In this document: in pieces, positions 1 through 64,000 of the stretch
Layout of the letters: every line of letters begins with the position of its first letter
Position numbering within the stretch: the first letter of the stretch is position 1
Notes under the pieces: generated by a model
What the model was told of the DNA's origin: nothing
What the model saw: only the letters and a program-made list of their open reading frames with translations
The model's database searches: none
Made by a program: the position numbers and the translations under genes
IMG/VR virus record: IMGVR_UViG_3300037400_003286
Source of the DNA: a virus
Lineage: Duplodnaviria; Caudoviricetes
Strand: one strand, 5' to 3'
Length of the DNA stretch: 64,000 bases

Positions 1-417
1 GATGAGGACAAAGGCCCACTCTATGTTGAATTTGTTCTTATTCACGAAGCACTTCATATTCTGTTTGATCACTGTAACAAACACATGGCAAATCTTGATA
101 AATATTCGGATGCTGAAATAGTAAACATGGCACAGGATTATGAAATCAATTATACTATTGAGAATTTCATGAGACAAGGACCAGGAACAGCACCATTTAA
201 GGGTATCACTAATGAGCTTGGTGGATGTTATAGTGATGAATTCGGAAAGAAAGGTCTTACTTGGGAAGAGATATACGACAAAGTACCAAGACAGAAGAGA
301 ACAAAGGTTCTTGAAAAGACATCAGATGAATGGAAGAAAGGTTTTGCTGATGGATATGCAGAAGTTATGGCTAAATTAAGAAAAGAAAGTCTTGTTGAAA
401 AATGCGTTACGATGTAA
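1..417 (+). CDS. 5'-truncated putative zincin metallopeptidase domain (DUF2201 N-terminal type)
   Basis: Frame 1 is open from base 1: EFVLIHEALHILFDH (HExxH) followed by IVNMAQDYEINY. Overlaps the next ORF by 16 nt. Confidence 0.7.
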   Translation, partial: DEDKGPLYVEFVLIHEALHILFDHCNKHMANLDKYSDAEIVNMAQDYEINYTIENFMRQGPGTAPFKGITNELGGCYSDEFGKKGLTWEEIYDKVPRQKRTKVLEKTSDEWKKGFADGYAEVMAKLRKESLVEKCVTM

Positions 418-3400
418 AGAAAGAAATCAACCAGGTTATACAGGATAAGACATTATCCAAGCAAGAGAAAATCCAGAAGATTAAGGATATTTACAATTCC
501 GCAAATTCTGGTGGTGTGACTGGTGCTGATACAAAAGATGCTGGTGGTGCTGGTAATTCTGCCTCTGGTGGAAATAGTGGCAACGGACAAAATGATGATC
601 AGAATCAGAATGGTCAGGGACAAGGCCAGGGACAGAATCAAGGTAACGGTAATGGTCAGCAAGGTCAGAACGGTCAGGGACAAAACGGTCAAGGTCAAGG
701 ACAGAATAATAACGGACAACAGCAAGGCCAGAATGGTCAAGGACAGGGACAGAATGGACAGAACAATAACAATGGTGTCCATAATGTAAGCCATAATCAG
801 TTGAAGAATCAGGGTGTTGGTCAGAATGGTCAACAGAATGGTAATCAGCAAAACGGAAACGGATCACAAGGAAATCATGGTAATCAGTCTGGTCAGCAAG
901 GTCAGAATGGTTCAAATGGTGGACAAAATGGTCAGCAAGGTAATCAATCTGGCAATCAAGGATCAAACGGTGGTTCTCAAAGCGGACAGCAAGGAAACCA
1001 GTCTGGTAATCAACAGAATGGCGGAGGATCTCAAGGATCTCAAGGTAATCAGCAAAACGGACAAGGTGGTTCACAGTCTCAAGGTCAGCAAGGTGGACAG
1101 CAGGGACAGTCTGGTAATCAGAATGGTCAAGGCGGTGGTTCACAAGGACAGCAGGGACAAGGAAGCCAACAGCAAGGTCAAGGACAAGGTAATTCACAAA
1201 ACCAGAATCAAAACGGTCAGCAAGGACAGCAGAACCAACAGCAACAAGGTTCACAAGGAAATGCTTCACAGCTTGATGAATATTCTATAGGATATATTCT
1301 TGGTAAGAAATATGCCGAGGAAATGTACAAGCATAGAGGTCTTGCGCCTGTTATGAGAGACCAGGTTGAGCTTCCAGATAATCTTGATCCTATGAAGATT
1401 CTCGAATCATTGAATGAATCTATCGATGATGATATTGCAGCTTTGCTCGATGATACAAGTATAGATGATGATGAAAGAACAAGCAAGATTCATGATCTGT
1501 TCAGAGATACAATAAAAGGTGGCGGAAGCAAACAACAGGAACCAGAAGAGAAAGAAATCTATGTTCCAGATGATGTTATTGTCATGAGAAACGGAACAGT
1601 AGATCCTGACAATCTTCTTAGTGGTGCTCACGTTATTGATGAAAAAATAGGTGATGAAATCCGTAAGGAGATGGGAGTTACTCCGAAGGATCCAGATTGG
1701 GGTATGAGTGATGATGAGGATGCTATGATTAAAGAAGCATTCCCTATCATTGGTGATATTTTCAAACATGCTCCACAGGATGACAAGGAACTTGTGTCTG
1801 CTGCTGAAACAATGAAGAATAAAATTGAAGGTCGTATCAGAAAGAGTCGTGAAGGTATTATTGACTGGAAGAAAGCACTCCAGGACTTTATTTCTGAGAG
1901 ATCTCATACATATGAGAAAGGCCCACTCCGTAAGAATGTATATCAGAGAACTGGTATAGGTCTTAGACATAGAGTAAAGGCTTTCAACGATTTTAACAAG
2001 TGTGTTGTATATATAGATACATCTGGTTCTGTAAACAACGACATGACACAGCTTATTCCTATTATGACTGGTGAAGTTGGAAAAATCATGCAGGACTGTC
2101 ATTTCAATACGGTTGATATTCATCTGTTTGATGATGTTGTATATAATGAACACTTTGATGTAGATTCATATACCGTACAGGATGAAAACTGGGGTATTGA
2201 AGGTGCTGATGACGGTGGTGGTACAAACATCCATGAAGTTTACAAACATATCATCAAGAACTATATGAATGATGGTGAGCTTAATTATGATATTAATGCT
2301 ATCATTATCATCACTGACGTTTCTGGTATGCAGTATTCTGGAAATGTTAAACCATTCGCTGCTAAATTAGGTCAGCATACACTTGAGAGAATGCTTTACG
2401 TAATCTATAACGATTATGCTAATATGTATCTCAAGGAAGTTACAGCAGAAATGGATCAACTTGTTTCAAAGTATTCACAACACTATGAAATTTCAGTAGA
2501 AGCATTTAGAAAACAAATATTAAGTGAATCAATGAATATTAACCAAAAGAGAATGAATATGAACGAGGCTCTTGGAGGTTTGAAGAAGATTCAGCAAAAG
2601 CAACAGCAAGCTCAGATCGATCCATCTGAAAGAACAGAAGATGAAAAGAATGAGCGTCTGAGAAAAGCCGAAATTCAGGGTGCTCGTGCTGTCGGTCAGC
2701 TTGAGAAGGTTCTTCCTGAACTTGTTGCTAATCTGGAAAAGTTCTTCCCTAACTGTCGTATGGTAAAGGAATATACAGCTGTAATGGCTACTCCTAATAC
2801 ATATTATGTTACAGAGGAAGCTCATGTTATTCTTCATATGGATGTTGATGGATCTAACATCAATAATCTCTGCGAAGCTTGTTCCGTAATGACTATCGAT
2901 CAGCTTATCGGTAATGTAACACTGAAGAATGCCAGAACATTCAGAGGATTCCCCGTTGGATTCCCTAAGGAAATAAGTGGTGATTTGGTGATGTTTAATC
3001 TTGTCAATTTGGGCGGATTTGACAATGCTCCACAGGCAGTTACTGGACGTGTTTCAATCAATGTATGTTATCCAATGAACAAACGTATATCAAAGGATGC
3101 TCAGAATAAATATGTTACATCATTGATGAAGACTCTTACACCAATAGGTGAACTCGAAAATAAACCAAAACATGTATTTACAATGACTAAGAGAAATAAC
3201 GAAAGTGTAGCTAATATCATTAAGAACAGAATAGCTCTAAGTGAGTCATTTATTAATGAAATGGCTATGCCTAAGAAACTTAGTCCTGTTTTCCCAAGAC
3301 GTTCAAAACCTCAAGCTGGAAGCAAGGTTTCCGAAGATGATTATATAGCATCAACTGAACTATACAAGAAGAATAGAAATGTATTCTTCGATGTGATTGA

Positions 3401-5549
3401 TCCTCTTCTTAACATTGGTTGGGGTGATATTAGTGATGATGATGTTACCGTAATCAATGATGTTAGCCAGATTAGAATTGCAGCTAAGGATTCTAAGTAT
3501 TTTGAGAAGAATAAGGACAACGCAAATCAGCTTGGATATGCTGGTGTAAGAATTTTCACCACATCAGATAATATTATTAGTGCAGTTTATGCACAATCTA
3601 AGAAGGGTGCTAAACCAACTATGGTTTATCTAAATGATGATAACGGTGATGCTATCACAGATCCTGAAAAGATTAAGGGCGAAGTTGATAAGCGTTACGA
3701 TATTTTCAAGCAGACATATGATTATCTGAAGAATGTCGGCGTTGAGCCAGGAAACCTTCCAGAGAAATTCTCAGTAATGCCAGGAAAGGGACAAAATGCT
3801 ACAGTTGAAGCTGCTGCTCTTCACGTTCTTTATTACCTGATGGCTATGCTTAATGGTACGTCTGGTGCTATTGACTATAAGTTCAAGGTTGATTCTATTG
3901 TTGCGGATCAATTTAAGGATGGTGCTTCTGACAATCAAGAAATATTCGACAGAATTCTCAATTACATTTATCCTAATGCACAGATGGGTAATGACGGAGT
4001 TTCTGCAAGAGTTTATACATCAAGAGGACGTTTGACCGTGAACTTCAACCAGAAGGAAAAGAACCAACCAAACAGCAAGGTTAATTTCAACATGGCATAT
4101 TTCAATTCTGATATCGGTCATAATGTATTTGAATGCTTCTCTGATAATTTCTTGAAAGCTCTTCTTATCGGATCTTCATTAAGAGGTGTTGATAATGAGC
4201 CAAGATATAGTGTAGATGAGATTATTGATGCTGATAGAGATACACTTCTTGAAATGGTAAATCAGGTTAAGAATGTTGAACTTATCAAGACATCTTTGAA
4301 GTCACTTTCATTCAAGGGTAAGAACATGGATGATAAGTACGATCACTCTAATCCATTCGATGTTCTTATGATGTTCCCTGACAAGTGTGAGAAGGAATAT
4401 GATATCCGTGTTGATGTTAATGATGAGGCTCTTAAACTTGTTGGTAAGAAGGTAACTCGTGATATATACAAGTCTGGTATGTATAACGACATCAAGAACT
4501 ACAAGTACAATCGTGAGACTGGAGAAAGAGAGCGTGCTGACATTGAAGGCACAGCATCATTAAAGAAGAAAAAGGAAAATCAGCAATTATCTGATGAGTT
4601 TACTTCTTTCGACTCTGTTGTTAATTATATTGTTGATAACAAAGATATATTTACAGACGCAAAACAGGCTATAGAAAATGCTATTGCAGAATATACTGCA
4701 AACCATAGCTGGTATTCTAACAAGGAGCTTCCTGTTAAATTTAGTCAAAGTGTTGACAAAATTGTTGATTTCTCTAATCTTATTAAATCTAAGATTATCA
4801 ACGATCCAGAAATTTCTAAGAATAAGGCATCAGTTATTGATCTTATGGTTGAATCAATGGGTGAAGTAATAGGACTTATAGAGAAAATTATGATGCCAGA
4901 AGAGGGTGAGGATTATAAGACTATTATTGATAACGGTGAAAAGCTTGTTAAAGAAACAATGAGACTTTCTGAGCTTTATGCTAACCTTACTGGAGAATCT
5001 GGTGATTGGGTTAATGCACAAGGTAAGAAGGTAAGCTACCAGGATGTTGTATCAAAGAAGGTTAATAAGCTTGGTGAGAGAAACCGCAGCAAGAAAGCAG
5101 CTACATCAACTACTCAGGATACTGGTGATTCAGCTAAGGAAGAGCAGATTAAGGCTAAATATGCACAGGTTATCAACGATTTGTCTGGCGACATCGTTAA
5201 GGTAAACGATGCGGTTAAGAATATTGACTTTGCTGGTGCTTCTGAGGATGCAGTGGATCATTTCTCAACTAAGGAAGACATGATGAGACGTATTGCTAAT
5301 CAGCTTAACAAAGTTATTGAGATTGCTAACACAATCAATACAAACGGTTCTGTTGACTGGATGAATACAACACTTCCTCTGTTGAACGATGTATTCTATA
5401 CTTGCAGTTCTGTAATCAATGCAAACAATGAGGAGAATATGACAGACTTCCTTGTTGACCTGGATGGTGCTTGCCGTGCTGTTACAAAGGCTGTTAGAGG
5501 TTTCGCTACGCAACAGACTTACAAACAGGCTGGTGCAGTTACAGCATAA
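402..5549 (+). CDS. 1715-aa protein with a Q/N/G low-complexity region and a vWA-like (DUF2201 C-terminal) domain; probable capsid-internal protein
   Basis: IDWKKALQDFI, YIDTSGSV (MIDAS DxSxS), GGGTN, IIITD; repeated LNES/MNEA/NNES/INEM motifs. Confidence 0.7.
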   Translation: MRYDVKKEINQVIQDKTLSKQEKIQKIKDIYNSANSGGVTGADTKDAGGAGNSASGGNSGNGQNDDQNQNGQGQGQGQNQGNGNGQQGQNGQGQNGQGQGQNNNGQQQGQNGQGQGQNGQNNNNGVHNVSHNQLKNQGVGQNGQQNGNQQNGNGSQGNHGNQSGQQGQNGSNGGQNGQQGNQSGNQGSNGGSQSGQQGNQSGNQQNGGGSQGSQGNQQNGQGGSQSQGQQGGQQGQSGNQNGQGGGSQGQQGQGSQQQGQGQGNSQNQNQNGQQGQQNQQQQGSQGNASQLDEYSIGYILGKKYAEEMYKHRGLAPVMRDQVELPDNLDPMKILESLNESIDDDIAALLDDTSIDDDERTSKIHDLFRDTIKGGGSKQQEPEEKEIYVPDDVIVMRNGTVDPDNLLSGAHVIDEKIGDEIRKEMGVTPKDPDWGMSDDEDAMIKEAFPIIGDIFKHAPQDDKELVSAAETMKNKIEGRIRKSREGIIDWKKALQDFISERSHTYEKGPLRKNVYQRTGIGLRHRVKAFNDFNKCVVYIDTSGSVNNDMTQLIPIMTGEVGKIMQDCHFNTVDIHLFDDVVYNEHFDVDSYTVQDENWGIEGADDGGGTNIHEVYKHIIKNYMNDGELNYDINAIIIITDVSGMQYSGNVKPFAAKLGQHTLERMLYVIYNDYANMYLKEVTAEMDQLVSKYSQHYEISVEAFRKQILSESMNINQKRMNMNEALGGLKKIQQKQQQAQIDPSERTEDEKNERLRKAEIQGARAVGQLEKVLPELVANLEKFFPNCRMVKEYTAVMATPNTYYVTEEAHVILHMDVDGSNINNLCEACSVMTIDQLIGNVTLKNARTFRGFPVGFPKEISGDLVMFNLVNLGGFDNAPQAVTGRVSINVCYPMNKRISKDAQNKYVTSLMKTLTPIGELENKPKHVFTMTKRNNESVANIIKNRIALSESFINEMAMPKKLSPVFPRRSKPQAGSKVSEDDYIASTELYKKNRNVFFDVIDPLLNIGWGDISDDDVTVINDVSQIRIAAKDSKYFEKNKDNANQLGYAGVRIFTTSDNIISAVYAQSKKGAKPTMVYLNDDNGDAITDPEKIKGEVDKRYDIFKQTYDYLKNVGVEPGNLPEKFSVMPGKGQNATVEAAALHVLYYLMAMLNGTSGAIDYKFKVDSIVADQFKDGASDNQEIFDRILNYIYPNAQMGNDGVSARVYTSRGRLTVNFNQKEKNQPNSKVNFNMAYFNSDIGHNVFECFSDNFLKALLIGSSLRGVDNEPRYSVDEIIDADRDTLLEMVNQVKNVELIKTSLKSLSFKGKNMDDKYDHSNPFDVLMMFPDKCEKEYDIRVDVNDEALKLVGKKVTRDIYKSGMYNDIKNYKYNRETGERERADIEGTASLKKKKENQQLSDEFTSFDSVVNYIVDNKDIFTDAKQAIENAIAEYTANHSWYSNKELPVKFSQSVDKIVDFSNLIKSKIINDPEISKNKASVIDLMVESMGEVIGLIEKIMMPEEGEDYKTIIDNGEKLVKETMRLSELYANLTGESGDWVNAQGKKVSYQDVVSKKVNKLGERNRSKKAATSTTQDTGDSAKEEQIKAKYAQVINDLSGDIVKVNDAVKNIDFAGASEDAVDHFSTKEDMMRRIANQLNKVIEIANTINTNGSVDWMNTTLPLLNDVFYTCSSVINANNEENMTDFLVDLDGACRAVTKAVRGFATQQTYKQAGAVTA
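505..1270 (+). repeat. Gln/Asn/Gly/Ser low-complexity coding repeat (GQNGQ, QQGNQSG units)
   Basis: About 250 codons composed almost entirely of G, Q, N and S. Confidence 0.9.
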
Positions 5550-5569
5550 TATTACAAACAATATATCAG

Positions 5570-5599
5570 AAGAGAGAATCGAATGGTTCTCTCTTTTTT
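5570..5599 (+). terminator. Intrinsic terminator
   Basis: agagagaatc-gaat-ggttctctct followed by a T-run. Confidence 0.8.
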
Positions 5600-5618
5600 A
5601 TTTGTCTCGTTAAATTCA

Positions 5619-5626
5619 GATAAATA
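5619..5626 (+). promoter_or_regulatory. Putative late promoter GATAAATA (analogue of T4 TATAAATA)
   Basis: The same octamer lies shortly upstream of many genes, mostly structural: 7742-7749(-), 21496, 27912-27919(-), 27950, 32750, 34683, 45978-45985(-), 48951, 52341, 54404-54411(-), 54776, 54818, 58504, 62099. Confidence 0.7.
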
Positions 5627-5650
5627 GTTAAATGAGTTATCAAAAATAGA

Positions 5651-7153
5651 ATGATTATAAAACCTACATATACAACAGAATCAATAGAAGAACAGCATAT
5701 TGAGGATTTCGATCAGATTATACTTGAAAGTCTTGTATCAAGATATGGTTCCGATATTGTATTCCAGTCTATAAACGAATCTCATTCCTATTATGGATCT
5801 GGCGGAAGGTTTGACCGTACAGGAGGATCCAGGGTAAGCGGTGTAAGTGGATTGCTTCAGTCTTTACCAAGTCTAGCTATAACGACACTTATATGTTGGC
5901 CAGCAGTTCTTCTTGCTGGTCTTGGTGCAATATCACACAGAATGAGAGAAAAATATGAAGACAAGAATTCATGGCTTAACAGATTGAACCCAAGATTCTG
6001 GGTTGATTATCTTGCTACTCCACATAAGAGTAAGTCATCATCTTCATCATCTGGTAAGGAAAAAGAAGGATGGTTCAAGAGATTATCCAAAACCGTTCTT
6101 GGTGGTGCTGCTGGAGCAGGAGCTGTTGCTGGAGCAGCAGCGTTAGCAAAGAATTCAAGTACAGCAGATTCAAGCATAGATCCAGAAGAAGCAAAGAATA
6201 TAGCAATGAATGCTATCTTTGTACCATACTGGGTTACTCTTTCAAATGGTGAGATATTGAGGGTAAGAGCAGATTCTGAGGAAAATGCAAAAACTATGGC
6301 TAATATGATTATAGCATATACAACAAAACCATGCTATAATAAATTGAATGAAAAGATCGCACAAGGTTGTCCTAAATACAAGTTCTATTTTGATGACGGT
6401 GAAATGTGCTATTGGTCAGCACCTACACAAAAGCAGGCTTATAATGAGGCTCTTGATACAAGAAAGGAACTTTGTAAGACAATGAATGAAGTAATGTCTT
6501 CATCTGTTGCACTTGATAATCTTGATGAGCCGAAAGTTGATGGAAAGGTTGAAGTAATCAGAGGAGAAAAGATAGAAGTTCCACAACAGAACAGATTCCT
6601 TAATGTTACTACAGTACAGCCTCAACGTCCAGAGGAACAGACTTTGAAACCTCTCCCGAAACCAATGTATAAGTATGGAAGTTTTTCACCATATAAGGTG
6701 ACATATGCAAATTTCATGCTGAATATCCCAGGGTATCAGGAAGGTGAAGCAATGGAAATAGCTAAGGATTTCAATTCAAGGACAGCAAGAGATACAATCA
6801 GGGATATATATTACAAGATGGATAAGCATTACGATCTTTATAAGGTTGCAATGAAAGATGGTGACATCTATGTAATACCAGGAAAAGGAATCAATGAAGT
6901 GAGTAAGGTTGCTGTTGATTTGTATAATGCAAAGGTTGAATCGATAAAATCAGTATTACAGGATTCAGCACTTGAGGAATATGAAGACTTTCTTACAGAT
7001 TTCGGAGAAAGAATAAATTCCGTAAGAGATGTCAAGTTGATCGATCCAGCAGAAGGAAAAGATTATACAATAAAGAAAGGTGATGAAGCGTCTCTTGTAA
7101 AGATAACAGATAAGGAAGAAAAGAATAAGAGATATCCTAATTTCAAACTATAA
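5651..7153 (+). CDS. Hypothetical virion-internal protein with hydrophobic segments
   Basis: 500 aa; ILES and INES near the N-terminus; hydrophobic LAITTLICWPAVLLAGLGAI and GGAAGAGAVAGAAALA; late promoter upstream. Confidence 0.55.
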   Translation: MIIKPTYTTESIEEQHIEDFDQIILESLVSRYGSDIVFQSINESHSYYGSGGRFDRTGGSRVSGVSGLLQSLPSLAITTLICWPAVLLAGLGAISHRMREKYEDKNSWLNRLNPRFWVDYLATPHKSKSSSSSSGKEKEGWFKRLSKTVLGGAAGAGAVAGAAALAKNSSTADSSIDPEEAKNIAMNAIFVPYWVTLSNGEILRVRADSEENAKTMANMIIAYTTKPCYNKLNEKIAQGCPKYKFYFDDGEMCYWSAPTQKQAYNEALDTRKELCKTMNEVMSSSVALDNLDEPKVDGKVEVIRGEKIEVPQQNRFLNVTTVQPQRPEEQTLKPLPKPMYKYGSFSPYKVTYANFMLNIPGYQEGEAMEIAKDFNSRTARDTIRDIYYKMDKHYDLYKVAMKDGDIYVIPGKGINEVSKVAVDLYNAKVESIKSVLQDSALEEYEDFLTDFGERINSVRDVKLIDPAEGKDYTIKKGDEASLVKITDKEEKNKRYPNFKL

Positions 7154-7156
7154 AAT

Positions 7157-7187
7157 AAAAGAGGAACTTGATTGTTCCTCTTTTTTT
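7157..7187. terminator. Bidirectional terminator between convergent genes
   Basis: aaaagaggaac-ttgatt-gttcctctttttt. Confidence 0.85.
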
Positions 7188-7716
7188 ATTCTTCTACGTT
7201 TTTGTCGTATTCGTAATTTCGATCAAAATTGACATATAATTTACCTGTAGCATCACCTATTATGTCTGAGTTTCCACCTATATCTCCAACATGATCATCA
7301 ATAAATCCATCAATCATCAGTGAAAAATCTCTATTTACGACAACCTGAAGCATACCATTGTATTCCTGTATACATCCGCAACTTCCGTCTTGATCGAAGT
7401 AGAATGTTGAACTGTCTTCATTAAGCGTAATATACACTTCACCCGTACTGGCATCGTATGTTATATACCAGTTCTCATCATCAATCCTGCCTTTTATAGA
7501 AGCTGTGCTTTCATATATGGCTGGTTTTAACTTTGTATACCACAAATACTGTAGGCCAGGCCAGTTCAAATATTCTGTATTTTCCTCCCATTTATTTAAT
7601 GGAATTATTGATTTATTATCTATAACATTTGTTGAATATTTCAGACCAGGCCAGTTCAAATATTCTTGATTTTCACCAAATTCTTCTTCGATAATTGTTG
7701 TTCTATCATCTGCCAT
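7186..7716 (-). CDS. Hypothetical late protein with a duplicated EYLNWPGLxY motif
   Basis: 176-aa ORF with a GATAAATA promoter upstream and a terminator downstream. Confidence 0.65.
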   Translation of the reverse strand: MADDRTTIIEEEFGENQEYLNWPGLKYSTNVIDNKSIIPLNKWEENTEYLNWPGLQYLWYTKLKPAIYESTASIKGRIDDENWYITYDASTGEVYITLNEDSSTFYFDQDGSCGCIQEYNGMLQVVVNRDFSLMIDGFIDDHVGDIGGNSDIIGDATGKLYVNFDRNYEYDKNVEE

Positions 7717-7795
7717 CAGACAAGAGTATTCTTCTTTTTACTATTTATCTTAAAACCTATTTATTTGTGATTTGATTTTCAGTATTCGCTAAAAA

Positions 7796-7809
7796 GTTGT
7801 ATATTTGCA
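7796..7809 (+). promoter_or_regulatory. Host-sigma-type (Bacteroidota TAnnTTTG) early/middle promoter GTTGTATATTTGCA for nrdD
   Basis: Identical or near-identical copies at 15443, 20471, 38424, 58050, 62071 (+) and 34618, 48595, 52181 (-), usually with TTTC(A) about 15-20 nt upstream. Confidence 0.75.
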
Positions 7810-7935
7810 TCGAAATATACGGAAGTCCCTATGGTGGTTGAAGTTATGAAAACCTGAATAAATATCTCACAGCCAACTGAAAATAGTGAGGTATAAATTC
7901 ACTATTAAGTCTTTAAAAACAATTAGTAAAATATA

Positions 7936-10900
7936 ATGCGAGTAATCAAACGAAACGAATCGGAACAGGATTTTTGCCTCGATAAAATCGAGAAAGCCAT
8001 AAGAAAGGCGAATGATACGGTTAGTAAAGAGGACCAGATGAATGATGAAGCTGTACAGAAGGTCATCGCAACCGTTCAGAAGAAGCTAACGGGATTTAAT
8101 TCCGTAAAGGTTGAAGATATTCAGGATTTCGTTGAACAGGCTCTTGTAAGGCATAACAAATATGCTGTAGCCAAATCCTATATCTTATACAGAGACAGTA
8201 AAAAGAAGAATAAGAAGTTTACAGAAAACGAAGAAAAGATTATTGCATTAATTGACGGAACGTCTTCTTTAAGAGGAGATAATGCAAACAAACATATTGA
8301 CGACAACGCTTCAATTAGAGATTATATTGCTGGAATCATGTGTAAGTCTCTTGCAAACAAGATTCTTCCTAAAGAAATTATAAAAGCACACAACGATGGT
8401 GTAATTCATTGGCATGATGCGGATTACAGTCCAACCCAACCACTTCACAACTGTGACATCTATGATCTGGAGAACATGTTCAAATATGGATTCGTAATGG
8501 GTGATACACTTATTGAACCAAACGATGAAACTCCATTTAGAACAATGGTTAATCTGGCTGCACAAATTGCATTATTGATTTCAGGGCGACAATATGGCGG
8601 ACAGACTATGAGCTGGATTCATCTTGTACCTTATATTGATCAATCAAGAAAGATTATTCGCAAAAAAGTTATAGAAGATTTCAAAGAAGCTGGAATCGAA
8701 TTGAACGATGATAAGATCGATCAAATTACAGAAAGAAAAGTTCGTGAAGAGATAGCAGAAGGAGTTAAGATCTATCAGTATCAGATTTTATGTCACTCTT
8801 CAGCTAACGGACAAACACCTTTTGTATCGAACAATCTCTGTCTTAGAGAAGCACAGACACAGCGTGAACTTGATGATTTTGCAATCCTTATTGAAGAAAT
8901 CCTAAAACGCCGTACAAAGGGAGTTAAGGATCCGTCTGGACACTATATCAGCCCATTATTTCCTAAGCTATTGTACTGGACTTGTGATGGCTTAAATGTG
9001 AAGAAAGGTGATCCATACTATTACCTTACTGAACTTGCAGCTAAATGTATTTCAAAACGTATGCAGCCAGATATTGTATCTGAACCTCAGACACGTAAAC
9101 ATAAACAAGGTCAGATTATTCCATGTATGGGATGTGTAGACAAAGATGATATTGTCACATACAAATATAAAGATTCTATTTATACTGAGTCTATAAAGAG
9201 AATGTGGGATCGTTTCTCATCTGAATTTGAAATTAAATTACAAGAAGCAACAGACTGTTACTATATTGATCTTGTAGGAGTTTGTATATATGATAGCAAA
9301 TCTAATGGTTTTGTTGACTGTTTAAGAATAAACAAAAATGCAGATCAAGGAGATTGGAAACTTGTAAAATTATCAAATGGACGTTCATTAACATGTACAT
9401 CAGATCATCCGCTTGCTGTAATAGGTAAAGGAAGAACAGAAGTAAAGGATCTGTGTATAGATGATGAAATAGAAGCAACAGATTTTGCTTATTCTGCTGA
9501 AACCGAAAACATTGATCCAGAATATGCATGGATGCTTGCAACTATTATGTGTGATGGTTGTTACGAAAGACAATTGTCATCCACATTTGCTATGAATGGA
9601 GAGGATGATATTATTGACAGATATTCTAAAGCTGTTGAGAAATATTTAGGTCTTGGTACATTCGTAAAAGAATGGCATCGTGGTATTAAGGGTGATTATA
9701 AAGAAGTCAGAGCAACAAGCGGAAAATGTACAATAAAAGAAACGCAAGCGAAACTTTATGAAATATTTGGAGGAATGAGAAAGAAAGACAGATCTATACC
9801 TTCATTTATAATTCATGCTAATAGAGACGCTCGTGTTGCATTTATGGCTGGTATCATCGATGCTGATGGTTATATTCATAAGTCAGAGAAACATTTCAAT
9901 AATATTGAGGTTGGTTCTACAAATAAAGAACTTGCTATCCAAACAATGTATCTTGCTAATACTTTAGGTTATGATGCTAAGATGTTATTAAATCATTATA
10001 CATCATCAGATTCAAGTAAAATAAGATATAGAATCTATTTTAATACAAATGATGAGATCGTTAATTCTATAACATGCCAGAAGAAAAAGGACAATTACGA
10101 GACATTAAATAGAATTAATCCACGAGATAAACATTATATTGTTACCGATATTATCGATCTTGGATATAGAGATGAGTATTCTTATGATGTGACAACAGGA
10201 AGCGACAGATTTGATGTTAGCGGAATTCAATCGCATAATTGTAGATCTCTTCTTGGTCCTATCTGGGAGGAAAGAACATATCCAATCGATACTAAATTCT
10301 TCTGGACGGAAGGTGGTACATATCCTTATGAAAAGTTCATGGATGAAAGAACATTCGAATCTCTTCCAAACGGTGAATACAAGACAGGATATGATGAAGG
10401 TCAATACTGTATTAATTTCAGAGGAAACACTGGATGGCTTATCAAGAAGACCGATACTGAAGTTGTTGTTAAACAGCCTATGGTTTATGGTAGATGGAAT
10501 AATGGTGTAATCACTATCAATCTTCCGTATGTTGCCCTTGAGTCAAGAGAGAAGGGTGTTGACTTCTATGAGAATCTGGATCAATGGCTTGAACTTTGCA
10601 GAAAGGCAATGCAGGAGCGTGTTAAGTCTTGCAGAAAAATCAAGGCAAAGAATTCTCCAATCCTTTGGATGTACGGTGCATTGGCAAGACTTGAACCAGA
10701 ACAGACTGTTGGTGATTTGATGGATGCTCATCCTACACGTCCTACTGTAAGTCTCGGTTACGTTGGCTTGTATGAAACGGTGATGGCTCTGATTGGTGAG
10801 TCTAATACAACCGATAACGGGCGTAAGTTGTCAAAGGAGATCATGAAGTATCTTAATGACAAGCTAGCTCAATGGAAGAAGGAGGATAATATTATGTATG

Positions 10901-11448
10901 CTATCTATGGTACACCTGAGGAAAGTCTTACATATAAATTTGCCCTTGCTCTTCGTAAGAATTTCGGATTCATTCCTCATATTACAGACAAGGATTATGT
11001 AGTAAACAGCTATCATGTTGATCCTCGTGAGGAAATCGATGCATTCAAAAAGCTTGAGATAGAAGGTGAATATCTCGCATTGTCTGCTGGTGGTGCTGTA
11101 AGTTATGTTGAGACTGCTGATTTGGATCATAATCCAGAGGCTATCATAAAAATTATACAGTGGATGCATGAGCACATCATCTATGCTGAGGTTAACAGAA
11201 AAATAGGTATTTGTAAAAAATGTGGATATGAAGGTGACATCGAACTTGTTAAGACAGAGGATGGTAACTTTAAGTTCATCTGCCCTAACTGTGGAAACGA
11301 TGACGATGAAACGCTTGATGTAACTGCTCGTATTTGTGGTTATCTCGGTAAGGTAAACGCTGGTAATACAAATAAAGGAAGACTTGATGATATTTACAAT
11401 CGTGTGATTCACACCGATATTGATGAAAACAAGGACGCGCAAGAATAA
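7936..11448 (+). CDS. nrdD: Anaerobic (class III) ribonucleoside-triphosphate reductase containing an intein
   Basis: N-terminal ATP cone, IHWHD, QYGGQT, GQTPF, MG|CRS catalytic Cys, YGTPEESL, Zn ribbon CKKC/CPNC, glycyl-radical motif RICGYL. Confidence 0.95.
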   Translation: MRVIKRNESEQDFCLDKIEKAIRKANDTVSKEDQMNDEAVQKVIATVQKKLTGFNSVKVEDIQDFVEQALVRHNKYAVAKSYILYRDSKKKNKKFTENEEKIIALIDGTSSLRGDNANKHIDDNASIRDYIAGIMCKSLANKILPKEIIKAHNDGVIHWHDADYSPTQPLHNCDIYDLENMFKYGFVMGDTLIEPNDETPFRTMVNLAAQIALLISGRQYGGQTMSWIHLVPYIDQSRKIIRKKVIEDFKEAGIELNDDKIDQITERKVREEIAEGVKIYQYQILCHSSANGQTPFVSNNLCLREAQTQRELDDFAILIEEILKRRTKGVKDPSGHYISPLFPKLLYWTCDGLNVKKGDPYYYLTELAAKCISKRMQPDIVSEPQTRKHKQGQIIPCMGCVDKDDIVTYKYKDSIYTESIKRMWDRFSSEFEIKLQEATDCYYIDLVGVCIYDSKSNGFVDCLRINKNADQGDWKLVKLSNGRSLTCTSDHPLAVIGKGRTEVKDLCIDDEIEATDFAYSAETENIDPEYAWMLATIMCDGCYERQLSSTFAMNGEDDIIDRYSKAVEKYLGLGTFVKEWHRGIKGDYKEVRATSGKCTIKETQAKLYEIFGGMRKKDRSIPSFIIHANRDARVAFMAGIIDADGYIHKSEKHFNNIEVGSTNKELAIQTMYLANTLGYDAKMLLNHYTSSDSSKIRYRIYFNTNDEIVNSITCQKKKDNYETLNRINPRDKHYIVTDIIDLGYRDEYSYDVTTGSDRFDVSGIQSHNCRSLLGPIWEERTYPIDTKFFWTEGGTYPYEKFMDERTFESLPNGEYKTGYDEGQYCINFRGNTGWLIKKTDTEVVVKQPMVYGRWNNGVITINLPYVALESREKGVDFYENLDQWLELCRKAMQERVKSCRKIKAKNSPILWMYGALARLEPEQTVGDLMDAHPTRPTVSLGYVGLYETVMALIGESNTTDNGRKLSKEIMKYLNDKLAQWKKEDNIMYAIYGTPEESLTYKFALALRKNFGFIPHITDKDYVVNSYHVDPREEIDAFKKLEIEGEYLALSAGGAVSYVETADLDHNPEAIIKIIQWMHEHIIYAEVNRKIGICKKCGYEGDIELVKTEDGNFKFICPNCGNDDDETLDVTARICGYLGKVNAGNTNKGRLDDIYNRVIHTDIDENKDAQE
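9133..10239 (+). mobile_element. Intein (369 aa) with a LAGLIDADG homing endonuclease
   Basis: Starts CVDKDD after PCMG; block B LTCTSDHP; LAGLIDADG motifs LATIMCDG and MAGIIDADG; ends YDVTTGSDRFDVSGIQSHN followed by Cys+1. Confidence 0.93.
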
Positions 11449-11464
11449 AAATCCACATTTGATT

Positions 11465-11935
11465 ATGAATTACGCTAATATTAAATATTGTTCTACAACT
11501 AACGGCACAGGTGTCCGTACATCTGTGTTCGTTAGCGGTTGCAGGATTCACTGCAAAGGTTGCTTCAATCAACAGGCATGGGATTTCAAGTATGGTAAGG
11601 AATTCACAGATGAGGTGATTGAACGTGTGTTGGACTCCATTGAACCAGTTTATTGCTCTGGACTTACTATTTTAGGTGGAGAGCCTCTTGATCCAAATAA
11701 TCTCGAAGGTGTTAATCATCTGATCGATCGATTCAGGGAAAGATTCGGAAAATCAGAAGAGAAGACAATTTGGTTATATACTGGATATAAATTTGATTCA
11801 CTTACACAGGAGCAACATAATGTTGCCAGTAAGTGTGACACTGTTGTTGATGGTCCGTTTGAGCTTGAGAAAGCTGATGTAAATCTGGCTTTCAGAGGTT
11901 CATCGAACCAAAAAATAATAAATGTTAATGAGTAA
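11465..11935 (+). CDS. nrdG: Anaerobic RNR activating radical-SAM enzyme
   Basis: NGTGVRTSVFVSGCRIHCKGCFN (CxxxCxxC), LGGEPL, VVDGPF, FRGSSNQ. Start placed at MNYANIK; the ORF track extends it to 11420. Confidence 0.95.
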   Translation: MNYANIKYCSTTNGTGVRTSVFVSGCRIHCKGCFNQQAWDFKYGKEFTDEVIERVLDSIEPVYCSGLTILGGEPLDPNNLEGVNHLIDRFRERFGKSEEKTIWLYTGYKFDSLTQEQHNVASKCDTVVDGPFELEKADVNLAFRGSSNQKIINVNE

Positions 11936-13553
11936 TAAAAAGATAGAGGGTGAATTCTACACCCCAGAACTGTTTGCCAACTTCGCTCATAAGATACTTG
12001 AAAAGCATTTTGGTAAGAACTGGTATAATGAATATTATGTCTGGGATCCAGCATGGGGTATAGGAAACCTGACAAAATCAAAGAAATTCAAACATCTGTA
12101 TGCATCTACGTTACATCAAAGTGACATAGATGCATCTGATGCTAATAAAGAAGCTGAAAAATTTCAGTTCGATTTCCTTAATGATCCTATCAAGTCGTTG
12201 TTCGGATTACATATTCCACAAGGATTATATTACGCTTTGACTAACAACAAGCCTATTATATTCCTTATGAATCCTCCATATGCAGCACCTAATGATTTCA
12301 AGGATGGATTCAAGGACGTATCGATAAACACATACACCCAATCATTCATGGGTGATATGAAATATGCAAAACAGAATCTTTTCTCACAGTTCCTGTATAG
12401 AATAATGATGCTTAAGAATTCATATAATCTTACAAATTGTAACATATGTGTTTTCTCAAGTTCTGTTTTCATGTCTGGATCTGGATATGAGAAATTCAGA
12501 AAATCATTCCTTGAGTCTTTCCATTTCATAGATGGCTACCTGTTCAATGCTTCGTATTTCGATGAATGTTCTAAGAGATGGGGTATAAGTCTTTCTGTCT
12601 GGAAATCTGGTGAAGGTGAAAACAAACATGATTTCAAACATCATCTTATTGATGTAAAGAACGGAAAGGTCGAGATAATAGGATCAAAGATTATTTATAA
12701 TATTGACGGAGAAAACAGTTTCAGAAATTTCTGTAAGGAAGCTCTAAGAGGAAAGAAGACATATCCGACAATAACACTGAAGAATCCAATAACAGTTGGA
12801 ACGAAGGATGGATCCATGATGACAACAGATGCTATAGGATTCTATGTCAATGCAAGCAATAATGTATATAAGTCATTGCAGCAATGTTATTTCCTCAGCA
12901 CAGCACCAGACAATGTTCTTTCTGGATTCTCTGTAACAAAGGAGAATTTCCTTCCAGTCTGTGCGAATTTCGCATCCAGGAAGGTTATAACTAACAACTG
13001 GATAAACAACAAGGATGAATTCCTTGCACCTGTTATAACTGAGGAAAACCACGAATTGTGGGCAGAATTCATATCAGACAGTATCGTTTATTCAATGTTC
13101 AATGCAGCAAGTTGCCAGAGTGCAATGCAACCTGTATCATGGAAAGGATATGACTACAAGATAAAGAATGCTTTCTTCTTTATGGGAAGAAAGGAGATGA
13201 TGGAGCTTGCTGGTACATATGAGTATTATGATATGATCAAGACAACATTCGATGATGAAGACAGATATGCATATGAATTGCTTGAAGGAAAGGTAGGAGA
13301 GAAACTTAGCAATGAAGGAAAAGTCGTACTTGATTATGCAAGAAACCTTTTATCTGATTCAATGAAAGATCGATCTTCTTTCAACACAGAACATCCAGAA
13401 CTTCATATCATGTGCTGGGATGCTGGATATTATCAATTAAGACCATTATGGAAGCAATATTATCCAGAGAGATTGAAGGAATTCAGGTCATTGTATAAGA
13501 AACTTGCTAGCAAATTGAGAAAACAGGTATATGCGCTTGGTATATTAGAGTGA
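11922..13553 (+). CDS. N6-adenine DNA methyltransferase with a probable C-terminal target-recognition region
   Basis: GEFYTP, VWDPAWGIGNL (motif I), MNPPY (motif IV). Confidence 0.8.
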   Translation: MLMSNKKIEGEFYTPELFANFAHKILEKHFGKNWYNEYYVWDPAWGIGNLTKSKKFKHLYASTLHQSDIDASDANKEAEKFQFDFLNDPIKSLFGLHIPQGLYYALTNNKPIIFLMNPPYAAPNDFKDGFKDVSINTYTQSFMGDMKYAKQNLFSQFLYRIMMLKNSYNLTNCNICVFSSSVFMSGSGYEKFRKSFLESFHFIDGYLFNASYFDECSKRWGISLSVWKSGEGENKHDFKHHLIDVKNGKVEIIGSKIIYNIDGENSFRNFCKEALRGKKTYPTITLKNPITVGTKDGSMMTTDAIGFYVNASNNVYKSLQQCYFLSTAPDNVLSGFSVTKENFLPVCANFASRKVITNNWINNKDEFLAPVITEENHELWAEFISDSIVYSMFNAASCQSAMQPVSWKGYDYKIKNAFFFMGRKEMMELAGTYEYYDMIKTTFDDEDRYAYELLEGKVGEKLSNEGKVVLDYARNLLSDSMKDRSSFNTEHPELHIMCWDAGYYQLRPLWKQYYPERLKEFRSLYKKLASKLRKQVYALGILE

Positions 13554-13635
13554 CGCTATGATACACTGATGAATAATATTATTATTTTAATAATTTCATT
13601 TATTAAAAATAAATATAAAAAATATAATTTGTAGA

Positions 13636-14502
13636 ATGTTTATAATACAAAAGAAATCACATTCTGTTAATGTTCTGTTTGAAAATCTAGAAGATCAAAA
13701 CGATAATTTTAATTTCGAAATAATAAAATTTTCTAGTTCAATTTTCTCAAATGAGTGTAAAAGAAGATTTGGTGTAAATTTTTCTAAAGATCAAACACCA
13801 CAAGATATTATGTTTTTTGTTATACCCTCCGAGAAATTAGACATAAATAAAATCATGGTTAGAGTTTTTTGTATTGTTAAATTTACAGCTAAAGATGGAA
13901 AAGAATATAGATTATTGTATTATACATCAAGTGGATCTGGTGGAAAAAATATAGAAAACAAATGGTATCCAGTTTTTGGTATATATGATGATGGAGACAT
14001 GCGTTGGATTATAAAGACAAACGGAAAAGACATGGAAAATAAAATAAATGGAAAATCTGCTCCATATGGTATAAGAGAACTTGGAATAATAAAAGATTTC
14101 CTAGATCTTAAATACGATCCAAAAATGTTTGAAAGCTATTGGAAAAAATATGTTGTATTTGGATGTAAAGTTCAAAAAATAATTATAGAAAATCTTAATA
14201 AAATATATACCGATGAAGAATTAAAAAAATCTGGAATAACGAATATATTTGAAGCTGATAAAAAATTTTTTCCATTTGATAAACTTATAAATGATAAGAC
14301 GAATGCATTTTTCTGTCTTGATAATAAATATGGTCCTTGGAATAAGAAATATTATGTTTCTGGAGATTTTAATGAATTACTTATTGATATAGCATATAAT
14401 TTTTTAAAAATTGAAACAGAAAAATATTTTAAAGGAACAATATATGATAAATCATCTAAATGTGCGAAAGATAGAATTAATTTTATAAAATCTAAATTAT
14501 AA
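13636..14502 (+). CDS. Hypothetical protein (very AT-rich)
   Basis: 288-aa ORF; VLFENLE near the N-terminus. Confidence 0.6.
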   Translation: MFIIQKKSHSVNVLFENLEDQNDNFNFEIIKFSSSIFSNECKRRFGVNFSKDQTPQDIMFFVIPSEKLDINKIMVRVFCIVKFTAKDGKEYRLLYYTSSGSGGKNIENKWYPVFGIYDDGDMRWIIKTNGKDMENKINGKSAPYGIRELGIIKDFLDLKYDPKMFESYWKKYVVFGCKVQKIIIENLNKIYTDEELKKSGITNIFEADKKFFPFDKLINDKTNAFFCLDNKYGPWNKKYYVSGDFNELLIDIAYNFLKIETEKYFKGTIYDKSSKCAKDRINFIKSKL

Positions 14503-14606
14503 GATAAAGATAAAAAATAACTTGTAATAGTAAAGTGAACTAACTCTTCAGTCTTTGCGAAATTGAAATTTTAGAATTAATTATAAATGTGAGAATTTTC
14601 TAACCT

Positions 14607-15398
14607 TTATCTATATTTTTGCATCTGCATACTGCTTTCCATAAACTTAAAATCTTTATAATATATTTCTGATTGCTTAAAATTTGAAAGAACCCATACA
14701 CTGAAAATCCTTTCTTGCAGGAATCCACCTATCAGCATATGATACTCTATAGGCTTTAATCTTAATACGATTGATGTATAATTCAGTTTATTTGAAACAT
14801 ACCATTTCAGAATATCTCTATTTAAGAAATTCATACGTATAGCATATGCGTTTAATATAGAGAATAAGAATTCGCAATATCTGCAATATTCACTATATGG
14901 AAGTATATATGAAGATGAGAAGAAAAGTGCATTGCTTTTGTTAAATATTTCATTAAATGCCTTTGAATATAATGGCTGTATTTCATAAAATATACTTTCA
15001 AAAGCATCTATGTTTATATAAGGATGGCATTTTTCTATATGTTTTTTCAACGATAATCCAAGAATCATAGGTTTGTTACATATGATCTTATGTTCATTAA
15101 ATATGGTATCGAAATTAAAATTCTCGTCGAATTGAAGTCTTCTTCTATATTGACATTGACCTATGTATTTTGTCTTAGGTGCATTTTTCCATATCCAGTA
15201 TGTTCCTGTTGTTTCACTATAATAAAAATTCTTGTCTGATATGTTATCACCTGTATTGTCTTTAAGATCGCATACATCTACTTTATTACTTGCTGCACCA
15301 CATTGTAATGGCGTATACAATGAGTTATCCCATAACCCATAGTTTACCTTGTTATAAGCAAGTTCATAGATTTGAATGTCATCTCTTTTCTGTATCAT
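14607..15398 (-). CDS. DUF4422-type glycosyltransferase-like protein
   Basis: PLQCGA, DNTGDNISDKNFYYSETTGTYWIWKN, IGQCQYRR, YCEFLFSIL, GFLQER. Confidence 0.8.
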   Translation of the reverse strand: MIQKRDDIQIYELAYNKVNYGLWDNSLYTPLQCGAASNKVDVCDLKDNTGDNISDKNFYYSETTGTYWIWKNAPKTKYIGQCQYRRRLQFDENFNFDTIFNEHKIICNKPMILGLSLKKHIEKCHPYINIDAFESIFYEIQPLYSKAFNEIFNKSNALFFSSSYILPYSEYCRYCEFLFSILNAYAIRMNFLNRDILKWYVSNKLNYTSIVLRLKPIEYHMLIGGFLQERIFSVWVLSNFKQSEIYYKDFKFMESSMQMQKYR

Positions 15399-15530
15399 AT
15401 AAAATTTTTTAATTGTGATTTATTTATTTGTTTCAAAAATAAGTTGTATATTTGCAACGTGATATGATATATATAAAATAATCATTAAGATAACTTTAAC
15501 GTATAATAATATAAAGATATAAATTGATAA

Positions 15531-17108
15531 ATGGCGAGTAATAACACGTTTATACAAAATGTCTATTATCATTACATATTATCAGAACCGTCCCTTGTAA
15601 CCAGGTTTGAGCCAGATTTTTTCTCTGCCAAACCTGTTCAGTATGCTTTCAAGCTTGCAAAGGACTATGCTGTAAAGTATCATCAGGCTCCTACTGTAGA
15701 TCAGCTTAAACAGCTTGTTATCGAGAATAACATGCAGGATGTTCTACAGGATGATGTTATTGATGTTCTGTATGCCCAGAGACAAATGTTGTCACAATAT
15801 ACTGATGAATGGTTATATGATGAGACAACAAACTGGGCTATACTTGAGAATGTCAAGAAATCAATCGTTGATGCTGCTGCATACCTTAAGCTTAACCAGG
15901 ATGAGATGGAATCTGGAAATGCAAAGCAGATTGTTGAACACATTAAGACCATGTTCAATAGATCCTGTGTTCTTGAATTCTCTGATGATCTTGAGACTGG
16001 ATCTGATTTCTGGGATGCTGAAAGTCACAAGCAGAAGAAACTTATAAGGTCATCATTAGGATATGATTTCATTGATTTCTGTCTTAATGGCGGTGGATTC
16101 CCAGGTGCTTTGATATGTTTTGCTGGTGCTCCGAAGACTGGTAAGTCCCTTTGGCTACAGAACATTTGTGTCAAGTCTGTAGAGAAGGGTGAAAACAATG
16201 CGTATATTACGCTTGAGCTTCCAGAGGAGATGGTAATATCACGTATGGGTGCTAATATGTTCTCCATACCTTCACTTGAATATGATAAGTATACAAAGGA
16301 TACTATAGAGTTCAAGGAGAAGATGACAAGGTACAGAAAGTCAAAGCTTGTCAAGCCTGGTGCTCTTATAGTAAAGGATTTCCCGACATCAACACTTAGC
16401 GTTATTGAACTTGAGAGTTATCTTCTTGCTAAGGAGGAGGAACTTTCTACTGAAGGTCATCCGTTCAAGTTCAAGAATATCTTCATTGACTATCTGAATA
16501 TCATGAAGAATTACAGAAATCCTAATTCAGAGAACACATACATGAAAATCAAGCAGATTGCAGAGGATCTTCGTGCTATGGGTAAGAAGAATGGATGGTG
16601 TATCATTACAGCGACACAGACTAACCGTTCACAGTTCGATACAAATGACATCAATGCTAGCCAGATTTCAGAGTCTGCTGGCCTTGGTGCTACCGTAGAT
16701 GCTATGTTCGGTATTATTGCTGATGCACTTATGCTCGCACAGGGTAAGTATTATCTGAAGTGTATATATGACCGTGTATCACCTCAGGCTAATAAGAAGA
16801 AACTGTTTGACTGCAACTTCAATTTCCTAAGAATTTCAGAGGATGCGACAGAGGGTATCATTGATACTGCACTTATCAGTCCTGTTGATTCAAGCAACAA
16901 ATTCATCAGGGGTGCTGCAAAACAGAGAAGCAAGATCGATCAGAAGTTCGCACCAGGTGCTGTTGATAAACCAGCAGATGAACCAAATCAGGCACATAAT
17001 CTTGTTGATGTTGTTGTGCCACAGGCGGTGAAGGAGAATACAATTGCCTCGCCATTTATTAAAGTAAAAGGACAGGGACTGTTCGATCAAAACAAAACAA
17101 CAGTATAA
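15531..17108 (+). CDS. gp41: Replicative DnaB-like helicase (T4 gp41-like)
   Basis: Walker A GAPKTGKS, YITLEL, FIDYLNIM, ITATQTNR, ISESAGL. Confidence 0.9.
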   Translation: MASNNTFIQNVYYHYILSEPSLVTRFEPDFFSAKPVQYAFKLAKDYAVKYHQAPTVDQLKQLVIENNMQDVLQDDVIDVLYAQRQMLSQYTDEWLYDETTNWAILENVKKSIVDAAAYLKLNQDEMESGNAKQIVEHIKTMFNRSCVLEFSDDLETGSDFWDAESHKQKKLIRSSLGYDFIDFCLNGGGFPGALICFAGAPKTGKSLWLQNICVKSVEKGENNAYITLELPEEMVISRMGANMFSIPSLEYDKYTKDTIEFKEKMTRYRKSKLVKPGALIVKDFPTSTLSVIELESYLLAKEEELSTEGHPFKFKNIFIDYLNIMKNYRNPNSENTYMKIKQIAEDLRAMGKKNGWCIITATQTNRSQFDTNDINASQISESAGLGATVDAMFGIIADALMLAQGKYYLKCIYDRVSPQANKKKLFDCNFNFLRISEDATEGIIDTALISPVDSSNKFIRGAAKQRSKIDQKFAPGAVDKPADEPNQAHNLVDVVVPQAVKENTIASPFIKVKGQGLFDQNKTTV

Positions 17109-17110
17109 TT

Positions 17111-17638
17111 ATGCTGGAAGATAAAATATTTGAAAACTCGTTTGATAAAGTCGAGTATGGCGTAGAGAGAACCACACAAGCGTCTATACAGATATCCCCG
17201 TTTGTGGAAAAGCAATATGAAGAAAGCGTATCAGAAAACATAGACGAGATTTATACAAGACGCAGGCTTATGCAACTTATGTATGAACTGTATCTCAAAT
17301 CAGAATTTTTCGATAAGTACGGTCAGAAACAACATGTGGATGCAAGTAAGGATTCAAGTACATTGAACTATGAGGATCTTGTCTATAATCCAGTTGTCAA
17401 GAAAGTTGAGCGTGGTGATCTTTTTAAGATTTATTATCATTTCAAGGATGAACTACAAAAGCAGCACGAATTCTCAATCATACAGATTTTCTGTACTATC
17501 GCTGAATTCTTTGATTTGAACTACAAGACATTATATAACGATATTCTTACGCTTGAGGATAAGGTTAATATATTGGAACACCTTGAGAAAGAATACGGTT
17601 TGGATAAACATTTTGCAAGATCAAAAGCATTATTCTAA
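17111..17638 (+). CDS. Hypothetical protein; C-terminus may be related to the T4 gp33 late-transcription co-activator
   Basis: 175 aa; helical C-terminal pattern ending SKALF (pattern resemblance only). Confidence 0.45.
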   Translation: MLEDKIFENSFDKVEYGVERTTQASIQISPFVEKQYEESVSENIDEIYTRRRLMQLMYELYLKSEFFDKYGQKQHVDASKDSSTLNYEDLVYNPVVKKVERGDLFKIYYHFKDELQKQHEFSIIQIFCTIAEFFDLNYKTLYNDILTLEDKVNILEHLEKEYGLDKHFARSKALF

Positions 17639-18762
17639 TGGCAAGAACAAAAACAAAAGATCCGTTTGATCAGATTATATTCATATCAGACGTACATTTC
17701 GGAAAAGGATCTATAGAATGGCTACAGAATATGAAGGATTATTTCGATAATTTCTTCATACCTTTTGTACGTCAGCAGAAGAAGTCACATAATCCTTGTG
17801 TCGTAATAGCTGGTGATTACTTCGACAACAGACAGAGTATCGATATTAACGTTCTTAACGTTGCCATTGATACTATGAAGGATATAGCAAAAGAGTGTCA
17901 GGTTTATGTTGTAATAGGAAACCATGACATATACAAGAAATGTGAAACAGACGTTACATCATTGAAACCATTCGATGATGTTGAAAACGTATATCTTATA
18001 TATGATCAATATGAACTCATTCTAAAGGATGATAAGAAAGTATTGCTTGTATCCTGGGTTGGTGATTTCAAGAAAGAGAATAAGATTATTGCAGAGAACA
18101 AAGATAAGTATGATCTTCTTGTTTTCCATACTGAGCTTTCTGGAATGACGTATGATAACAACAGACCGATTATCAACGGACTTAATCTTGATGTTGTCGA
18201 TGATGATAAGATTGTTTCTGGACACATTCACAAGAGACAGGAATCAAAGAAGGGAATATATCTTGGCTCACCTTATCATATGACAAGATCAGATATAGGA
18301 AACAGAAAGGGTATATATACTTTCACTGTAGACAATGGAAACCTTGTAAGGTCTTTCTACGAAAACACATACTCTCCAGAATATGTTCTGAAGAGATTTT
18401 CTGATATTGGTAGGAACCCAGAGGACTGGAAGGATATTGTAGCTAACAATTATATGTATATTGTCTTTACGAGTGAGGAACTTGAAGTTGTCAATACTGA
18501 GAAATTCATCAACGAACTCAGACAATATAAACCAAAGAATATAGAGTTAATCGAGGAAAGAACAAAGGTTGATCTTAATTCACAGCAGGTGACTGTAAAC
18601 GAAGACGGTGAAGTGATCGATCTTAATGTAAAACCTGATGCTACAGTCGAGGAAATATTTGAAGTCAAGTTACAGGCATTCAAACTAAAGAAGAAAGAGC
18701 AGAAGGAGATAAACAAGATTAATATTGAATACTTAAAGAGAGCAGCAGAAGAATTAGCATGA
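17638..18762 (+). CDS. gp47: Recombination endonuclease subunit (gp47/SbcD/Mre11 metallophosphoesterase)
   Basis: SDVHFG, AGDYFD, GNHD, SGHIH, YLGSPY. Confidence 0.92.
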   Translation: MARTKTKDPFDQIIFISDVHFGKGSIEWLQNMKDYFDNFFIPFVRQQKKSHNPCVVIAGDYFDNRQSIDINVLNVAIDTMKDIAKECQVYVVIGNHDIYKKCETDVTSLKPFDDVENVYLIYDQYELILKDDKKVLLVSWVGDFKKENKIIAENKDKYDLLVFHTELSGMTYDNNRPIINGLNLDVVDDDKIVSGHIHKRQESKKGIYLGSPYHMTRSDIGNRKGIYTFTVDNGNLVRSFYENTYSPEYVLKRFSDIGRNPEDWKDIVANNYMYIVFTSEELEVVNTEKFINELRQYKPKNIELIEERTKVDLNSQQVTVNEDGEVIDLNVKPDATVEEIFEVKLQAFKLKKKEQKEINKINIEYLKRAAEELA

Positions 18763-20441
18763 AAATAGTAAAGTTACAATGGAGAAACATATTCAGTTAT
18801 GGTGACGATATAACTGAAATCGAATTCAGTGATGAAGGAAAGCTTTGGCAGTTGTCTGGAAAATCTGGATCTGGAAAGAGCAGCCTTTTGTCAATACCTA
18901 AGCTGTTGCTTTTCGGAAAGACTGAAGGTGGTGACGGTAAGCCAGTAGATATGGCTGACATTTCAAACTGGCTTAACAAGAAAGGATGGATTTGCGGTAC
19001 AATAGTAAAGAATAACGATACTTATGTAATCGAAAGAACATTCTCCCCTTCAGCATTGACTATAACAAAAAACGGTGAACCTCTTGACAAGGCTGGTGTA
19101 AAGAATATGCAAGGTATTATAGATACAGAAATCATGGATAATATGCCTTACAATATCTTTGCCAATGTTATGAGTCTTTCTCTTAATAACTTCAAGTCTT
19201 TCATTTCAATGTCACCAGCAGACAAAAGACTTATTATTGACAAGATATTCTCTCTTGAGATCATTAACAAGGTATATGAACTTGTCAGGAAGGATATGAA
19301 GGATTTGGGCAATTCCATCAATATAAGCAATTCCCAGATTTATTCGTTGGACCAAACAATAAAGACATCACAGACAGAGCTTGATAACCTTAATTCAAAT
19401 GTAGAGGTTGATGTTACAGAACAATTGAATGCTATAAAGCTAAAGCTTCAGAAAGTTGATCAGCTATATGCACAGCAGAATCAGATTTATACGCAACTGT
19501 ATAATCAGTATACTGAATCATATAAAATTGATCAACAGCTTCTTGTTTCAATAAATGGAGAGAATTTTGAGATAGGAAACCTTAATAAGAAGATCGATCT
19601 TTTCAACCAGGATAAATGTCCTACTTGTGGAACATCATTTGCGTCTGATGAATTCAAGACTCTAAAGGAGGATCTTCTTAGACAACTCAAGGAAAGACAG
19701 GAAACACTGTCATCATATAATCAGAAGCATAATGAACTTGTTGCACAGTTGAATACAATCAATACACAGATGCAGGAGGTTCAGATTAATATTCAGAAAA
19801 TCAATGCAAAGAAAAACGAACTGATTACTGAATACACAAGAACAGAGGCATCAAGTTCAAATGTTCAGGAATCAACAGCAATTCAGAATATCATTAACCA
19901 GACTAACAAGACAAAAGAGGATCTGGAAAAGAGTATCGTTGAGGCTAATGAGAAAATGAAGAGACTGGAGATTATTGAAACAATGTATTCTGCTGACGGT
20001 ATCAAGCAGACCATGATGAATAACTATATTCCTACACTGAATGAGGAAATTGCCGATACATTGAATTTCTTAGGTTTCCCTTATTCACTGGAGTTTGATA
20101 ATAACTTTGATCCTCATATGCAGTATCTTGGTAGAAGTATCAAACCAAAGAGCCTGAGTATTGGTGAGCATAAGAAAGTTGATTTAACTGTACTTTGTTC
20201 TCTGTTGAAGATGATCAAGCGAAAGTATCCTCAGATTAATCTTGTGTGCCTGGATGAGACTGTTAGTTCACTCGATTATGAAAGTTCGACTGAGATTATT
20301 AAGTATCTGAAGGAAATATCAAAGGAAATGAATCTGAATATATTCATCGTTTCACACACTATGCTTGATGAGAATCTGTTCGATGAACACATCCTGGTTG
20401 AGAAAAATGCAGAATATAGCGTACTTAATAGAGTAAAATAA
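18759..20441 (+). CDS. gp46: Recombination ATPase subunit (gp46/SbcC/Rad50)
   Basis: GKSGSGKS, coiled coil, Zn hook CPTCG, LSIGE signature, CLDE Walker B, IVSH. Confidence 0.92.
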   Translation: MKIVKLQWRNIFSYGDDITEIEFSDEGKLWQLSGKSGSGKSSLLSIPKLLLFGKTEGGDGKPVDMADISNWLNKKGWICGTIVKNNDTYVIERTFSPSALTITKNGEPLDKAGVKNMQGIIDTEIMDNMPYNIFANVMSLSLNNFKSFISMSPADKRLIIDKIFSLEIINKVYELVRKDMKDLGNSINISNSQIYSLDQTIKTSQTELDNLNSNVEVDVTEQLNAIKLKLQKVDQLYAQQNQIYTQLYNQYTESYKIDQQLLVSINGENFEIGNLNKKIDLFNQDKCPTCGTSFASDEFKTLKEDLLRQLKERQETLSSYNQKHNELVAQLNTINTQMQEVQINIQKINAKKNELITEYTRTEASSSNVQESTAIQNIINQTNKTKEDLEKSIVEANEKMKRLEIIETMYSADGIKQTMMNNYIPTLNEEIADTLNFLGFPYSLEFDNNFDPHMQYLGRSIKPKSLSIGEHKKVDLTVLCSLLKMIKRKYPQINLVCLDETVSSLDYESSTEIIKYLKEISKEMNLNIFIVSHTMLDENLFDEHILVEKNAEYSVLNRVK

Positions 20442-20503
20442 TCAATTTCATTTTCACATATCAAATATTAGTTGTATATTTGCAACAGTAAAGAACATAA
20501 GAA

Positions 20504-21517
20504 ATGATAAAAGAATTTAAGAATATCACAGATAAAGACCTTGCTTATATGCAGACACACAAGGTAACAGTAACAGAAAAACTGGACATGATCTATTTCA
20601 AGGTTATTATTACGGAGTCTGGTGTTTATCCTTTGACCTCAAAGAATAAGCAAATTGGCAAAGTTGATTGTATTGTTAATTCGATTTATAAGGATATTGT
20701 AGATTTTGTTGAGAACAATATCAAATCGAAATACGATGAGTTGTACAATACATTTGGAAACTGTGAATGTGGATTCTTTTTCAAACCAGTTCCAAAGACT
20801 TGCACAATAGAATACGCTAACTGTATTGATAAGTTCATACTCGGAAATTTATATACATCTGTTAAGAGTATGAACGACATGGATAAATTTGCAGATATTA
20901 TAAATGTAAATTCGTTGAAACCTATTTGTGAAAAGGAATGTATCTGCAAGTTTGATGATATCAATGACAGTATTGATATTGTGAACAAAATGACTGACGG
21001 AAAAACGTGGTCTGGAAACAAGATCGATCAGATTGAAGGTATCATTCTATCTTGTGGAAAGATGAACTATAAGGTTACTGTTATTGATACCACACCTGAT
21101 ATTGAGAAGACAACAAAGAAACTTTATAGGGACACTATTCTTGAGAATTTCTGCCATGTAATTACTGATAATGAGAATGCTGAAGATATAATGAACTCTG
21201 AGAAAGATTATGTTAACAAAGTGTGTGACCTTTTCCTGGAGTACATTAACAAGACAAATATATTTACGAAGATGTATATAGAAGAAGAGGATCTTCTACC
21301 GCCTAATTCTGGATACATCGGTGATATAGATTATGATTCCTTACCACCTACTGTAAAGATTGTGTGCAAGGTGAATAATACGTATAAGAATATCCTTAGA
21401 ATTCTTCTAATTACCTTCAATCGAAGTGTCTTTGATAATAAGTTCAAGAACTTTAATCCCGATACGAGAGGAAAGTTGACGTACATTTTATCGAAGATAA
21501 ATAGAGAGAAGAAGTAA
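20504..21517 (+). CDS. Hypothetical protein with degenerate RNA-ligase/nucleotidyltransferase motifs
   Basis: VTEKLD (motif I-like), IEGIIL (motif IV-like), YKV (motif V-like). Confidence 0.4.
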   Translation: MIKEFKNITDKDLAYMQTHKVTVTEKLDMIYFKVIITESGVYPLTSKNKQIGKVDCIVNSIYKDIVDFVENNIKSKYDELYNTFGNCECGFFFKPVPKTCTIEYANCIDKFILGNLYTSVKSMNDMDKFADIINVNSLKPICEKECICKFDDINDSIDIVNKMTDGKTWSGNKIDQIEGIILSCGKMNYKVTVIDTTPDIEKTTKKLYRDTILENFCHVITDNENAEDIMNSEKDYVNKVCDLFLEYINKTNIFTKMYIEEEDLLPPNSGYIGDIDYDSLPPTVKIVCKVNNTYKNILRILLITFNRSVFDNKFKNFNPDTRGKLTYILSKINREKK

Positions 21518-21572
21518 TCAAAGAATTACAACGAATATTAACATTAAAAACAAAATTAAAAGAATTAAAATT

Positions 21573-22781
21573 ATGGATTCAAACAAGTTATTCAGTCCTG
21601 TAGGGGCAACGAAAGAAGAAAAGACAAACACAGAACAGTACAAAGTATCTTTTAAAGAAGGAAAGAATGGTGTCTATCGCTCAGTGATCAGATTTATTCC
21701 TAACTATGCTGATCCTAGCAGATGTACGATGATTAAATCGGTTTCTTGGGTTAAGAACCCGATTACCCAGAAGGGAATGTATGTGGACGATCCTCGTTCA
21801 GTCGGTCAGCCTTCTCCTGTAACCGACATGTATTTCAACCTTTACAACACTCAGATTGCAACTTATGTTGATTGGGCTAAGGCACATCTTGGTTCAAAGA
21901 AGCAGTATGCGTCTCTCGTTCAGATTGTATCTGATGAGCAGCATCCTGAACTGGTAGGTCAGATCCGTGTGTTCGTATACGGTAAGAAGGTTTATGAGAA
22001 GCTGAACAACGAAGAGTATCCACAGGGTGCTGGTCAGCAGGGTATCAATCCTTTCCATCCTATCTATGGTAGAAAGTTCTCCCTTGTATGTACAAACCAG
22101 TCTGGCTTCAACAACTTCGATCAGTCAAGTTTCTTTGACGAGAGAATTAACGGTAATCAGTTAGCACCTTCTGGAATGTGGTACATCGATCCAGCAAATC
22201 CTAATCAGTATTCAATCGTTGATGAGAATACAGATCCTGACGTTTTGATGGATTATCTGAGCAAGAATTCTCCTGATCTTTCCAAGTATGACTATCATGA
22301 TTGGACAGAGGAACAGACAAAGCATGTAGAGGAAGTGCTTGCAATCGCACGTAACTTCATGAACACAGGTTCTATGGCTGGTACTCAGATGCAAACAATG
22401 CAAGCTGGATTACAGGCAGTTAATACACCTCATGTTCCAGGAGCAGCACCTGCACCAGCAGCACCTACATACAATCCTGCACCTCAGTTCCCTGGTGCTA
22501 ATACTCCTGCACCTGCACCCGCAGTAGCACCTGTAGCACAGCCTGGTACATTTACACCAGCACCTGCTCCTGTTGCTTCTCCTGCACCAGCAGTTCAGGC
22601 TCCAGTATCTCCTGCTCCTGCTCCAGCAACCCCAGTGATTCCTGGAATGCCCGCAGCAGCACCTGCACCAGCAGTATCAGGCGTAACTCCTCCTACTGTA
22701 ACTCCTAAGACTGTAAATGCTCCCGCAGCACCTGCGCCTGGACAGGGAATGAACATGGATGATATTCTCAAGCAGCTTTAA
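21573..22781 (+). CDS. gp32: Single-stranded DNA-binding protein (T4 gp32-like) with a Pro/Ala-rich linker
   Basis: GVYRSVIRFIP, VSDEQHPELVGQIRVFVYGKKV, NPFHPIYGRKFSL, FNNFDQSSF; C-terminal DDILKQL. Confidence 0.88.
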   Translation: MDSNKLFSPVGATKEEKTNTEQYKVSFKEGKNGVYRSVIRFIPNYADPSRCTMIKSVSWVKNPITQKGMYVDDPRSVGQPSPVTDMYFNLYNTQIATYVDWAKAHLGSKKQYASLVQIVSDEQHPELVGQIRVFVYGKKVYEKLNNEEYPQGAGQQGINPFHPIYGRKFSLVCTNQSGFNNFDQSSFFDERINGNQLAPSGMWYIDPANPNQYSIVDENTDPDVLMDYLSKNSPDLSKYDYHDWTEEQTKHVEEVLAIARNFMNTGSMAGTQMQTMQAGLQAVNTPHVPGAAPAPAAPTYNPAPQFPGANTPAPAPAVAPVAQPGTFTPAPAPVASPAPAVQAPVSPAPAPATPVIPGMPAAAPAPAVSGVTPPTVTPKTVNAPAAPAPGQGMNMDDILKQL

Positions 22782-22804
22782 AAGAGATTAATCATATAAT
22801 CAAA

Positions 22805-22838
22805 AAAGCAATCAGGTTATTCACTTGATTGCTTTTTC
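22805..22838. terminator. Bidirectional terminator
   Basis: aaaagcaatcagg-loop-cttgattgcttttt between convergent genes. Confidence 0.75.
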
Positions 22839-25132
22839 TTTGTATTTGTTGTTGGATTATCCTTTCTTTTCTTTTTAAGGTTTCTTAATGTTTCCTTGTC
22901 CGTTTGAACACCAGCCTGTAAGTTCTGTATATTCATCTTGATTTCGCTTTTCTTCTCTTTTAGATCGTTGATCTTTTTATCTTGTGCTTCAATCATCTGT
23001 TTGATTGTTTCCTTGATTGGCTTGACACTTATAGATGGAATCATCGAAACCGTAGCCTTTATTGTATCAACAGCTATATTAAGTGCTGGTATAAGAGATC
23101 CAGGAATATCACCGAAATTGACAAATAGTAACATAGGTAAAGGGCATATTCCGCATATACCAAGTCCTATTACAACAGTTACTCTTCCTTTAATTACAAC
23201 AAACGGTATGTATATAATAGGTAATGGTATAGGAACACCAGTAATTACAAGTCCAGTTGGCCAGTACATAGGAAGCATACAGTTTACTATTGTTGCTATT
23301 CCACAATATTTAACCCAATATTCAAAGTCTGTTATACCGAACTGCGTCCTTAATGTATCTTCTCCGAACTGGTATCCGTTTTCATCTATGTTAGATGGTG
23401 GTGTACCGTTCATATAAGGAGCATTTATTTTCTCTGTTGTCGTTGTTGGCTCTGATATGTAGAAGAAATCATGCGGTTCATTATCTTTGAATACTGTGCT
23501 TTTTCCACTCCAATCAGCTTCCTGGAATTGATCGAATATCTCTCCAGAGTTAATCTTAGGATCCTTATCAAGATAGAAACTTATAGCCTTATCAGCAAGT
23601 TTCCTAAGTATCTTCGCTTCAGACTGTACCATTTTCTTAAAAGGATCAAGATACTTACTTTCAAATGCATTATATGCTGATTGTGCTGATGCTATCACGT
23701 CTGGATTACCACCAGCAACACATATATTGTTATATGAAAGTATATACTCCTTTATATTCTGACTTCCTAATTGTTCCTTCAGAGTGAATATGTCATTATA
23801 GTCATCAGTTGATGCAAACTGTTCAAAGTATTTCGGATCGATCTCTGATTCAATCTTTCTCAACTGCACAAAGAATATTGCGATTTTCTTCAGGTTGTTA
23901 TAAAGCTGTTTCATTGCTTTCTCTGAAGCAGTATCCTGTATCTGTGCATTATTGATGATACTGTTCACATCCATGTCTTTGTACTTCTCTTCTGCCGACA
24001 TAGGTGGAGTATAGTTACACAGAGTCTCAAGATATTTGAGTACCTTTGAATACAATGTCACTCTTTTCTTGTCATATATGCTTGCCTCAATCAGATCCTT
24101 ATCGTTATCCGCATAGAAATCATAGAAGAATATCTGCTTGATCCTTCCATAGTAGTCATACATTTTGTCATCCCAATATTTTCTTATATTGTCATTACAC
24201 AATGTATTGAACTTTGATATAAGACCAGCAATATTTGAACCGTTAAGCTCAAGTCTGCTTCTAACCTGTAGGAATGTTGTTAGATGATAGAAAAGCTCAA
24301 CGACATATGGATTCTCATCATCATACACAAAATCATCACTTGTGATGTAGTCCATATATTCATCATAAAGCATCATATCACTTATTCTTCCAGAATTGTA
24401 TCCGAATGACGGTACGTTATTGTATTGCCATAATATCTGATCGAAATACTTTTTCTTTGTGCTGTCAAGAAGTCGTTTCAATCCCATCAGGTTTTCGTTC
24501 TCACAATAACTCTGTATACTTGATGCTTGGCATATATTCCTCATTTCATCATTATATCTGTCTATGATATTATCCGCAGCCTCATTGTAAATCTCACAGA
24601 TACGTGACGTATTGTTATAAGCAAGAGATACACCTACGGATGTATGCTGGATATAGTTGTTTGCAATATCAGCACATCTGAATCTGAGTATATAATCTTT
24701 TATGAAGTTATTAGTAAATGAACTTTCCTTGAGAAGATCATTAAGCTGATCAAACTTGCTTTCCTTTTTGTCTGTAAATAGAGTCTGTAATGATTTATCG
24801 GAGAAATCCTTCAATCCAAGATCGCTCATCAGATTATCGGTTGCCTTATCATATATACCGATGAAATATCTGTCAGTTACATCGGTTATGATTCCGCTTA
24901 TCTTTGAATTTACAGGAATTCCTCTCATATATCCTATTGTCTGATCTACACTTATTCTCTGTCCTGGCTTGATAAGTATTGTAGGTTTTTCTGATCCAAA
25001 CTCAACAACGAATTTATCTGGACCAGCTATTCCACTGAATAGTCCAGTTCCAAGAACGTAATCCAGATCGGTTGATGAATCAGGATCACATAATGATATG
25101 CAACATGGAAATAATGTAGATGTATCGTCCAT
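22817..25132 (-). CDS. Hypothetical protein, probably tail/baseplate-associated
   Basis: 771 aa in a translationally coupled minus-strand operon; hydrophobic Pro-rich segment and coiled-coil C-terminus. Confidence 0.5.
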   Translation of the reverse strand: MDDTSTLFPCCISLCDPDSSTDLDYVLGTGLFSGIAGPDKFVVEFGSEKPTILIKPGQRISVDQTIGYMRGIPVNSKISGIITDVTDRYFIGIYDKATDNLMSDLGLKDFSDKSLQTLFTDKKESKFDQLNDLLKESSFTNNFIKDYILRFRCADIANNYIQHTSVGVSLAYNNTSRICEIYNEAADNIIDRYNDEMRNICQASSIQSYCENENLMGLKRLLDSTKKKYFDQILWQYNNVPSFGYNSGRISDMMLYDEYMDYITSDDFVYDDENPYVVELFYHLTTFLQVRSRLELNGSNIAGLISKFNTLCNDNIRKYWDDKMYDYYGRIKQIFFYDFYADNDKDLIEASIYDKKRVTLYSKVLKYLETLCNYTPPMSAEEKYKDMDVNSIINNAQIQDTASEKAMKQLYNNLKKIAIFFVQLRKIESEIDPKYFEQFASTDDYNDIFTLKEQLGSQNIKEYILSYNNICVAGGNPDVIASAQSAYNAFESKYLDPFKKMVQSEAKILRKLADKAISFYLDKDPKINSGEIFDQFQEADWSGKSTVFKDNEPHDFFYISEPTTTTEKINAPYMNGTPPSNIDENGYQFGEDTLRTQFGITDFEYWVKYCGIATIVNCMLPMYWPTGLVITGVPIPLPIIYIPFVVIKGRVTVVIGLGICGICPLPMLLFVNFGDIPGSLIPALNIAVDTIKATVSMIPSISVKPIKETIKQMIEAQDKKINDLKEKKSEIKMNIQNLQAGVQTDKETLRNLKKKRKDNPTTNTKKKQSSE

Positions 25133-25713
25133 TAGTTCAATGAAAATCCTTTTTCTTTTGCTTCACACAATTGCATGACTATGCTTCGTTGAAGGTTCTT
25201 TGCTTTTTCCTCAGCACATTTCTTTGCTGCCGTTTCTGAATTTACTGTATCTGGAAAGTCTGGATTCGTGTCTGGTTCTGCTGCTTCCTGTTCTGCTTTT
25301 TCAGCTTCCCTTAATGCAAGGAACAATCCAGCAAGCATACCGATAAGAGGAAGTAGCATAGCTATAATTTTCCTGAAGTCTATTCCAGATTTATCTTTTC
25401 CGACATTAATATCTTTTATAGCGTGCATTTTTCCTATCACGCTCTCCCAAACTTTCTTTGGTGTATTCTTACCGTTATTGACAGCATCAAGTACTTCAGA
25501 CAGAATATTGAACTGCATCATTTTCAAGAATACCATTCGCTTGAAAGGAGGCATCTTGTCAAGTTTCTGATACAGTTTAGTTTTGGCATCAAGTTCTTGA
25601 CCGTTATGAATCTGATCATTCGGTGTACTTTCGTTAGGTGTTGGTGTCGCTGTACCATTACCTAAATTGGTATGTGTTTTAGGATCGACGATCCCTGTAC
25701 TTGTATCTGCCAT
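25132..25713 (-). CDS. Hypothetical protein with one hydrophobic helix
   Basis: IIAMLLPLIGMLAGLFLAL; coupled to its neighbours. Confidence 0.6.
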   Translation of the reverse strand: MADTSTGIVDPKTHTNLGNGTATPTPNESTPNDQIHNGQELDAKTKLYQKLDKMPPFKRMVFLKMMQFNILSEVLDAVNNGKNTPKKVWESVIGKMHAIKDINVGKDKSGIDFRKIIAMLLPLIGMLAGLFLALREAEKAEQEAAEPDTNPDFPDTVNSETAAKKCAEEKAKNLQRSIVMQLCEAKEKGFSLN

Positions 25714-25716
25714 TTA

Positions 25717-27252
25717 TTATAATATTTCTGGTTGTCCGTGATGTCCTGCTGCCGCATTTGCATCGTATGCTGCCCAGAACTGCCTACGTGTTCTACCAGA
25801 TCCAGTTTTATATCCCATGTGTACCCAACTTGTAGTTGATGTAGCAACGGATGATCCTTTATATTCTATAAGTATCTGATCAAATTGTATATGCTTGTTA
25901 GCTTGTAAAAAAGCTTTGATGAATCTAGAAAGGTATCTTGTTGCTGTTCGTTTTTGATCACCACCTCCTAAGAATCTTTTTAGCTGCACATCTATAGCGT
26001 ATCCGTATTTATGTGCTGAGTTTTTGGCACCTCCTATCTGTGAATTGTATGCTGTAGGTCTGTATCCAGATGATATATGCCATGTAGGATCTATATGAAG
26101 CGTATTTGTTGCATATTCTTCCCATGCTTTTCTTAATGGAACGAATAGATTTCTCATAGCTTCACCTACATTCTGCTTTGCGACATAGTTTTCCTGTGCT
26201 GTTCCATAATTAACACGAGGATTATATATATTAAGATATGTAACTTCCTTATATTCTATAGCTCTGTCACTATCTGTTATTTCAACGTGCGGTATTTCTC
26301 CAGTAGGAAGATACATTCCACCATCGTCATCTGCTGGTTCAGCAGCATCATATGTAAATTCTATAGGTTCATATTTTATAGGAGGTTCAATTACAGTTTC
26401 AAATAAAGCAACACTTTCTCCTTCTTCTTTTGCTTGTTGTTGATAATATGCATCTATCTCTTTCCAGTAATCGCTATTATCTTCGAATAATGGGTTTACC
26501 TGATTTGCTGGTGCTTGCACTACCTGTGTTTGAGCATTAATTGTTCTTGATGTTGTAGCGTATATGTTTTCCTTAACTATCTTTATATTATGGTTAAGAA
26601 CATCCTTAGGAGCAGGCATACCAGCTATTGTAGCAACAACATTTTCAGCAGCAGCCTTAACTTCTGATACAAATTCACACGGATTCTTCGACAGATCTGG
26701 CAGTGCAACTGTAATCATAGGAAGCTCAAGTCCTTGATTTTCAGGAAGTTCTGTATCTAATGATTCTATGGATTTCTTTATTTTTTCAAGCTTTGATCGA
26801 ATTTTATCTGTAGGCATCTTGATACCGTTAGCCTTGTTATATTCTATTACTGCATCCATCCAGGCATCTGTTTCTACCTGAGTATCAAAGTCTAATCCCC
26901 ATCCAGTTCCAGATTTGATCAATTGACCGTTTACTGTTTCTTCATATTCATATGCTCCTCTTGAATCAACAGACTTTATATTGAATTTTACATTGAATCC
27001 TTCCCCAGCATCAACCTTATCGTTGTGGTCATATATGAATGACTCAACAGCATCTCTCCACTTATCAACTTCAAATGAAGGAATACCGTCAATACCATTT
27101 CTAACCATATATTCATTAACGTCACCGTTGAATGTTTCTTTTCCTTCCTCATCTACTCTTACGGTATGATAAAGGTCAAGTTTTGAATATATGAACATCG
27201 ATGGTGTATTTTCTATATCACTTCTTGATATTGTATACTTAACTTCAGCCAT
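25717..27252 (-). CDS. Protein with a C-terminal peptidase M15 (Zn D-Ala-D-Ala type) domain; putative virion-associated peptidoglycan hydrolase
   Basis: ISSGYR, NSAHKYGYAIDV (SxHxxGxAxD), FDQILIE, WVHMG. Confidence 0.8.
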   Translation of the reverse strand: MAEVKYTISRSDIENTPSMFIYSKLDLYHTVRVDEEGKETFNGDVNEYMVRNGIDGIPSFEVDKWRDAVESFIYDHNDKVDAGEGFNVKFNIKSVDSRGAYEYEETVNGQLIKSGTGWGLDFDTQVETDAWMDAVIEYNKANGIKMPTDKIRSKLEKIKKSIESLDTELPENQGLELPMITVALPDLSKNPCEFVSEVKAAAENVVATIAGMPAPKDVLNHNIKIVKENIYATTSRTINAQTQVVQAPANQVNPLFEDNSDYWKEIDAYYQQQAKEEGESVALFETVIEPPIKYEPIEFTYDAAEPADDDGGMYLPTGEIPHVEITDSDRAIEYKEVTYLNIYNPRVNYGTAQENYVAKQNVGEAMRNLFVPLRKAWEEYATNTLHIDPTWHISSGYRPTAYNSQIGGAKNSAHKYGYAIDVQLKRFLGGGDQKRTATRYLSRFIKAFLQANKHIQFDQILIEYKGSSVATSTTSWVHMGYKTGSGRTRRQFWAAYDANAAAGHHGQPEIL

Positions 27253-27892
27253 TCAGGTCTTTCATGCATGTTTTCAGGTTCCAGAAAGAATCAGCAATAT
27301 CATCCATACATAATACGTAGTTTGACTTCTTTTTAAGATAGTCTGGATTATCATGCAGGACAGATATAAGATGATGATCAACGATCTGTCTTCCCATTGC
27401 TTCAATCATCGCGTCCTTTCCAAGTCCTTTCTTTGAACAATCTGCTGTTTTCTTAATTGTTATAGGAGAATATGTCTTGAGGTTTTTATATCCATGATTC
27501 TTCAAAGCCTCCATAAGTATGTACTTATAACCAGCAAGTTGTAAAGCTGCATCTCCTTTTGCTGAAAAAGCGAATCCCTCATTTGCGATCACAACCTCAT
27601 CCTTCTTTATATTATTATCTTCTACCAGTTTGTCAATGGTATGTAAAATAATCTCAGAGAGATTAATTGCTCTGTCAACGTGCTCAAGAATAAGTTCATG
27701 CTGGTTAAGAGACTTCTCTTTTATTGCTTCTAAATTTCTGTTAAAAACGTTTACACCACAGCTTGTCAGCCTGTCATATGACTTATCATCAATGTCCGAT
27801 GGCCACACATAAAAGTCCACAACATCATTGATATATGATGTCATAGCTGGCTTGTTGCAGGAGAAATCAAACGCAAAAATAGCTCTATACAT
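27245..27892 (-). CDS. RuvC-like Holliday junction resolvase
   Basis: FAFDFS, ANEGFAF, YSPITIKK, KDAMIEA, DDIADSF. Confidence 0.75.
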   Translation of the reverse strand: MYRAIFAFDFSCNKPAMTSYINDVVDFYVWPSDIDDKSYDRLTSCGVNVFNRNLEAIKEKSLNQHELILEHVDRAINLSEIILHTIDKLVEDNNIKKDEVVIANEGFAFSAKGDAALQLAGYKYILMEALKNHGYKNLKTYSPITIKKTADCSKKGLGKDAMIEAMGRQIVDHHLISVLHDNPDYLKKKSNYVLCMDDIADSFWNLKTCMKDLNG

Positions 27893-27957
27893 GGACTTTA
27901 TCGCTTTTCGCTATTTATCTGTAATTTTAAAGTAGACGATTTTCTTTTAGATAAATA

Positions 27958-30900
27958 ATGAAAGATAATTTTCTTGATAAGAAAATGAGAGATTTAAGAT
28001 CAGTAAATAAAGTTAATGAGGATAACGCATCTGGGTTTCACTCAAATGTAGTCACTACTGGTTTTGACAGAGCCGTTACAGGTGGTAACGACGCACCTTT
28101 ACCAGTAACGATGCCGCAGTTTAAGGAATCAATCAAAAAGTCAAAAGATATTTTGTTAGGAAAGAAATCAAATGGTGGTGATATGAATGTTCATGACGAT
28201 CATAGTATAGTTAATATTGACGACCATAGCGTACACATTGATAACAGTGTGCATCATTCCAGTTTAGGTGATGGTTTAGCATGGTTTGGAACACACTGGA
28301 AGGAAATAGCAATAGTCGCTGGTGCTGCTGCACTTATACTTGCTATTTCAAAATTAATCAAAGGACTTAACAAGAGCATTAAGATCCGTTATAACAGAGT
28401 TGTTAAGACTTTGCAGAGAGCACAGAAGGACTTCACTCTTGCAGAAGACGGTCTTAACATGAAGTCAGTAATGCCTGGAGTCGGAAGCAGCATTAACGAC
28501 TGGATCTCAAGAATGTGGACTGGTAACTGGAAGTCAAAGAAACATAAGAAAGGAAATATCGGACTTCACCCATTCTGCTCACAATACATCGAGGAAATTG
28601 AAATGGATTTCCGTACAGCACAGGAAGCATTCAGCAAGATTAAGCTTGGTGCTGATGAATCAAGTGTTGATAATGACAGAAATACAGACGCAAGCGTAGG
28701 TGGAGCACAACATAATGTAAGTACATCAGCTTATAGTGGAAAGCTTTATTCTAGTTTCCATGAGGCTTATTCTGAGGAACTTCTTAATGAAGGTGTAGCA
28801 CCTGAGAAGTTGGATGAGTCTGTACTTGCAATGATTTCTGCTGGTGTTGCCCTTGCATCACTCGCTGTACGTGCTGGATCATTCCTTTATCAGAGATATA
28901 AGGACGGTAAGCCTGTTGGTGAGCCAAAGCAGATCCAGGTTACTAAGGAATCTACCCGTGAGATTTGCTACGCTATCATTAATAACTATACTGACAAGTA
29001 TGTAAACATGCAGCAAGTATTCAATGAGCTTGGTATCGATTCTAAGTCTCTTGCTGATATTGATACATCAGCTTGTGATAAGTTGAAGGATATTCTCAAG
29101 AAATATCAGAAGCCAGAGAAGAACACATATACAAAGCAATATGAGAGAATAGAGAAAGCATACCGTAAGATGCTGAAGCACTACTATGCTATCGGCGACG
29201 GTATTATCGCTAACTTTGTCAAGTATTCTGAGGCTAAGGATGAGAAGCATTCTAACTTGATCGTAGCATCTAAGGAGAAGCTTGAGAATATGTGGGATTC
29301 ACAGAAGGATTTCTATGATAATAACTTCTCACATGTTCTTGTTGAAATCGTATCAAGCGAGGCATACATCAATTATCTCGACTTCATTATCGAGAAGGTT
29401 ATTCCTGTATTCAAGTCTGGTCTTGCAAGCGATGCAGATTATGTTCTCGACATCGTGCCAAAGAAGGGTGAATATTATTTGCTCCGTCAGACTGGAAACG
29501 GACAGGCTGTACTTGGTGATCAGGAAGTTGAAAAGGGTAATGTGGCTATCGCTGAAGTTCTCGGATTCGATAGAGAAGAGAAGAAGATGAAGTTCAAGCT
29601 TATCGGATTAGTCAAAGGTAATGAAGGTGACTACTATGAATTAGGTGACGATGGTGTTGCAACACTTTCAACCGATGATATTGATTATAACGCATATAAG
29701 GAACACGACGAATTCAATGAGGATTACAGCAAGTGGCTTGCATTGGATCCAGTATTACTTGACTGGACACCAGAACAGAACAGCGACGTATATAAGAGAG
29801 TTGTCGGTGAAGGAAAGGAAAAGGTAACTCAATTCCTGTATGCTAAGTCTGGTAAGGAAGACAAGGAGAAAGGATACAATACTGTTTATCTTGTAACAAC
29901 AAAGGGTGATTCATATGAGATTATCGATGCTAAGTTATTCAAGATAGACAACTATCTACAATATAGTGATTTTGATAATTTTGTCAAGACTAAATCTGAT
30001 AATCCAGAAGAGAATATGGGATTTGAAGATGCTTATTCTGACAGAATCAAGAAATATTTTGCAAACTACGAAGGTGAAAAACCAGTAGAACCAGAGAATG
30101 TTCATACAACAGAGGAACTTGTTAAGAAGATTAATGAGAAGAAAGAATCCGATCAAAAGGAAGATGTTAATGTAAAGGCAGAATCTCCTCTGTATGCAAG
30201 GGCTTCACACACAAAGAGAGGTAGAGAGATTTATGAATATATGTTTGCTATGATTGAGGCAGACGAGGAATCTCTTGGAATACCTATGAAGAACAGACTC
30301 AATGAGGTAGGTGATGGTGATTCTTCAACAGGAGATGCATCTACAGGTGACGCTTCAACTGGAGAAGGTACACCAGTAATCGAGCCAGGTACAGATAATG
30401 CTAAGAAGGATCTTGTAAAGACAATCTTTGTATGCAATATTGACGTAAGTTCTGGTAAGACAATTGCCGATCCAGCAAATGAGAATAAGTTTGACGGATC
30501 AAGTATAGAGATCGATCCAGCTTGTAGTATTGATGATGTGAATAAGAAAGCTGAGGAACTTGAGTTCACAAAGGTAGATAAGAATGCAGCAAAGATTAAA
30601 CAGATTATATTAGGTAACATTCTCAAGCAGACTGGAAGCGTACAGAAAGCATCTTCTGGTAAGGTTGCTATTGATCAGCTTGATAAGGCTATTGAGGAAA
30701 TGGAGAATCGTGAAGGTGCATCTGACAAGCTTTCAAACGATGCTGGAGAAATAGCACAGAAGATTCTCGATGAATATAACAAGCTTGGTGTAGGTGATGA
30801 CTGGTTTGAGGTTACACCATTCAATAAGCCATCTGGATCAGGTTTCATAAAAGGTTTAGGTAAACCTTATCTTGTAAAGAAAGAGAAAATGCAGAAACCT

Positions 30901-31935
30901 TATGTTACATTCGATACTGGAATCAAGAGAGACGGTAAGGAAGATAATATTATGTTCTACCTGTATCCTACATTAATCAAGGAAGGAAATGATCCAAAGA
31001 TTAATACCAATATGAAACATGGTATTATCATTTACTATAATGAGAATATATTCCAGGTTGTTCCAGCAGATTCAAAGGATGACATTGAAACAGCAATAAA
31101 GAATATAAATGATGCTCTTGTAAACGGAGGTCACATTGAGTCTTCAAGATTTGCTGTAGCACAGGGAGAAGGTGGCGAAGGATCTGGTAACAATGAGGTT
31201 GCGGCTAAAGTAAAGGCTGATATTGAATCTCTGTTCAAGATTGCTACTCCAGCAGAAGATGCTTCTACAAAGGCTCCAGTATTCGATGTAAAGGCACAGA
31301 AGGAAGGTAATGTTGAAATTACAGCACCTACAAACGCTGGTCCATCTACTAAGGTAAATGCTCATCTTAATGGATGTGAGATAGTTATAATGCTTGATAT
31401 AAACAACGGAAATGTAAAGGTTATTGCAAAATATAAGGGTGAGGATATTCCTGCACTTGACATTCCAGCTAAGAGTTTCAATGCTGATGTTCTTGTTAAA
31501 GGACTTGTTCAGTCAATAGAGAAAGCACCAAAGCAGGAATCTGTTAATGTTACATACAGCTTCGATTCAACTGTAAACGAAAGCTTATATACATCTACAG
31601 TAACAGTGAACCGTAAGTTTGACAAGAGAATGAGAAACTGGTACGTTCTTTCTGAGGCTGTATATGATGATGGATCAAACAAGGTTTCAAAACTTGACAA
31701 TCCAAGATTCGTAAAGGCTCTTCTTGAAAGATCAGACTGTGCATCATTCGCTAAATCATCAAGACTTGCTAAGTTCATGCCATATGACATCAAGCAGAGC
31801 TATCAGCTTATCTCTGAGAATATGTACACACCATCAGTTGCAACACCTCTTTATGAAAGCGTGCTTCTTGTTAAACTTGACAAGATGGATCGTGTAATCG
31901 AAAAGAACTATCTTGGTAAACATAAGATTGGCTAA
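27958..31935 (+). CDS. Large putative capsid-internal protein with membrane-like helices
   Basis: 1325 aa with VNED, LLNEG, LDES, INEK, LNEV, VNES, LYES motifs and two hydrophobic helices. The ATG abuts the GATAAATA promoter, so the true start may be 27985. Confidence 0.6.
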   Translation: MKDNFLDKKMRDLRSVNKVNEDNASGFHSNVVTTGFDRAVTGGNDAPLPVTMPQFKESIKKSKDILLGKKSNGGDMNVHDDHSIVNIDDHSVHIDNSVHHSSLGDGLAWFGTHWKEIAIVAGAAALILAISKLIKGLNKSIKIRYNRVVKTLQRAQKDFTLAEDGLNMKSVMPGVGSSINDWISRMWTGNWKSKKHKKGNIGLHPFCSQYIEEIEMDFRTAQEAFSKIKLGADESSVDNDRNTDASVGGAQHNVSTSAYSGKLYSSFHEAYSEELLNEGVAPEKLDESVLAMISAGVALASLAVRAGSFLYQRYKDGKPVGEPKQIQVTKESTREICYAIINNYTDKYVNMQQVFNELGIDSKSLADIDTSACDKLKDILKKYQKPEKNTYTKQYERIEKAYRKMLKHYYAIGDGIIANFVKYSEAKDEKHSNLIVASKEKLENMWDSQKDFYDNNFSHVLVEIVSSEAYINYLDFIIEKVIPVFKSGLASDADYVLDIVPKKGEYYLLRQTGNGQAVLGDQEVEKGNVAIAEVLGFDREEKKMKFKLIGLVKGNEGDYYELGDDGVATLSTDDIDYNAYKEHDEFNEDYSKWLALDPVLLDWTPEQNSDVYKRVVGEGKEKVTQFLYAKSGKEDKEKGYNTVYLVTTKGDSYEIIDAKLFKIDNYLQYSDFDNFVKTKSDNPEENMGFEDAYSDRIKKYFANYEGEKPVEPENVHTTEELVKKINEKKESDQKEDVNVKAESPLYARASHTKRGREIYEYMFAMIEADEESLGIPMKNRLNEVGDGDSSTGDASTGDASTGEGTPVIEPGTDNAKKDLVKTIFVCNIDVSSGKTIADPANENKFDGSSIEIDPACSIDDVNKKAEELEFTKVDKNAAKIKQIILGNILKQTGSVQKASSGKVAIDQLDKAIEEMENREGASDKLSNDAGEIAQKILDEYNKLGVGDDWFEVTPFNKPSGSGFIKGLGKPYLVKKEKMQKPYVTFDTGIKRDGKEDNIMFYLYPTLIKEGNDPKINTNMKHGIIIYYNENIFQVVPADSKDDIETAIKNINDALVNGGHIESSRFAVAQGEGGEGSGNNEVAAKVKADIESLFKIATPAEDASTKAPVFDVKAQKEGNVEITAPTNAGPSTKVNAHLNGCEIVIMLDINNGNVKVIAKYKGEDIPALDIPAKSFNADVLVKGLVQSIEKAPKQESVNVTYSFDSTVNESLYTSTVTVNRKFDKRMRNWYVLSEAVYDDGSNKVSKLDNPRFVKALLERSDCASFAKSSRLAKFMPYDIKQSYQLISENMYTPSVATPLYESVLLVKLDKMDRVIEKNYLGKHKIG

Positions 31936-31940
31936 TCGAA

Positions 31941-32744
31941 ATGACCAATAAAGATACAATGAAATATTATCGTGACGGTATCCTGGAAACACTCCAGGAT
32001 ATCGACCATGATCGATACTATAAACTCAATATATCAAAAGAATCGATTGTAAGGCTTTTGAATCTTACTGAGGCATATTCTATCACCGCTAACAGTTTAA
32101 GCGATTCTGAGGCGATTAACGAGGCTCTATCGCTTTCAAAGAAGACTGAAGCAATTATCAAGGAATATAACTTCAGAAAGAATTGCATAAAGGAAGGTTT
32201 CTACAATCCATTCGATGAGGTTGATGACCATAGTATTGACACACGATATGAGGAAGTGGTTGATATAGATCCAAGCAAGGATATGAAAATATCCAACATA
32301 AGACTGTGGAACAACAACACCGATAACAAGATTATGTATAAAGGTGGAAGAATGATTGCTGGACAGTTCTTTGGTAAAGGAGATCATATAGAGACATGTC
32401 CTATAAGACTGATATATGAGAAGGATCTGTATTCTGAAAACATAAGGGACTTTGCATTCACGATAGACAAAAGTAAAGGAATATATGCAATACCATTCGG
32501 ATATGCAAGTTTTTACAGGAATTCAAAATCCTGCAATGTTGAACCAAACGCTGATTATGAATATGTTGATGATCCGAATGGATCATATATAAAGATATTT
32601 GCTATTAATAACATCAAGAAAGGTAACGAGATTGTACTTGTAGCTGATGATTCTGATTTCGCTAATGAGATAAAACCAGGACAGTTTGAATATAACAGAG
32701 ACGAGGTTCCATTCCGTTCAGTCAAGAATGTAAGGATAGCTTAA
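31941..32744 (+). CDS. SET-domain (vSET-like) protein lysine methyltransferase homologue
   Basis: GGRMIAGQFFGKGDHIETCP...AIPFGYASFYRNS...EPNA...IKIFAINNIKKGNEIVL follows the SET consensus; the NHS motif and terminal Tyr are altered. Confidence 0.75.
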   Translation: MTNKDTMKYYRDGILETLQDIDHDRYYKLNISKESIVRLLNLTEAYSITANSLSDSEAINEALSLSKKTEAIIKEYNFRKNCIKEGFYNPFDEVDDHSIDTRYEEVVDIDPSKDMKISNIRLWNNNTDNKIMYKGGRMIAGQFFGKGDHIETCPIRLIYEKDLYSENIRDFAFTIDKSKGIYAIPFGYASFYRNSKSCNVEPNADYEYVDDPNGSYIKIFAINNIKKGNEIVLVADDSDFANEIKPGQFEYNRDEVPFRSVKNVRIA

Positions 32745-32779
32745 AAACAGATAAATAGTAAAAGTTAACGTTAACATAA

Positions 32780-33265
32780 ATGAAATCATTTGAAAACGTA
32801 TATAATACATCTAAGAATGTAGCACTTAACGAGCAGCAGAAGGTTTTCGCTGCTGACAAGGCTAAGTTGCTTGCTGCCATTAAGCATGAGTATGGTGTAA
32901 AGGATTTCAACTCATTAAGCGAGGCTGAGAAATCATCTTATAAGTCAATGCTTAATGAAATGTGGAATTCATCTACAGGTATGACTGAGAAAGGTATTGC
33001 TTTCCTGAATGAGAGCAAGGCTGTACTTACGGAACAATCAACTGACGAGCAGATCGAGAAGTATTTCAAGAAGGAGTTCAAGGCTTGTGTAGAGAATGCT
33101 GTACAGGCTATGGCTTCAGGTAAGGAATGCGGATGCTGCAAGGAAATCAAGGCTAAGGTTGAAGCAGATACAAAGAAGAAATTGTCTAACAAGGTTGCAA
33201 AGCAGTGGATGTACGCTGTTTGTTGTGACTACATCGGCTCAAAGATTAAGTCAATCAAGTTTTAA
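32780..33265 (+). CDS. Small prohead core/internal protein
   Basis: Dense LNE/LTE/LSE motifs, late promoter, high-expression codon bias. Confidence 0.55.
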   Translation: MKSFENVYNTSKNVALNEQQKVFAADKAKLLAAIKHEYGVKDFNSLSEAEKSSYKSMLNEMWNSSTGMTEKGIAFLNESKAVLTEQSTDEQIEKYFKKEFKACVENAVQAMASGKECGCCKEIKAKVEADTKKKLSNKVAKQWMYAVCCDYIGSKIKSIKF

Positions 33266-33299
33266 TCATAAGCTCTAAACCAAATATAATCTATAGGTT

Positions 33300-33833
33300 A
33301 TGAAATTTAATAAAGACGTTTTCCTTAATGAGATTGTAGAGAAGGTTCAGAGTGCTATCGATAAGAACCTTATAACACAAGAGGATGTTCAGAACAATGA
33401 TATTGAACGTCTTCACGGTTTCGTTCAGTATGAGTTGCTGAACTATATCGAGGACAGAAAGTTTGCTATCGATGTGTTGAAGGATTTCAACTTCGATGAG
33501 AGAAAGGACTGGAGAGACTTGCAGGAAGAGTATGGTGAGTTCAGAAGCCTCATGGATATTGCATTGGTTAACCTTTGGAAATATCTTGAGACAGAAGGAG
33601 CTACTAAGTACAGTTACTATGAGCATGATACTAAGAAGACAGATAACATGCTTGATCTCGTACATGACAAGGAGGATTTCCAGGATCCAAGAGAAGGTGA
33701 TAATCAGGATGTAACTCCTGGTGAGAAGTTGGATCAGCCAGAAATTTCATTCAATGCTCTTGGTGGAAATGATGATTCTGAACAATACGAAAATCCAAAA
33801 CCTAAGAGAAAAATAAGAATAGCCAAGCCATAA
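33300..33833 (+). CDS. Hypothetical acidic protein
   Basis: 177-aa ORF in the head operon; FLNEI. Confidence 0.6.
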   Translation: MKFNKDVFLNEIVEKVQSAIDKNLITQEDVQNNDIERLHGFVQYELLNYIEDRKFAIDVLKDFNFDERKDWRDLQEEYGEFRSLMDIALVNLWKYLETEGATKYSYYEHDTKKTDNMLDLVHDKEDFQDPREGDNQDVTPGEKLDQPEISFNALGGNDDSEQYENPKPKRKIRIAKP

Positions 33834-33869
33834 TAAAATTTAATTTTTAAAAAATAGGATAATTATAAC

Positions 33870-34574
33870 ATGGCAACTAGAGTAAAAACAAAAACCGTAA
33901 ATCTTGGTAGACTTCCTGTATATTGTGGTGCGTGGGGCGATCGTGTTTCGTATCATAAATACAATATTGTCACATATTATGGCTCTTCATTTATAAATCT
34001 TGTAGAAGGAAACGCAAAATATCCAGTACAAATATCATTTGATGCTAGTAATAGACTTGAATCTTATAAGTTTGAAGATTCGAGTGGTGGATGGACTGGA
34101 TGGATGTTTGTTGCAAATTCGTATGATGCATCGATATATGCCACAAAAATGGGAGATTATGCAAAATACGAAGGAGAACGAGCACAAAATATGGTAGATG
34201 AAAATTTCTTTACACTTGATGTTGAAGATGACGGCGATATTGTTGTTACATATTCAAGAAATGGTGATGGAAATATCAAGAATGCTTATATTGAACAAGA
34301 CGGTGATATAATACTGGAATATGAATATAGTACATATCGAGAGGTTATATTCAATATGAAGACAAATGTTGGATTATATCCAGCTGCTGGTTTTGTTGTA
34401 AATGTACAATCAACATCAAAAAATTATACAGTATTGTATTATAATAAAGATGAGAAATACATAGAATGTAAATATAATGATGTAACCAATCTTCCACAAA
34501 CTGGAATTCTTGAATTTAGAACACCAGATAATGTATTACACACACAAGAATATAATAGTTTTATAGTTCAATAA
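33870..34574 (+). CDS. Hypothetical virion appendage protein
   Basis: N-terminus NLGRLPVYCGAW...VTYYGSSF is homologous to NIGRIPVYFGDY...VTLYGSEF of 53403..54374. Confidence 0.55.
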   Translation: MATRVKTKTVNLGRLPVYCGAWGDRVSYHKYNIVTYYGSSFINLVEGNAKYPVQISFDASNRLESYKFEDSSGGWTGWMFVANSYDASIYATKMGDYAKYEGERAQNMVDENFFTLDVEDDGDIVVTYSRNGDGNIKNAYIEQDGDIILEYEYSTYREVIFNMKTNVGLYPAAGFVVNVQSTSKNYTVLYYNKDEKYIECKYNDVTNLPQTGILEFRTPDNVLHTQEYNSFIVQ

Positions 34575-34576
34575 GA

Positions 34577-34604
34577 AAAAAAGCAGATAAAAATCTGCTT
34601 TTTT
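34577..34604. terminator. Intrinsic (bidirectional) terminator
   Basis: aaaaaagcagat-aaaa-atctgctttttt. Confidence 0.85.
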
Positions 34605-34716
34605 GATTATACATTATTGCAAATATACAACTTTTCATAAAAAATAAGAAAATAAATAGAAAGTAATATCATTTTCAAGAAAGATAAATAATGAAAAGAT
34701 AATTCGTAACGCAATA

Positions 34717-36420
34717 ATGAAGAATTTAATGGTTTGCGGAAACGCAAATAAAGCTTTGAAGTTGAACGAATCCGAAAGCACAAAGGAGAGATACATACTT
34801 GAAGGTCTCTTTGCTGGCCCTTTTGGAGTAGAGAACCGTAATAAGCGAATCTATCAGGTTGACGAATATCTGAAGCATTTACAATATCTGCGTGATGACA
34901 TAAAGAACGGTGAACCGCTTCTTGGTGAACTCGACCATCCAGACGATCGTTTCGAGGTTAAAATGAAGGAAGTATCACACAGGATATTGGATCTTTGGTA
35001 TGATAAGGCATCTAATACAATACAAGGTAAGCTTGAGCTTCTGAACACACCAAACGGTAAGCTTGCACAATCACTTGTTGATCAGGGTATTCCCCTTCAT
35101 ATTTCATCTCGTGCAGCAGGTTCAGTTAATCCAGACAAGACTGTATCTATTCAGCAGATTTATACATTCGACCTTGTATGTAAACCTGGATTTGCAAACG
35201 CTGTACTACACAGGGTTAATGAATCGGAGCAACAACAAGAGTACACTGAAGACGTTAAGAAATTCCTAACTGAGTCTGAACGTGCAGAATCAATGAATGT
35301 AGCTCCACAGTTTGGAATGGTAAACGAAGACGTTACTATTACTGAAGTTTCATCGGAAGTCAATCTCAGGGAAGAGGCAAGGGAAATTAAGGAAAACAAC
35401 AACACTGATGATATGATTGAAAAAACAAATGTTATATCTGAGGAGGAAATGAAGCAGGAAGATAAGGTCAATATCTCTGAAGCTGATGACAAAGAGAAAA
35501 AGACTGAAGACAATGCTGATGATAACGCCGATGATAACAACGACGAGAACGACAATGACACCGATGACGATAACAACGAAGAAGGTGTAGAGATAATTTC
35601 AGTACGTGCAGAAACTGATTCAGATGAAGATAAATCTGAGGATGAAGTCAACATTGAGGATGTAAAGGCAGAGGATTCTGACAATGACGAAGACAAGGAT
35701 AAGTCAGAGGAAGACGAAGATGGTAAAAAATCCGATAATGAAGATAGCACAGACGAATCAGAGAACACAGATGAATGTAACAAAACAGCAGACGAGAAGA
35801 AAGTAACAGATACAGATGATAAGGAAAAGGAAATGCTTCTTGACTGCGACGAACTGAAAGAACGTAAGGAAAAATTCGAGGACAAGTTGGATTCCCTCAT
35901 AGACACTATAAAAACAAAAGGCGAGAAGAAGAAGACCGACGAATCCCACACTATAAATAAGTATCCTATTTCAAGTTTACTCAACGAGTCTAATTTTGCT
36001 GGTTTCATGGGTTTGAATGAATCTCAGAAAAACAATGTGATTACTTATCTGCAAGACCATAATATGATGACAATCGAAAGCGTAAATGAGAATTGGAAGA
36101 AAGGAATAGACTACAACACTGAGGAAGAAGTGTGGCTGAAATATGCACCTCAGAACTATAAGCAGTTGTACGAGAACGCATCAGACGAAGTTAAGAACTC
36201 TATTAAGACTACAGCATCGTTTATGTTGTTCGAGAATAAGTACGACATTGTTAACTTCTGGGAAAACACAGGTCTTGCCTATAATGAAAGTAGAAACGTC
36301 CTTAATGAAAATTTCATAAACAATATGCCTAAGATTGTAACTGAACCTGAACAGAATACACTGCCTTATGGCAATGATTTCATCAAGGCTGTTACTGAAA
36401 TGGCATGCGAATATAACTAA
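34717..36420 (+). CDS. gp21: Prohead protease (T4 gp21-like) fused to an acidic scaffold-like region
   Basis: YILEGLF, NRNKRIY, LGELDHP, VSHRI, LLNTPNG, ISSRAAGS, FDLVCKPGF, followed by about 400 aa of acidic, LNES-rich sequence. Confidence 0.9.
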   Translation: MKNLMVCGNANKALKLNESESTKERYILEGLFAGPFGVENRNKRIYQVDEYLKHLQYLRDDIKNGEPLLGELDHPDDRFEVKMKEVSHRILDLWYDKASNTIQGKLELLNTPNGKLAQSLVDQGIPLHISSRAAGSVNPDKTVSIQQIYTFDLVCKPGFANAVLHRVNESEQQQEYTEDVKKFLTESERAESMNVAPQFGMVNEDVTITEVSSEVNLREEAREIKENNNTDDMIEKTNVISEEEMKQEDKVNISEADDKEKKTEDNADDNADDNNDENDNDTDDDNNEEGVEIISVRAETDSDEDKSEDEVNIEDVKAEDSDNDEDKDKSEEDEDGKKSDNEDSTDESENTDECNKTADEKKVTDTDDKEKEMLLDCDELKERKEKFEDKLDSLIDTIKTKGEKKKTDESHTINKYPISSLLNESNFAGFMGLNESQKNNVITYLQDHNMMTIESVNENWKKGIDYNTEEEVWLKYAPQNYKQLYENASDEVKNSIKTTASFMLFENKYDIVNFWENTGLAYNESRNVLNENFINNMPKIVTEPEQNTLPYGNDFIKAVTEMACEYN

Positions 36421-36555
36421 ATTCGCACAATTTCTGGCTAAAATAGAGCAAAAATGCTAAAAATAACCTATTTTCAACAAAATAAATGTTGAATAAATAA
36501 ATTGAATAACTAATTTAACCAGAAATTTCATAACAAAACAAATTAAAAAGATAAA

Positions 36556-38322
36556 ATGGCTAAAAATAAAGTAAACATTGCTGCTATTTGTGAAGCTTGG
36601 GGTCCTGCCGTTAAGACTATCACAAAGAACGCAATCAATGAGTCAAGCTCTAAGTTTGAGTGGATGTGTGAATATGCACACAATCACAGCATGGCTCTGA
36701 ACGAAGAGGCTATTGGTGGTGCAACTTTCCCATTCAATACTCTTTATAACACTAATGGTATTGGTAACGCTGTTCCTGCACAGCAAGCTGGTATGACTGC
36801 TGTTGATCAGGGTTCTGCTGCATCTAAGGGTTCTGGTGACAAGTGGCCTGCTCTTCTGCCTATGGCACTTCAGGTTGCTGCTCGCACAGTAGGTTTCGAC
36901 CTCGTTAACACTATCCCAACTCAGGGTCCAACTTACGTTCTTCCTTTCTTGGATTACGTATACTCTGGTTCTAAGGATGCTTACGGTGCAACTCCTTCTT
37001 ACAACGGTGCAACCGCTAATCCTAAGATCGGTACTAAGCTCGGTTCTAAGGTAGATCCTGCTTACGAACTTTATGAGGCTCCTCACGCATTCCGTTGCAA
37101 GCTCGTTGCTGACTCTTCTAAGTCTGACATCCTTGCTGCAATGAAGGACGCTAGCGCAGGTTTCGCTATTGAGGGAACTGACGCTTCTATCAACGTACAG
37201 TACATCGGCCTTACTCGTATCTCTGCTGATCCTATGTTCAAGGTGATGGCTGATTCAAAGAACGTTGCTCTTGGTTCTGTATTCGGACCTGAGGCTTCTG
37301 TTAAGGTTACTCTCGGTGGATTCACATTCAAGCTTGAGCGTCCTCGTCTGATTTCTGCTCTTGAGGATCAGATCCAGGGATTCACTGGTGCTGGTAAGTA
37401 TGATTCTGATGCTTGGACTGGAACATTCCAGAGCGATGAGCATCTGTATGAGCCAATGGATCGTGCGACTGGTGAGATGCAGTACCCACGTCAGATGAGC
37501 TTGAAGGTATTCACTAAGTTCGGTCAGGTAGGTACACAGTCTGTTGCTGTTGCTGTTACTCAGGAACAAGTTCAGGATCTTCAGAAGCAGTGGGGTATCG
37601 ACGTTCTTAAGCTCGTTGAGAATGCTGCTATCAATGAACTCTCTCAGAGTATCAACAAGCACATCCTGAGCCGTCTGTTCGCTCTTGGTTGGAGAAACCA
37701 CGTTGAGGCTTACGAGTCTGAAGGTGTTAACTTGAACATTAGCCTTACTGGTGTTGATACAGCTAAGACTTGTGTTACATATTTCGATGACGTTGATAAC
37801 GAGGTTAAGGTTACAATGCCTGTTCCTGCATTCGCTAAGTTCGGTGATTTCGAGAACTCTGACACTGTATTCAAGAAGGTTGGTGTTAACCTGCTCGCTG
37901 CTGGTAACTTGATCATGAATCGTGGTCGTAGAGGTCCTGCTAACTTCATCGTTACTAACTGGAAACTCGCTACTATCCTTCAGAGTAACTCACAGTATGC
38001 ATTCAGCCCTATCGCTAATACTTTGAACCAGAACAACGGTTCTCTGTATCCTGCTGGTACAATCGCTGGTATGACTCTGTACGTTGATCCTCTGATGGCT
38101 ACATATGACACTCGTGTCCTTGTAGGTCGTAAGGGTGACAAGCAGGAGCCTGGTGTGGTTATGTGCCCTTATATTATGGCTGAGTCTGTAAGACTCATCG
38201 CTGAGCACACAGCTAGCCCGAAGGTCATTGTAAAATCAAGATACAATTTAGTCGATCTTGGTTTCTGGCCTGAGCTTGGGTATGTTACATTCTTTGTTCA
38301 GACTCCTGATACAATTGTGTAA
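36556..38322 (+). CDS. gp23: Major capsid protein (T4 gp23-like)
   Basis: Follows the protease; strongest codon bias in the window; TQEQVQDLQKQWGID, ELSQSINKHIL, RRGPANFIV, AGTIAGMTLYVDP, VMCPYI, KSRY. Confidence 0.92.
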   Translation: MAKNKVNIAAICEAWGPAVKTITKNAINESSSKFEWMCEYAHNHSMALNEEAIGGATFPFNTLYNTNGIGNAVPAQQAGMTAVDQGSAASKGSGDKWPALLPMALQVAARTVGFDLVNTIPTQGPTYVLPFLDYVYSGSKDAYGATPSYNGATANPKIGTKLGSKVDPAYELYEAPHAFRCKLVADSSKSDILAAMKDASAGFAIEGTDASINVQYIGLTRISADPMFKVMADSKNVALGSVFGPEASVKVTLGGFTFKLERPRLISALEDQIQGFTGAGKYDSDAWTGTFQSDEHLYEPMDRATGEMQYPRQMSLKVFTKFGQVGTQSVAVAVTQEQVQDLQKQWGIDVLKLVENAAINELSQSINKHILSRLFALGWRNHVEAYESEGVNLNISLTGVDTAKTCVTYFDDVDNEVKVTMPVPAFAKFGDFENSDTVFKKVGVNLLAAGNLIMNRGRRGPANFIVTNWKLATILQSNSQYAFSPIANTLNQNNGSLYPAGTIAGMTLYVDPLMATYDTRVLVGRKGDKQEPGVVMCPYIMAESVRLIAEHTASPKVIVKSRYNLVDLGFWPELGYVTFFVQTPDTIV

Positions 38323-38344
38323 TTTAATTCATCAAAATATTAAG

Positions 38345-38378
38345 ATGGCTGAATTCAATAGAGTTTGGCCATTTTTTA
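38345..38378 (+). terminator. Terminator of the major capsid gene
   Basis: atggctgaattc-aata-gagtttggccat plus a T-run. Confidence 0.8.
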
Positions 38379-38462
38379 TTTTAATAAAATTTAATATTAA
38401 TTATTTTCATATTTAAATAAAAAGTTGTATATTTGAAATAAGAATAAATATATTGTTAATGA

Positions 38463-38585
38463 TGGACAGATTAATATTGTAGCGGGTATTCATTTGTCTA
38501 TATAGAAATATATAAAAGAGGATTCATTTTTTGTTCTTCCTGCTACTTTAAAGAACTTAAAATGTTTCCTCTTTTTCTTTATATA
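38463..38585 (+). ncRNA. Putative kissing-loop RNA structure in the leader of the GIY-YIG gene
   Basis: Hairpins at 38463-38500 and 38514-38575 have complementary loops (GTAGCGGG and CCTGCTAC); a TATA-GAAA-TATA mini-hairpin lies between them. Confidence 0.65.
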
Positions 38586-38603
38586 AAGTAAAATCATAAA
38601 AAT

Positions 38604-39980
38604 ATGTCGCACAGAAAATATACATACGAAAAAGTTAAAGAAATAGCCGACAAATATAATACACTCGTAGAATTTACAAAAAATCATGTCGGAGCATATG
38701 AAGCAGCTCTTCATAATGGATGGTTAGATTCTTTTAAGAATTTGAAAAGAACAAGAGTACATACAGTTGAATCCGTATTACAAGAATGTAGAAAGTTTGA
38801 TAATTATAAAGACTTTATTAATTCTGATGCAACAATATATGGAAAATTTCTTCGAATGTATAACAGTGGTAAAATTAAAGACGAAGAGTTACCCTGGAAA
38901 ATAGAAAAAAGAAAGAAAGAGTGGACATATGATGATTGTTATAAAGAAGCCAAGAAATATGATTCAAGATGGCATTTTAAATTAGGAAATGAAAGTGCAT
39001 ATAATCGAGCAAATATAAAAAACTGGTTGGATGATTATACATGGTTTAAGAAAAGAGAATCTAAATATACATATGAAATCTGCAAGAAATTAGCATCAAA
39101 ATATAATTCAAGAAAAGATTTTCAAATATATGATAGTGGAGCATATTCACAAGCTGCACGTAATGGTTGGTTGAATGAATTTGAGTTTAAGGAGAAAAAA
39201 TTAAAATGGACAAAAGAAATGATACTCACGGAATGCGAGAAATATAAAACAAAAACAAATTTATTCAATAACAATGAACATGCATATCATGCTTATCTAA
39301 GATTCAAGCATAAAGGATTAATTTCTGATGATGAAATAAATTGGGATGTACGAATAAGAGAACAAGGTGATGAAAATACTCGTATTCATTCTGTATATGC
39401 TTATGTTTTTGAAGATAATTCTGTTTATGTTGGTAGGACAATGGATCCACATAAAAGAGATAAACAACATCGTAGACCTCATCATGCTCATGGTAGAGAT
39501 AACATAGGTACAGTATTACAGCATTCAATAGATTCTGGAATAGAAATTCCGAAAATGACAATGCTTGAGACTGATTTAAATCTTCAGGAAAGTTGTCGCC
39601 AGGAAGATTACTGGGTGAATGAATATAGAAAAAAAGGATATAACATTCTTAATAAAGGAGTAACTGGTGAGTTTGTTGGATCTATTGGCGGATTTAAACA
39701 GAAGTGGACAAAAGAGATGGTTATTGAATATGCTAAGAAGTTTGATACCACTGCTGATTTATATAGAAGCTGTTCATCTATGAAGTATTTATTAAAACAT
39801 TTTAATTTGCTTGATAAACTGTTTCCAAATAGAAAGTTTGCTCATAAAATAACATTAGAAGAAGCTAAAGAAGTAGCTTCACAATATAAGACACGAACAA
39901 GATTTCATAAAGGATCCAGAAAGTATTACTATGCTGCATATAAGAACGGTTGGTTAGATATTCTGTTTCCAAAGTCATAA
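38604..39980 (+). CDS. Free-standing GIY-YIG homing endonuclease with about 7 tandem ~45-aa repeats
   Basis: SVYAYVFEDNSVYVGRT...R...EDYWV...ILNK; repeats of K(W/Y)TxE...AxKY...AY..A..NGWL. Confidence 0.8.
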   Translation: MSHRKYTYEKVKEIADKYNTLVEFTKNHVGAYEAALHNGWLDSFKNLKRTRVHTVESVLQECRKFDNYKDFINSDATIYGKFLRMYNSGKIKDEELPWKIEKRKKEWTYDDCYKEAKKYDSRWHFKLGNESAYNRANIKNWLDDYTWFKKRESKYTYEICKKLASKYNSRKDFQIYDSGAYSQAARNGWLNEFEFKEKKLKWTKEMILTECEKYKTKTNLFNNNEHAYHAYLRFKHKGLISDDEINWDVRIREQGDENTRIHSVYAYVFEDNSVYVGRTMDPHKRDKQHRRPHHAHGRDNIGTVLQHSIDSGIEIPKMTMLETDLNLQESCRQEDYWVNEYRKKGYNILNKGVTGEFVGSIGGFKQKWTKEMVIEYAKKFDTTADLYRSCSSMKYLLKHFNLLDKLFPNRKFAHKITLEEAKEVASQYKTRTRFHKGSRKYYYAAYKNGWLDILFPKS

Positions 39981-39983
39981 TAA

Positions 39984-40015
39984 AAATAAGGGTTGAGAAT
40001 TCTCAACCCTTTATT
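39984..40015. terminator. Bidirectional terminator
   Basis: aagggttgagaattctcaaccctt palindrome between convergent genes. Confidence 0.8.
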
Positions 40016-40034
40016 ATGTTATCAAATATAAACT

Positions 40035-40481
40035 TTAACTCAAAACAACAGTCAACGTACCAGCATCATAAGTATTAACACTCTTATATGATTTATATGT
40101 CTGACCATCAATTGTAACAGTCGTAGGAGCGTTCAATGGCATATCGAATCCGCTTACTGTAGCCTTATTAATACTCATACTATTCGGAACATTGAAGAAC
40201 ACGTATTTACCGTTTGCAGGAACGTTCACATTATAAGTACCAGCAGGACTTGTTCTTGGACTTGCTTTTGCTGTAGCATCTGTATAAGCATCACCACCAC
40301 CATAATAGATAGGATATACAACATATAGTGTTGCATTCTTTGTAACGTGTGATGTCTTGATTAGAGCATCTGCAACGATTGTCTGATTTCCAGTCTCATT
40401 TACGGTAGTATTACCAGCAACACTTGTTGTTGTACTCTGTGCAATCTGGCTTCCGTTTCTTGATAATGTAAAATTGGACTT
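40035..40481 (-). pseudogene. 5'-truncated beta-rich virion appendage gene (YPIYYG...YKSxNxY family)
   Basis: Homologous to the C-termini of 48978..49853 and 53403..54374; has no proper start and abuts a divergent fragment. Confidence 0.7.
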
Positions 40482-41210
40482 GCCGCCGCTATCGGGACGT
40501 TGGCTCAAGATGCTAATATACCATCTTCCGCTACAGATGCATTGAACATTCTAATTGATGATTCTGTATTACTTAAATTGACGACTTCTATGGCAAATAT
40601 CCTTATCGGAGAATCGTCAAATATTTCAGTTACGGCTACAAGTAAGAACAGTGCTTCAAGCATCATAATAAAGAATGGAAGCGGAGAAACAATAGCATCT
40701 GGTTCTGGAAATAGTCTTGTTGGCTCAACTACAGTAACACCAGGTTCTGAAGGGATTCTTGGATTTACAGCAACGGCTGTAGTTAATGGAAAAACGCTTA
40801 ATGCTAAGGTCTATGTCAACTGTGTTGGAAAGATTTACTACGGTGCTGGAAGTGTTTATACTGATGCATCTACATATGCTTCAGCTAAACCGAACCCAGG
40901 AGGAAAATACATTATAACAGTTGATACGGATGGAGAATACATATTCTTCGTTATTCCATCATCAATGACTATTGCCAAGGTCTCAATGGGCGGAATTGAA
41001 ATTCCAATGGAAACAAGTAGCACAACTATTGGTGGAATATCATATAGTGTGTACAAAAGTAAAAATCAATATATAGCTGGAACACATCAGGTTGTTGTCG
41101 AATCTTCGTTTGGAGGAGGTTCTGGTGGTGCTGGAATCAATATCAATACAAGCGACGATACAATGATTTTCGGTGATAAGCAATATAAGCTTATTCCAGT
41201 TGTAGAATAA
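40473..41210 (+). pseudogene. 5'-truncated paralogue of 51260..52090
   Basis: The frame opens after TAA at 40464 with IGLAAAIGTLA, matching IGLANAIETLV in the middle of the 51260 protein; no promoter. Confidence 0.7.
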
Positions 41211-41238
41211 TAAAATTGATGTTTGTTAAATAAAAAAG

Positions 41239-41266
41239 AAAAGCTACTCTGTTGAGTAGCTTTTTT
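41239..41266. terminator. Bidirectional terminator
   Basis: aaaagctactc-tgtt-gagtagctttttt. Confidence 0.85.
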
Positions 41267-41273
41267 AATTTTG

Positions 41274-42170
41274 TTAAGCCTTTACTATTGTTATATTGCT
41301 TGCACTCGTCCAACTTAATCTCTTAGCCTCAGGACTAGTAATAGCAACTCCTTGGAAAGTTACATTCGTACCCATATTAGCTCCAATAGCAATACCAGAG
41401 CACGTAGCTCTACCAGCAGCAATCTGAGCAGCAACAAAATCTTCTACAGTTCCTTCTATGTTACAACCTTGAAGTCTTAAAGTAGTAAGATTCACTAATG
41501 ATCCAAACTCTGTAATGTTACCTACAAAACTTGATACTTTATTATCATTTAAGATAAGGGTTTTCAAAGAAGTTAAATTAGAAAATAGTGCTGGAGTAAA
41601 ATTATTAATAGGTGCTCCAATTTTAGTAGAATTTAAATTAAAAGACGTTAAAGATGTAAAGTTTTGAAGAAAAGAGAAATCTCCATACAGACGATTATTG
41701 TATCCAGAATTTCCAAAATTAATAATATTTAATAATACTGCATTTGATATAGAAGAAACATCAAAAATATCTGTAGCTTCAATACTAATTGCTATTATTT
41801 TAGAATATTGTAATAGTTCTGGCAAATCATTACTAGTGTTAACAGTTGGCATAGACTCTTTTAAATCGTAGTAATTTGAAATATCTACTTTAAACTGTTC
41901 AGAAGCAGTTTGAGTAAAAAATCCAGTATATTGATTAGTTCCATAATGAATAATAGCATGAGTAGAATCTATTAAAGTTGCATCACCTTGAACACGATCT
42001 ATTTTACCACTAAGCAAAGTTAACTCAATATCTCTATCAGCATTGCTGTTCAGAAATCGACAATAATTATTAGATGCTGATTGTAAATCCAATACAACAT
42101 GACCTAGTTTCTTAAGATTAGGGTTAGAAACAGAACCCTTTATTTTTGTAACTAAACAATTTGTACTCAT
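41274..42170 (-). CDS. Leucine-rich-repeat protein (probable appendage tip/adhesin)
   Basis: LTSFNLNSTKI, LTSLKTLILNDNKV, LVNLTTLRLQGCNIEG. Confidence 0.75.
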   Translation of the reverse strand: MSTNCLVTKIKGSVSNPNLKKLGHVVLDLQSASNNYCRFLNSNADRDIELTLLSGKIDRVQGDATLIDSTHAIIHYGTNQYTGFFTQTASEQFKVDISNYYDLKESMPTVNTSNDLPELLQYSKIIAISIEATDIFDVSSISNAVLLNIINFGNSGYNNRLYGDFSFLQNFTSLTSFNLNSTKIGAPINNFTPALFSNLTSLKTLILNDNKVSSFVGNITEFGSLVNLTTLRLQGCNIEGTVEDFVAAQIAAGRATCSGIAIGANMGTNVTFQGVAITSPEAKRLSWTSASNITIVKA

Positions 42171-42189
42171 AATTTTAAAATTTTAAAAT

Positions 42190-44163
42190 TTAATTATTAT
42201 TTACGAATGTATTAATTGAATTTAAGTTTTTTTCTATAAATTCTGCTACCCTCCAAAGATTATCCCTGTATCCAAACATAATAGGGGATGCAGAATAAGT
42301 CTTTATAATAGGATTTTGCCCACTACAAGCCTTTATACAAATAAATCTAACTTCATAACTTCCAGCGGCAATAGTACAATTATCCTCTACAGAATATGAC
42401 ACACTTGGATCGTATGTTGTTTGTGGGCTTGTCTTATAAGTAAACTTATCAATCTTCCAATACTCTTCATTGACTCCTGCATTTCTATTACACGGAGACT
42501 CATTCCATTTAGTATATTCTTTGCTATAATTAATAGAACCTATTCTTTGTACCCATTCTTTAAACAACTTAATAATGTACTCTTTATTAAAAATTCCACA
42601 GTCTACAAGATATTTCCACCTATCTCTAAGTTCTGTATCATAATTAGTATGCAAAAAAGGAAGCATCCAAGACCATTGCCCGCTCCATCCAGCTATTTCA
42701 GTAGGAGCAGAATTTGTAAACATACCTGTAAAATCGTTTCCAAAAGAGCAATCTTTATCATAGTTGTTTACAAACCATTTAACACCATCCCAAGTAGTCC
42801 ATTGCCAATTCTTGCTAAAACCATCATTATCGGCAACAGCCATTTGAACAAGATTATAGTCAACAAGGTTGTCTATATCAAAATATTGTTCAAACAACTC
42901 TTTCTTGTCTTGTGTTGTAGGTGCTGAATTGACTCTTGTTCCATAAGCACTCAGTTCAAGAATATATGTCTTGACTTTATTATCGAATGTAACATCAATC
43001 CAAAAATCTGTAGCTTTATCAAGTGCCTTTGTGTGGTTAGTAGATTTTGCATCATCTGGATTATTGCCTACATTGTCATTAACTCTTGACAGATATACTC
43101 TATTATTTGAACCGACTATCACTCCTTTAGCATAAGGCGTAGTGTTATCCCAAGTTGGAATAACTTCATTTAAAGTTCTAATACCAGCTAGTTCCTGACT
43201 CTTGTTAATATCAGCATCATATCCTTCACCTTCCATTGTTATTAAATCCTCTGGATTTCTGACTTCAAATCCGCTATCAGAAACAGGATTCCAATTTATA
43301 TTCGCAGCATTTCCTTTTGCATTGAAAATAGAAGAATTGTCAAGTCTGCCGTCAAGATGTATATGCTCGGCTTTATCCTCCATATTAAAGTTTGCAGCAT
43401 CTTTCTTTATAAGCCATACATAGATGCCATAGAACTCACCATTAAGATAAACAATACATGGAAAACCGTCAGGCTGACAAAGAGCACCATTGTCAATCTG
43501 AAGATTCATATCATTTATTTGAGGATTTTCAAATTGATTATCGGTAAAAGTATAATCTTTAAATAATCCTTGTTTCCAAGTTCTATCCTTAAATATACCT
43601 CTTGTGTTTGCAACTTCAAGAGCAATTTGATAAGCAATATAACTAACCCCTTTAAAGAAATCAGTATAATAAGCTTTAATGTGATAAGTAGATTGAGATA
43701 CCCAGTCACCAAACTTTACACCAAACTTATCTCCCTTACCTTTTTTACCCTTACTATTATAAACACTACCATCAAACATCTTGATAGAGCCATTCTTTTT
43801 AATGAAAGCCATAGAAGAGTTGCCTTGTGCATTAAAGATGATATTCTTTTTAAAGTAATTACCTTGCATATCATTAAATTCCATAATTGCTTCTAAATCA
43901 TCAGATTTAGATATGGGCCAAGACAAATCGCCAGAAGCATTAGTAAGGTTTATATAAGCAAGTCTTGGGACAGAAAGATGAAGAGGATTTTTACCTTTAT
44001 TTGAAATATAATCGCTCCAATCTACATGACAACCAGGCTGAAATCCAGAATCCTTCAATGCCTGCTGAAATTCAGTCATAGCTTCTCCAGACAAATTTAA
44101 GCTTGTACTTACATCTATCTTGTTGACACACAATGAACCATTTTTATATTCCATTTCAGCCAT
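42190..44163 (-). CDS. CotH-family kinase-like protein with carbohydrate-binding-like inserts
   Basis: AQGNSSMAFIKKN, GFPCIVYLNGEFYGIY, DNDGFSKNW, NYDKDCSFGN; WDNTTPYAKGVIV insert. Confidence 0.8.
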   Translation of the reverse strand: MAEMEYKNGSLCVNKIDVSTSLNLSGEAMTEFQQALKDSGFQPGCHVDWSDYISNKGKNPLHLSVPRLAYINLTNASGDLSWPISKSDDLEAIMEFNDMQGNYFKKNIIFNAQGNSSMAFIKKNGSIKMFDGSVYNSKGKKGKGDKFGVKFGDWVSQSTYHIKAYYTDFFKGVSYIAYQIALEVANTRGIFKDRTWKQGLFKDYTFTDNQFENPQINDMNLQIDNGALCQPDGFPCIVYLNGEFYGIYVWLIKKDAANFNMEDKAEHIHLDGRLDNSSIFNAKGNAANINWNPVSDSGFEVRNPEDLITMEGEGYDADINKSQELAGIRTLNEVIPTWDNTTPYAKGVIVGSNNRVYLSRVNDNVGNNPDDAKSTNHTKALDKATDFWIDVTFDNKVKTYILELSAYGTRVNSAPTTQDKKELFEQYFDIDNLVDYNLVQMAVADNDGFSKNWQWTTWDGVKWFVNNYDKDCSFGNDFTGMFTNSAPTEIAGWSGQWSWMLPFLHTNYDTELRDRWKYLVDCGIFNKEYIIKLFKEWVQRIGSINYSKEYTKWNESPCNRNAGVNEEYWKIDKFTYKTSPQTTYDPSVSYSVEDNCTIAAGSYEVRFICIKACSGQNPIIKTYSASPIMFGYRDNLWRVAEFIEKNLNSINTFVNNN

Positions 44164-44168
44164 ATTGA

Positions 44169-44420
44169 TTACAAATTATATTTTTCGATAATCTTATTGA
44201 CTATTTTTGTTACAGCAACACCATCAATAAAGTAACCTGTTAAATCAATATCTGTTGTTGTATCATCCTGATATCTTCCCCAAAGAATCTTATCTTCAGC
44301 ATCCAATATAACAGACTTAAACTCAGGATTTTCTGTTTCAACTTGAGTATCAATGAATAAATCAACGTCAAAGTTTCCAGCCTGGAATACCAAGTTTGTA
44401 TTTCTTAATATTATTTTCAT
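44169..44420 (-). CDS. Small protein sharing the ENPEF...LD...K(I/V)L(W/Y)G repeat with the upstream fibre
   Basis: ENPEFKSVILDAEDKILWG versus DNPEFVEVHLDGSEKVLYG. Confidence 0.65.
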   Translation of the reverse strand: MKIILRNTNLVFQAGNFDVDLFIDTQVETENPEFKSVILDAEDKILWGRYQDDTTTDIDLTGYFIDGVAVTKIVNKIIEKYNL

Positions 44421-44433
44421 ATTGCAATTTAAA

Positions 44434-45879
44434 TTATGTTTCTTCTATATAAGGAATCATCTTATATTTCTTACCAGATAAGATAAGTATATCATTTGAT
44501 GAATCGAATTGTAACAAAGGATTACCGTTTAAATCGTAAAGTTCATTAACAAATATACCTTTCTTGTCATCTACTACACCTATCTTAGCGTATGTTTCTG
44601 TATCATTTTCATTCTTGAATTCGATTAGTTCAGAATCTTCATTTGTTTTTTCAGCAAATATCTTAGATACCTCTATGTTATCATCTGTAGCCAGGATTAT
44701 AGATTCCTCATCTTCAGTGTTGAATACATTATTGATATTTGATGTCTTATACTTTAACTCAGATATGGAACTATCAACATTTTGTTTTATATCTAATAAT
44801 GATTCATCAACGTATTTCTTGCTTGTATACTTAGTCCAATCGTTAGTATCTAAACTGAAAGAATCTATCTTACATTGATATAAAACAACAGAATCATCGG
44901 AATTAAACGTGAGTATTAATCCTCCGTTTCTGTATTCTTCTGGAACAGCAGCGATTGCTTCCTCCAAAGTGTAATTAATTCCTATGCTTCCATCGTGCGC
45001 ATTTACGTTGTAGAAACGTGTCTCAATTTCAAGGATACTTGCATCTATTTTCTCACCCTTTTCATTAACATAATTCATGATCTGAGAAGGTACACCAGCA
45101 CCGAAATAGAAATCACCATCATTCTTTACACCATAAAGAACCTTACTTGAAGAATCAAGATGAACCTCAGCATACTCTGGATTCTCTTCATAGTAACCAA
45201 GATTATGAATACTTGCATCCAATGCTGCGATACTTGCATCAACTCTGTCAAAACCAGTACTTACACTAGCGTCAAGTCTTGCAATGTCAGCCTTTGTACT
45301 TGCATCCAGAACAGCAATCTCATTTTCAATCTTCTCAATGTTTACATTAATACTGGAATCTATCTCTTCCTTCAGATCTTCAATCTTACCGTCAATCTCA
45401 GCACTCTTCCCATCAACATAACTCTTTACCTGAGAAGGTACACCAGCACCGAAGTAGAAATCACCGTCAGCTCTTACACCGTACAGAACTTTTTCAGATC
45501 CATCAAGGTGAACCTCAACGAACTCTGGATTATCCTGTACAATGTTGTTTGGAACAATACTCCACTTGCTGGTGTCGTTATCCCAGTCCTTTGATTTCAA
45601 CTGGTAAATCTCGAAGTCACCTTCCTTTGAAATAAATGTAAGGATCAATCCACCAACATGATAAGATGCTGGAACTGCGGCAATGGCTTCATCCAAAGTG
45701 TACTTTGCATCAGCACTGCTGTCATGAGCAGAAACATTGTATAACTGCTTGTTCAACTGAGACTGATAACTATTTGAATCATAGTCGAAAATCTCCTGAG
45801 AAGCAGAGACAATGCTACCAGTAGCGGCTGAATGAAGCTCACCAGGTATAGTAACTAATTTACTTGTATCTCTTGCCAT
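44434..45879 (-). CDS. MARDT-family virion fibre/appendage protein, copy 1 (constant 323 aa plus variable C-terminus)
   Basis: N-terminus shared with 52427 and 54908; internal duplications; coiled coil with DAS repeats; contains the crossover site at 44899-44922. Confidence 0.75.
   Translation of the reverse strand: MARDTSKLVTIPGELHSAATGSIVSASQEIFDYDSNSYQSQLNKQLYNVSAHDSSADAKYTLDEAIAAVPASYHVGGLILTFISKEGDFEIYQLKSKDWDNDTSKWSIVPNNIVQDNPEFVEVHLDGSEKVLYGVRADGDFYFGAGVPSQVKSYVDGKSAEIDGKIEDLKEEIDSSINVNIEKIENEIAVLDASTKADIARLDASVSTGFDRVDASIAALDASIHNLGYYEENPEYAEVHLDSSSKVLYGVKNDGDFYFGAGVPSQIMNYVNEKGEKIDASILEIETRFYNVNAHDGSIGINYTLEEAIAAVPEEYRNGGLILTFNSDDSVVLYQCKIDSFSLDTNDWTKYTSKKYVDESLLDIKQNVDSSISELKYKTSNINNVFNTEDEESIILATDDNIEVSKIFAEKTNEDSELIEFKNENDTETYAKIGVVDDKKGIFVNELYDLNGNPLLQFDSSNDILILSGKKYKMIPYIEET
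44899..44922 (-). other. Putative invertase crossover site S1
   Basis: Minus strand GGATTAATAC-TCAC-GTTTAATTCC, an imperfect palindrome; inverted partner at 46151-46174. Confidence 0.7.
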
Positions 45880-46064
45880 GCTTTTTATTTTTTGTTGTTT
45901 TATTTATTTACTCTTTCACAACGTAGAAACAACCGTTTATCATCAAATACCAGGCTGATCTAATAGCTGTGTTTTAGTATTTATCTTGATAAAAGATCGA
46001 TCCTTTTTGTCGTTTATCTCTATTTATTTTCGTTAATTTTTGTGAAAATGAAAAATTTTAATGA

Positions 46065-46174
46065 ATTAATTCCTACGTAGGAATTATACCTATTTATATA
46101 TATTATTTCCGACGTTGGATTTAAACGTTTGGCCTAATTAATTCCTATTATGATTTATACCAACGTTTAATTCC
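46065..46174 (+). other. Putative invertase crossover site S2 (46151-46174) with upstream accessory half-site array
   Basis: TGATTTATAC-CAAC-GTTTAATTCC; TTCC-N5-6-(G/T)GAwTTAwAC units at 46070, 46107 and 46142. Confidence 0.7.
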
Positions 46175-46678
46175 GATGATTTAGTTCAACTATATCAATG
46201 TAAGATAGATTCTTTCAGTTATAATACAGATGATTGGACCCAATATACAAGTAAGAAATACGTTGATTTATATTTGGAAGAATTACAATCAACTGTAGAC
46301 AGCTCTATATCTAATATTGACAGTTCAATTTCAACACTAAGATACAAGACATCTGATATTGATAAGGCATTCAACACTGAAGATGATGAATCAATTATAC
46401 TTGCTACGGATGATAATTTTGAAGTAACTAAAATTTATGCTGAAAAGACAATTGATGAATCAGAAGTATTAGAATTTGCTAACGAATCAAGTGATGAAAT
46501 ATATGCTAAGATAGGCGTAGTTGATGATAAGAATGGTGTAAATACAATAACATGGAAAAATTTTCCATATGCTAAAATAGTACTTAATAATGGTTATGTT
46601 GAAATATATGAAGCTAGTTCTTATCCAAATTATGTATTAACCGCAAAATTTGATACAAATGGTAATCCAGTTGAATAA
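46163..46678 (+). CDS. Silent start-less alternative C-terminal cassette for 44434..45879
   Basis: Open frame TFNSDDLVQLYQCKIDSFS... homologous to residues 324 onward of the MARDT-1 protein, diverging after VVDDK; in-frame TGA at 46151 just upstream. Confidence 0.8.
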   Translation, partial: TFNSDDLVQLYQCKIDSFSYNTDDWTQYTSKKYVDLYLEELQSTVDSSISNIDSSISTLRYKTSDIDKAFNTEDDESIILATDDNFEVTKIYAEKTIDESEVLEFANESSDEIYAKIGVVDDKNGVNTITWKNFPYAKIVLNNGYVEIYEASSYPNYVLTAKFDTNGNPVE

Positions 46679-46682
46679 ATTA

Positions 46683-46711
46683 AAAAAGGATCACTTTATG
46701 TGATCCTTTTT
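46683..46711. terminator. Bidirectional terminator
   Basis: aaaaggatcac-tttat-gtgatcctttt. Confidence 0.85.
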
Positions 46712-47445
46712 TAATTATACTTACTCCATTTCCTTGGCATACCGTCCATTCTGTATTCATCTACATCCTTATACACATCCCATAGATTTATATACTCATA
46801 GATAGTGCATACGTGTACTCCGAACTTCCTTGATAACTCAGCCTTAGACTTCCCTCTAGCTAATCCTATGATAAGTTCGTCGTGATACTTATCCATCTTT
46901 GTATGTTTACTCTTGCTTCCTTTAGGTCGTCCTAAAGTTTTTCCCTTTCTCCTTGCAGTAGCAAGTCTCTCCTTTGTACGCTCTATTATCAATTTTCTTT
47001 CTGTTTCGGCAGCATATCCGTAAATCTGTAATATTAGTTTAGCCATAGGATCATCTTTATCCAGGCTATAGTTTTCCTTGAGTGTATAGATCCCTATTTG
47101 TTTCTCTATACATATTCTCATAATCTCACTGATAATCTGCATGCTTCTTCCGAGTCTGCTTACCTCCGTGCATATGATTTTGTCGCCAGCATTAGCTTCG
47201 CTTATAATCCTCTGTAATTTTCTCTGCTTTATATCTTTAACGCCGCTGATTGTCTCATTCTCCCAGCTATCTACATGCAATCCTCTTGCATCACAATACT
47301 TGTTTATTTCGAATCGCTGGTTCTCTGTGTCCTGATGTGATGTGCTTACTCTGATATAAGCATAGATTTTTCCAACGTTTTTGTTCTTTACTTCATTCTT
47401 CTTTGATTTCCTAATCTTCTTTTTAATTTCTTTTTGTTCTTTCAT
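46711..47445 (-). CDS. Serine recombinase (resolvase/invertase family)
   Basis: YAYIRVST (catalytic Ser), ISG, EVSRLGRS, AETERKLIIERTKE, LGRP, C-terminal HTH. Confidence 0.93.
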   Translation of the reverse strand: MKEQKEIKKKIRKSKKNEVKNKNVGKIYAYIRVSTSHQDTENQRFEINKYCDARGLHVDSWENETISGVKDIKQRKLQRIISEANAGDKIICTEVSRLGRSMQIISEIMRICIEKQIGIYTLKENYSLDKDDPMAKLILQIYGYAAETERKLIIERTKERLATARRKGKTLGRPKGSKSKHTKMDKYHDELIIGLARGKSKAELSRKFGVHVCTIYEYINLWDVYKDVDEYRMDGMPRKWSKYN

Positions 47446-47474
47446 TTATTTTTATTTTTAATAGTTAAATATAT

Positions 47475-48584
47475 TTAAATCATTACAAGATCCAATTCAT
47501 TATTACTGAAGAATCCGTCAATTCGTGGGCATACTTTATTATTATCATAGCACCACATTATGACATCATTCATGTCGAGTTTCTTTCCAGACTTTATTCC
47601 AAGTTCCTTCTTGAAGTTATCCCACATGAATACGCTGTATCCTTCCCTTATCTTTTCTATTGCGTGTTTTCTTCCTGGTTTGTCGTCATCGTATAGATAC
47701 CTTGTCATGAACGGGAAGTCTATCTGCTTTGTTGCACCGCACAATGCTATACAGTTCTTAATAAGGAATGAATCCATCGGGCCTTCTGTAACGGTAACAT
47801 AATTGCTGTAGTCAACAAGAAGGATATTGAAGATCATTGACAATTCATTTATGTTTTCTGGTACAGTCACATTATCCTTCAATATAATCTCGTGGATCTT
47901 CTGTAGTCCGTATGTCTTATACTTTGCATTCTTATCTGTAAAACTCCTTACCTGGATACCGAATATCTTTCCACTTTTCGTGAGGTTAAGCACAAACAGC
48001 TTGTTTGCCTGAGTTGAATACATGAACTTCTCGAAATTATACTGTCTTCTGTTTATTAGGTATGTTTTACCGTAACAGTATTCGTTGCACTCAGTAAGTC
48101 CAAGAAGTTGTCTGAAATACTCCCTGTCAATTGCATAGCTGTCTATCAGTTCATCGTCGTAAAGATATGATACGTTACTTGAGCTTTCCTTAGTTAATCC
48201 AGTATTCTTCTCTGATATGTAGTCAGCCATTCCGAGTGATACGTTCTGTCCGTACATTTTCAGGAATTTCTGTACACTCATGCATGTTCCACAGTTGAAA
48301 CATTTATAAAGGTTCTTGAACTTACCTTCGAGAATAATGTTTCCCCTCTTCTTATAGTTGTCATGTGCGGAATCTCCACAACAAGGTGCAGCAAAAGATA
48401 TCCTGTCTCTGTGTACACGTATCTTTTGTTTTGCTGAATTTCCAGGAAATACTTTCTTTAATATTTCCTGAATCTTTGGTGTAATCTCACTAATGAACTC
48501 CTCCTTCGTCATCGTCAGATGAGAAGAAGCATCGAATGATTGTGAGCTTAAATTAAAAATATCTTTACTATTATCCATTGTCAT
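47475..48584 (-). CDS. gp61: DNA primase (T4 gp61-like)
   Basis: PCCGDS...KRG...YKCFNCG Zn finger; TOPRIM VTEGPMDS and YDDD. Start moved from TTG 48599 because the promoter occupies 48595-48608. Confidence 0.88.
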   Translation of the reverse strand: MTMDNSKDIFNLSSQSFDASSHLTMTKEEFISEITPKIQEILKKVFPGNSAKQKIRVHRDRISFAAPCCGDSAHDNYKKRGNIILEGKFKNLYKCFNCGTCMSVQKFLKMYGQNVSLGMADYISEKNTGLTKESSSNVSYLYDDELIDSYAIDREYFRQLLGLTECNEYCYGKTYLINRRQYNFEKFMYSTQANKLFVLNLTKSGKIFGIQVRSFTDKNAKYKTYGLQKIHEIILKDNVTVPENINELSMIFNILLVDYSNYVTVTEGPMDSFLIKNCIALCGATKQIDFPFMTRYLYDDDKPGRKHAIEKIREGYSVFMWDNFKKELGIKSGKKLDMNDVIMWCYDNNKVCPRIDGFFSNNELDLVMI

Positions 48585-48664
48585 GTATATACGTTGCAAA
48601 TATACAACTTATTTTTATAATATGAAACATATTTTGAATAAATATCTAAACAATATATATTCAT

Positions 48665-48943
48665 ATGGATGATATTCTCGAAATGTCTATCGATGACATT
48701 TTATTATTGATTAAAAAGGTACTATATAATGCTGTAAAGTCAGGAGAAGCGAAATCTGGAGATTATTTTTTATTGGATGATGACGGTGTATATATAGGTG
48801 ATCCAGAATCATTTGATGCTGATGTTCTTTTTTATGCTGTTAAAATAGACGATGTTGTAGATTTCTCAAAGGATCATCCAGAAGATTATATAAGTTTTGA
48901 CAATATAAATATAAGTGATATTGTCCGTAATTTTTCATTATAG
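48665..48943 (+). CDS. Hypothetical acidic protein
   Basis: 92-aa ORF. Confidence 0.55.
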   Translation: MDDILEMSIDDILLLIKKVLYNAVKSGEAKSGDYFLLDDDGVYIGDPESFDADVLFYAVKIDDVVDFSKDHPEDYISFDNINISDIVRNFSL

Positions 48944-48977
48944 AATTTAAGATAAATAATGAAAAGGTTGTTATAAT

Positions 48978-49853
48978 ATGCCAAATCTTAACAAATATAA
49001 AGCTTATAAAAACATAGCTGATAATTACGATCAGGCGTTAGATCTTGTAAGGGATAAACTTCCTGTTCTTGGTGAACCAGTGGTGGTTCCTTATTATTCA
49101 CCAGACGTTTATGATCCTGATAGGCGAATAAGCATGTTATTTGTTGTAGGTTCGCTTAATGGTGAATTTAAAGTTTTTGAACCAAATGATGACATAATAG
49201 CACACATAGACAGTAGCTACAATGCTATGGAAAATTATGTCGATACAGCAGATTCAAGCCTTCAGGGACAGATTAATGATATAGTTGCATCACAGACATC
49301 AATATCGTTATCTGGATCTCCAAGTGTTATATACGCAGCGACGAATGATCAAACCGTATCATTGTCATCAAAAATTACAACTATCGGGACAATAAGCTCA
49401 CATAAAATACTCAAGGGTTCAACGATAATAAGTTCTGGAACAGGTTCAAATTTGAACGGATCAGATTCAAGCACTAACGCAACAAATGATATTACATACA
49501 CAGCCGAATCTATAATTAATGGAGTTAAGGTAACTAAAAATTCAACAGTATATGTAAGATATCCTATCTATTTCGGTGCTTCTTCAACATGGGATTCCAT
49601 AAACAATGATGCGCATAAGGCTTCAGCAAGAATAAGTCCTGTTGGAACATACCGTATTATTGTGTCACAGAATGGACATAGCGTATTTTTCAATGTTCCT
49701 TCAGAAATGAGTATAACAAAAGCAACAGTAAACGGGTTTGATATGCCGTTTAAGTCATATGTTTCAAAAACAATTGATGGTAAGACATATAAATCATATG
49801 AAAGTGCAAACACATATACCACAAGCACATTCGATGTTGTAATTGTTTCATAA
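48978..49853 (+). CDS. Virion appendage protein, YPIY(F/Y)G family
   Basis: C-terminal ~215 aa nearly identical to 53403..54374; late promoter at 48951. Confidence 0.65.
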   Translation: MPNLNKYKAYKNIADNYDQALDLVRDKLPVLGEPVVVPYYSPDVYDPDRRISMLFVVGSLNGEFKVFEPNDDIIAHIDSSYNAMENYVDTADSSLQGQINDIVASQTSISLSGSPSVIYAATNDQTVSLSSKITTIGTISSHKILKGSTIISSGTGSNLNGSDSSTNATNDITYTAESIINGVKVTKNSTVYVRYPIYFGASSTWDSINNDAHKASARISPVGTYRIIVSQNGHSVFFNVPSEMSITKATVNGFDMPFKSYVSKTIDGKTYKSYESANTYTTSTFDVVIVS

Positions 49854-49935
49854 AAAGAAAGGGATATAACAGTTAAACAATATAAAATAGATATTAATCT
49901 ATAATATTTAAAATTAAAAATAAAAAAATTAGAGT

Positions 49936-51246
49936 ATGCAAAATTTTCTTGATGCGTCTGGTTTGAATAGATATACCCAGGCTCTTAAAAATGGTGATTT
50001 TACTGTAGGTGATGCGTCTACCGCGTTTTATGCTTCACATGCTTCAGCAACAGGTATTATTGGTATAATTCCTCTTGCTAACATTCCACAAGGTGCAATT
50101 GAAAAGCTTGTAAAGGTTGCGGATCAGGCTGCAATGCTTAAATTGACGACTGATGATGTACAGAATGGTGATTCTGTTCTGACAATCGACAACAACCACA
50201 TGTACATTGTTACCGATGAAGATGAACTCGGTACGATGAATGCGTTCACTGAGTATAGCGCAGGTACAGCAACTCGTGCTTTACAGGCTGACTACGCAAC
50301 CAAAGCTGGTGACGCTTCTACGGCTGATGAAGCTACGCATGCTACTTCGGCTACAACAGCTACAAACGTTGAATGGACTGGAGTTCTGAACAAGCCTACA
50401 GAGTTCAAGCCTGAACTTCACACACAGGATGCTAGTACAATCACCAAGTTGACTGGATACCAGGAGGCCGAGTCTGCTTCCGCTGTTACAGCTGATGATT
50501 CGCTGATTGCAGCTCTCGGTAAGATTGAAAAGAAGGCTGATGACGCTGCTAAATCCGCTGGATTCCACACTCAGGATGGTAGCACAATCGTAGGTTTGGA
50601 TGGATATAATGGTCCTGCTTCAACATATACTGGCGTAGCTTCAACTGATAGTCTTGAATCTGCTCTTGCTAAGATTGAGAAGAAGGCTCTTGATTCTTCT
50701 AATACAGCTGATTGGGGAAGCATCACAAACAAGCCTACTACTTATGATGCTAGCATCGTAATGATGGGTGGTTATGAGAAGAAGAGTGGTGATGTTGCTG
50801 CTACAGACAGTGCTCTTGTTGCTGTAGGTAAGGTGGAAAAGAAGGTTGATGACGTTACAGATGCATTTGAAGGACACACTCATGGTGCTGCTGATGTAAG
50901 CACAATGGCTGGATACAATGGTCCTGCTGCTTCTTATTCTGCTGTTGCTGCTAGTGATACATTAAATCAGGCAATTGCTAAAATTGAGAAGCAAGCCCTT
51001 GATTCTTCGAACAGTGCAGACTGGGACAATATCGTTGACAAACCATCAGAATTTACTCCAGAAAATCACGCCGCAACAAAGGTTACATCTCTTGGAACAT
51101 ATTCAAAGGCTGGTTCTGTAGAAGATGTTGCTGCTGGTGATTCTCTTGTGATAGCTCTCGGTAAGATTGAGAAAAAGGCTGACGATGCAGCAGATGCACC
51201 AATTCCAGCAGCTACAATCGATGCTATTGTAAACGGAACATACTAA
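49936..51246 (+). CDS. Fibre protein with five DSLxxA(L/I/V)xK(I/V)EK repeats
   Basis: Repeating units with W..(V/I).NKP and HT(Q/H) spacers typical of phage fibre shafts. Confidence 0.75.
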   Translation: MQNFLDASGLNRYTQALKNGDFTVGDASTAFYASHASATGIIGIIPLANIPQGAIEKLVKVADQAAMLKLTTDDVQNGDSVLTIDNNHMYIVTDEDELGTMNAFTEYSAGTATRALQADYATKAGDASTADEATHATSATTATNVEWTGVLNKPTEFKPELHTQDASTITKLTGYQEAESASAVTADDSLIAALGKIEKKADDAAKSAGFHTQDGSTIVGLDGYNGPASTYTGVASTDSLESALAKIEKKALDSSNTADWGSITNKPTTYDASIVMMGGYEKKSGDVAATDSALVAVGKVEKKVDDVTDAFEGHTHGAADVSTMAGYNGPAASYSAVAASDTLNQAIAKIEKQALDSSNSADWDNIVDKPSEFTPENHAATKVTSLGTYSKAGSVEDVAAGDSLVIALGKIEKKADDAADAPIPAATIDAIVNGTY

Positions 51247-51259
51247 AAACCATTAAAAC

Positions 51260-52090
51260 TTGAACGACAGGATGAAACAATATCTTGATGCAAACGGACT
51301 AAACAGATATCACACATCATTCAAAGATGACATTGATGCATCTTATAATGGATTGAAATATTCTGTTGACAGCTCTTTCGGACAAATGTCTCAAAGGGTT
51401 GAAGATGGATTTGATTCTGTTGACAGTTCTATAGCTGATCTTATTTTATCTGATATAGGTCTTGCTAATGCAATTGAGACATTGGTTAACGAAAGAGACA
51501 GAAAATATGAGAGTTTAAGTGATAAGATAGATAATTTAACTGAGAATTCTCTTCTTGTTTCTTTGTCTGTTTCACCAACTACAATTTTTGTTGGTGATTC
51601 ATCTACTCTTGTTTTTTCCGCAAAGTCAAAGGATAGTGCTTCTAGCATTATAATTACAGATGACAACGGAACTCAAATTGCTTCTGGCTCTGGAACTAGT
51701 CTTGTTGGTTCGACGACAGTAACGCCAAGTTCTGAAGGTGTTCTTGGATATTCTGTAACTGCTGTGGTTAACGGAACAACACTATCAGCAAAATCTTATG
51801 TTAATTGTGTAAGACCAATTTATTATGGAAGCGGAACAAATTATACAGATGCTACAATTGTTTCTGGTGCTAAACAAACACCAAACGGAAAATACACAAT
51901 ATCTGTAAATTCTGCTAATAATTATATTTACTTCGTCGTTCCATCTTCAATGACTATAGCCAAGGTTTTAATGAATGGATTAAGTATGCCTATGCAAGCA
52001 ACATCAGTACAAAAAGACGGTCAATCATATACAGCTTATCAAAGTGTAAACGGATATGATGTTGGTACGTATAATTTAGATGTTGAATAA
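51260..52090 (+). CDS. Virion appendage protein, YPIYYG family
   Basis: N-terminus YLDANGLNRY shared with 49936; C-terminus homologous to 40473..41210. True start probably ATG 51272 (MKQYLD). Confidence 0.65.
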   Translation: MNDRMKQYLDANGLNRYHTSFKDDIDASYNGLKYSVDSSFGQMSQRVEDGFDSVDSSIADLILSDIGLANAIETLVNERDRKYESLSDKIDNLTENSLLVSLSVSPTTIFVGDSSTLVFSAKSKDSASSIIITDDNGTQIASGSGTSLVGSTTVTPSSEGVLGYSVTAVVNGTTLSAKSYVNCVRPIYYGSGTNYTDATIVSGAKQTPNGKYTISVNSANNYIYFVVPSSMTIAKVLMNGLSMPMQATSVQKDGQSYTAYQSVNGYDVGTYNLDVE

Positions 52091-52109
52091 TTTATTACGA
52101 TAATAATGA

Positions 52110-52142
52110 TAAAGGTGGATTTGTAATCCACCTTTATTTTTT
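52110..52142 (+). terminator. Intrinsic terminator
   Basis: taaaggtggatt-tgt-aatccaccttta followed by a T-run. Confidence 0.85.
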
Positions 52143-52246
52143 CTAAATGTTGGTGATAAACGGTGTTTTATTTCCGTCATTGCAAATATACAACATTTGT
52201 TTGAAAAATGAAAATAAAATTTTATAATTGATGAAAATAAACGGTT

Positions 52247-52524
52247 ATTTAAAACCGATAATGGATTTATACATAAAAATAATATGCGTCAAAATAAGAT
52301 ATATAATGAAATGCTTATATTACATTCAAAAAAATATTCAGATAAATAGATAAAGAAACAGTATAATATCTGTCAACTCTGGATAACTGTTACAATAAAA
52401 GAAAAATAATTAAAATAAATCTTGATATGGCAAGAGATACTAACAAGTTAGTTACAATACCTGGTGAACTACATTCAGCAGCAACTGGTGGTATTGTAGC
52501 AGCCGCTGAAGAAATTTTTGATTA
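52247..52524 (+). repeat. Direct repeat of the promoter and 5' end of a MARDT gene (other copy at about 54715-55006)
   Basis: Near-identical leader, e.g. ATATTCAGATAAATAGATAAAGAAACAGTATAATAT and TCTTGATATGGCAAGAGATACTA. Confidence 0.85.
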
Positions 52525-52860
52525 CGATGCAAATATAACTCTTTATACTATGTTTTTATTAATAGCCATCAAGGAACATGGGATGCTAATGACGTAGAAG
52601 AAACGACTGCTTTAGAATCAAGAACAGACCCATACTATTCCAATAACTTGGAACTGAATGGAAAGACTTTGAAAGAACTGTCTGCATTAATCTATACTAC
52701 AATAGAAAATAACAATGTAAAAATTTGCAATTTGTATCAAACTTTGGGATGGAATAACTATAACTTCAATGAGTTTTTTAATGATACAGATTCTACACAT
52801 CCTTTCTACGGATTTAAGCAGATAGCAGAGAAAATATCTAAATTTATTTTGAGCAATTAA
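52427..52860 (+). pseudogene. Internally deleted MARDT-family gene, copy 2, with an SGNH-hydrolase-like C-terminal remnant
   Basis: MARDTNKLVTIPGELHSAATGGIVAAAEEIFDY is joined out of frame near 52535 to a fragment ending DSTHPFYGFKQIAEKISKFI (DxxHP). Confidence 0.75.
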
Positions 52861-53345
52861 CAGAGTTCTGATTGTATAATATGTACAGAAGTTTCAAGAT
52901 TGGGACGTTCCATGCAGATAATATCTGAAATTATGAGTTTCTGTGTTGAACATGGTGTATCAATATATACATTGAAGGAAAACTATTCGCTAAATGATAA
53001 TAATCCAACAACCAAACTAATGCTTCAGATATACGGATATGCAGCAGAAACAGAAAGAAACCTTATATCAGAAAGAACAAAGGAGGGGTTGGCCGCATTA
53101 AAAAGAGAGGGTAAAAATTAGGAAGGCCGTGTGGTTCAAAATCAAAGGAACTGAAATTAGATCAAAGCAGAGACCGTTTGATTATGTTGTTAGCTAATAA
53201 AAAGCCTAAAACACAAATTGCAAAAATTCTTAAAGTGAACACATCAACTATATATGACTATATGAAAATAAGGGATATAGACGCTGATGTTCAAGAATAT
53301 CAAAAAATTGGTATGCCGAAGAAATGGCACAAATATAACAATTAA
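52861..53345 (+). pseudogene. 5'-truncated, frameshifted serine invertase paralogue
   Basis: IICTEVSRLGRSMQIISEIM...AETERNLISERTKEG; frameshift in an A5 run near 53113-53117, then LGRP...GMPKKWHKYNN; lacks the catalytic RVS region. Confidence 0.85.
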
Positions 53346-53352
53346 AAAACAC

Positions 53353-53377
53353 AAAAGGATCCAAATAGGATCCTTTT
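53353..53377. terminator. Bidirectional terminator
   Basis: aaaaggatcc-aaata-ggatcctttt. Confidence 0.85.
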
Positions 53378-53402
53378 ATTATTTTATATTAATAATTCTT
53401 TT

Positions 53403-54374
53403 TTATGAAACAATAACAACATTTAATGTGCCTTTAATATAAGTGTTTGCACTTTCATATGATTTATATGCCTTACCATCAATTGTTTTTGAAACATATG
53501 GTTTAAATGGCATATCAAAACCACTTACTGTTGCTTTTGTTATACTCATTTCAGAAGGAACATTGAAAAATACACTATGCCCATTCTGTGACACCGTAAT
53601 GCTGTATGTACCAACAGGGCTTGTTCTTGCTGGAGCTTTATGTGAATCATTGTTTATAGCGTCCCATGTTGCAGCAGCACCGAAGTATATAGGATATCTT
53701 ACGTACACTGTTGAATTTTTAGTCACCTTAACTCCATTAATTATAGATTCTGTTGTGTATGTAATGTCATTTGTTGTATTGGTACTTGGATCCGATCCGC
53801 TCAAATTTGAACCTGTTCCAGAACTTATTATCGTTGTCCCCTTTAGAATTTTATGCGAACTTATTGTTCCAATAGTTGTAATTTTTGATGACAATGATAC
53901 GGTTTGACCGCTCTTTGCTGCGTATATAACGCTTGGAGATCCAGATAACGATATTGATGTCTGTGATGCAACTATATCATTAATCTGTCCCTGAAGGCTT
54001 GAATCAGCAGTTTTAACATATGTTTCGATACTTGAATCAGCAGTTTTAACATATGTTTCCATAGCGTTATAACTACTGTCTATGTGTGCTTCTATGTCAT
54101 CCATTCTATGCGAAGCAATCCAAGCGTCAGTACCATTTGATATTATATACCATTCTCCAGTTGGTGAAGCATGATCACCGTTTACAACATTCCATGCGGT
54201 GATCTTATGTGTTGATGGGTTATATGTTAGTGGTGCATTTGATGGATTATCTTTTGCTGCTTGGAATTCTGATCCGTATAGTGTAACCCTATGTTTTTCC
54301 TGATATGCTCTTCCTGGAACATAATCACCAAAATATACTGGTATTCGTCCTATATTTCTAGTTTGTAAAGGCAT
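53403..54374 (-). CDS. Virion appendage protein: N-terminus like 33870..34574, C-terminus like 48978..49853
   Basis: Direct sequence comparison; late promoter at 54404-54411. Confidence 0.65.
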   Translation of the reverse strand: MPLQTRNIGRIPVYFGDYVPGRAYQEKHRVTLYGSEFQAAKDNPSNAPLTYNPSTHKITAWNVVNGDHASPTGEWYIISNGTDAWIASHRMDDIEAHIDSSYNAMETYVKTADSSIETYVKTADSSLQGQINDIVASQTSISLSGSPSVIYAAKSGQTVSLSSKITTIGTISSHKILKGTTIISSGTGSNLSGSDPSTNTTNDITYTTESIINGVKVTKNSTVYVRYPIYFGAAATWDAINNDSHKAPARTSPVGTYSITVSQNGHSVFFNVPSEMSITKATVSGFDMPFKPYVSKTIDGKAYKSYESANTYIKGTLNVVIVS

Positions 54375-54450
54375 AGTTATATATGTTTTGTTTTTACTAA
54401 ACTTATTTATCTATTTATTCAAGATTTTGTAATTAAAATATTAAAGTAAT

Positions 54451-54510
54451 TTCCGTCATGTAATTATATGGAGGTTTATTTCCAACAGTGGAAGTGGACA
54501 GAGTTCTGGA
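54451..54510 (+). repeat. Recombination repeat A (core 54460-54483)
   Basis: 59/60 identical to the reverse complement of 57908-57967; 54471-54508 is identical (38 bp) to 55657-55694. Confidence 0.85.
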
Positions 54511-54714
54511 TAAAACTATGTGCATTTGCACCAAATACTCCTTCACTTTTAACCAGATTATTGCTTGCTGGTGTTGGGATGTCGTCAACTCCCTGCCAAT
54601 TAGAAGGTGTAGTGTTAGTATCAGACATCAATCGGTATTGCACATACTTATTACCAGAAATAGAACTATCACTGTTGGAAATAACCCCCAATATAATTAC
54701 ATGACGGAATTAAT
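54476..54714 (-). pseudogene. Recombination repeat B (core 54677-54700) plus a truncated silent C-terminal cassette
   Basis: ATTAATTCCGTCATGTAATTATATTGGGGGTTATTTCCAACAGTG, then ISNSDSSISGNKYVQY, homologous to ISNSGSGQSSDNKYVQY of the 54908 protein. Confidence 0.75.
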
Positions 54715-54907
54715 ATTTAAAGCCTATAATGGATTTAATTAAGTATTATACATAAAATAATATACGTTCAAATAAGATAAATAATGAAATGTTTATATGA
54801 CATTCAAAAAATATTCAGATAAATAGATAAAGAAACAGTATAATATTTGTCAACTCTGGATAACTGTTACAATAAAAGAAAATAATTAAAATAAAATAAA
54901 TCTTGAT

Positions 54908-57808
54908 ATGGCAAGAGATACTAGCAAGTTAGTTACAATACCTGGTGAACTACATTCAGCAGCAACTGGTAATATTGTGGCAGCAGCTGAAGAAGTTTTT
55001 GATTATACTAAAAACATGTATCAAAAAGATATAAACCAAAAGGTTGCTTATATTAAAGAGGATAGTTCCGTTGCCCCTATTCCTTCATTTAATCCACAAA
55101 GCCAAACTGTTCATCTTGATGAACAAGTTTTAAGTAATGCGCAAAAAAAGCAGGTTAGAAAAAACATAGGATTGGGTAATGGTGATATTGATAGCACACC
55201 TACATCTGGAAGCGACAATGTTGTAAGAAGTGGTGGAGTTTATTCTTCAATGCAAGAATTACGTTCCACAGTAAATCCACAGGTTGGATATTATACATGT
55301 TCCACAGCAGGTAACACAGCAGCAAAAGTAATTGATGCTTCTGGATATACACTTTTGAAAGGTGGTGGTTTACGTGTAAGATTTACAGAAAAGAATACAG
55401 CCGCAAACGCTACATTGAACATTGAGCAGACTGGTGCAAAGTCTTTATATTATAACGGTGTTCGTGTTTCAACAAACAACTCCTGGTATGCAGGGGAACT
55501 TATGACTTTGTTCTATGATGGTGCTGCATTCCAACTAAATAGTTTACCAGATTTAGACGAATATGATGTGTCAGCAAGAAACGGCGGTCAGGCATTCACT
55601 TTTGCTGAAGCAGTGGCACTTGTTCCAGAAGCTTACAGACATGGTGGATTAAAACTGAGGTTTATTTCCAACAGTGGAAGTGGACAGAGTTCTGACAATA
55701 AGTATGTACAATATTTCTGTAATTCTCAAACCTTTACTACTGATATAACTGCTTGGGAGAGGATTAATTTGGAAAATGATGTAATGAATTTGCGAAGTGA
55801 TGTAGGAGAAAGAGAAAGCGAAGTGGTAACGCATACAATTTGTACATCATCTAATTTTACCAATAGTGGGAAAGGCGTAATAGCAGATGAAAGTTCTGAA
55901 AATTTTGGAAACACCACATCTTCTTCTGATTTCTCTTGTTCTGTTTACATGGATATTGAAGACTATGCTGGTCACAATCTAAAATATACAAGATGGATTA
56001 TACCAACTACGTCAGGCTCTAAAGAAAAATCATTCGGAGTTGTTTTCTTTACGCAACAAGCGAAGGAAAATGCCATAAGTGGTCAACAATTCAAGGAAGA
56101 AGGTACTACTGGTTCCTATGAGATTACTTCAATTATAATCCCATCAAACGCAAAATATGTAAGATTTACATTCCCAACTGCGAATCTTGCTAACTGGTCT
56201 GCTTATGTCGAGGAAATAGTGTATGGAGATTACACAAGCGGACTTGGGAAAAAAGTACAGGATTTGGAATCGGAAGTTGATGCACTTGTGGAAACAACTA
56301 AAGAGGGGTATGATGAGCAAGTATTCAAGTATTCAACCGTTGCAGATAATGGCTACGGAATGCTGCCATCTTCTATAATTCTTTCTCAAGAAGGTGATTA
56401 TATAGAGTTTGATGCTATAATCAAGAACTTAAACACTCAGTTCAGCCGTCTTAGTACTGGTACAGGGACAAAGCCAGGCGTCTATGTCTATAATGGAATA
56501 CAAATAGCTTTCAGAGCACCAAGCACTTCCGCTACGGTTACCTATACGAGTTCTACCGAATTTAGAGTTGATAAAAGACATACTTATAAATTATTGCTTG
56601 ATTCAATCTCAAATGGAACAAGAACATATAAGGTGTATTTAGATGGTGTAGAGATTCCTCTTTCTTTGTCAAATACTGTTGATTGGGTATTTGATTGTAT
56701 CGGTTACTATGGAGGTTCAACCAATGGCGCAGTATGGTATTACCTGAAATACAAGTCGGCTGGAGTTGAGAATACCCTTACAAGATTCCAGACAACCCTT
56801 ACCAATGTACAGAACATTGTAGATACCACGGTCACAAAGCATATCTATGGTATAAATGAACTCACTGATAAGATAGATGAATATTCTGTACCAAGTGGAA
56901 TCCTCCGTTATGACAGTGAGGAAGAAAAGTTTGAATTCTTGTCAAGATATGGTAAAACTGATAAGTATTTCTCTTTCATTGTTAAACACGCCATAAATGG
57001 TACTGTTCTTCAGAATCTGTGGCGGGTAATGGGTGGCAACCTTTATACTTACGATGATGGGTTTAACCTTGTACATTCTACAATCTATGGAAATTCAGAG
57101 AACGAATGGGCTGCACTTTTCAGTGAGTTCAAAGCAGCTAATAACTATACAGGAGGCTATCATGGTGGCGAGATGATTACAGATTCTGGGTGTTTTGTTA
57201 AGTTCTTCGCAGATGGTATAGAGATTACGGATTTGTCATCTGATTTTGAGTTCCCATGTGAAAAGTTTGAATACATCCAGTATTCTGCATTGCATGAGGT
57301 ATATGGTCCTGATGGAGAAACTCCTGTAGTTGGTCAGCCTATCTTCGCCTATCATACAAAGCGCACTTCGTTCCAAGATGCTCAGATGGATTGTCGAAAT
57401 GATGTAGCATTTATCCTTGATGTAACCCGTAGAAGTTATCATGCAGGACTTTTCTCGCCTGAAAGAAATATTGGCACTTCAGCAATCATTCCTTTCGGTG
57501 TTATAGCAACTTTGTCAGGCTCTGGCAATTTCACTATGGCAACATACGGTGAATATGTAAGTGAAATCAAGTTCTGGAATCAGACAAATAGATGTGGTGT
57601 TAACATTGACAGTGAATTTATTGCTGGAATCAATGAAGATGAAATGTCTGTTCTTGGTACAAGTTCAGGACAGGCAGAGTTTGGTGTTTTAGATAATGGC
57701 TCTGGAAGGACTGATGCAAAATATTACAAGAGAACCAACAAGTCTGTTGCAATCACAAACGGTGATGTAATATCTACTCGTCACTCGGCTAAATTCATGG
57801 CAATTTAA
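54908..57808 (+). CDS. MARDT-family fibre/receptor-binding protein, copy 3 (constant 250 aa plus variable C-terminus)
   Basis: Phage tail-fibre-like segment YYTCSTAGNTAAK...ATLNIEQTGAK; internal crossover site in GGLKLRFISNS; beta-rich C-terminus. Confidence 0.75.
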   Translation: MARDTSKLVTIPGELHSAATGNIVAAAEEVFDYTKNMYQKDINQKVAYIKEDSSVAPIPSFNPQSQTVHLDEQVLSNAQKKQVRKNIGLGNGDIDSTPTSGSDNVVRSGGVYSSMQELRSTVNPQVGYYTCSTAGNTAAKVIDASGYTLLKGGGLRVRFTEKNTAANATLNIEQTGAKSLYYNGVRVSTNNSWYAGELMTLFYDGAAFQLNSLPDLDEYDVSARNGGQAFTFAEAVALVPEAYRHGGLKLRFISNSGSGQSSDNKYVQYFCNSQTFTTDITAWERINLENDVMNLRSDVGERESEVVTHTICTSSNFTNSGKGVIADESSENFGNTTSSSDFSCSVYMDIEDYAGHNLKYTRWIIPTTSGSKEKSFGVVFFTQQAKENAISGQQFKEEGTTGSYEITSIIIPSNAKYVRFTFPTANLANWSAYVEEIVYGDYTSGLGKKVQDLESEVDALVETTKEGYDEQVFKYSTVADNGYGMLPSSIILSQEGDYIEFDAIIKNLNTQFSRLSTGTGTKPGVYVYNGIQIAFRAPSTSATVTYTSSTEFRVDKRHTYKLLLDSISNGTRTYKVYLDGVEIPLSLSNTVDWVFDCIGYYGGSTNGAVWYYLKYKSAGVENTLTRFQTTLTNVQNIVDTTVTKHIYGINELTDKIDEYSVPSGILRYDSEEEKFEFLSRYGKTDKYFSFIVKHAINGTVLQNLWRVMGGNLYTYDDGFNLVHSTIYGNSENEWAALFSEFKAANNYTGGYHGGEMITDSGCFVKFFADGIEITDLSSDFEFPCEKFEYIQYSALHEVYGPDGETPVVGQPIFAYHTKRTSFQDAQMDCRNDVAFILDVTRRSYHAGLFSPERNIGTSAIIPFGVIATLSGSGNFTMATYGEYVSEIKFWNQTNRCGVNIDSEFIAGINEDEMSVLGTSSGQAEFGVLDNGSGRTDAKYYKRTNKSVAITNGDVISTRHSAKFMAI
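55646..55694 (+). other. Recombination site C inside the fibre gene
   Basis: GGATTAAAAC-TGAG-GTTTATTTCC imperfect palindrome plus a 38-bp match to repeats A and D. Confidence 0.8.
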
Positions 57809-57838
57809 CATACTTTTTGTAATAAGTATTTACATAAT

Positions 57839-57873
57839 AAAAGATCGATCTAATTATAAGATCGATCTTTTTT
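57839..57873. terminator. Bidirectional terminator
   Basis: aaaagatcgatct-aattata-agatcgatcttttt. Confidence 0.85.
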
Positions 57874-57907
57874 GTTTTATAATCTAATAGTTATGTACAG
57901 AATTATT

Positions 57908-57972
57908 TCCAGAACTCTGTCAACTTCCACTGTTGGAAATAAACCTCCATATAATTACATGACGGAATTAAT
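57908..57972 (-). repeat. Recombination repeat D (core 57935-57958)
   Basis: Inverted copy of repeat A; reads RFISNSGS-stop in the fibre frame. Confidence 0.85.
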
Positions 57973-58085
57973 GGTAATATACAACTTTATTTTGATATTG
58001 AAAAATGAAACAAGATTTTTCCTCATTCTCTTTCACGTATTAAATAAAAGATGTATATTTGCAACGGAATATAAATGAAACTTAT

Positions 58086-58439
58086 ATGATAGACTTAAAT
58101 AAACATCCAGATTTAATCACTAATCCGAATACTCTTGAAAACGTTTATGTGTATGACAGAGTGAATGGTAAGATTGATGAATGTAAGGTAAAGTATATTG
58201 ATCAGTGCTTGTTTGCAATATTAGAGTATAATGGTAAGGATCGTTGTTATGATTTGAGAAATGCTGTAATCTTTCCACTTGATACTTCATTATCTCCAGT
58301 TAATTTTGATTATCTTGTAAGCTTTGACAGGAAATCATTATTATGGTTGAGAGATAGTGACAGACATTGTTTGAATTCACTAAGATCAAAGGTTCTAACG
58401 ACAGTCGATAAGATAATAACTCCTAAAGACGTTGAATAA
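58086..58439 (+). CDS. Hypothetical early protein
   Basis: ORF downstream of the promoter at 58050-58063; start moved from TTG 58059 to ATG 58086. Confidence 0.6.
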   Translation: MIDLNKHPDLITNPNTLENVYVYDRVNGKIDECKVKYIDQCLFAILEYNGKDRCYDLRNAVIFPLDTSLSPVNFDYLVSFDRKSLLWLRDSDRHCLNSLRSKVLTTVDKIITPKDVE

Positions 58440-58522
58440 TGGAAAAGGAAAACTGTTATTTTTCTATAATATTATTTTTTGAAAAACATAATTTATTTTT
58501 GATGATAAATATATAAACAAAT

Positions 58523-59926
58523 ATGAATTCACAATCATTGATTACATATAAGTTAAAATATAATGCAAGTGATGAAGCTAACGCTTTTATTCTGAAATGT
58601 ATGAAACAATACAGTTCATTACTTCATTATGGTTATAACCGTGTGGCTGATGGTTGGTCCGCAAAGCATATAAAAGATGCAATGAAAACTCAACTTAATA
58701 ATGTTGAGTTGATGGATAGTCATATTGTTTCTTGTGCTCAACAGCAGGCAACTGGAATACATGAGCAAAAAACTAAAACAAATCCTGGATATAAAATTAT
58801 ATTCGGTGGAAAGAAAAATTATATTCGTAGATGTAAAGGATTGATTAGCAAAGAAGAATATCAATATAATAGAATATCACCTTTATTATCTATGGGTGAA
58901 GCTAATCAGAAAGGTAACAGGAAATTCAAGATCAATCAGGATTTACATTCTATAACGTTCCAGATTAACAGAAATAATCATTATAATCTTGAACTTAAAG
59001 GTATATATGGTAAACGTGAAAAGACGTTATCAAAACTATATGAGTTACAGGAAAAGAAAGATATTCCTATAACATATAGTATTGACAGAGATTATATATA
59101 TGTTTCTTTCGATGAATCAAAAATTAAACAGTATAAACGTAAAAGGTTTGTTAAAAATCGTGTAATGGCTATAGATATGAATCCTAATTATATTGGTTGG
59201 TCTATAGTTGACTGGAATGGTGAAGGAGAAAATGATTTTAGAATAGTTAAAACAGGTGTATTCTCTATTGAAAAAATAAACAAACTTGATGAGCAGTTAA
59301 GAAAATATTCAGGAACAGATTCAACAGATTCAATAAAAATTTACTTGACAAATAAACGTACACATGAAACATATCAGATTTCAAAGAAACTGATTGATAC
59401 TTGTCTTTATTATCAGTGTGAATCTTTTTGTATAGAAGATTTGAATATTAAACATAAAGACGCTGAACGAGGAAAGAAATACAATAGACTTGTTAATAAC
59501 TGCTGGTGCAGGAATAAACTTGAACTTAATTTGCAGAAACGATGCAATATGTTTGATATAAAGTTCATTAAAGTACAACCAGATTTTAGTTCTTTTGTTG
59601 GAAATTTCATTTTTCGTTCTCTTAATTTGCCAGACATGGTTCTTGCATCAATAGAGATAGGAAGACGTGGATATGAATTCAATTTACAGTATATAGAAAA
59701 AATAAAAGAAATAAAACGTAATATTATATTTCCAGATTTAGGTGTATACAAAAACTTCTATGCCAAGTCGTTGGAAGAATTTGGTATAGAAGATGACACT
59801 GGTCTGAAGGATATATATTATGTTCTAAAAAAGTCTAAAACCAGATATAGACTTTCTCTGGAGCAAACTGAAACAGAGTTTTCAAGGTGTTTTTCAAAGA
59901 GATCTCTAATAACTAAAAAATATTAA
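58523..59926 (+). CDS. tnpB: TnpB/Cas12f-like RNA-guided RuvC nuclease (IS200/IS605/IS607 type), no transposase nearby
   Basis: RuvC-I MAIDMNPNYIG, RuvC-II CIEDLNI, RuvC-III PDMVLASIEIGRRG; IFGGKK and GEANQKGNRKF motifs; no CxxC Zn ribbon. Confidence 0.8.
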   Translation: MNSQSLITYKLKYNASDEANAFILKCMKQYSSLLHYGYNRVADGWSAKHIKDAMKTQLNNVELMDSHIVSCAQQQATGIHEQKTKTNPGYKIIFGGKKNYIRRCKGLISKEEYQYNRISPLLSMGEANQKGNRKFKINQDLHSITFQINRNNHYNLELKGIYGKREKTLSKLYELQEKKDIPITYSIDRDYIYVSFDESKIKQYKRKRFVKNRVMAIDMNPNYIGWSIVDWNGEGENDFRIVKTGVFSIEKINKLDEQLRKYSGTDSTDSIKIYLTNKRTHETYQISKKLIDTCLYYQCESFCIEDLNIKHKDAERGKKYNRLVNNCWCRNKLELNLQKRCNMFDIKFIKVQPDFSSFVGNFIFRSLNLPDMVLASIEIGRRGYEFNLQYIEKIKEIKRNIIFPDLGVYKNFYAKSLEEFGIEDDTGLKDIYYVLKKSKTRYRLSLEQTETEFSRCFSKRSLITKKY

Positions 59927-59947
59927 ATAACTTTAATACATTTTGTT

Positions 59948-60130
59948 ATGATTAATAAAAAACACAATCTGAAAGATAACACAATCCAAATATTTACTGG
60001 TATGTGTAACGAAACATATGATGGCGAAATCGTTCAGCATCTTGATTGCATTGATGACAACCTGTATTATGATATTGATGATATTGTAATGTAGATTGAT
60101 GTTCCAGATGTAAATAAAGTTAAAATATGA
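59948..60130 (+). pseudogene. Small gene remnant after tnpB, with an in-frame TAG at 60092
   Basis: MINKKH...DIVM*IDVPDVNKVKI, ending in an ATGA overlap with the next gene. Confidence 0.45.
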
Positions 60131-60453
60131 CACAAGATGAAGCATTAAAATGGTTTAAAGAAAAAGCCATCGATATAATAGAATCTTATCATGGAATGTT
60201 CAGTACATTTTATTATGTATATGAAGATAATGATGGATATGGAAATTATGATCCTTACACTTTCATAATAGAATATCAGCCATATAGCTGTCATGTTGAT
60301 ACTGAAGATGGATGTAACGATTGTCCATATAAAACAATACATGGAAACTGTGGAGAAAAATCATTGTATATATGTGAAGATGGAACAATATATTATGATG
60401 AGAAATACTATAATGATACTGAGTTTGAGGATCTTTTGAATCAATTTTTTTAA
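60127..60453 (+). CDS. Hypothetical protein
   Basis: 108-aa ORF, Cys-containing. Confidence 0.6.
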   Translation: MTQDEALKWFKEKAIDIIESYHGMFSTFYYVYEDNDGYGNYDPYTFIIEYQPYSCHVDTEDGCNDCPYKTIHGNCGEKSLYICEDGTIYYDEKYYNDTEFEDLLNQFF

Positions 60454-60458
60454 TTATA

Positions 60459-60731
60459 ATGGCAAAGAAAGCAAAGACCATGATACCAGAGAATCTGGTA
60501 AAGATGCTGATAAATACATACACAGAGTGCATTGTAACAGACTCTGAAGGTGAACTTGACTTCGAGGAAACGATCTATAACTTCTCGAAAAAGATAGTTA
60601 ATGACATGGGGAAATCTCAACAGAAATCTGTTTTCGGTATTGTGTTTGATCGATATGATGATTGCTATGACTACCTTGAGAATCACGTACCATCACTTAG
60701 ACACGAGCTTGAGATGTTCCTTTTCGAATAA
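60459..60731 (+). CDS. Hypothetical protein
   Basis: 90-aa ORF in the operon. Confidence 0.6.
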   Translation: MAKKAKTMIPENLVKMLINTYTECIVTDSEGELDFEETIYNFSKKIVNDMGKSQQKSVFGIVFDRYDDCYDYLENHVPSLRHELEMFLFE

Positions 60732-60743
60732 ACAATTACGATA

Positions 60744-61895
60744 ATGAAGATAAAGACAGAAGATATATTCAATTCAAACGGTAATATAAAGAAGGATCTT
60801 ATGTTTACCAACATGTTCGGACTTGTTCCAAGCACATACGCATGTGCGCTTGATAACGATGACAAGAAGTTCGACATGTATAAGATAGACAAGAAGTTTA
60901 TTCTTTCTCTTTATCCTAATGCTAAGGTTTTCCAGATTTCTGGAAGACACATTGATGATGAAGTCTCATGTGTTACTGAGGAAAGGCAGAAGGATCAGGA
61001 ACCAGTATATATAAGGGATGGCGTATATGCACTTTCCCAGTTCAGGAATTCTGAGACAACAATTATACTTGATTATATACCAGCAATCATAACATTTGAT
61101 AAGACAACAGTTGAATGTATCTATGATCTTGATTCTGATGTCGATATAGAGAAGTTCATTGATGATTTCATATCAAAGCTTCCTATGGTTGATGATAAGG
61201 AGGATGATGAATATCCTAATGTAAGCCTTGTTTCGTTCAGTAACGATGCTGGATATTATACGGTTGATGCTGAGATCAATTCTGTTACCATTGATATAGA
61301 TAAGAATTACAACGATGACTTCAAGCCAATATATGAAGACATTGTTGATTTCTTGGGTTCAGAAGAAAGGAAATCTGGATTGATCATATTGAATGGTGAA
61401 CCAGGAACAGGAAAGTCATATCTAATCAGACACATTATTAAGAATATAGAGAACAACTATGTTCTTATTCCACCTTCTATGGCAGAGAATCTGGCTTCTC
61501 CAGAGTTCACATCTTTCCTTATGGGCAATACTGATTCCGTATTCATACTTGAGGATTGTGAGACGGTTATCAAAGACAGAAACATCATGGATGTTACGTC
61601 TGCTGTTTCGTCTATACTTAATATGAGTGACGGTATTATGTCTGATATTTTCAACGGTAAGTTCATATGTACGTTCAATGCAGATATGTCAACGATAGAT
61701 GATGCTATTCTTAGAAAAGGTAGATGCTATGCTAAATATACATTCGGTAAGCTTGACAAGGAAAAGGCAAAGGTTCTGCTTAACGAGAAAGGAATAGAAC
61801 TTGACGAATACGAGGATATGACTCTTGCTGACATATATCATTACAATGACAAGAATGTCGAGAGTATAAGCAAGAAGAAAAGAATAGGATTTTAA
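60744..61895 (+). CDS. AAA+ ATPase
   Basis: GEPGTGKS, FILEDCE, ILNMSDG, ICTFN, AILRKGR, C-terminal IGF. Confidence 0.88.
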   Translation: MKIKTEDIFNSNGNIKKDLMFTNMFGLVPSTYACALDNDDKKFDMYKIDKKFILSLYPNAKVFQISGRHIDDEVSCVTEERQKDQEPVYIRDGVYALSQFRNSETTIILDYIPAIITFDKTTVECIYDLDSDVDIEKFIDDFISKLPMVDDKEDDEYPNVSLVSFSNDAGYYTVDAEINSVTIDIDKNYNDDFKPIYEDIVDFLGSEERKSGLIILNGEPGTGKSYLIRHIIKNIENNYVLIPPSMAENLASPEFTSFLMGNTDSVFILEDCETVIKDRNIMDVTSAVSSILNMSDGIMSDIFNGKFICTFNADMSTIDDAILRKGRCYAKYTFGKLDKEKAKVLLNEKGIELDEYEDMTLADIYHYNDKNVESISKKKRIGF

Positions 61896-61917
61896 ATACT
61901 ATATATTTAGACAAGGT

Positions 61918-61950
61918 GAGAGGGAACTTGAACAAGGTTCCCTCTCTTTA
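61918..61950 (+). terminator. Intrinsic terminator
   Basis: gagagggaactt-gaac-aaggttccctctc followed by T residues. Confidence 0.8.
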
Positions 61951-62129
61951 ATTGATTGTGATCGGTCCTAATTAAAAGTTGGTAGCGAAATCCACTTGTC
62001 TTGTTTCCAACGCACAAACCAATGTATTTCTAAACTTTCTATGATATTTATTTTCGATTTCAAAATAAAAGTTGTATATTTGCACTGCAATTATTGTAGA
62101 TAAATAGTATAGAAAAGAACGTAAGAATT

Positions 62130-62390
62130 CAGTAGGAGAACAGGCCCCTGAGTAGCGACTGGTGAGTAACATGCAAAAGATGCTAGCTCTAAGTTGCACC
62201 GAAGACCATACGCAAAGACGGTGGACAGACCAGTGAAACGGGTGTGTATAGAAGTACGAAATGGTGGTACGATCGGCGACGAGCACTACGGGGATGAGCA
62301 ACAACGGCGTAAGACGATTGATTTGACCATAGTCAATCTTTTCCTCTAAGGATGCAGAAGCCTCATCTCGCAGATTTTCTCCTCTTTTAA
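62130..62390 (+). ncRNA. Candidate structured non-coding RNA (~260 nt), family not recognised
   Basis: GC-rich intergenic island behind both promoter types; closing helix AGGAGAA/TTCTCCT and several internal helices. Confidence 0.6.
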
Positions 62391-62408
62391 ATATAATGTA
62401 ATGACATA

Positions 62409-63071
62409 ATGCCGTACATAACGAAGACAATTAAGGAAGCAAGGAAGGAATTCAAGAAGTCAAACAAAGTCTATAAGCTTTGTTATGTAGACTCTATTCC
62501 ACGAACAACTTTCGGATACAGGCCAGAAATCAAGGAGAAATACAAGTTCCTTGAAGGATTGTCTTATGAGGAATATAAGAACGTGTCATGGAAATATCCT
62601 GAATATCGTATGGAGGATCTTCCAAACCCAGACTACATTCCTGGAGAACATGAGCTTTATGCTTACTTTACTCCTATTGAATTATCTAAACAGTGGGGTG
62701 ATGACTGGAATGATGCGCCATATGAATACAACGCGGAGATTCCTTATGATGATGTTATTCTTGAAACAGAGGAAAAGGATGGCTTGAAGTGGGCTACAAA
62801 GATCGATCATTATGACATAATTCAGATTCCTTTTGCTGTCAAATCGTTCTATTATAAATTACCGAAGGATTATAGCTATGGTGGAAATTCTCCATTCTCT
62901 GTTGATATGATCAACTCTGGTGCTGTTGCATGGATATATGATCCAGCGGATGGTAAGATGGAGAATATGACATCAATACAGGCAGGATGCACGATATATG
63001 AGTTCCTACAGAAACTCAAGAGAATAGAGAAGTGTAATCCTGAATATCAAAAATACGAAGATGAAGACTAA
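62409..63071 (+). CDS. Hypothetical protein
   Basis: 220 aa; QWGDDWNDAPYEYNA motif. Confidence 0.65.
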   Translation: MPYITKTIKEARKEFKKSNKVYKLCYVDSIPRTTFGYRPEIKEKYKFLEGLSYEEYKNVSWKYPEYRMEDLPNPDYIPGEHELYAYFTPIELSKQWGDDWNDAPYEYNAEIPYDDVILETEEKDGLKWATKIDHYDIIQIPFAVKSFYYKLPKDYSYGGNSPFSVDMINSGAVAWIYDPADGKMENMTSIQAGCTIYEFLQKLKRIEKCNPEYQKYEDED

Positions 63072-63430
63072 TGAGTACACAGACAGATAAACAGAAGAAA
63101 GAAATCCTTAACCGTATTGCGGAATACATTAAGGAGAACGGAACGAAGTTGACAGATGATTTCTATTATTGGAACACCTATCCTGTCGTAATAAAGGATA
63201 TTTGCGTTTCCTATGTTGTAGTAAATGGTGGAAAGATTGAGTTCGGTGACTTCCCTTCAGTTCATAAGGATGGTGAATATGTCGGTGACGATATAAAACT
63301 GAGTACATGGAAATGTAGGAAATCTGAGGATGATCTTTCGTCACTGAAGGGTGACAGGGAATATCTTGAGAATACATTCAAGTCAATGAAGATTACTGAT
63401 TCTAAAAAGTTAAAGAAGCAATGGGAATAA
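63071..63430 (+). CDS. Hypothetical protein
   Basis: 119 aa, translationally coupled. Confidence 0.6.
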   Translation: MSTQTDKQKKEILNRIAEYIKENGTKLTDDFYYWNTYPVVIKDICVSYVVVNGGKIEFGDFPSVHKDGEYVGDDIKLSTWKCRKSEDDLSSLKGDREYLENTFKSMKITDSKKLKKQWE

Positions 63431-63621
63431 AAGTTGGACAGGTATGGAAACATACTAAATCTGGAAACAACTATGTTGTTAAATGTACTAACATGAGGTT
63501 TAAGGATACAACAGACAAATGGGTTGACGGTATCATGTATGCTCCAATGTATGAATCTAATTGGGAATGCTTTGTAAGAAGCGTTGATGATTTTCTTGCA
63601 AGTTTTACATTAGTTAAGTAA
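63421..63621 (+). CDS. DUF1653-like small protein
   Basis: GQVWKHTKSGNNYVV...IMY...FVRSVDDFLASF. Confidence 0.7.
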   Translation: MGIKVGQVWKHTKSGNNYVVKCTNMRFKDTTDKWVDGIMYAPMYESNWECFVRSVDDFLASFTLVK

Positions 63622-63626
63622 AAATA

Positions 63627-64000
63627 ATGGCTGTAGTAACAAGGCTATCCGTAAAAGATATACAACTTGCAATCCGCAATTCACCCTGGTGTGATTTGAG
63701 ATCAGATATAATAGTTCCTAACGTAAGCTGGGGACTATTACCATATGAGGCTGATTTGATACAGGTGAAGAAATCGAATCTTGTTGTTGAATATGAGATA
63801 AAGAGATCCTTCGAGGATTTCAAGAAGGATTTCACAAAGTACCATACACATGATGCTCAACTCATAGCATATTTCTATTATGTAATTCCTGAGAAACTCA
63901 TTGAAAAGGTAAGGACATTCCTTATAAACCATTTCGGATCATCAGAGAATTCCCCTGCTGTTCTTTATTATGATGAGAACAGTGGAATACATACGATGAC
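63627..64000 (+). CDS. PD-(D/E)XK nuclease (MmcB-like), running off the window end
   Basis: EADLIQV...EYEIKRSFEDFKKD...FYYVIP; absent from the ORF track because there is no stop in the window. Confidence 0.7.
   Translation, partial: MAVVTRLSVKDIQLAIRNSPWCDLRSDIIVPNVSWGLLPYEADLIQVKKSNLVVEYEIKRSFEDFKKDFTKYHTHDAQLIAYFYYVIPEKLIEKVRTFLINHFGSSENSPAVLYYDENSGIHTM

Follow-up and report, generated by a model that had tools for sequence, protein, structure and literature searches.

A predicted fibre switch of T4-like jumbo phages, driven by an invertase and apparently decaying in one viral genome

The region 41274..57972 of the stretch of viral DNA analysed here (64,000 nucleotides; hereafter, the window) is probably part of a fibre switch that an invertase drives and that a whole lineage of T4-like jumbo phages shares, caught decaying in the window genome; we put the chance of this reading at roughly 0.6. 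Going by the relatives, sequence comparison indicates that the switch family is a genuine invertase system and that the window copy is degraded. The reading draws on the anatomy and homology of the loci, on the core matching and inverted arrangements among relatives, and on purifying selection on silent cassettes. The original prediction of a serine-invertase system with crossover sites inside a conserved fibre motif is supported. It had also envisaged two working shufflon-like switches giving combinatorial virion surfaces; since loci 1 and 2 are both degraded in the window (mismatched locus 1 cores, a tail-less cassette, stubs at locus 2 and a dead invertase), this part is not supported in the window genome, and the arrangement being expressed is, accordingly, probably fixed or close to it.

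In the proposed mechanism, a Gin-like small serine invertase, closest to the Mpi family, would recombine 24-bp sites composed of an 11-bp half-site, a 2-bp core and another 11-bp half-site, with catalysis presumably at the central dinucleotide. One copy of the site would sit in the codons of a conserved fibre motif, and the partner copy would stand 5' of a start-less cassette. The segment that flips at locus 1 (1.25 kb) would hold a late promoter and the N-terminal 326 codons (the “expression head”), and in intact relatives the flip would re-join this head to either of two divergent modules, each made up of a C-terminus followed by the 83-aa, CotH-like and variable genes. The intact form of locus 2, represented by the relative L014, would be a shufflon in which four sites serve two expression heads and four C-termini. 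In the window, locus 1 has kept its invertase intact, carries one C-to-A change in the crossover dinucleotide of the partner site, and has shed the conserved tail and the module genes of the silent cassette; locus 2 retains four sites, with the alternatives reduced to stubs and its own invertase dead. Flips would be rare at most, and their effect would be to switch off a fibre or its module.

Anatomy of the two putative fibre loci in the window

The features of both loci are listed in Table 1. Open reading frames beginning with MARDT(S/N)KLVTIPGELHSAATG are found, as originally claimed, three times in the window, at 45879 (minus strand), 52427 (plus) and 54908 (plus), and the genes that start in this way probably encode fibres. 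A pattern scan of the window for GGATTAAWAC-N4-GTTTAWTTCC yields three matches, compared with 0.02 expected in shuffles: 44899-44922 (minus) and 55646-55669 (plus), each with no mismatches, and 46151-46174 (plus) with two. Both perfect matches translate in frame, to GLILTFNS and GLKLRFIS, respectively, so that the imperfect 24-bp palindrome does lie in the same protein motif of the two intact copies. The half-sites of the two loci are alike, and the predicted layout of the partner sites, with two TTCC elements 29 bp apart (AATTCC-N5-left half-core-right half), is kept at both loci and in the relatives. Partner sites are present at 46151 (plus), 54460 (plus), 54677 (minus) and 57935 (minus); they had been described as inverted, but the one at 54460 is direct to the intragenic site. 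The cores of loci 1 and 2 differ, as proposed; however, what had been taken for a single CAC/AAC core type at locus 1 is a mismatch between the two partners.

Table 1. Features of the two putative fibre loci (positions in the window)
Feature	Position	Strand	Remarks
LRR protein gene, 298 aa, last gene of expressed module	41274..42170	-	Pfam LRR_4, 4.7e-08
CotH-like gene, 657 aa, expressed module	42190..44163	-	Pfam CotH, 3.2e-08
Conserved 83-aa gene	44169..44420	-	directly 3' of the fibre gene in every module
Predicted fibre gene 1, 481 aa	44434..45879	-	ORF; full-length relatives at 57-87% identity
Predicted intragenic crossover site, locus 1	44899..44922	-	GGATTAATACT-CA-CGTTTAATTCC; core 44910-44911; encodes GLILTFNS
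Putative invertible segment, locus 1	44912..46161	.	promoter region and N-terminal 326 codons; aligns to L007 only when inverted
Conserved non-coding region, locus 1	45880..46150	-	AGATAAATA, late-promoter-like box at 45978-45986; AATTCC/GGAATT palindromes at ~46040-46150
Predicted partner site, locus 1	46151..46174	+	TGATTTATACC-AA-CGTTTAATTCC; core 46162-46163
Start-less alternative C-terminus, 171 codons	46163..46678	+	first ~126 codons homologous to other cassettes, last ~45 unique
Intact small serine invertase, 244 aa	46711..47445	-	Pfam Resolvase (PF00239), 1.2e-34, above cutoff
Duplicated promoter and truncated third MARDT N-terminus (pseudogene)	52276..52597	+	90-94% direct repeat of 54754-55005
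Decayed invertase paralogue	52810..53339	+	tblastn: residues 68-244 only; in-frame stop and frameshift
Partner-type site S_B	54460..54483	+	core GA; direct to S_A; stop 13 codons past site
Partner-type site S_C with 70-codon cassette remnant ending inside S_B	54476..54700 (site 54677-54700)	-	core GG
Predicted fibre gene 2, 966 aa	54908..57808	+	ORF
Predicted intragenic site S_A, locus 2	55646..55669	+	GGATTAAAACT-GA-GGTTTATTTCC; encodes GLKLRFIS
Partner-type site S_D	57935..57958	-	core GA; inverted to S_A; stop 8 codons past site

The AlphaFold model of the fibre gene 1 product is of low confidence (mean pLDDT of 52.8) and contains a long helix at residues 149-226 only. The copies of the 83-aa gene, which follow both cassettes in L003, L007 and L009, are 80-89% identical; a family profile search found no family match for the product. 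The CotH-like gene, by comparison, is divergent in each module of L003, L009 and L010 (24-41% identity), and the LRR gene, located 19 nt past it, has variable counterparts in the relatives. The non-coding region upstream of fibre gene 1 shows a mean column identity of 91% across five genomes, above that of coding DNA, and may combine promoter and accessory-site roles. The start-less cassettes show dN/dS values of 0.15-0.3 (about 0.2 for the silent cassette of locus 1). The tail DSSNDILILxGKKYKMIPYIE closes 8 of the 8 other cassettes and is missing from the silent cassette of the window, which also lacks the downstream module genes. A search of 5.8 billion protein clusters identified no full-length protein that carries the alternative tail of the window, which is weak evidence against a working switch, and tblastn found no match to it in the relatives. 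Two JGI contigs ending at 45819 were considered as a possible inversion junction and rejected; no repeat explains the break, but a strain mixture is the simpler reading.

The presence of one intact and one decayed serine recombinase is confirmed. The best match of the intact protein among the curated families is the NCBIfam Mpi family (NF009949), with an E-value of 1.2e-60 and a score of 204.7 bits that falls below the equivalog cutoff of 272. The protein also matches phrog_125, DNA invertase (1.2e-48), and the structures of Gin (4m6f, 1.1e-16; 3uj3 also at 1e-16), and its RVST, RLGRS and ERxxIIERT motifs align with those of Gin and gamma-delta resolvase. The helix-turn-helix profile HTH_28 reaches 18.2 bits, short of its cutoff of 25; the Gin alignment extends to residue 215. 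The decayed paralogue, in which residues 1-67 are missing, is 64% identical to the intact invertase over the catalytic portion, a value that falls to 40% over the DNA-binding portion.

At locus 2, the relatives of fibre gene 2 are 87-89% identical over the N-terminal ~290 aa, beyond which the C-termini are unrelated. The closest Atlas look-alikes of this N-terminus are clusters of phage tail or fibre families, with scores below 0.9, so these are to be taken as leads only. The MARDT copy at 52427 has ~34 homologous codons left, and its translation ends at codon 57. Start-less, in-frame alternative C-termini had been predicted; this holds for the 171 codons at locus 1, but past the sites at 57935, 54460 and 54677 only 8, 13 and 70 codons, respectively, are available. 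The start of the remnant at S_C resembles a 534-aa cassette of L014. The segment between S_A and S_D does contain the 3' part of the fibre gene. A shufflon of three or more sites with complete cassettes is found in L014 and not at locus 2 of the window, where four sites are accompanied by stubs.

Cores and inverted arrangements among relatives

In all seven relatives with both sites of the locus 1 type, the core dinucleotides match within the genome, and they differ between clades (CA/CA in L003 and L009; GA/GA in L007, L010, L019, L020 and L006); in L014, the core is GA four times. The window differs at locus 1, where CA faces AA, a mismatch that depends on one base of a metagenome assembly, and agrees at locus 2, where S_A and S_D share GA. 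The partner site at 46151 is exactly one base apart from the partner site of L003 and L009, and this base, a C-to-A change at 46162, is in the core. Such a mismatch would be expected to block recombination. In Cin quasi-sites, core mismatch reduces inversion in vivo without abolishing it wholly. For the CA/AA pair, rescue by a crossover placed off centre, at AC or CG, was considered and rejected as less likely because the 11-2-11 centre is symmetric and position 12 varies between clades while matching within genomes.

Alternative orientations, which the original prediction had proposed to look for in related genomes, are indeed found in comparisons between them. The locus 1 segment of the window aligns to that of L007 only when inverted, with both flanks colinear. 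Likewise, the two intragenic sites of L014 enclose 1,749 bp that align to L016 over their full length in the inverted orientation only (96.9% identity), with colinear flanks at 99.5% and 98.9%; as divergence is 3.1% in the inverted segment and 0.5% in the flanks, this is not a simple recent flip. The central invertible segment of L014 contains two divergent expression heads. Furthermore, the protein P0053 consists of the N-terminus of P0052 and the C-terminus of P0069, with the breakpoint in GGLKL(K/R)FIS. As for the distribution of relatives, an IMG/VR search with fibre 1 found none, a metagenome scan recovered three loci only, and a scan of IMG/VR for the site pattern recovered one locus, decayed (L018).

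Competing explanations

One alternative holds that no site-specific inversion takes place. The repeats would then have been left behind when fibre genes duplicated and homologous recombination exchanged modules, codon constraints would account for the palindrome, and the recombinase would have a different purpose or be part of a mobile element. The region is a hot spot of rearrangement and contains long homologous repeats, the inverted segment of L014 and L016 is more diverged than its flanks, and an IS607-like element is present in the same region of relatives. Nevertheless, this explanation appears very improbable. The partner sites retain the left half-site in non-coding DNA, with homology starting exactly there, and the ends of the inverted segments coincide exactly with the sites; the cores match within seven genomes and differ between clades, and the silent cassettes are under purifying selection. 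The invertase gene adjoins the cassettes and has been lost or has decayed along with them in L010 and L018, and the IS607 transposase model scores 34.7 bits with the window invertase, against a cutoff of 110.

If inversion is accepted for the family, the question is how much of it is left in the window. Both loci could be working, independent switches, with each burst yielding virions that mix functional fibre ends: the invertase is intact, the silent cassette of locus 1 is in frame and apparently constrained, the differing cores would keep the loci apart, and intact versions exist in relatives. We consider this improbable in view of the core mismatch at locus 1, the silent cassette devoid of the invariant tail and module genes, the short alternatives at locus 2, the death of the cognate invertase and, as weak evidence, the absence of the alternative-junction protein among the clusters searched. 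A residual on/off switch is possible and somewhat easier to accommodate, if still rather unlikely: low-rate flipping would vary the number of fibre types displayed, not which tips they carry. The short gaps behind fibre gene 1 (13, 5 and 19 nt) suggest that the 83-aa, CotH-like and LRR genes form one operon, which a locus 1 flip would silence, giving a fibre with a bare, different tip; at locus 2, S_A/S_D inversion would cut fibre 2 to about 258 aa. S_A and S_D have the same core in inverted orientation, the invertase is intact, and the resemblance between the half-sites of the loci could allow a single enzyme to act on both; against this, the invertase paralogues are only 40% identical in the DNA-binding part, which makes cross-recognition uncertain, the locus 1 cores do not match, and the stubs resemble deletion remnants more than designed stops. 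The preferred reading, a fibre switch decaying in the window, has its own difficulties: that the invertase gene is intact suggests that it is still of some use, the frame of the silent cassette remains open over 171 codons, and S_A/S_D inversion is chemically possible given the matching cores and inverted orientation. A more far-reaching reading, which we regard as rather unlikely, goes as follows. One Mpi-like invertase would act as a master switch over several fibre loci, flipping expression heads (late promoter and N-terminal exon) between whole receptor-binding operons during lytic growth; the core (CA for locus 1 of the window, GA for locus 2) would serve as the address of each locus and keep the loci from recombining together; the conserved AATTCC palindromes next to the partner site would represent a novel type of accessory or enhancer element; and the window phage would still flip at a low rate.

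Relation to known inversion systems

Programmed fibre inversion is textbook knowledge for temperate phages such as Mu, P1 and p15B. The Gin/G segment of Mu, the Cin/C segment of P1 and Pin/e14 resemble the window system in having a Gin-homologous small serine invertase, short imperfect palindromic sites round a 2-bp core inside the fibre coding sequence, and alternative start-less C-termini. The inner half-site AAAC(C/G/T) is similar to hix/gix. The known systems reside in temperate phages, whereas the window system belongs to a T4-like jumbo phage with an invertase closest to the Mpi family, and their sites span 26 bp rather than 24 (11-2-11, with inverted half-sites round the core). In Gin, Hin, Cin and Pin, the constant 5' part and promoter lie outside the invertible segment and the 3' parts inside, an arrangement reversed at locus 1 of the window; moreover, the relatives of the window phage appear to toggle a whole four-gene module. 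Systems of the Gin type also have a recombinational enhancer in cis that depends on Fis. Two reviews of jumbo phages contain no mention of invertases or inversions. If the family works as read, large virulent-type gut/rumen phages would diversify host recognition in a new way, by flipping a promoter-plus-N-terminus head between whole receptor-binding operons, which would bear on metagenome-based host-range prediction and on assembly breaks at such loci. The series from intact (L007, L003) through half-decayed (the window) to lost (L010, L018) could illustrate how switches die, and locus 1 of the window would be a natural single-base core mutant for testing the core-match rule.

The joining of an expression site to silent cassettes is also known from bacterial surface antigens. 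In the vsa locus of Mycoplasma pulmonis and the sap locus of Campylobacter fetus, inversion, by a tyrosine recombinase (HvsR) or RecA-dependent recombination, connects a single expression site with any one of a set of silent 3' cassettes; this site comprises the promoter and, in vsa, the 5' coding end as well, and the recombination site of such loci is within the coding sequence. The window differs in that a phage fibre and a serine invertase would be involved.

Several sites per fibre gene family are found in Min of the plasmid-prophage p15B (six crossover sites) and in the double-inversion loci of P2-like prophages; another multi-site system for comparison is that of the Rin shufflons of Bifidobacterium prophages (PMC6109161). 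All of these allow many arrangements, and the four-site locus of L014 is of this kind; unlike them, it has two divergent heads in the central segment, and in the window the cassettes are stubs. Mpi, the master DNA invertase of Bacteroides fragilis, represents the best-scoring curated family and offers a parallel for one enzyme that could serve several loci; however, Mpi flips promoters only, whereas the locus 1 segment of the window includes the coding head. In bacteria, genes of the Mpi family are over-represented in the vicinity of predicted gene-altering inversions (PMC9881135). The conserved AATTCC/GGAATT palindrome block beside the partner site of locus 1 is the sole candidate cis accessory element seen.

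Crossover sites and layout of locus 1

The elements on which the original prediction was built are present in the window: three MARDT N-termini, the 24-bp palindrome (3 matches against 0.02 expected), and its two perfect copies, which lie in frame within the codons for GLILTFNS and GLKLRFIS. In all partner sites, AATTCC precedes the left half-site by five bases, which accounts for the 29-bp TTCC spacing that had been described.

Crossover sites and associated elements (window coordinates unless a related contig is named)
Feature	Position	Orientation	Core	Description
Fibre gene 1	from 45879	leftward
Locus 1 intragenic site	44899-44922		CA	inside fibre gene 1
Locus 1 partner site	46151-46174	+	AA	lies upstream of the promoter of fibre gene 1; a 171-codon start-less frame follows
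S_B	54460	+	GA	partner site; direct to S_A; stop after 13 codons
S_C	54677	-	GG	partner site; 70 codons, ending inside S_B
S_A	55646		GA	inside the 966-aa gene (fibre gene 2)
S_D	57935	-	GA	partner site; inverted to S_A; stop 8 codons past the site
IS607-like element	L014:1599-3832; L015:11450-13683; L016:1590-3817			201-aa serine TnpA and 412-aa TnpB/OrfB_IS605 genes

Because one site of locus 1 is intragenic and its partner lies upstream of the promoter, the 1.25-kb piece between the cores carries the promoter region and the N-terminal 326 codons, and both alternative 3' ends lie outside it; the Mu G segment has the opposite layout. Across five genomes, the 300 nt from start codon to partner site show 91% conservation, above the level of coding DNA, and contain a AGATAAATA box and several AATTCC/GGAATT palindromes; we infer that this stretch acts as a promoter and as an accessory site. 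The label "fibre" rests on synteny with structural genes, the C-terminal enzyme domains of relatives, and lead-level Atlas matches with a low-confidence model.

Fibre gene 1 contains a tandemly duplicated 116-aa unit (45054-45186 and 45402-45534), one copy of which is apparently missing in relatives of 362-368 aa. The site-bearing domain also occurs twice in this protein (residues ~47-84 and ~289-327), with only a degenerate site in the first copy. At codon 21, two independent JGI assemblies of the same phage (L001 and L002) both end exactly at 45819. No exact 15-mer repeat within the window accounts for this break, which may reflect mixed strains or a structural variant.

The invertase and the relatives of locus 1

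As predicted, the gene 46711..47445 encodes an intact small serine recombinase (Resolvase, 1.2e-34). Its product matches phrog_125, "DNA invertase" (1.2e-48), and Gin structures (1e-16, with the catalytic motifs aligned); the best curated family is Mpi, with 204.7 bits, below the 272-bit cutoff. The decayed paralogue (52810-53339) was likewise recovered; it lacks the first 67 residues and contains a stop and a frameshift. In bacteria, Mpi-family invertases are enriched near gene-altering inversion loci, and inversions that alter tail-fibre genes are known in prophages (PMC9881135). Two reviews of jumbo phages mention neither invertases nor inversions.

In five related loci (L003, L007, L009, L019 and L020), the same head, that is, promoter and N-terminal part, lies between two divergent modules. 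Besides a C-terminus, each module comprises a conserved gene of 83 aa and two variable ones, of which the first is CotH-like and the second is the last gene. L007 also agrees with the window in the placement of its invertase and primase genes. The sites have an 11-2-11 structure, and their central dinucleotides (cores) match within each genome (CA/CA in L003 and L009; GA/GA in L007, L010, L019, L020 and L006). The start-less cassettes evolve with a dN/dS of 0.15-0.3, as the expressed ones do, and therefore have been translated during their history. Comparison of the window with L007 reveals colinear flanks (head genes, invertase and primase, p126) and a between-site segment that is alignable in the inverted orientation only. 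L010 shares the orientation of the window, but its silent cassette and its invertase are both gone.

Two partner-type sites with GA cores are located back to back, ~100 bp apart, in L006 (1261-1387), with a different start-less cassette behind each, suggesting that some systems of the locus 1 type have three or more cassettes. In L018 (4299-5097), a more distant IMG/VR relative with an 83% identical head protein, a single site ~84 codons into a 1399-aa gene adjoins a frameshifted invertase remnant, another decayed instance.

Locus 2 and its relatives

The related locus L014 holds the intact form of locus 2, with four GA sites. Its two full genes (870 and 1229 aa) are divergent and have their heads in the segment enclosed by the two intragenic sites; of its two start-less cassettes, one has 534 aa and the other, a GDSL lipase, 733 aa. 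Hence locus 2 of the window looks like a collapsed shufflon of the L014 type. L016, which comes from a sibling sample, carries relative to L014 an end-to-end inversion of exactly the 1,749 bp that the intragenic sites enclose (96.9% identity), with colinear flanks (99.5% and 98.9%). Accordingly, the protein P0053 has the N-terminus of P0052 and switches, within the site motif, to the C-terminus of P0069. In many other relatives, the C-terminal domains joined to the same ~290-aa head are unrelated (GDSL lipase, metallophosphatase, M14 peptidase, deacetylase). In L014, L015 and L016, an IS607-like TnpA/TnpB element interrupts the local invertase gene.

Compared with L007, in which the p126 gene comes immediately after the primase gene, the window contains ~9.4 kb of inserted DNA (48600-57975) encompassing p291, p436, p276, a pseudo N-terminus, the decayed invertase paralogue, p323 and locus 2. 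The two ends of the insert bear a 52-nt repeat in inverted orientation; its motif, TTGCAAATATACAAC, is also found at 52180. A 631-nt inverted repeat (89%; 49226-49856 and 53400-54030) corresponds to the C-terminal halves of p291 and p323, a domain that also ends p276, p236 and the 1404-aa fibre P0056 from another jumbo-phage contig. The 436-aa protein contains five tandem ~150-nt units (50465-51191), each closed by an ALGKIEKKA motif, and weakly matches PHROG head-tail connector or virion structural proteins.

State of the switch and the phage that carries it

This family is a real serine-invertase switch, and the sites, the matched cores, the purifying selection on silent cassettes and the site-bounded inversions among relatives all fit it. 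Homologous recombination alone, with no site-specific inversion, fits each of these four observations poorly and is the least probable explanation. The window copy itself is mostly degraded. Its partner site in locus 1 differs from those of L003 and L009 by one base, C-to-A at the first core position (46162), making this the sole mismatched pair (CA against AA) among eight genomes, a distinction that rests on one assembled base. With serine recombinases, unlike cores block ligation of recombinants and strongly lower inversion. The silent cassette is homologous over ~126 codons and then continues into a unique tail of ~45 codons, of which neither the relatives nor 5.8 billion protein clusters contain a homologue; the tail DSSNDILILxGKKYKMIPYIE closes all eight other cassettes. 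The silent cassette directly abuts the invertase gene; the 83-aa, CotH-like and last genes that L007 has are missing here.

The reading that the family is real and largely locked in the window is assigned a probability of about 0.6. The original prediction envisaged two independent switches yielding combinatorial virion surfaces, which is very improbable given the mismatched cores and the missing cassette tail and module genes of locus 1, and the stubs and dead invertase paralogue of locus 2. Residual on/off switching, with the intact invertase gene in its favour, is somewhat less doubtful but still unlikely. The intactness of this gene argues for some remaining use, which could be rare flips of locus 1, S_A/S_D inversion truncating fibre 2, or action on sites beyond the window.

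Among the products of the window are a T4-type major head protein, a prohead protease, NrdD, a DnaB-type helicase and an SbcC-like protein, and the window's close relatives reside on contigs of 300-320 kb; thus, this is a large myovirus-type phage. Megablast with the switch locus (44000-48000) as the query gave no match among deposited phage genomes. In the 1170-aa NrdD-like protein (7936-11448), anaerobic ribonucleotide reductase profiles match the last ~320 residues only, and the long N-terminal part may contain an insertion such as an intein.

Follow-up and report, generated by a model that had tools for sequence, protein, structure and literature searches.

A fibre-like inversion locus that probably belongs to a serine-invertase switch family of rumen giant phages and is probably impaired or locked

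Introduction

Tail-fibre switches operated by an invertase are a classic form of phage bet-hedging on host range and, to our knowledge, the textbook examples all flip the variable ends of the gene. The locus described here, from a 64,000-nucleotide stretch of the genome of a giant cattle-gut phage of the Caudoviricetes (the window), raises the question of whether such an enzyme can flip the promoter and constant part of a fibre-like gene instead, and whether this particular copy is still able to do so. The initial annotation had proposed that it is, with each inversion exchanging the fibre C-terminus and toggling a downstream operon.

Results

The locus is built around an inverted repeat with arms at 44554-44921 and 46152-46540 (76-84% complementarity over about 370 bases). 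The 19-mer ACGTTTAATTCCGATGATT has exactly two copies in the window, at 44892-44910 on the minus strand and 46163-46181 on the plus strand, which are the only two sites of its kind, and none of 100 shuffles contained two matches to it. The homology between expressed gene and silent cassette had been placed as starting at 44910 and 46163; the 19-mer does lie there, but the homology begins 11 nt earlier, at 44921 and 46152, as an imperfect half-site. The segment of about 1.25 kb between the sites (44911-46162) holds codons 1-323 and the late motif, as originally annotated and as borne out by the positions of the ORF, repeats and motif, and the alternative 3' ends lie outside it. The features are, in order:

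41237-41266: terminator 3' of the LRR gene
41274-42170, minus strand: LRR protein gene, 298 aa (PF12799 LRR_4, 4.7e-08), the final gene of module A
42190-44163, minus strand: CotH-like gene of module A, 657 aa (PF08757 CotH, 3.2e-08)
44169-44420, minus strand: 83-aa gene, found directly after the fibre in every module
44434-45879, minus strand: ORF of the fibre-like gene, 481 aa (codons 1-323 constant, 324-481 C-terminus A)
44434-44910, minus strand: C-terminus A, the expressed version, codons 324-481, with the conserved tail GKKYKMIPYIEET at its end (from homologue and cassette alignments)
44899-44922, minus strand: predicted crossover site 1, a 24-bp imperfect dyad with halves GGATTAATACTC and ACGTTTAATTCC, covering codons G-L-I-L-T-F-N-S; predicted core CA
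44911-45879, minus strand: constant 5' part of the fibre-like gene, codons 1-323, within the invertible segment (from the ORF list)
45880-46150, minus strand: upstream region within the segment, with the late-type motif and an array of GGAATT-type half-sites
46151-46174, plus strand: predicted crossover site 2, with halves TGATTTATACCA and ACGTTTAATTCC, the left half non-coding and an in-frame TGA at its start; predicted core AA
46163-46678, plus strand: silent cassette B, 171 codons and a stop, start-less, the first 129 or so codons homologous to other cassettes
46678-46716, either strand: two-way terminator hairpin with a perfect 17-bp stem, a 5-nt loop and A/T runs on either side
46711-47445, minus strand: Gin-like small serine DNA invertase, 244 aa, adjoining cassette B

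The fibre-like protein had no Pfam or PHROG match, a solved-structure profile search returned coiled-coil noise only, and the language-model atlas gave only weak leads (scores < 0.9). Its N-terminal ~45 aa recur in the genes that start at 54908 and 52427 and in many proteins whose C-terminal domains differ (SGNH, metallophosphatase, esterase, CotH). The predicted structure consists of a long helix and small beta domains, including two copies of one small domain, and fold comparison of the model gave partial matches with low TM-scores to crAss-like tail-fibre and tailspike-type proteins. Crossover site 1 falls within a conserved beta-strand motif, midway through a folded domain of this predicted structure.

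The genes of module A are separated by gaps of only 13, 5 and 19 nt, with a terminator only 3' of the LRR gene, and neither of two promoter motifs was found on the minus strand of 41274-44434. This layout fits the annotated expression of the 83-aa, CotH-like and LRR genes in state A, as judged from the spacing and motifs. The 83-aa gene shares 81-89% identity with its counterparts on either side of the switch in three related contigs (L001, L002 and L004), and the 657-aa CotH-like protein is 41% identical to a 700-aa protein in the same position in L006.

The sole late-promoter motif of the block, AGATAAATA, lies at 45978-45986 on the minus strand. The window contains 14 copies of it where 2.2 would be expected, the copies examined face a downstream gene, and it is treated here as a putative promoter. 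A sigma-70 promoter scan was uninformative because it returned 35 matches against 33.9 expected, and the Bacteroidota-type -7 pattern, considered by itself as promoter evidence, was not decisive. The promoter motif GTTGTATATTTG suggests that the host is probably a Bacteroidota bacterium, which makes a Fis-bound enhancer doubtful. The upstream region at 45880-46150 is highly conserved in five relatives, and its array of GGAATT-type half-sites (~46067-46148, including the palindrome AATTCCTACGTAGGAATT) stands beside the silent site.

Cassette B is in frame, and its protein is 65% identical to residues 321-442 of the 481-aa ORF. As the initial annotation had it, the cassette runs opposite to the expressed gene, lacks a start codon, is preceded by an in-frame TGA (46151-46153) and ends at a terminator common to the invertase gene; the hairpin overlaps the stop codons of both. 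After the homologous part come a unique 36-aa insert and an early end (...NGNPVE), a tail found in no other cassette compared. The conserved last ~25 residues, present in every complete family cassette whether expressed or silent, are missing, as are all partner genes. Judged from these features, cassette B is what truncation has left of a full module. Its homologous part has two unique changes at 33 otherwise invariant positions, a value that falls inside the spread seen for other cassettes, and the frame is open over all 171 codons; since the homologous part is undegraded and the frame open, the cassette may still be used or may have been truncated recently.

The invertase gene is intact and beside the switch, and it also adjoins the block in L002. 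Its product matches PF00239 Resolvase (1.2e-34, residues 27-169), with a weak HTH_28 match at 195-223, and the phrog_125 'DNA invertase' family (1.2e-48); among solved structures the closest is the Mu Gin invertase (4m6f, 1.1e-16), in an alignment that includes the catalytic RVST motif. A second switch in the window, at ~54.4-58.0 kb, carries a kindred site with halves GGATTAAAACTG and AGGTTTATTTCC, has four sites of which A, C and D have a GA core, and shares with the first switch both the site type and an upstream AATTCC motif. One invertase thus appears, from this likeness, to serve both loci, and the gene has probably been retained because the second switch is also served.

The relatives, which are rumen giant-phage contigs, reveal the full design. 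In L001, L002 and L004 the order is X, CotH-like gene, 83-aa gene and silent cassette on the minus strand, then the segment, then fibre, 83-aa gene, CotH-like gene and X on the plus strand, so that the segment is flanked by two outward-facing promoter-less modules, each composed of a fibre C-terminus, an 83-aa gene, a CotH-like gene and a fourth (LRR-like) gene. The inverted homology in these three contigs extends from the same site through the 83-aa gene and into the CotH-like gene, and the middle segment carries the only late motif of the block in all three and in L005. Two outward modules around one central promoter motif uphold the original proposal that the constant part inverts and the variable ends lie outside. 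The promoter-less modules remain intact over four reading frames, and the silent cassettes are all open as far as the conserved tail. L009 has two silent cassettes, head to head.

Beside the primase gene the relatives form a decay series, from two full modules and an invertase (L002), through the truncated B and invertase of the window, to a 60-aa stub with no invertase there (L012) and finally the site only (L006); cassette and invertase have thus been lost in lineages with the same gene order. Compared with L002, the segment 44912-46161 is reversed between collinear flanks, the capsid-gene side at 90% and the invertase-primase side at 82%. The reversal could be a flip of the whole block and not of the segment alone: the capsid-side module of L002 is the closer match to cassette A and to the 83-aa gene that follows it (82% nt and 87% aa, versus 79% and 81%), but cassette B is nearer to the L002 silent cassette.

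Site conservation is strict across the family. The homology of partner copies always starts at the same 24-bp dyad, which is invariant at synonymous positions, and the dyad score is maximal with the centre between N and ACG (0.54 versus ~0.27 elsewhere). The right half-site and the 16-mer ACGTTTAATTCCGATG are identical in every related copy, though adjacent codons vary synonymously, and the left half-site is preserved also in the non-coding DNA ahead of silent cassettes. The 2-bp core, its position taken from dyad symmetry and what we take to be a resemblance to hix and gix sites rather than from experiment, is predicted to be mismatched in the window, with CA at site 1 and AA at site 2. At six related loci the core base is equal between partner sites, as CA/CA (L001, L004 and L012) or GA/GA (L002/L005, L006 and L009). 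Hin and Gin need identical 2-bp cores in the partner sites for religation after strand exchange; if cleavage occurred one base further along, the CA/AA mismatch would be irrelevant.

The orientation data are uniform. Only state A is seen in three assemblies, among them L010 and L011, two contigs of other samples that match the window at 100% and cross site 1. A search of 5.8 billion proteins gave no constant-plus-B fusion, and public data gave no state-B junction; among relatives, no protein joined the constant part to a known silent cassette, and members of the homologue cluster differed by point changes only, with no flipped forms. The IMG/VR search gave neither relatives nor a state-B junction, the phage record collection held no near-identical DNA, and a JGI metagenome scan added three loci only. 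It should be noted that the contigs placed on the window are Logan consensus contigs, in which minority orientations are hidden. Neither flipping itself nor orientation polymorphism was seen for any family member in consensus contigs and proteins, so that switch activity is putative even for the family.

Two candidate signs of inversion were rejected. A joint of opposite strands at 44890/46385, from two other samples, has only 33 letters on one side and most plausibly comes from a relative with a B-like stretch in its expressed cassette. A contig break of the source sample at 44924-44928 does not fit the expected branch point. Contig L003 was uninformative since it starts no more than 4 nt from the L002 silent site and not at the flip-branch position. 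The Logan contigs also include a minor strain, with a contig of 1155 nt at depth 7.12.

Discussion

The best explanation, held with moderate confidence, is that the locus is a true member of a serine-invertase switch family of rumen giant phages and is probably impaired or locked. In this family a Gin-like invertase would recombine two inverted 24-bp dyad sites, one within the GLILTFNS codons of a tail-fibre-like, putatively receptor-binding gene and the other ahead of a start-less cassette. The flipped segment of about 1.25 kb would carry the single late promoter and codons 1-323, and each orientation would join this driver to one of two outward-facing modules of four genes, so the normal outcome for the family is a swap between two operons and not an on/off toggle. 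In the window, module A is complete and expressed, module B has been reduced to its cassette, and the CA/AA core mismatch would block inversion. The truncated module B and the altered core base therefore make it most likely that this phage is fixed or almost fixed in state A. The toggling between A and B that had been ascribed to this copy is not supported, given the truncation of B, the mismatched predicted core, and the lack of a state-B junction or fusion protein in the data searched, and annotating the locus as an active phase-variable switch is unwarranted without read-level evidence.

A fully active switch, flipping at a useful frequency in the window, is a rather unlikely alternative. 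In state A the full fibre would be made together with the 83-aa, CotH-like and LRR proteins; in state B the fibre would end in the short B tail and the three cargo genes would fall silent, which would amount to phase variation of virion decoration, on or off. Apart from the predicted core, the two 24-bp sites are intact, with 19 identical bases in common, the intact invertase gene is adjacent, cassette B is open with no excess of unique changes in its homologous part and is followed by a clean terminator, and neither promoter motif is found on the minus strand of the cargo genes. Against such activity, B has lost its conserved end and all its partner genes, the core base differs between the two sites here and agrees in six relatives, the three assemblies and public proteins present state A only, and both cassette and invertase have since been lost in lineages of the same gene order.

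That the cassette is merely a remnant of an inverted duplication, with exchange by homologous recombination or gene conversion and an invertase that serves only the ~55-kb switch, is improbable: the variable regions of homologues are indeed mosaics, with B-typical strings (DDLVQLYQCKI; ESEVLEF.NESS.EIYAKIG) in expressed genes of P0004, P0005 and P0009, in L004 the expressed cassette and its silent partner share 92% identity over 403 nt compared with ~78% elsewhere, which suggests conversion, and the flipped state was not found, but this would not account for homology that always begins at one synonymously invariant dyad whose left half is kept in non-coding DNA, for a core base that covaries between partner sites, for the same site type and AATTCC motif at the second switch, or for relatives that keep complete promoter-less four-frame modules.

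Returning to the favoured reading of a family switch impaired in the window, the relatives extend the invertase-switch design to giant phages of ruminant gut bacteria. As the constant part and promoter are what flips, size sets no limit on the alternatives, which can be entire multi-gene modules. The relatives also provide a natural series from full switch to bare leftover site that is useful for studying switch loss, and the covarying crossover base offers a simple rule for predicting whether a copy can still flip. A bolder and distinctly speculative proposal, which we consider doubtful, is that this is an undescribed host-range switch in which the invertase flips a driver between two multi-gene modules, with at least two loci per genome served by one enzyme and held separate by their cores, CA versus GA, and a res-like array replacing the Fis enhancer; the truncated side in the window would then serve as a genuine OFF state of the CotH-like and LRR cargo.

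In its topology the switch departs in a new way from the known Mu G / P1 C kind, and literature searches found no description of either the phage group or the inside-out layout. Like Mu G/Gin, P1 C/Cin, e14 P/Pin and p15B Min, it has a small serine invertase encoded beside the switch, short inverted sites that are imperfect dyads, and a constant 5' part joined to alternative 3' parts. In Mu, Sv-U and Sv'-U' are alternatives each with its own downstream gene, and in the relatives described here each alternative is likewise followed by its own downstream genes. The differences are that the promoter and constant part lie inside the segment and the alternatives outside, pointing outward; that each alternative in the relatives spans four reading frames and ~3-4 kb, CotH-like and LRR-type genes included; that the site lies in a conserved beta-strand motif, mid-domain in the predicted structure; and that one invertase appears to serve two loci. 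Switches of the Din family use a small serine recombinase with an N-terminal catalytic domain and a C-terminal helix-turn-helix, and populations contain both orientations side by side. They have crossover sites of ~26 bp and a recombinational enhancer bound by host Fis, whereas here the silent site has half-site-like motifs arrayed beside it and a Fis enhancer is doubtful.

Bacterial counterparts are the switches of Campylobacter fetus sapA, Mycoplasma pulmonis vsa and the Bacteroides fragilis susC/susD shufflons, in which a promoter and 5' part invert between 3' alternatives. As in those systems, a single promoter and conserved 5' end move and the silent alternatives are promoter-less and start-less, but theirs are cellular surface-antigen or nutrient-uptake loci worked by RecA or tyrosine recombinases, and here a phage Gin-type invertase would act on a virion gene. 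A general survey describes gene-altering inversions as retaining one upstream part and several downstream parts (PMC9881135). The Hin/H-segment and the Bacteroides Mpi invertons resemble the present locus in that a serine invertase flips a promoter-bearing segment; theirs moves the promoter alone, on or off, whereas here 323 codons travel too and are rejoined in frame. The Rci-type shufflon differs in its tyrosine recombinase, several segments and 19-bp sfx repeats, the locus here having a recombinase of the serine type and two sites.

Anatomy of the switch

The window derives from a bovine gut metagenome and encodes a T4-type major capsid protein, prohead protease, anaerobic ribonucleotide reductase, DnaB-type helicase, and SbcC-like nuclease. 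In the database, the 481-aa protein at the center of the switch occurs on a 196-kb contig, with close relatives on contigs of 300–320 kb. The initial annotation had described an ORF, a start-less cassette, homology between them in opposite orientation, a TGA, a terminator, an invertase gene, and downstream genes, and this anatomy is borne out at the coordinates given, so the structural description was correct.

Features of the switch in the window
44434–45879 (−): 481-aa ORF, then an upstream region of about 280 nt before the cassette
44554–44921 and 46152–46540: inverted homology arms, 76–84%
46151: in-frame TGA upstream of cassette B
46163–46678 (+): silent cassette B, no start codon, opposite in orientation to the 481-aa ORF
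46678–46716: hairpin with a perfect 17-bp stem, between cassette B and a convergent 244-aa gene

Cassette B is in frame with the 481-aa protein (65% identity to residues 321–442), and the exact 19-mer at the inner end of the homology occurs at only two places in the 64 kb (two matches in 0 of 100 shuffles). The 244-aa gene encodes a small serine recombinase (PF00239, 1.2e-34; PHROG 'DNA invertase', 1.2e-48) whose best solved relative is the Mu Gin invertase; the two align at the catalytic RVST motif. On the same strand, 3′ of the 481-aa gene, lie genes for an 83-aa, a CotH-like, and an LRR protein, separated by gaps of 13, 5, and 19 nt, and the first terminator of this run comes only 3′ of the LRR gene. 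Two motifs are strongly enriched in the window: GTTGTATATTTG (9 copies, 0.9 expected), mostly upstream of replication-type genes and resembling the Bacteroidota −7 promoter element, and AGATAAATA (14 copies, 2.2 expected), for which all copies examined face a downstream gene, the majority of them structural.

No Pfam or PHROG family matches the 481-aa protein. Its first ~45 residues also begin two other genes in the window and many database proteins with SGNH hydrolase, metallophosphatase, esterase, or CotH domains. The predicted model has a small domain occurring twice, a long helix, and, at the C-terminus, a poorly defined region rich in beta structure, with partial fold matches to crAss-like tail-fibre and tailspike-type proteins; the 481-aa protein can reasonably be taken as a putative fibre or receptor-binding protein. 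The N-terminus occurs a third time (MARDTNKLVTIPGELHSAATG..., 52427 onwards, +), where stop codons interrupt the frame after some 55 codons; this copy is a broken third member of the gene set.

Switch design in relatives

Close homologues of the 481-aa protein number 16. In three of the related contigs (L001, L002, and L004), the genes for the fibre, 83-aa, CotH-like, and fourth (LRR-like) proteins all read one way, and a second set (fourth, CotH-like, 83-aa, and start-less cassette) lies the opposite way beyond the upstream region. The inverted homology in these contigs has its starting site in common with that of the window, spans the cassette and the 83-aa gene, and reaches into the CotH-like gene. 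All silent cassettes of the relatives are open as far as the conserved tail GKKYKMIPYIEE, and each block has one late motif, about 105 nt 5′ of the fibre start and within the site-bounded segment. The silent side thus keeps an intact and complete module, about 3.3 kb long, that lacks a recognisable promoter, and expression of this module once the middle segment has flipped is the simplest reading. The short contig L009 carries two silent cassettes in head-to-head orientation with only 103 bp between them; some relatives thus hold more than two alternatives. In L005, a low-coverage relative of L002, silent-module genes at 3789–5965 are split (366 + 63 aa vs 451 aa; 155 vs 244 aa), through either sequencing error or silent-side decay.

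Possible inversion of the segment

The window and L002 are collinear on the capsid-gene side (90%) and on the invertase-primase side (82%), and the segment at 44912–46161 aligns reversed to L002 6715–7947 (80%); the fibre gene thus reads towards the invertase in L002 but in the opposite direction in the window. The reversal is consistent with inversion of the segment. Given that the cassettes are mosaics of paralogous sequence, inversion of the entire block could also account for it: cassette A (the expressed end of the 481-aa gene) and its 83-aa gene are slightly nearer to the capsid-side module of L002, but cassette B is nearer to the silent cassette of L002. As no near-identical genome pair in opposite states was found among the relatives compared, nor any protein joining a constant part to a known silent cassette, and as the sequences aligned onto the window for orientation were all consensus contigs, we infer flipping of the segment from sequence comparison.

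Crossover site and predicted core base

Alignment of all copies yields a 24-bp imperfect dyad. In expressed genes the site is GGATTAATACT-N followed by ACGTTTAATTCC, coding for G-L-I-L-T-F-N-S, and 5′ of silent cassettes it is (T)GAWWTATACC-N followed by ACGTTTAATTCC, with a non-coding left half. The 16-mer ACGTTTAATTCCGATG is the same in every copy while adjacent codons vary at synonymous positions, which points to constraint on the site DNA itself. The dyad score has its maximum between N and the A of ACG (0.54, about 0.27 elsewhere). The hix and gix sites are laid out as ...AAACC-NN-GGTTT..., and reading the dyad center against this layout places the predicted 2-bp crossover core at 'NA'. 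N is the same in both partner sites of the relatives (C/C in L001, L004, and L012; G/G in L002/L005, L006, and L009), and it is the only base that differs between L004 and L002 across a 30-nt context. The window pair is mismatched at N, with C in the gene and A before cassette B. For Hin and Gin, a core mismatch blocks religation in the recombinant configuration, and by this rule the predicted outcome for the window pair is weak inversion or none.

A conserved array of GGAATT-type motifs adjoins the silent site (window 46067–46148; L009 1273–1375) and may represent accessory recombinase sites or a promoter operator. It is retained in L006 although the cassette is absent there, and in L009 it is symmetric about a GGATCGATCGATCC palindrome.

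Components of the array
Palindrome AATTCCTACGTAGGAATT
GGAATTAA-N13-TTAAATCC
About 46115–46126 (−): near-copy of the right half-site

Probable decay of the copy in the window

About 129 codons of cassette B align with other cassettes, followed by a unique 36-residue insert and an end at ...NGNPVE, without the last ~25 residues that every complete cassette of the family conserves. The B side also lacks the 83-aa, CotH-like, and fourth genes.

Series formed by genomes that share this neighbourhood
L002: two full modules, then invertase and primase genes
Window: cut-down B, then invertase and primase genes
L012: stub of 60 codons directly next to the primase gene; no invertase at that place
L006: bare site only

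No protein with the B tail joined to the constant part occurs among 5.8 billion, and L010 and L011, contigs from two further samples that match the window at 100% identity, cross site 1 in state A (481-aa gene ending in cassette A). Counting against decay, unique substitutions are not in excess in the homologous part of B, and the truncation may thus be recent or B may still be in use. Most likely, the copy at these coordinates is a decaying version locked in state A, and the interest of the switch lies at the family level. L010 and L011 both end at 45819, in the conserved N-terminal coding region, probably an assembly-graph branch from co-occurring relatives and not a rearrangement.

Comparison with known systems

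Like Mu G, P1 C, e14 P, and p15B Min, the rumen-phage switch combines a small serine invertase and short dyad sites with a single constant 5′ part and alternative 3′ parts with companion genes. Unlike the Mu G kind, the promoter and constant part lie between the sites, the alternatives are multi-gene modules facing outwards, the site falls mid-way in a folded domain (strand 322–327 of the predicted model), and a conserved half-site-like motif array adjoins the silent site. In bacterial surface-antigen systems, a promoter is known to move together with a 5′ coding part. One survey of gene-altering inversions gives the general rule as a single upstream part with several downstream ones (PMC9881135). 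A literature search found no paper on this phage group or on the inside-out layout.

Second switch and possible block movement

A second switch at 54440–58010 surrounds a 966-aa gene (54908–57808). Its site at 55646, GGATTAAAACTG followed by AGGTTTATTTCC, is of the same type, with partner sites near 54451 and 57967 that have a GA core in common, and an AATTCC motif lies upstream of the silent copies, as at the first switch. A single invertase probably serves both loci, and the difference between the GA and CA cores could prevent recombination between the two switches.

A 157-aa ORF at 40035–40508 (−) is similar to the C-terminal portion of a second fibre-like gene found in relatives (L006 13863–14771, 81% nt) and may be another orphan C-terminal cassette. 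A 71-nt inverted repeat links it to the end of ORF 48978–49853 (49770–49840), and a contig from another sample joins 40472 to about 45088. Contigs from two other cattle-gut samples run from 39985 directly into 46702 across 17 other letters; the relatives they represent thus lack the whole 6.7-kb fibre block that in the window separates the 458-aa gene from the invertase gene. The position of the block relative to the protease and capsid genes differs in L001, L004, and L013, and in L001 these genes are inverted; either the fibre block is mobile or large inversions take place. At 47421–47821 and 48594–48627, three of four runs show contig depth raised several-fold, and many loose contig ends fall around the early-promoter motif GTTGTATATTTG, at positions 48594 and 48627; this stretch is a short element common to many different phages in these samples.

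Follow-up and report, generated by a model that had tools for sequence, protein, structure and literature searches.

The fibre locus and its crossover sites

The window analysed here, a stretch of 64,000 nucleotides from IMG/VR virus record IMGVR_UViG_3300037400_003286, derives from a giant gut phage with a genome of 196 kb, whose hosts are probably Bacteroidota. The locus that we call switch 2 (54451–57972) is organized around a plus-strand gene for a 966-aa fibre, composed of a constant 5' part of 250 codons (54908–55657), 87–96% identical in nucleotide sequence to relatives, and a variable 3' part encoding a 716-aa tip (55658–57808), the sole full-length tail at this locus. Identity between the window and its relatives persists to 20–60 nt past the crossover core and then falls to background, also in L012, which is 96% identical upstream. 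The gene is preceded by a promoter region (54739–54907, plus strand) that contains GATAAATAGATAAAG at 54818–54832 and the repeats D5, D8 and D11, a further copy lying at 52276–52426, and that is 92–96% conserved in the related loci L006, L008 and L012. Statements about this promoter are based on repeated motifs only; a scan for sigma-70 promoters was uninformative (16 found versus 18.4 expected).

Searches of Pfam and PHROG gave no match for the 966-aa fibre. An AF2 model of residues 1–331 had a mean pLDDT of 62.8 and was good at residues 128–290, and the single significant Foldseek match to it was the baseplate/tail-fibre complex of phage Pa193 (9b45, 4.1e-4). Atlas leads pointed to fibre families, all with scores below 0.9. 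ESM Atlas matches to tip residues 400–966 were weak (TM below 0.5) and spread over mixed glycoside-hydrolase-like folds, from which we draw no function, while residues 414–965 are 81% identical to P0001, a protein with a different N-terminus. Domains carried on the tips of relatives are SGNH esterase, metallophosphoesterase, GDPD, peptidase M14 or fibre repeats, with HAEG repeats in the L012 tip. We infer a receptor-binding role for the fibre only from the fibre/baseplate-like fold of the model and these enzymatic tips.

A sequence check located all four recombination sites that a preliminary description had assigned to this gene and its flanks. Site A (54459–54484, plus strand; TGTAATTATATG-GA-GGTTTATTTCCA) is a solo site of 26 bp within a conserved block at 54451–54510. 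Site B (54676–54701, minus strand) reads TGTAATTATATT-GG-GGGTTATTTCCA. Site C (55645–55670, plus strand; TGGATTAAAACT-GA-GGTTTATTTCCA) lies within the fibre gene and encodes G-L-K-L-R-F-I-S. Site D (57934–57959, minus strand), again a solo site of 26 bp, has the sequence of A and a left flank orthologous to those at L006 16346 and L014 19169. The repeats extend beyond the sites as had been described: A and D are inverted copies identical at 59 of 60 nt (54451–54510 versus the reverse complement of 57972–57913), and A and C share 38 identical nt starting at GAGGTTT. The 64 kb contain exactly three copies of the 13-mer GAGGTTTATTTCC, at A (54471, plus), C (55657, plus) and D (57947, minus), its counterpart in B (54689, minus) being GGGGGTTATTTCC. 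The similarity of the four repeats is far beyond chance.

A stretch of at least 24 nt is perfect in A, C and D, which also share a window-specific variant, GTGGAAGT, absent from the C sites of L006, L008 and L012. In B, three substitutions are clustered in the central 7 nt and include the core, which is GG as originally reported. Partners in Din-type inversion have a common central dinucleotide and are inverted relative to each other; A (+), C (+) and D (−) all carry GA, and B (−), with its GG, falls outside this set. Judged by their sequence, A, C and D would be competent for recombination, and B is probably inactive.

The layout of C is that of a crossover site of the Hin/Gin/Cin/Min (Din) invertases, with an inner AAAC-N2-GTTT, a GA core and arms that agree at 8 of 12 positions. 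In A and D, the right arm alone is of this form and the left arm is weak, as in hixR and the mix sites. Here TGG/CCA takes the outer positions that TTC/GAA occupies in the published Din consensus (compared with PMC3241671, Table 3), and gixL is given in the same table as TTCCTGTAAACC-GA-GGTTTTGGATAA (PMC3241671, Table 3). On sequence, the sites are of Din type, and C is close to gix. The proposal that these are recombination sites, placed where the constant and variable parts of a fibre-like gene meet, is supported.

Could the repeats have nothing to do with site-specific recombination? They might be kept only as a protein motif and owe their distribution to duplication and homologous recombination, with an invertase that serves the neighbouring switch alone. 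In favour of this view, the right half of the sites is protein-coding in C (RFISNS), the junction module recurs widely, in 261 proteins, and homologous recombination at short repeats has clearly shaped the locus. Against it, A, B and D encode nothing in their left halves, and still 17 non-coding nt around the core, along with 18 coding nt, are invariant in six silent-type sites from four genomes, the outer flanks varying. The two-fold Din-type symmetry of C goes beyond any coding need, invertase genes or their remnants adjoin the sites in L006, L007, L008 and the window, and three relatives each join a different partner at one exact junction of the same block. We regard it as improbable that no site-specific recombination acts here.

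Remnants of deleted cassettes

The reading frames entered from the sites are those of the preliminary description. In the fibre frame, A yields RFISNSGSGQSSG-stop (13 aa) and D yields RFISNSGS-stop (8 aa); B yields 70 aa that run into the antisense of A, and C the 716-aa tip. The A-right remnant (54472–54540, plus strand) consists of 13 codons and a stop (54472–54513) followed by about 27 nt, the rest of the cassette being gone, and matches L006 3960–4033, the start of a 554-aa cassette. The B tail remnant (54476–54688, minus strand) is homologous to real tails over its first ~57 aa, with 68–70% identity to the first 50 aa of the L006, L007 and L009 tails, and its final 13 aa come from A-right read in antisense. 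The D-right remnant (57893–57945, minus strand), 8 codons and a stop, corresponds to a 753-aa SGNH-type cassette in L006. It is fused through a repeated element to the flank of a bidirectional terminator hairpin (57839–57871), which has copies of the cassette-start element on its flanks.

That A and B are remnants joined by a deletion, as had been suggested, is supported by comparison with L006: positions 54447–54524 and 54537–54742 correspond to the beginnings of the 554-aa cassette and of a 621-aa tail, respectively, which lie ~4.8 kb apart in L006. Synteny between the two loci pairs D of the window with the 753-aa cassette and A/B with the 554-aa cassette and 621-aa tail.

These lengths bear on the strong form of the earlier proposal, a functioning shufflon of four sites from which the phage would obtain alternative functional fibres. 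The four sites do alternate in orientation and, by in silico enumeration, would give 16 isomers if all of them, B included, were active. The alternatives to the 716-aa tip are only 8, 13 and 70 aa long, so that nothing is left to shuffle; the last 13 of the 70 aa are antisense sequence, the core at B is GG against GA at the other sites, and the enzyme is of the serine type, not Rci. The two or more full-length alternative 3' cassettes expected for Min-like exchange are present in L006 and lacking in the window. Already contradicted by the tail lengths, a working shufflon is highly improbable here, and in its strict, Rci-based sense the term names the wrong family, the enzyme being a serine invertase and the sites being of Din type.

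Invertase genes

Apart from a serine DNA invertase of 244 aa (46711–47445, minus strand), no intact recombinase was found in the window. The product of this gene matches Pfam Resolvase (PF00239, 1.2e-34), with a weak match to HTH_28, and PHROG 125, DNA invertase (1.2e-48). It has the N-terminal catalytic domain and C-terminal helix-turn-helix of the Din family, and its best solved relative is Gin (4m6f, 1.1e-16), in an alignment that covers the YxRVST catalytic motif and the GRP linker. A search for tyrosine recombinases gave no match among the 20 larger ORFs tested.

A second invertase gene (52810–53339, plus strand) is a frameshifted pseudogene in which tblastn detects residues 68–244, without the catalytic N-terminus, and is probably the former local enzyme of switch 2. 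An orthologous local invertase adjoins the sites in L006, L007 and L008, where it is split by an IS607-like element. The neighbouring switch of the 46711 enzyme, switch 1, has sites with slightly different arms (right arm CGTTTAATTCC) and with CA and AA centres; action of this enzyme on GA sites is an assumption. The region between 52150 and 54460 contains a stub promoter, the invertase pseudogene and a 323-aa gene, and a site-like element lies at 52152–52177; comparison of the region with L008, L009 and L014 reveals several breakpoints, not all of them at sites.

Relatives

Full-length cassettes are present in relatives behind A-type, B-type and D-type sites. L006 has four sites, all with a GA core, leading into tails of 554, 621, 979 and 753 aa, and its two divergent expression sites, each with a constant part, share the four tips. 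L009 has two sites, an A-type left flank being followed by a silent cassette of 611 aa. In L013, the B-type site (248, minus strand) retains the consensus and the GA core and opens into a leftward tail of at least 83 aa. These three relatives derive from the samples ERZ28574841 (L006), ERZ27232959 (L009) and ERZ27291662 (L013). The 35-nt centre of A matches the silent-type sites of L006, L007, L009 and L014 exactly.

The window comes from a metagenome assembly, and assemblies are often broken by invertible regions, so contigs might have been mis-joined at a repeat. The repeats, at 60–90 nt, are shorter than a typical read, and the left flanks of the sites recur in independent assemblies of other samples: that of A in L009, that of D in L006 and L014, that of B together with the promoter in L007 and L013, and that of C in all relatives. 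This recurrence indicates that the repeats are not assembly artefacts, an explanation that we consider extremely improbable.

Three further relatives, L014, L015 and L017, come from different samples and have a 61-aa cassette remnant beside perfect sites. They share one fixed arrangement despite perfect C and D-type sites, which we count against the explanation preferred below; the L016 contig ends short of the D-type position. All-versus-all comparison of 36 tails detected no cassette in both silent and expressed states, and a search for an expressed copy of the silent 753-aa cassette of L006 returned the cassette itself as the only match. Among 5.8 billion proteins, none fuses the constant region of the window to another tail at near identity. 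INPHARED phage records contained no megablast match for 44000–58200 and no tblastn match for the fibre. Exact scans of IMG/VR with the silent-type and coding-type sites found nothing, and its protein matches were distant relatives only. Of three loci obtained in one scan of JGI metagenomes, two, L012 and L011, proved useful.

The exchange of tips among relatives at the junction could also reflect ordinary homologous recombination within the ~60 conserved nt.

Predicted inversion products and a model for switch 2

We consider it likely that switch 2 is the worn-down remainder of a Din-type, multi-site tail-fibre inversion system. In the ancestral design, as seen in relatives, a serine invertase would cut a 2-bp GA core placed in the codons of a conserved beta-strand, G-L-K-L-R-F-I-S, and would thereby connect a single constant base of the fibre with any one of several long tips, each kept as an inverted cassette without a promoter. 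Two moves would be available: C x D inversion would turn over the tip-carrying segment, and B x C inversion the promoter and constant region, which have an outward-facing tip on either side. The second move had been predicted for the window, and its design is intact in L013, with a GA core and a leftward tail that is open. Deletions in the window have cut the cassettes behind A, B and D down to 13, 70 and 8 codons, respectively, the core of B has changed to GG, and the local invertase is a pseudogene. The deletion at D would have taken place between short repeats located at every cassette start and beside every terminator. If the 46711 invertase still acts on A, C and D, only two outcomes would be possible: C x D inversion would exchange the full 966-aa fibre for a stump of 258 aa or restore it, and A x D inversion would turn over the whole module and leave the protein unchanged. 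We infer both the mechanism of deletion and the action of the 46711 enzyme on these sites.

The length of the stump, which had been put forward as an OFF form, is borne out as a predicted product: codon 251 (AGG) spans the crossover, and C x D inversion would give 250 + 8 = 258 aa. With A, C and D active, in silico enumeration yields four isomers, two encoding the full 966-aa fibre and two the 258-aa stump. From its sequence, switch 2 could at most toggle the fibre tip on and off. The crossover codon falls within a beta-strand that is confidently modelled by AF2 (residues 249–254), so the predicted stump loses part of a folded domain.

Does the toggle serve a purpose? The solo sites A and D might be selected as a kept ON/OFF phase switch, so that some of the progeny carry a tip-less fibre, whereupon other fibres of this multi-fibre phage could take over or a decoy receptor be avoided. 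Such a switch would refine the reading of an eroded system without excluding it, and we see it as possible but rather unlikely. The variant shared by the perfect A, C and D sites argues for recent homogenisation or constraint, although recent deletion would explain perfect sites equally well. Perfect sites also stand beside decayed cassettes in the L014, L015 and L017 lineage, and the genome retains an intact invertase; B, the partner for the other move, has nonetheless decayed. The stump is predicted to end inside a folded domain, which makes a null form likelier than a designed short one. Nor was the OFF protein encountered: the 258-aa form was absent from 5.8 billion proteins, and a search directed at shorter proteins found neither a 258-aa nor a 263-aa OFF form, the short matches being contig-end cuts or genuine fibres of 317–394 aa with their own ~135-aa tips. 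Neither the relatives nor the protein database yielded an inverted isomer.

On balance, the locus is best described as an eroded multi-site fibre switch, and the earlier reading is partly supported.

Comparison with known inversion systems

Tail-fibre inversion by Din invertases is textbook knowledge for Mu, P1 and p15B in enterobacteria. The G segment of Mu with Gin (and likewise the C segment of P1 with Cin and the P element of e14 with Pin) shares with switch 2 a small serine invertase and a 26-bp site whose centre, as in gix, is AAAC-N2-GTTT with GA as its core. In both, the site is placed where the constant and variable parts of a tail-fibre gene meet, and the alternative 3' parts are inverted and promoterless. 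The Mu group has two sites and the outer triplets TTC/GAA, whereas switch 2 has four sites and TGG/CCA. Here, moreover, the promoter and constant part may lie between sites (B–C, intact in L013 and L006), and the alternatives have been deleted from this genome. The enteric Din systems have a recombinational enhancer in cis that is bound by Fis; an enhancer of this type is not expected in Bacteroidota, the probable host.

The Min system of p15B resembles switch 2 in having a Din-type enzyme and more than two crossover sites around the 3' cassettes of a phage tail-fibre gene, with many isomers arising from overlapping segments. It retains several usable cassettes behind one constant part, whereas switch 2 retains one tip and L006 has two divergent constant parts with four common tips. 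The mix sites of this multiple-inversion system are tabulated with the Din sites (PMC3241671, Table 3).

The R64 shufflon likewise swaps an adhesin-like C-terminal end by inversions among multiple sites. Its Rci is a tyrosine recombinase and its sfx sites are asymmetric (PMC11850598). Both recombinase genes here are of the serine type and the sites have Din symmetry, unlike those of R64, and switch 2 is not a shufflon of the R64 type. By its arrangement, switch 2 can be likened to Mpi of Bacteroides, one master serine invertase for several loci kilobases away, as would apply to the 46711 enzyme. Mpi inverts the promoters of capsule loci, whereas the flip here would take place within phage coding sequence. 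Mpi-family genes are enriched near programmed inversions (PMC9881135).

The literature that we searched contained no description of Din-type tail-fibre inversion in giant phages of gut anaerobes. The locus and its relatives present a version in which the flipped piece can be the promoter and constant part and in which the crossover is written into a structural beta-strand. They also offer snapshots of erosion, from the full four-tip L006 to the solo sites of the window, L014, L015 and L017, the local invertase often being destroyed, and so bear on how uncultured phages diversify and then freeze their host range. For this genome the consequence is modest, with one usable tip and an ON/OFF toggle at most. 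Silent cassettes are called as separate genes, which matters for the annotation of such fibres.

The cores differ by place: switch 2 has GA, switch 1 has CA and AA, and a site-like element in the promoter block of the invertase has GT. A tentative extension, which we hold to be unlikely, is that one invertase serves several fibre switches with the 2-bp core as an address, that A and D are selected for ON/OFF switching, and that the repeat at cassette starts and terminators is a handle for the gain and loss of tips. If the cores do act as addresses, their differences would keep the switches from recombining with each other.

Crossover Sites of the Fibre Switch

The 966-aa fibre ORF (54908-57808) is surrounded by four copies of one sequence block: A (54451-54525, plus strand), B (54664-54714, minus strand), C (55645-55710, plus strand), which lies within the fibre gene, and D (57893-57980, minus strand). 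Over 60 positions A and D have a single mismatch, a stretch of 38 nt is identical between A and C, and the 13-mer GAGGTTTATTTCC has exact copies nowhere but in A, C and D. In the fibre frame, translation to the right of the block gives tails of 13 aa at A, 70 aa at B, 716 aa at C and 8 aa at D. Repeat comparison and translation bore out every element of the four sites, repeat identities and tails given in the preliminary description. As 12-2-12 sites, C reads TGGATTAAAACT-GA-GGTTTATTTCCA and A and D read TGTAATTATATG-GA-GGTTTATTTCCA; B reads TGTAATTATATT-GG-GGGTTATTTCCA and does carry the altered core noted earlier, with three changes among the central seven positions.

Six silent-type sites, drawn from four genomes, have an identical center of 17 non-coding plus 18 coding nt, and the outer flanks of such sites are of three types, those of A, B and D. 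The variant GTGGAAGT, specific to the window, is common to A, C and D and absent from the C sites of the related loci L006, L008 and L012; this distribution points to recent exchange or constraint inside this genome.

Recombinase and Site Family

A 244-aa serine recombinase is encoded at 46711-47445 (Pfam Resolvase, 1.2e-34; PHROG DNA invertase, 1.2e-48); among proteins of solved structure it is closest to Gin (1.1e-16), in an alignment that takes in the YxRVST catalytic motif and the GRP linker. A second invertase copy (52810-53339) is a frameshifted pseudogene without the first 67 residues, and the 20 larger ORFs scanned included no tyrosine recombinase. The inner arms of C, AAAC/GTTT, are those of the Din family and its central GA is that of gixL (TTCCTGTAAACC-GA-GGTTTTGGATAA; Table 3, PMC3241671); A and D have a good right arm and a weak, non-coding left arm, as do hixR and the mix sites. 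Given these Din-type arms and core, a Gin-like serine recombinase and no tyrosine recombinase among the ORFs scanned, the fibre switch is a Din-type system; the earlier term “shufflon” describes its working and not its family.

Two further sets of elements were observed. In the neighboring switch 1 (sites at 44860-44965 and 46105-46210), the in-gene site includes GGATTAATACT-CA-CGTTTAATTCC and the silent site TGATTTATACC-AA-CGTTTAATTCC; these centers differ from each other and from those of the fibre switch, the arms are slightly different, and the silent site is similar in its left half to the non-coding left halves of A, B and D. A full Din-like site with the arm spacing of C, TGGTGATAAACG-GT-GTTTTATTTCCG, lies at 52152-52177, inside a block with the promoter-like −7 box of the local invertase. 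Two AAACGGT elements flank this box in L006 (3855-3940) and L008 (3797-3905), and three different partners directly follow AAACGGT 3' of a 276-aa gene in the window, L007 (5395-5431) and L012 (1975-2010). The site-like element may serve the invertase as an operator, or it may be an additional crossover site that has a core of its own.

Predicted Inversion Products

Inversion products were enumerated in silico. With A, C and D active, four isomers result, in which the constant part (the 250 codons before the core, 54908-55657) carries the 716-aa tip or else the 8-aa remnant, the latter giving at 258 aa the tipless C x D product anticipated in the preliminary description. A x D inversion turns the entire 3.5-kb module and leaves the protein unchanged, and the coding leftover behind A never reaches the constant part because the relative orientation of A and C stays constant. 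A set of 16 isomers, with 13-aa and 70-aa ends among them, would require a working B.

An AF2 model of residues 1-331, built on a 33-sequence alignment, has a mean pLDDT of 62.8 but values of 70-94 for residues 128-290. In it, crossover codon R251 falls within beta-strand 249-254 of a folded domain to which the tail supplies two more strands (266-271 and 283-286), so the 258-aa stump would lack part of that domain. The sole significant structural match of the model is the baseplate/tail-fibre complex of phage Pa193 (9b45, E 4.1e-4), and the tips in relatives carry esterase, phosphoesterase, peptidase or fibre-repeat domains; both support a fibre-like protein with an exchangeable distal part. 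A receptor-binding role is putative.

Fuller Versions in Related Loci

All close relatives of the constant part come from ENA, Logan and JGI metagenome assemblies. When the window is compared with L012, L006 and L008, nucleotide identity is ~95% over the 300 nt before the core and falls to background 20-60 nt past it, and the tips are unrelated. The 35.9-kb contig L006 has four sites, all with a GA core: 3985 (plus strand), followed by a silent 554-aa cassette; 8976 (minus), inside a fibre gene with a 621-aa tail; 10752 (plus), inside a second, divergent fibre gene with a 979-aa tail; and 16329 (minus), followed by a silent cassette of 753 aa that encodes an SGNH esterase domain. L009 represents the simple layout of two sites, in which a silent cassette of 611 aa follows the site with an A-matching left flank. 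Full-length cassettes, looked for in relatives, exist in both. L013, ~90% identical to window 54537-55750, shares the B-promoter-constant-C layout, and its B-type site is intact, with a GA core and a leftward tail of at least 83 aa that stays open as far as the contig end; the flip of promoter plus constant part suggested earlier for B x C therefore exists as an intact design.

Two other proteins were observed among relatives. Residues 414-965 of the window tip recur at 81% identity in P0001 (ENA contig of 40.8 kb), whose different, short N-terminus begins just before the junction module and which has a 208-aa resolvase gene 3 kb downstream; P0001 is possibly a silent cassette that was annotated as a gene. 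In L014 (11089-17322) and L015-L017, a short fibre of 317 aa with the same constant part and site is followed by a leucine-rich-repeat protein of 2077 aa.

Erosion of the Locus

The window's copy is an eroded example of a fibre inversion system. By synteny with L006, D sits exactly where the 753-aa cassette lies: window 57815-57918 matches the terminator region behind the expressed tail of L006 and 57928-58071 matches site 16329 with its outer flank, the intervening cassette being absent. TTCTGGTAATAAGTATGTGCA (S-G-N-K-Y-V-Q codons) lies at +27 to +54 in every tail and recurs beside the bidirectional terminator after each. Each tail begins with the element TTCTG(G/A)(T/C)AATAAGTATGT(G/A)CA, and one like it flanks that terminator hairpin on both sides (tail-start and terminator copies: window 55690-55712, 57817-57840 and 57893-57925; L006 13850-13952; L009 9085-9190), so that every cassette is bracketed by short direct repeats, which may explain clean cassette loss and perhaps gain. 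As D runs from its site directly into the terminator flank, joining it at the repeated element, the D cassette was most likely lost through recombination between such repeats, judging from sequence. The remnant behind A matches the start of the L006 554-aa cassette and the B tail that of the 621-aa tail; ~4.8 kb apart in L006, they abut in the window at about 54525-54540, in agreement with the earlier view of A and B as cassette remnants joined by a deletion.

In the window the local invertase is broken; an IS607-like TnpA-TnpB element splits it in L006, L007 and L008, and in L011 only 52 residues of it are left. L014, L015 and L017, from three samples, have one common arrangement in which C and D-type sites are perfect and only a 61-aa remnant lies behind the latter; the L016 contig ends ahead of this position. 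With broken invertases and remnant cassettes across relatives, erosion is thus common in the clade. IS607-like pairs (serine TnpA plus TnpB) lie at L006 1748-3575 and L007 11707-13534, in both cases inside the local invertase gene, and at L014 2955-4811.

Residual Activity

Activity is favored by the sites being perfect and having matching cores, by an intact invertase at a distance of 7-11 kb, and by the variant shared by A, C and D. Against it count the fixed arrangement in L014, L015 and L017, and a surviving invertase that adjoins switch 1, with its slightly different arms and CA and AA centers. A protein database search found no record of the 258-aa form, and no cassette was seen both silent and expressed among the relatives compared. 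Residual flipping is given somewhat below an even chance, and a selected ON/OFF function is unlikely.

Relation to Known Systems

The closest known systems are Mu G/Gin and P1 C/Cin, with p15B Min for multiplicity of sites. From these the present locus differs in host group, phage type and outer arm sequence, in having the promoter and constant part flanked by sites, in the position of its crossover inside a structural strand and, in L006, in two expression sites sharing four tips. Literature searches returned broad surveys of inversions that alter genes, as well as a recent note about putative viral invertons, but not the system described here. At the family level, we rate the design a variant on a known kind of fibre inversion.

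Genome Setting

The window (GC ~35%) is a portion of a large phage genome, on a contig of 196,487 nt in the protein index, with genes for NrdD, a DnaB-type helicase, SbcC, a gp32-like protein, a prohead protease and a major head protein. Compared with L006 and L014, it has an insertion at 58071-59970 that separates the D flank from the shared right flank and consists of two genes (126 and 467 aa) without family matches. A 631-nt inverted repeat (89%; 49226-49856 and 53400-54030), enclosing 3.5 kb, is made by the 3' parts of convergent paralogous genes (291 and 323 aa), whose homologues in L009 are both on one strand. An extra copy of the fibre promoter and first 36 codons (52267-52535, ~92% identical to 54739-55005) precedes the invertase pseudogene, in a relative orientation opposite to that in L008; this arrangement is the scar of an older rearrangement.

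Follow-up and report, generated by a model that had tools for sequence, protein, structure and literature searches.

The intergenic island at 62134-62383 on the + strand of the viral DNA analysed here (a stretch of 64,000 nt, referred to as the window) resembles a riboswitch-type or protein-binding leader but is in no described RNA family. We give an even chance to the reading that it is a selectively maintained, structured + strand RNA of about 250 nt, which forms the 5' leader of the p220 operon and is gated by P1, the helix closing its core. The sequence data establish the island, its promoters and its homologue, as well as the conserved helices, their strand and the dispensability of the element, whereas action in cis, the role of P1 and of the U-run behind it, and any ligand are what we infer for this RNA. 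A stand-alone RNA of about 290 nt is the main rival reading, and an origin primer and a gene remnant are minor rivals.

Base composition and layout of the locus

The window as a whole is AT-rich, with a GC content of 35%. Sliding GC values reach 0.46-0.475 at 62100-62399 compared with about 0.35 in the surroundings, and the GC content of the core (62134-62383) is 0.49, compared with 0.13-0.29 in the 18 other intergenic gaps and 0.36 in coding DNA. The island is the sole GC-rich spot in the window that lies outside any ORF, which bears out the markedly GC-richer intergenic island reported in a preliminary description of this DNA. Its + strand consists of 58% purine, with a GC skew of +0.26 and an AT skew of +0.35.

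The island is flanked upstream by an AAA-type ATPase gene (60744-61895; Pfam AAA, E 1.9e-7), which also has weak helicase-loader or helicase-like matches, and downstream by p220 (62409-63071, + strand), which encodes a widespread phage protein of 220 aa and is the first gene after the RNA. The gap between the two genes is 513 nt and contains, in this order, a terminator-like hairpin, two further hairpins (hp1 and hp2), an AT-rich stretch, the 13-mer TTGTATATTTGCA, AGATAAATAGT and the GC-rich block. The terminator-like hairpin (61918-61946, + strand) follows the ATPase gene and has a 12-bp stem and a T-run.

Homologues and distribution of the element

The homologue set comprised at least nine loci from one metagenome scan, and among the loci listed there were two independent RNA sequences, that of the window and that of L021. 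The latter is a 181-kb contig from a rumen metagenome; over 1 kb at the RNA locus it does not differ from L020, and its p220 and ATPase are 59% and 60% identical to those of the window. Its island (2712-2976, 52% GC) is found at the same locus, with the same layout of promoter, RNA and p220, and a different hairpin (2525-2548) occupies the place equivalent to that of the terminator-like hairpin. The two RNAs are 46% identical over 274 aligned columns, with no net length change over about 220 nt. The coordinate offset between them is constant (59416-59417) at the anchors from ACAGGC (62140) through GAAGC (62357), the exceptions being small indels that offset one another, located in the P2 domain and near P6a. 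In L021 the ATPase gene is separated from the RNA cassette by an extra ORF of 166 aa without any family match (2009-2509), which is absent from the window.

Two other loci are more closely related to the window. In L018, where p220 is 98% identical, the contig begins inside the RNA and the 91 bases upstream are identical to those of the window. In L019 the p220 and ATPase genes are 80% and 83% identical to those of the window and both are whole, and the spacer between them (2917-3001) is only 83 nt: a cassette of about 440 nt with the terminator, the promoter and most of the RNA is missing, its 5' edge being the hairpin at 61918-61946. Just the last ~35 nt of the element (tctcgcatattttctcctc...) are kept, including the 3' strand of P1, and the 3' flank UUUUAAAUA, which is kept in the window and L021, has only a looser AU-rich counterpart in L019. 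Given that the window and the more distantly related L021 both carry the RNA, and that the P1 3' strand is left in L019, the simplest history is that the lineage of L019 lost about 440 nt by deletion. As judged from this sequence, the element is dispensable, since L019 lost it and retained p220; any regulation by the RNA would thus not be essential. The length of the ATPase-p220 spacer thus differs among related phages (83, 513 and 991 nt).

More remote relatives of p220 (33-49% identity) have other genes upstream and no island. Among GenBank phages no DNA match was found for the island or the surrounding 3.9 kb, and no tblastn match for p220. In IMG/VR an exact 26-mer gave 0 matches, the conserved 17-mer ACAGGCNCCNGAGTAGC gave 27 matches, all of them in coding-like DNA without the neighbouring blocks, and the pattern of hp2 plus promoter gave one chance match, inside a gene; the p220 relatives found there are at most 49% identical and none has the island, and the ATPase has no relatives there. 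All 10 matches of a 21-mer pattern in GTDB genomes were by chance. No paralogues of the island were found in the window, and an nhmmer search with a two-sequence profile over 0.5 Mb of loci returned no further homologue.

Predicted fold and constant blocks

The structured core is predicted to form about 11 helices with a multi-branch junction that is closed by P1. All the helices listed in the preliminary description are present in the window at their positions, and P1, P2, CACCG/CGGTG, GATTGATT/AGTCAATC and GGGATGAG/CTCATCTC are also kept in L021. P1 (62134-40/62377-83; L021 2718-24/2962-69) shows two double changes (A-U to G-C and G-C to U-G) with the register kept, and its length is 17 bp in L021 and 7 bp plus a weak A/U extension in the window. 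Register is likewise kept in P2a (62172-76/62194-98; L021 2756-60/2778-82), with two double and two single changes, and in P3 (62147-49/62240-42; L021 2731-33/2823-25), where U-G is replaced by A-U. P5 (62264-68/62285-89; L021 2847-51/2868-72) carries three double and two single changes and P5a (62273-75/62280-82; L021 2856-58/2863-65) two double changes, so that these two helices together account for five double changes in a kept register; the loop of P5a is GCGA in the window and GAGA in L021, a GNRA loop in both phages.

Other helices are less regular. P6 (62291-98/62362-69; L021 2875-81/2946-52) has three double changes, one single change and two broken pairs and needs a 1-nt indel. It encloses P6a (62316-23/62331-38), which has 8 bp in each RNA with entirely different sequences, and P6b (62342-45/62349-52). 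The latter is found in both RNAs in shifted positions, as are P2 (62158-63/62229-34) and P2b (62199-01/62219-21); to be matched between the window and L021, P2, P2b, P6a and P6b have to be shifted by 1-3 nt. A further helix, P4, is predicted at 62246-49/62254-57. The pairing CCCC..GTAG/CTACGGGG, which had been proposed to compete with another helix and thus to suggest a switch, exists in the window but keeps only 5/8 pairs in L021 (hand count) and clashes with the better conserved P5, and the case for switching is therefore weak.

Identity between the two RNAs is clustered in short blocks, most of which are located between the variable helices. The longest is ACAGGCYCCWGAGUAGC (62140-56), which overlaps the 5' strand of P3, and the others are GUGAA (62233-37), GAAAKGG (62258-64), CAACA (62299-303), RAAGC (62357-61) and CGCARAUUU (62369-77). 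Constant blocks placed mostly between helices of variable sequence are consistent with a tertiary fold or with a binding pocket of the kind seen in riboswitch aptamers or protein-binding leaders.

The two hairpins hp1 and hp2 follow the terminator and precede the promoter, and both are located upstream of the point where transcription is expected to begin. Hairpin hp1 (61948-61975, + strand) has the stem TTAATT/AATTAA and a loop with a conserved TCGGTC; in L021 (2555-2577) the stem is wholly different (GACAA/TTGTC) and the loop motif is kept. Hairpin hp2 (61976-61997, + strand) has the stem AAGT(T)GG/CCACTT and the conserved loop TAGCGAAAT; in L021 (2579-2598) two of its G-C pairs are replaced by G-U, which pair on the + strand only. 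GGTAGCGAAAT is a single-copy motif in the window, and likewise in L020/L021. These hairpins could be sites to which a protein binds, or they could belong to a read-through transcript. The sequence GUAGCGA/GUAGCAA is also found inside the RNA (62153-59), and the hp2 loop is complementary to the 3' part of the RNA over 8 nt in L021 only.

Tests for a conserved structure

Folding energies of the single sequences were compared with those of shuffled sequences. The window RNA was no better than its shuffles (z +0.87 for the + strand and +0.59 for the - strand) and the L021 RNA gave a weak signal (z -1.08). Given that the window RNA alone does not fold better than shuffles, the support for a structure comes from the comparison with the homologue. 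The conserved fold is accordingly judged from two independent sequences among the loci listed, which are too few for a covariation statistic of the R-scape type.

The RNAalifold consensus energy was compared with that of 300 column shuffles preserving the identity pattern. With a structure-blind MAFFT alignment the z-score was -2.7 (1/300) for the + strand and -2.2 for the reverse complement, and with a near-ungapped manual alignment, in which a few of the gaps were placed knowing the helices, it was -3.7 (0/300) and -1.7, respectively. The number of position-matched helices in the window and L021 exceeded that in all 60 dinucleotide shuffles of L021 (z 4.3, 2.8 and 4.0 at tolerances of 0, 1 and 2 nt), although this null is generous because the shuffling also destroys the shared sequence. 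In the MAFFT alignment 14 pairs were changed on both sides and still paired, compared with 1-4 when the 3' partners were slid by 1-3 columns; the unslid count is favoured by the fact that the structure was drawn from the window.

Enforcing the common model cost little energy in L021 (-82.0 kcal/mol compared with an MFE of -85.1, i.e. within about 3) and more in the window (-54.8 kcal/mol compared with -63.7, about 9 above). The overlap of base-pair probabilities between the two RNAs was weak (z 1.4-1.7). At least 14 G-U pairs (hand count) are distributed over P1, P2a, P3, P5, P6 and hp2. Since each G-U pair would turn into an A-C mismatch in the complementary strand, and given the weaker z-scores of the minus strand, the structure points to the + strand. 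The proposal that the island encodes a functional phage RNA is strengthened by these data, in that GC content, length, sequence blocks and, with compensatory changes, most of the helices listed earlier are all retained in a homologue that has diverged in sequence and occupies the same locus.

Coding potential of the island

As previously described, no ORF of 60 aa or more is present on the + strand of the island, the longest being 51 aa with a TTG start. On the minus strand a 152-aa ORF with a TTG start (61972-62430) spans the island and crosses the promoter. It was rejected as a gene, given that the promoter lies inside it and that it has no family match, and it reads as junk; such ORFs are produced by a purine-rich + strand. 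At 62399-62411 AUGACAUAAUG forms a mini-ORF of two codons, the stop of which overlaps the ATG of p220 (UAAUG); as L021 does not share this mini-ORF, it is probably due to chance.

It is improbable, in our estimation, that the island has no RNA function and is instead what remains of an acquired, GC-richer gene in decay, or else a small coding gene, with the constant blocks as leftovers. One + frame does lack stops over a run of codons (91 in L021, 59 in the window) that is in the same register across the core, mismatches are slightly more frequent at the third position of this frame (0.65 compared with 0.53 and 0.49), and the loss of the element in L019 would fit a remnant as well. However, the codon periodicity is not significant (chi-square p 0.29), no tblastx match was found, no start or stop is shared, and the open frame of the window lacks an ATG. 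The high GC content has also been retained in both phages at 46% identity, and the compensatory changes and the strand asymmetry fit an RNA.

The p220 gene and its neighbours

In a large protein collection p220 has 490 relatives with identities from 90% downward, P0002-P0016 being at 74-90%, and it contains the invariant acidic residues D98, D99, D102 and D114. No match was found for it in Pfam, PHROG, NCBIfam or the PDB sequences, and the ESM Atlas gave unnamed viral clusters only. The AlphaFold model (pLDDT 93, pTM 0.86) has no relative among the PDB structures (Foldseek best E 0.55; VIA best Z 2.9), and on the basis of this model p220 may represent a new fold. Two ORFs that are absent from the window were seen in L019: one of 427 aa downstream of p220 (3683-4966) with a match to the OB-fold domain PHA02142 (E 1e-5), and one of 309 aa (5469-6398), also downstream of p220, whose beginning matches the final part of an intein splicing domain (E 4e-6).

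Comparison with known RNA classes

No Rfam family matched the whole window at the gathering score, and at E <=10 only chance rows (e.g. Baculoviridae_NAE, SSRC38 and the patAB leader) were obtained for the island and its L021 homologue, so that the novelty proposed for this RNA survived its comparison with Rfam. ARAGORN detected no tRNA or tmRNA.

The closest comparators are riboswitch aptamers (e.g. those of the cobalamin, lysine and M-box classes) and further long, structured leaders at the 5' end of bacterial and phage operons, such as ribosomal-protein leaders. Like these, the island lies between a promoter (62072, 62098) and the ATG of the first gene (62409) with no terminator between, its P1 closes a multi-helix junction, constant nucleotides are found among helices that seem to vary in a compensatory manner, and hairpins are capped by GNRA loops. 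Unlike them, its core (about 250 nt, about 11 helices) is larger than most aptamers, it has no recognisable expression platform, just P1 followed by a U-run, and two examples of it are present among the loci listed. Given that the downstream genes have no assigned function, no ligand can be guessed for the RNA.

ROOL and GOLLD measure roughly 580 and 800 nt. Both are large ornate RNAs frequent in phages and prophages, and ROOL was first obtained from rumen metagenomes (PMC5737381; bioRxiv 10.1101/2024.12.08.627333). The island shares with them the association with rumen phages, a GC content higher than that of its surroundings and a large number of helices, but it differs in its length, in its position as an operon leader and in matching neither Rfam model. 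Membership in these classes was rejected on the absence of an Rfam match and because the core of 250 nt is far smaller.

Three further candidates were discarded. The 5' block GAGRACAGGCYCCWGAGUAGC resembles GAGGAAAGUCCGGGCUCCAUAGGGCA of E. coli M1 (RNase P RNA), and together with a CAGAAGCC-like 3' block and a P1 joining both ends it gives the island a superficial likeness to RNase P RNA. No RNase P model scored at E <=10 on either homologue, the would-be 3' strand of P4 is used by P6, and there is neither a P2/P3 nor a recognisable specificity domain. A group I intron was rejected because the ATPase gene has a stop codon of its own and is followed by a terminator, the two flanking genes are intact in L019, where the element is missing, and no Rfam match was found. 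A 16S-like GGUGAGUAACA motif in the window is not conserved in L021 and was treated as chance.

The TnpB-like ORF and the omega-RNA option

The preliminary description had also raised the option of an omega-RNA-like scaffold, on account of a tnpB gene about 2 kb upstream. An ORF of 467 aa (58523-59926) does end 2.2 kb before the island, but its identity as TnpB is weak: it has no Pfam or PHROG match and its one NCBIfam match, TIGR01766 (TnpB-related), is below threshold (E 0.0048; 17.4 bits compared with a cut-off of 32). No relatives of it were found in the analysed stretches of L019, L020 and L021, and it could be a phage-specific insertion. The ORF at 60127-60453 likewise has no relative in these three loci.

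An orphan or domesticated omega-RNA (reRNA) scaffold of TnpB tied to this ORF is considered extremely improbable. In common with the omega-RNAs of IS200/IS605 and IS607, the island would be a structured RNA of a few hundred nt in a genome that has a TnpB-like ORF, and the sub-cut-off TIGR01766 match is the evidence in favour. In contrast to these RNAs, it lies away from the 3' end of tnpB, has promoters of its own and is without a variable guide. It is separated from the stop of the 467-aa ORF (59926) by the ORFs 60127-60453, 60459-60731 and 60744-61895 and the terminator, and, where a guide would be variable, its 3' flank has largely the same sequence in the phages compared. The island shows no sequence similarity to the rest of the window and has no Rfam match, although omega-RNAs are diverse and many are outside Rfam. 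The homologue in L021 also speaks against the option, given that it has no TnpB-like neighbour and that no relative of the 467-aa ORF is present in the 2.7 kb upstream of it.

Promoters and transcription

The 13-mer TTGTATATTTGCA (62072-62084, + strand), with an expected transcription start near 62088-62092, occurs in seven exact copies in the window (7797, 15444, 20472, 34618(-), 48595(-), 52181(-) and 62072), every one of which is ahead of a gene, and the observed match count was reached by 0/100 shuffles. It contains TAnnTTTG, the Bacteroidota-type -7 promoter box. The late-promoter-like AGATAAATAGT (62098-62108, + strand) fits the AGATAAATA motif, also written AGATAAATA(G/A)T, which precedes about 10 genes of the window, many of them structural-looking, and which from its sequence looks like a T4-type late promoter. 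Given that both motifs recur before genes of the window, the tandem early and late promoters of the preliminary description are a fair description of this genome. They are not general: AGATAAATAGT sits in a 36-nt stretch missing from L021, where only the first promoter is kept (GTATATTTGCA at 2694-2704), so that the tandem arrangement is phage-specific. In L021 the TATATTTG box of this promoter ends about 5 nt before the outermost predicted pair of P1, and transcription should therefore start at or very near P1.

At the other end of the core, P1 is followed at once by a U-run and then by an AU-rich spacer that extends to the ATG of p220 over about 25 nt (62384-62408, + strand). The U-run is CUUUU in the window, with only 4 U, and AUUUUUU in L021. 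Neither a terminator hairpin nor a promoter motif of p220's own was found between the RNA and the start codon. Given that no separate terminator follows the RNA, the transcript would continue into p220 and the following genes, which makes the RNA the 5' leader of the operon. The expected start near P1 and the U-run and spacer directly behind P1 together favour a leader that is gated by P1.

According to the leader model, transcription would proceed from the standard phage promoter and, in this genome, also from the late promoter. The junction would then fold, possibly stabilised by a ligand or by a phage or host protein, and P1 would form right before the U-run. A closed P1 would end transcription and release a discrete RNA of about 290 nt, or would alter the stability or translation of the p220 message, and an open P1 would let transcription read through. 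A more specific version, in which the RNA belongs to a new class of large ligand- or protein-sensing RNAs or small ribozymes specific to giant rumen phages, with the junction and its invariant nucleotide blocks as a binding or catalytic pocket and P1 formation gating an early/late operon, is regarded as doubtful.

Much of the same evidence bears on the main rival, a trans-acting or processed stable non-coding RNA of about 290 nt that stands alone and is ended or trimmed by P1 and the U-run, its place ahead of p220 being incidental and p220 being expressed by read-through. We consider this possible, though somewhat unlikely. The short distance between the TATATTTG box and P1 in L021, with a P1 of 17 bp directly before AUUUUUU, would suit such an RNA, as would its own early-type and late promoters, the conserved nucleotide blocks, which are seen in ribozymes or RNP RNAs, and the fact that most p220 relatives have no such RNA upstream. 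Against it, there is no classical terminator hairpin and the U-run of the window has just 4 U, and p220, with no separate promoter motif between the RNA and its start codon, must be transcribed together with the RNA.

A transcript that starts at a strong promoter and is rich in purine (58%) could also be an origin-type primer, that is, a folded purine-rich RNA that forms a persistent RNA-DNA hybrid and primes replication, for which ColE1 RNA II and the T4 oriF/oriG transcripts are precedents. The island adjoins a P-loop ATPase with weak helicase-loader or helicase-like matches, and origins of this type in T4-like phages are individually dispensable. No unwinding element or skew change was seen at the locus, however, and the compensatory changes in the helices argue for a folded free RNA, which leaves the primer reading very improbable.

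Implications

The leader reading is based on two independent sequences among the loci listed, and the element is dispensable in one lineage. To our knowledge, RNAs have hardly been explored in the giant phages of gut and rumen. If the reading is true, the island would represent a new class of structured RNA, given that it has no Rfam family and no match in the searched public phage, IMG/VR and GTDB species-genome collections. Such structured-RNA classes have often proved to be riboswitches or ribozymes. The natural deletion mutant L019, together with a reporter design that combines the promoter, the RNA and p220, makes the function of this RNA directly testable.
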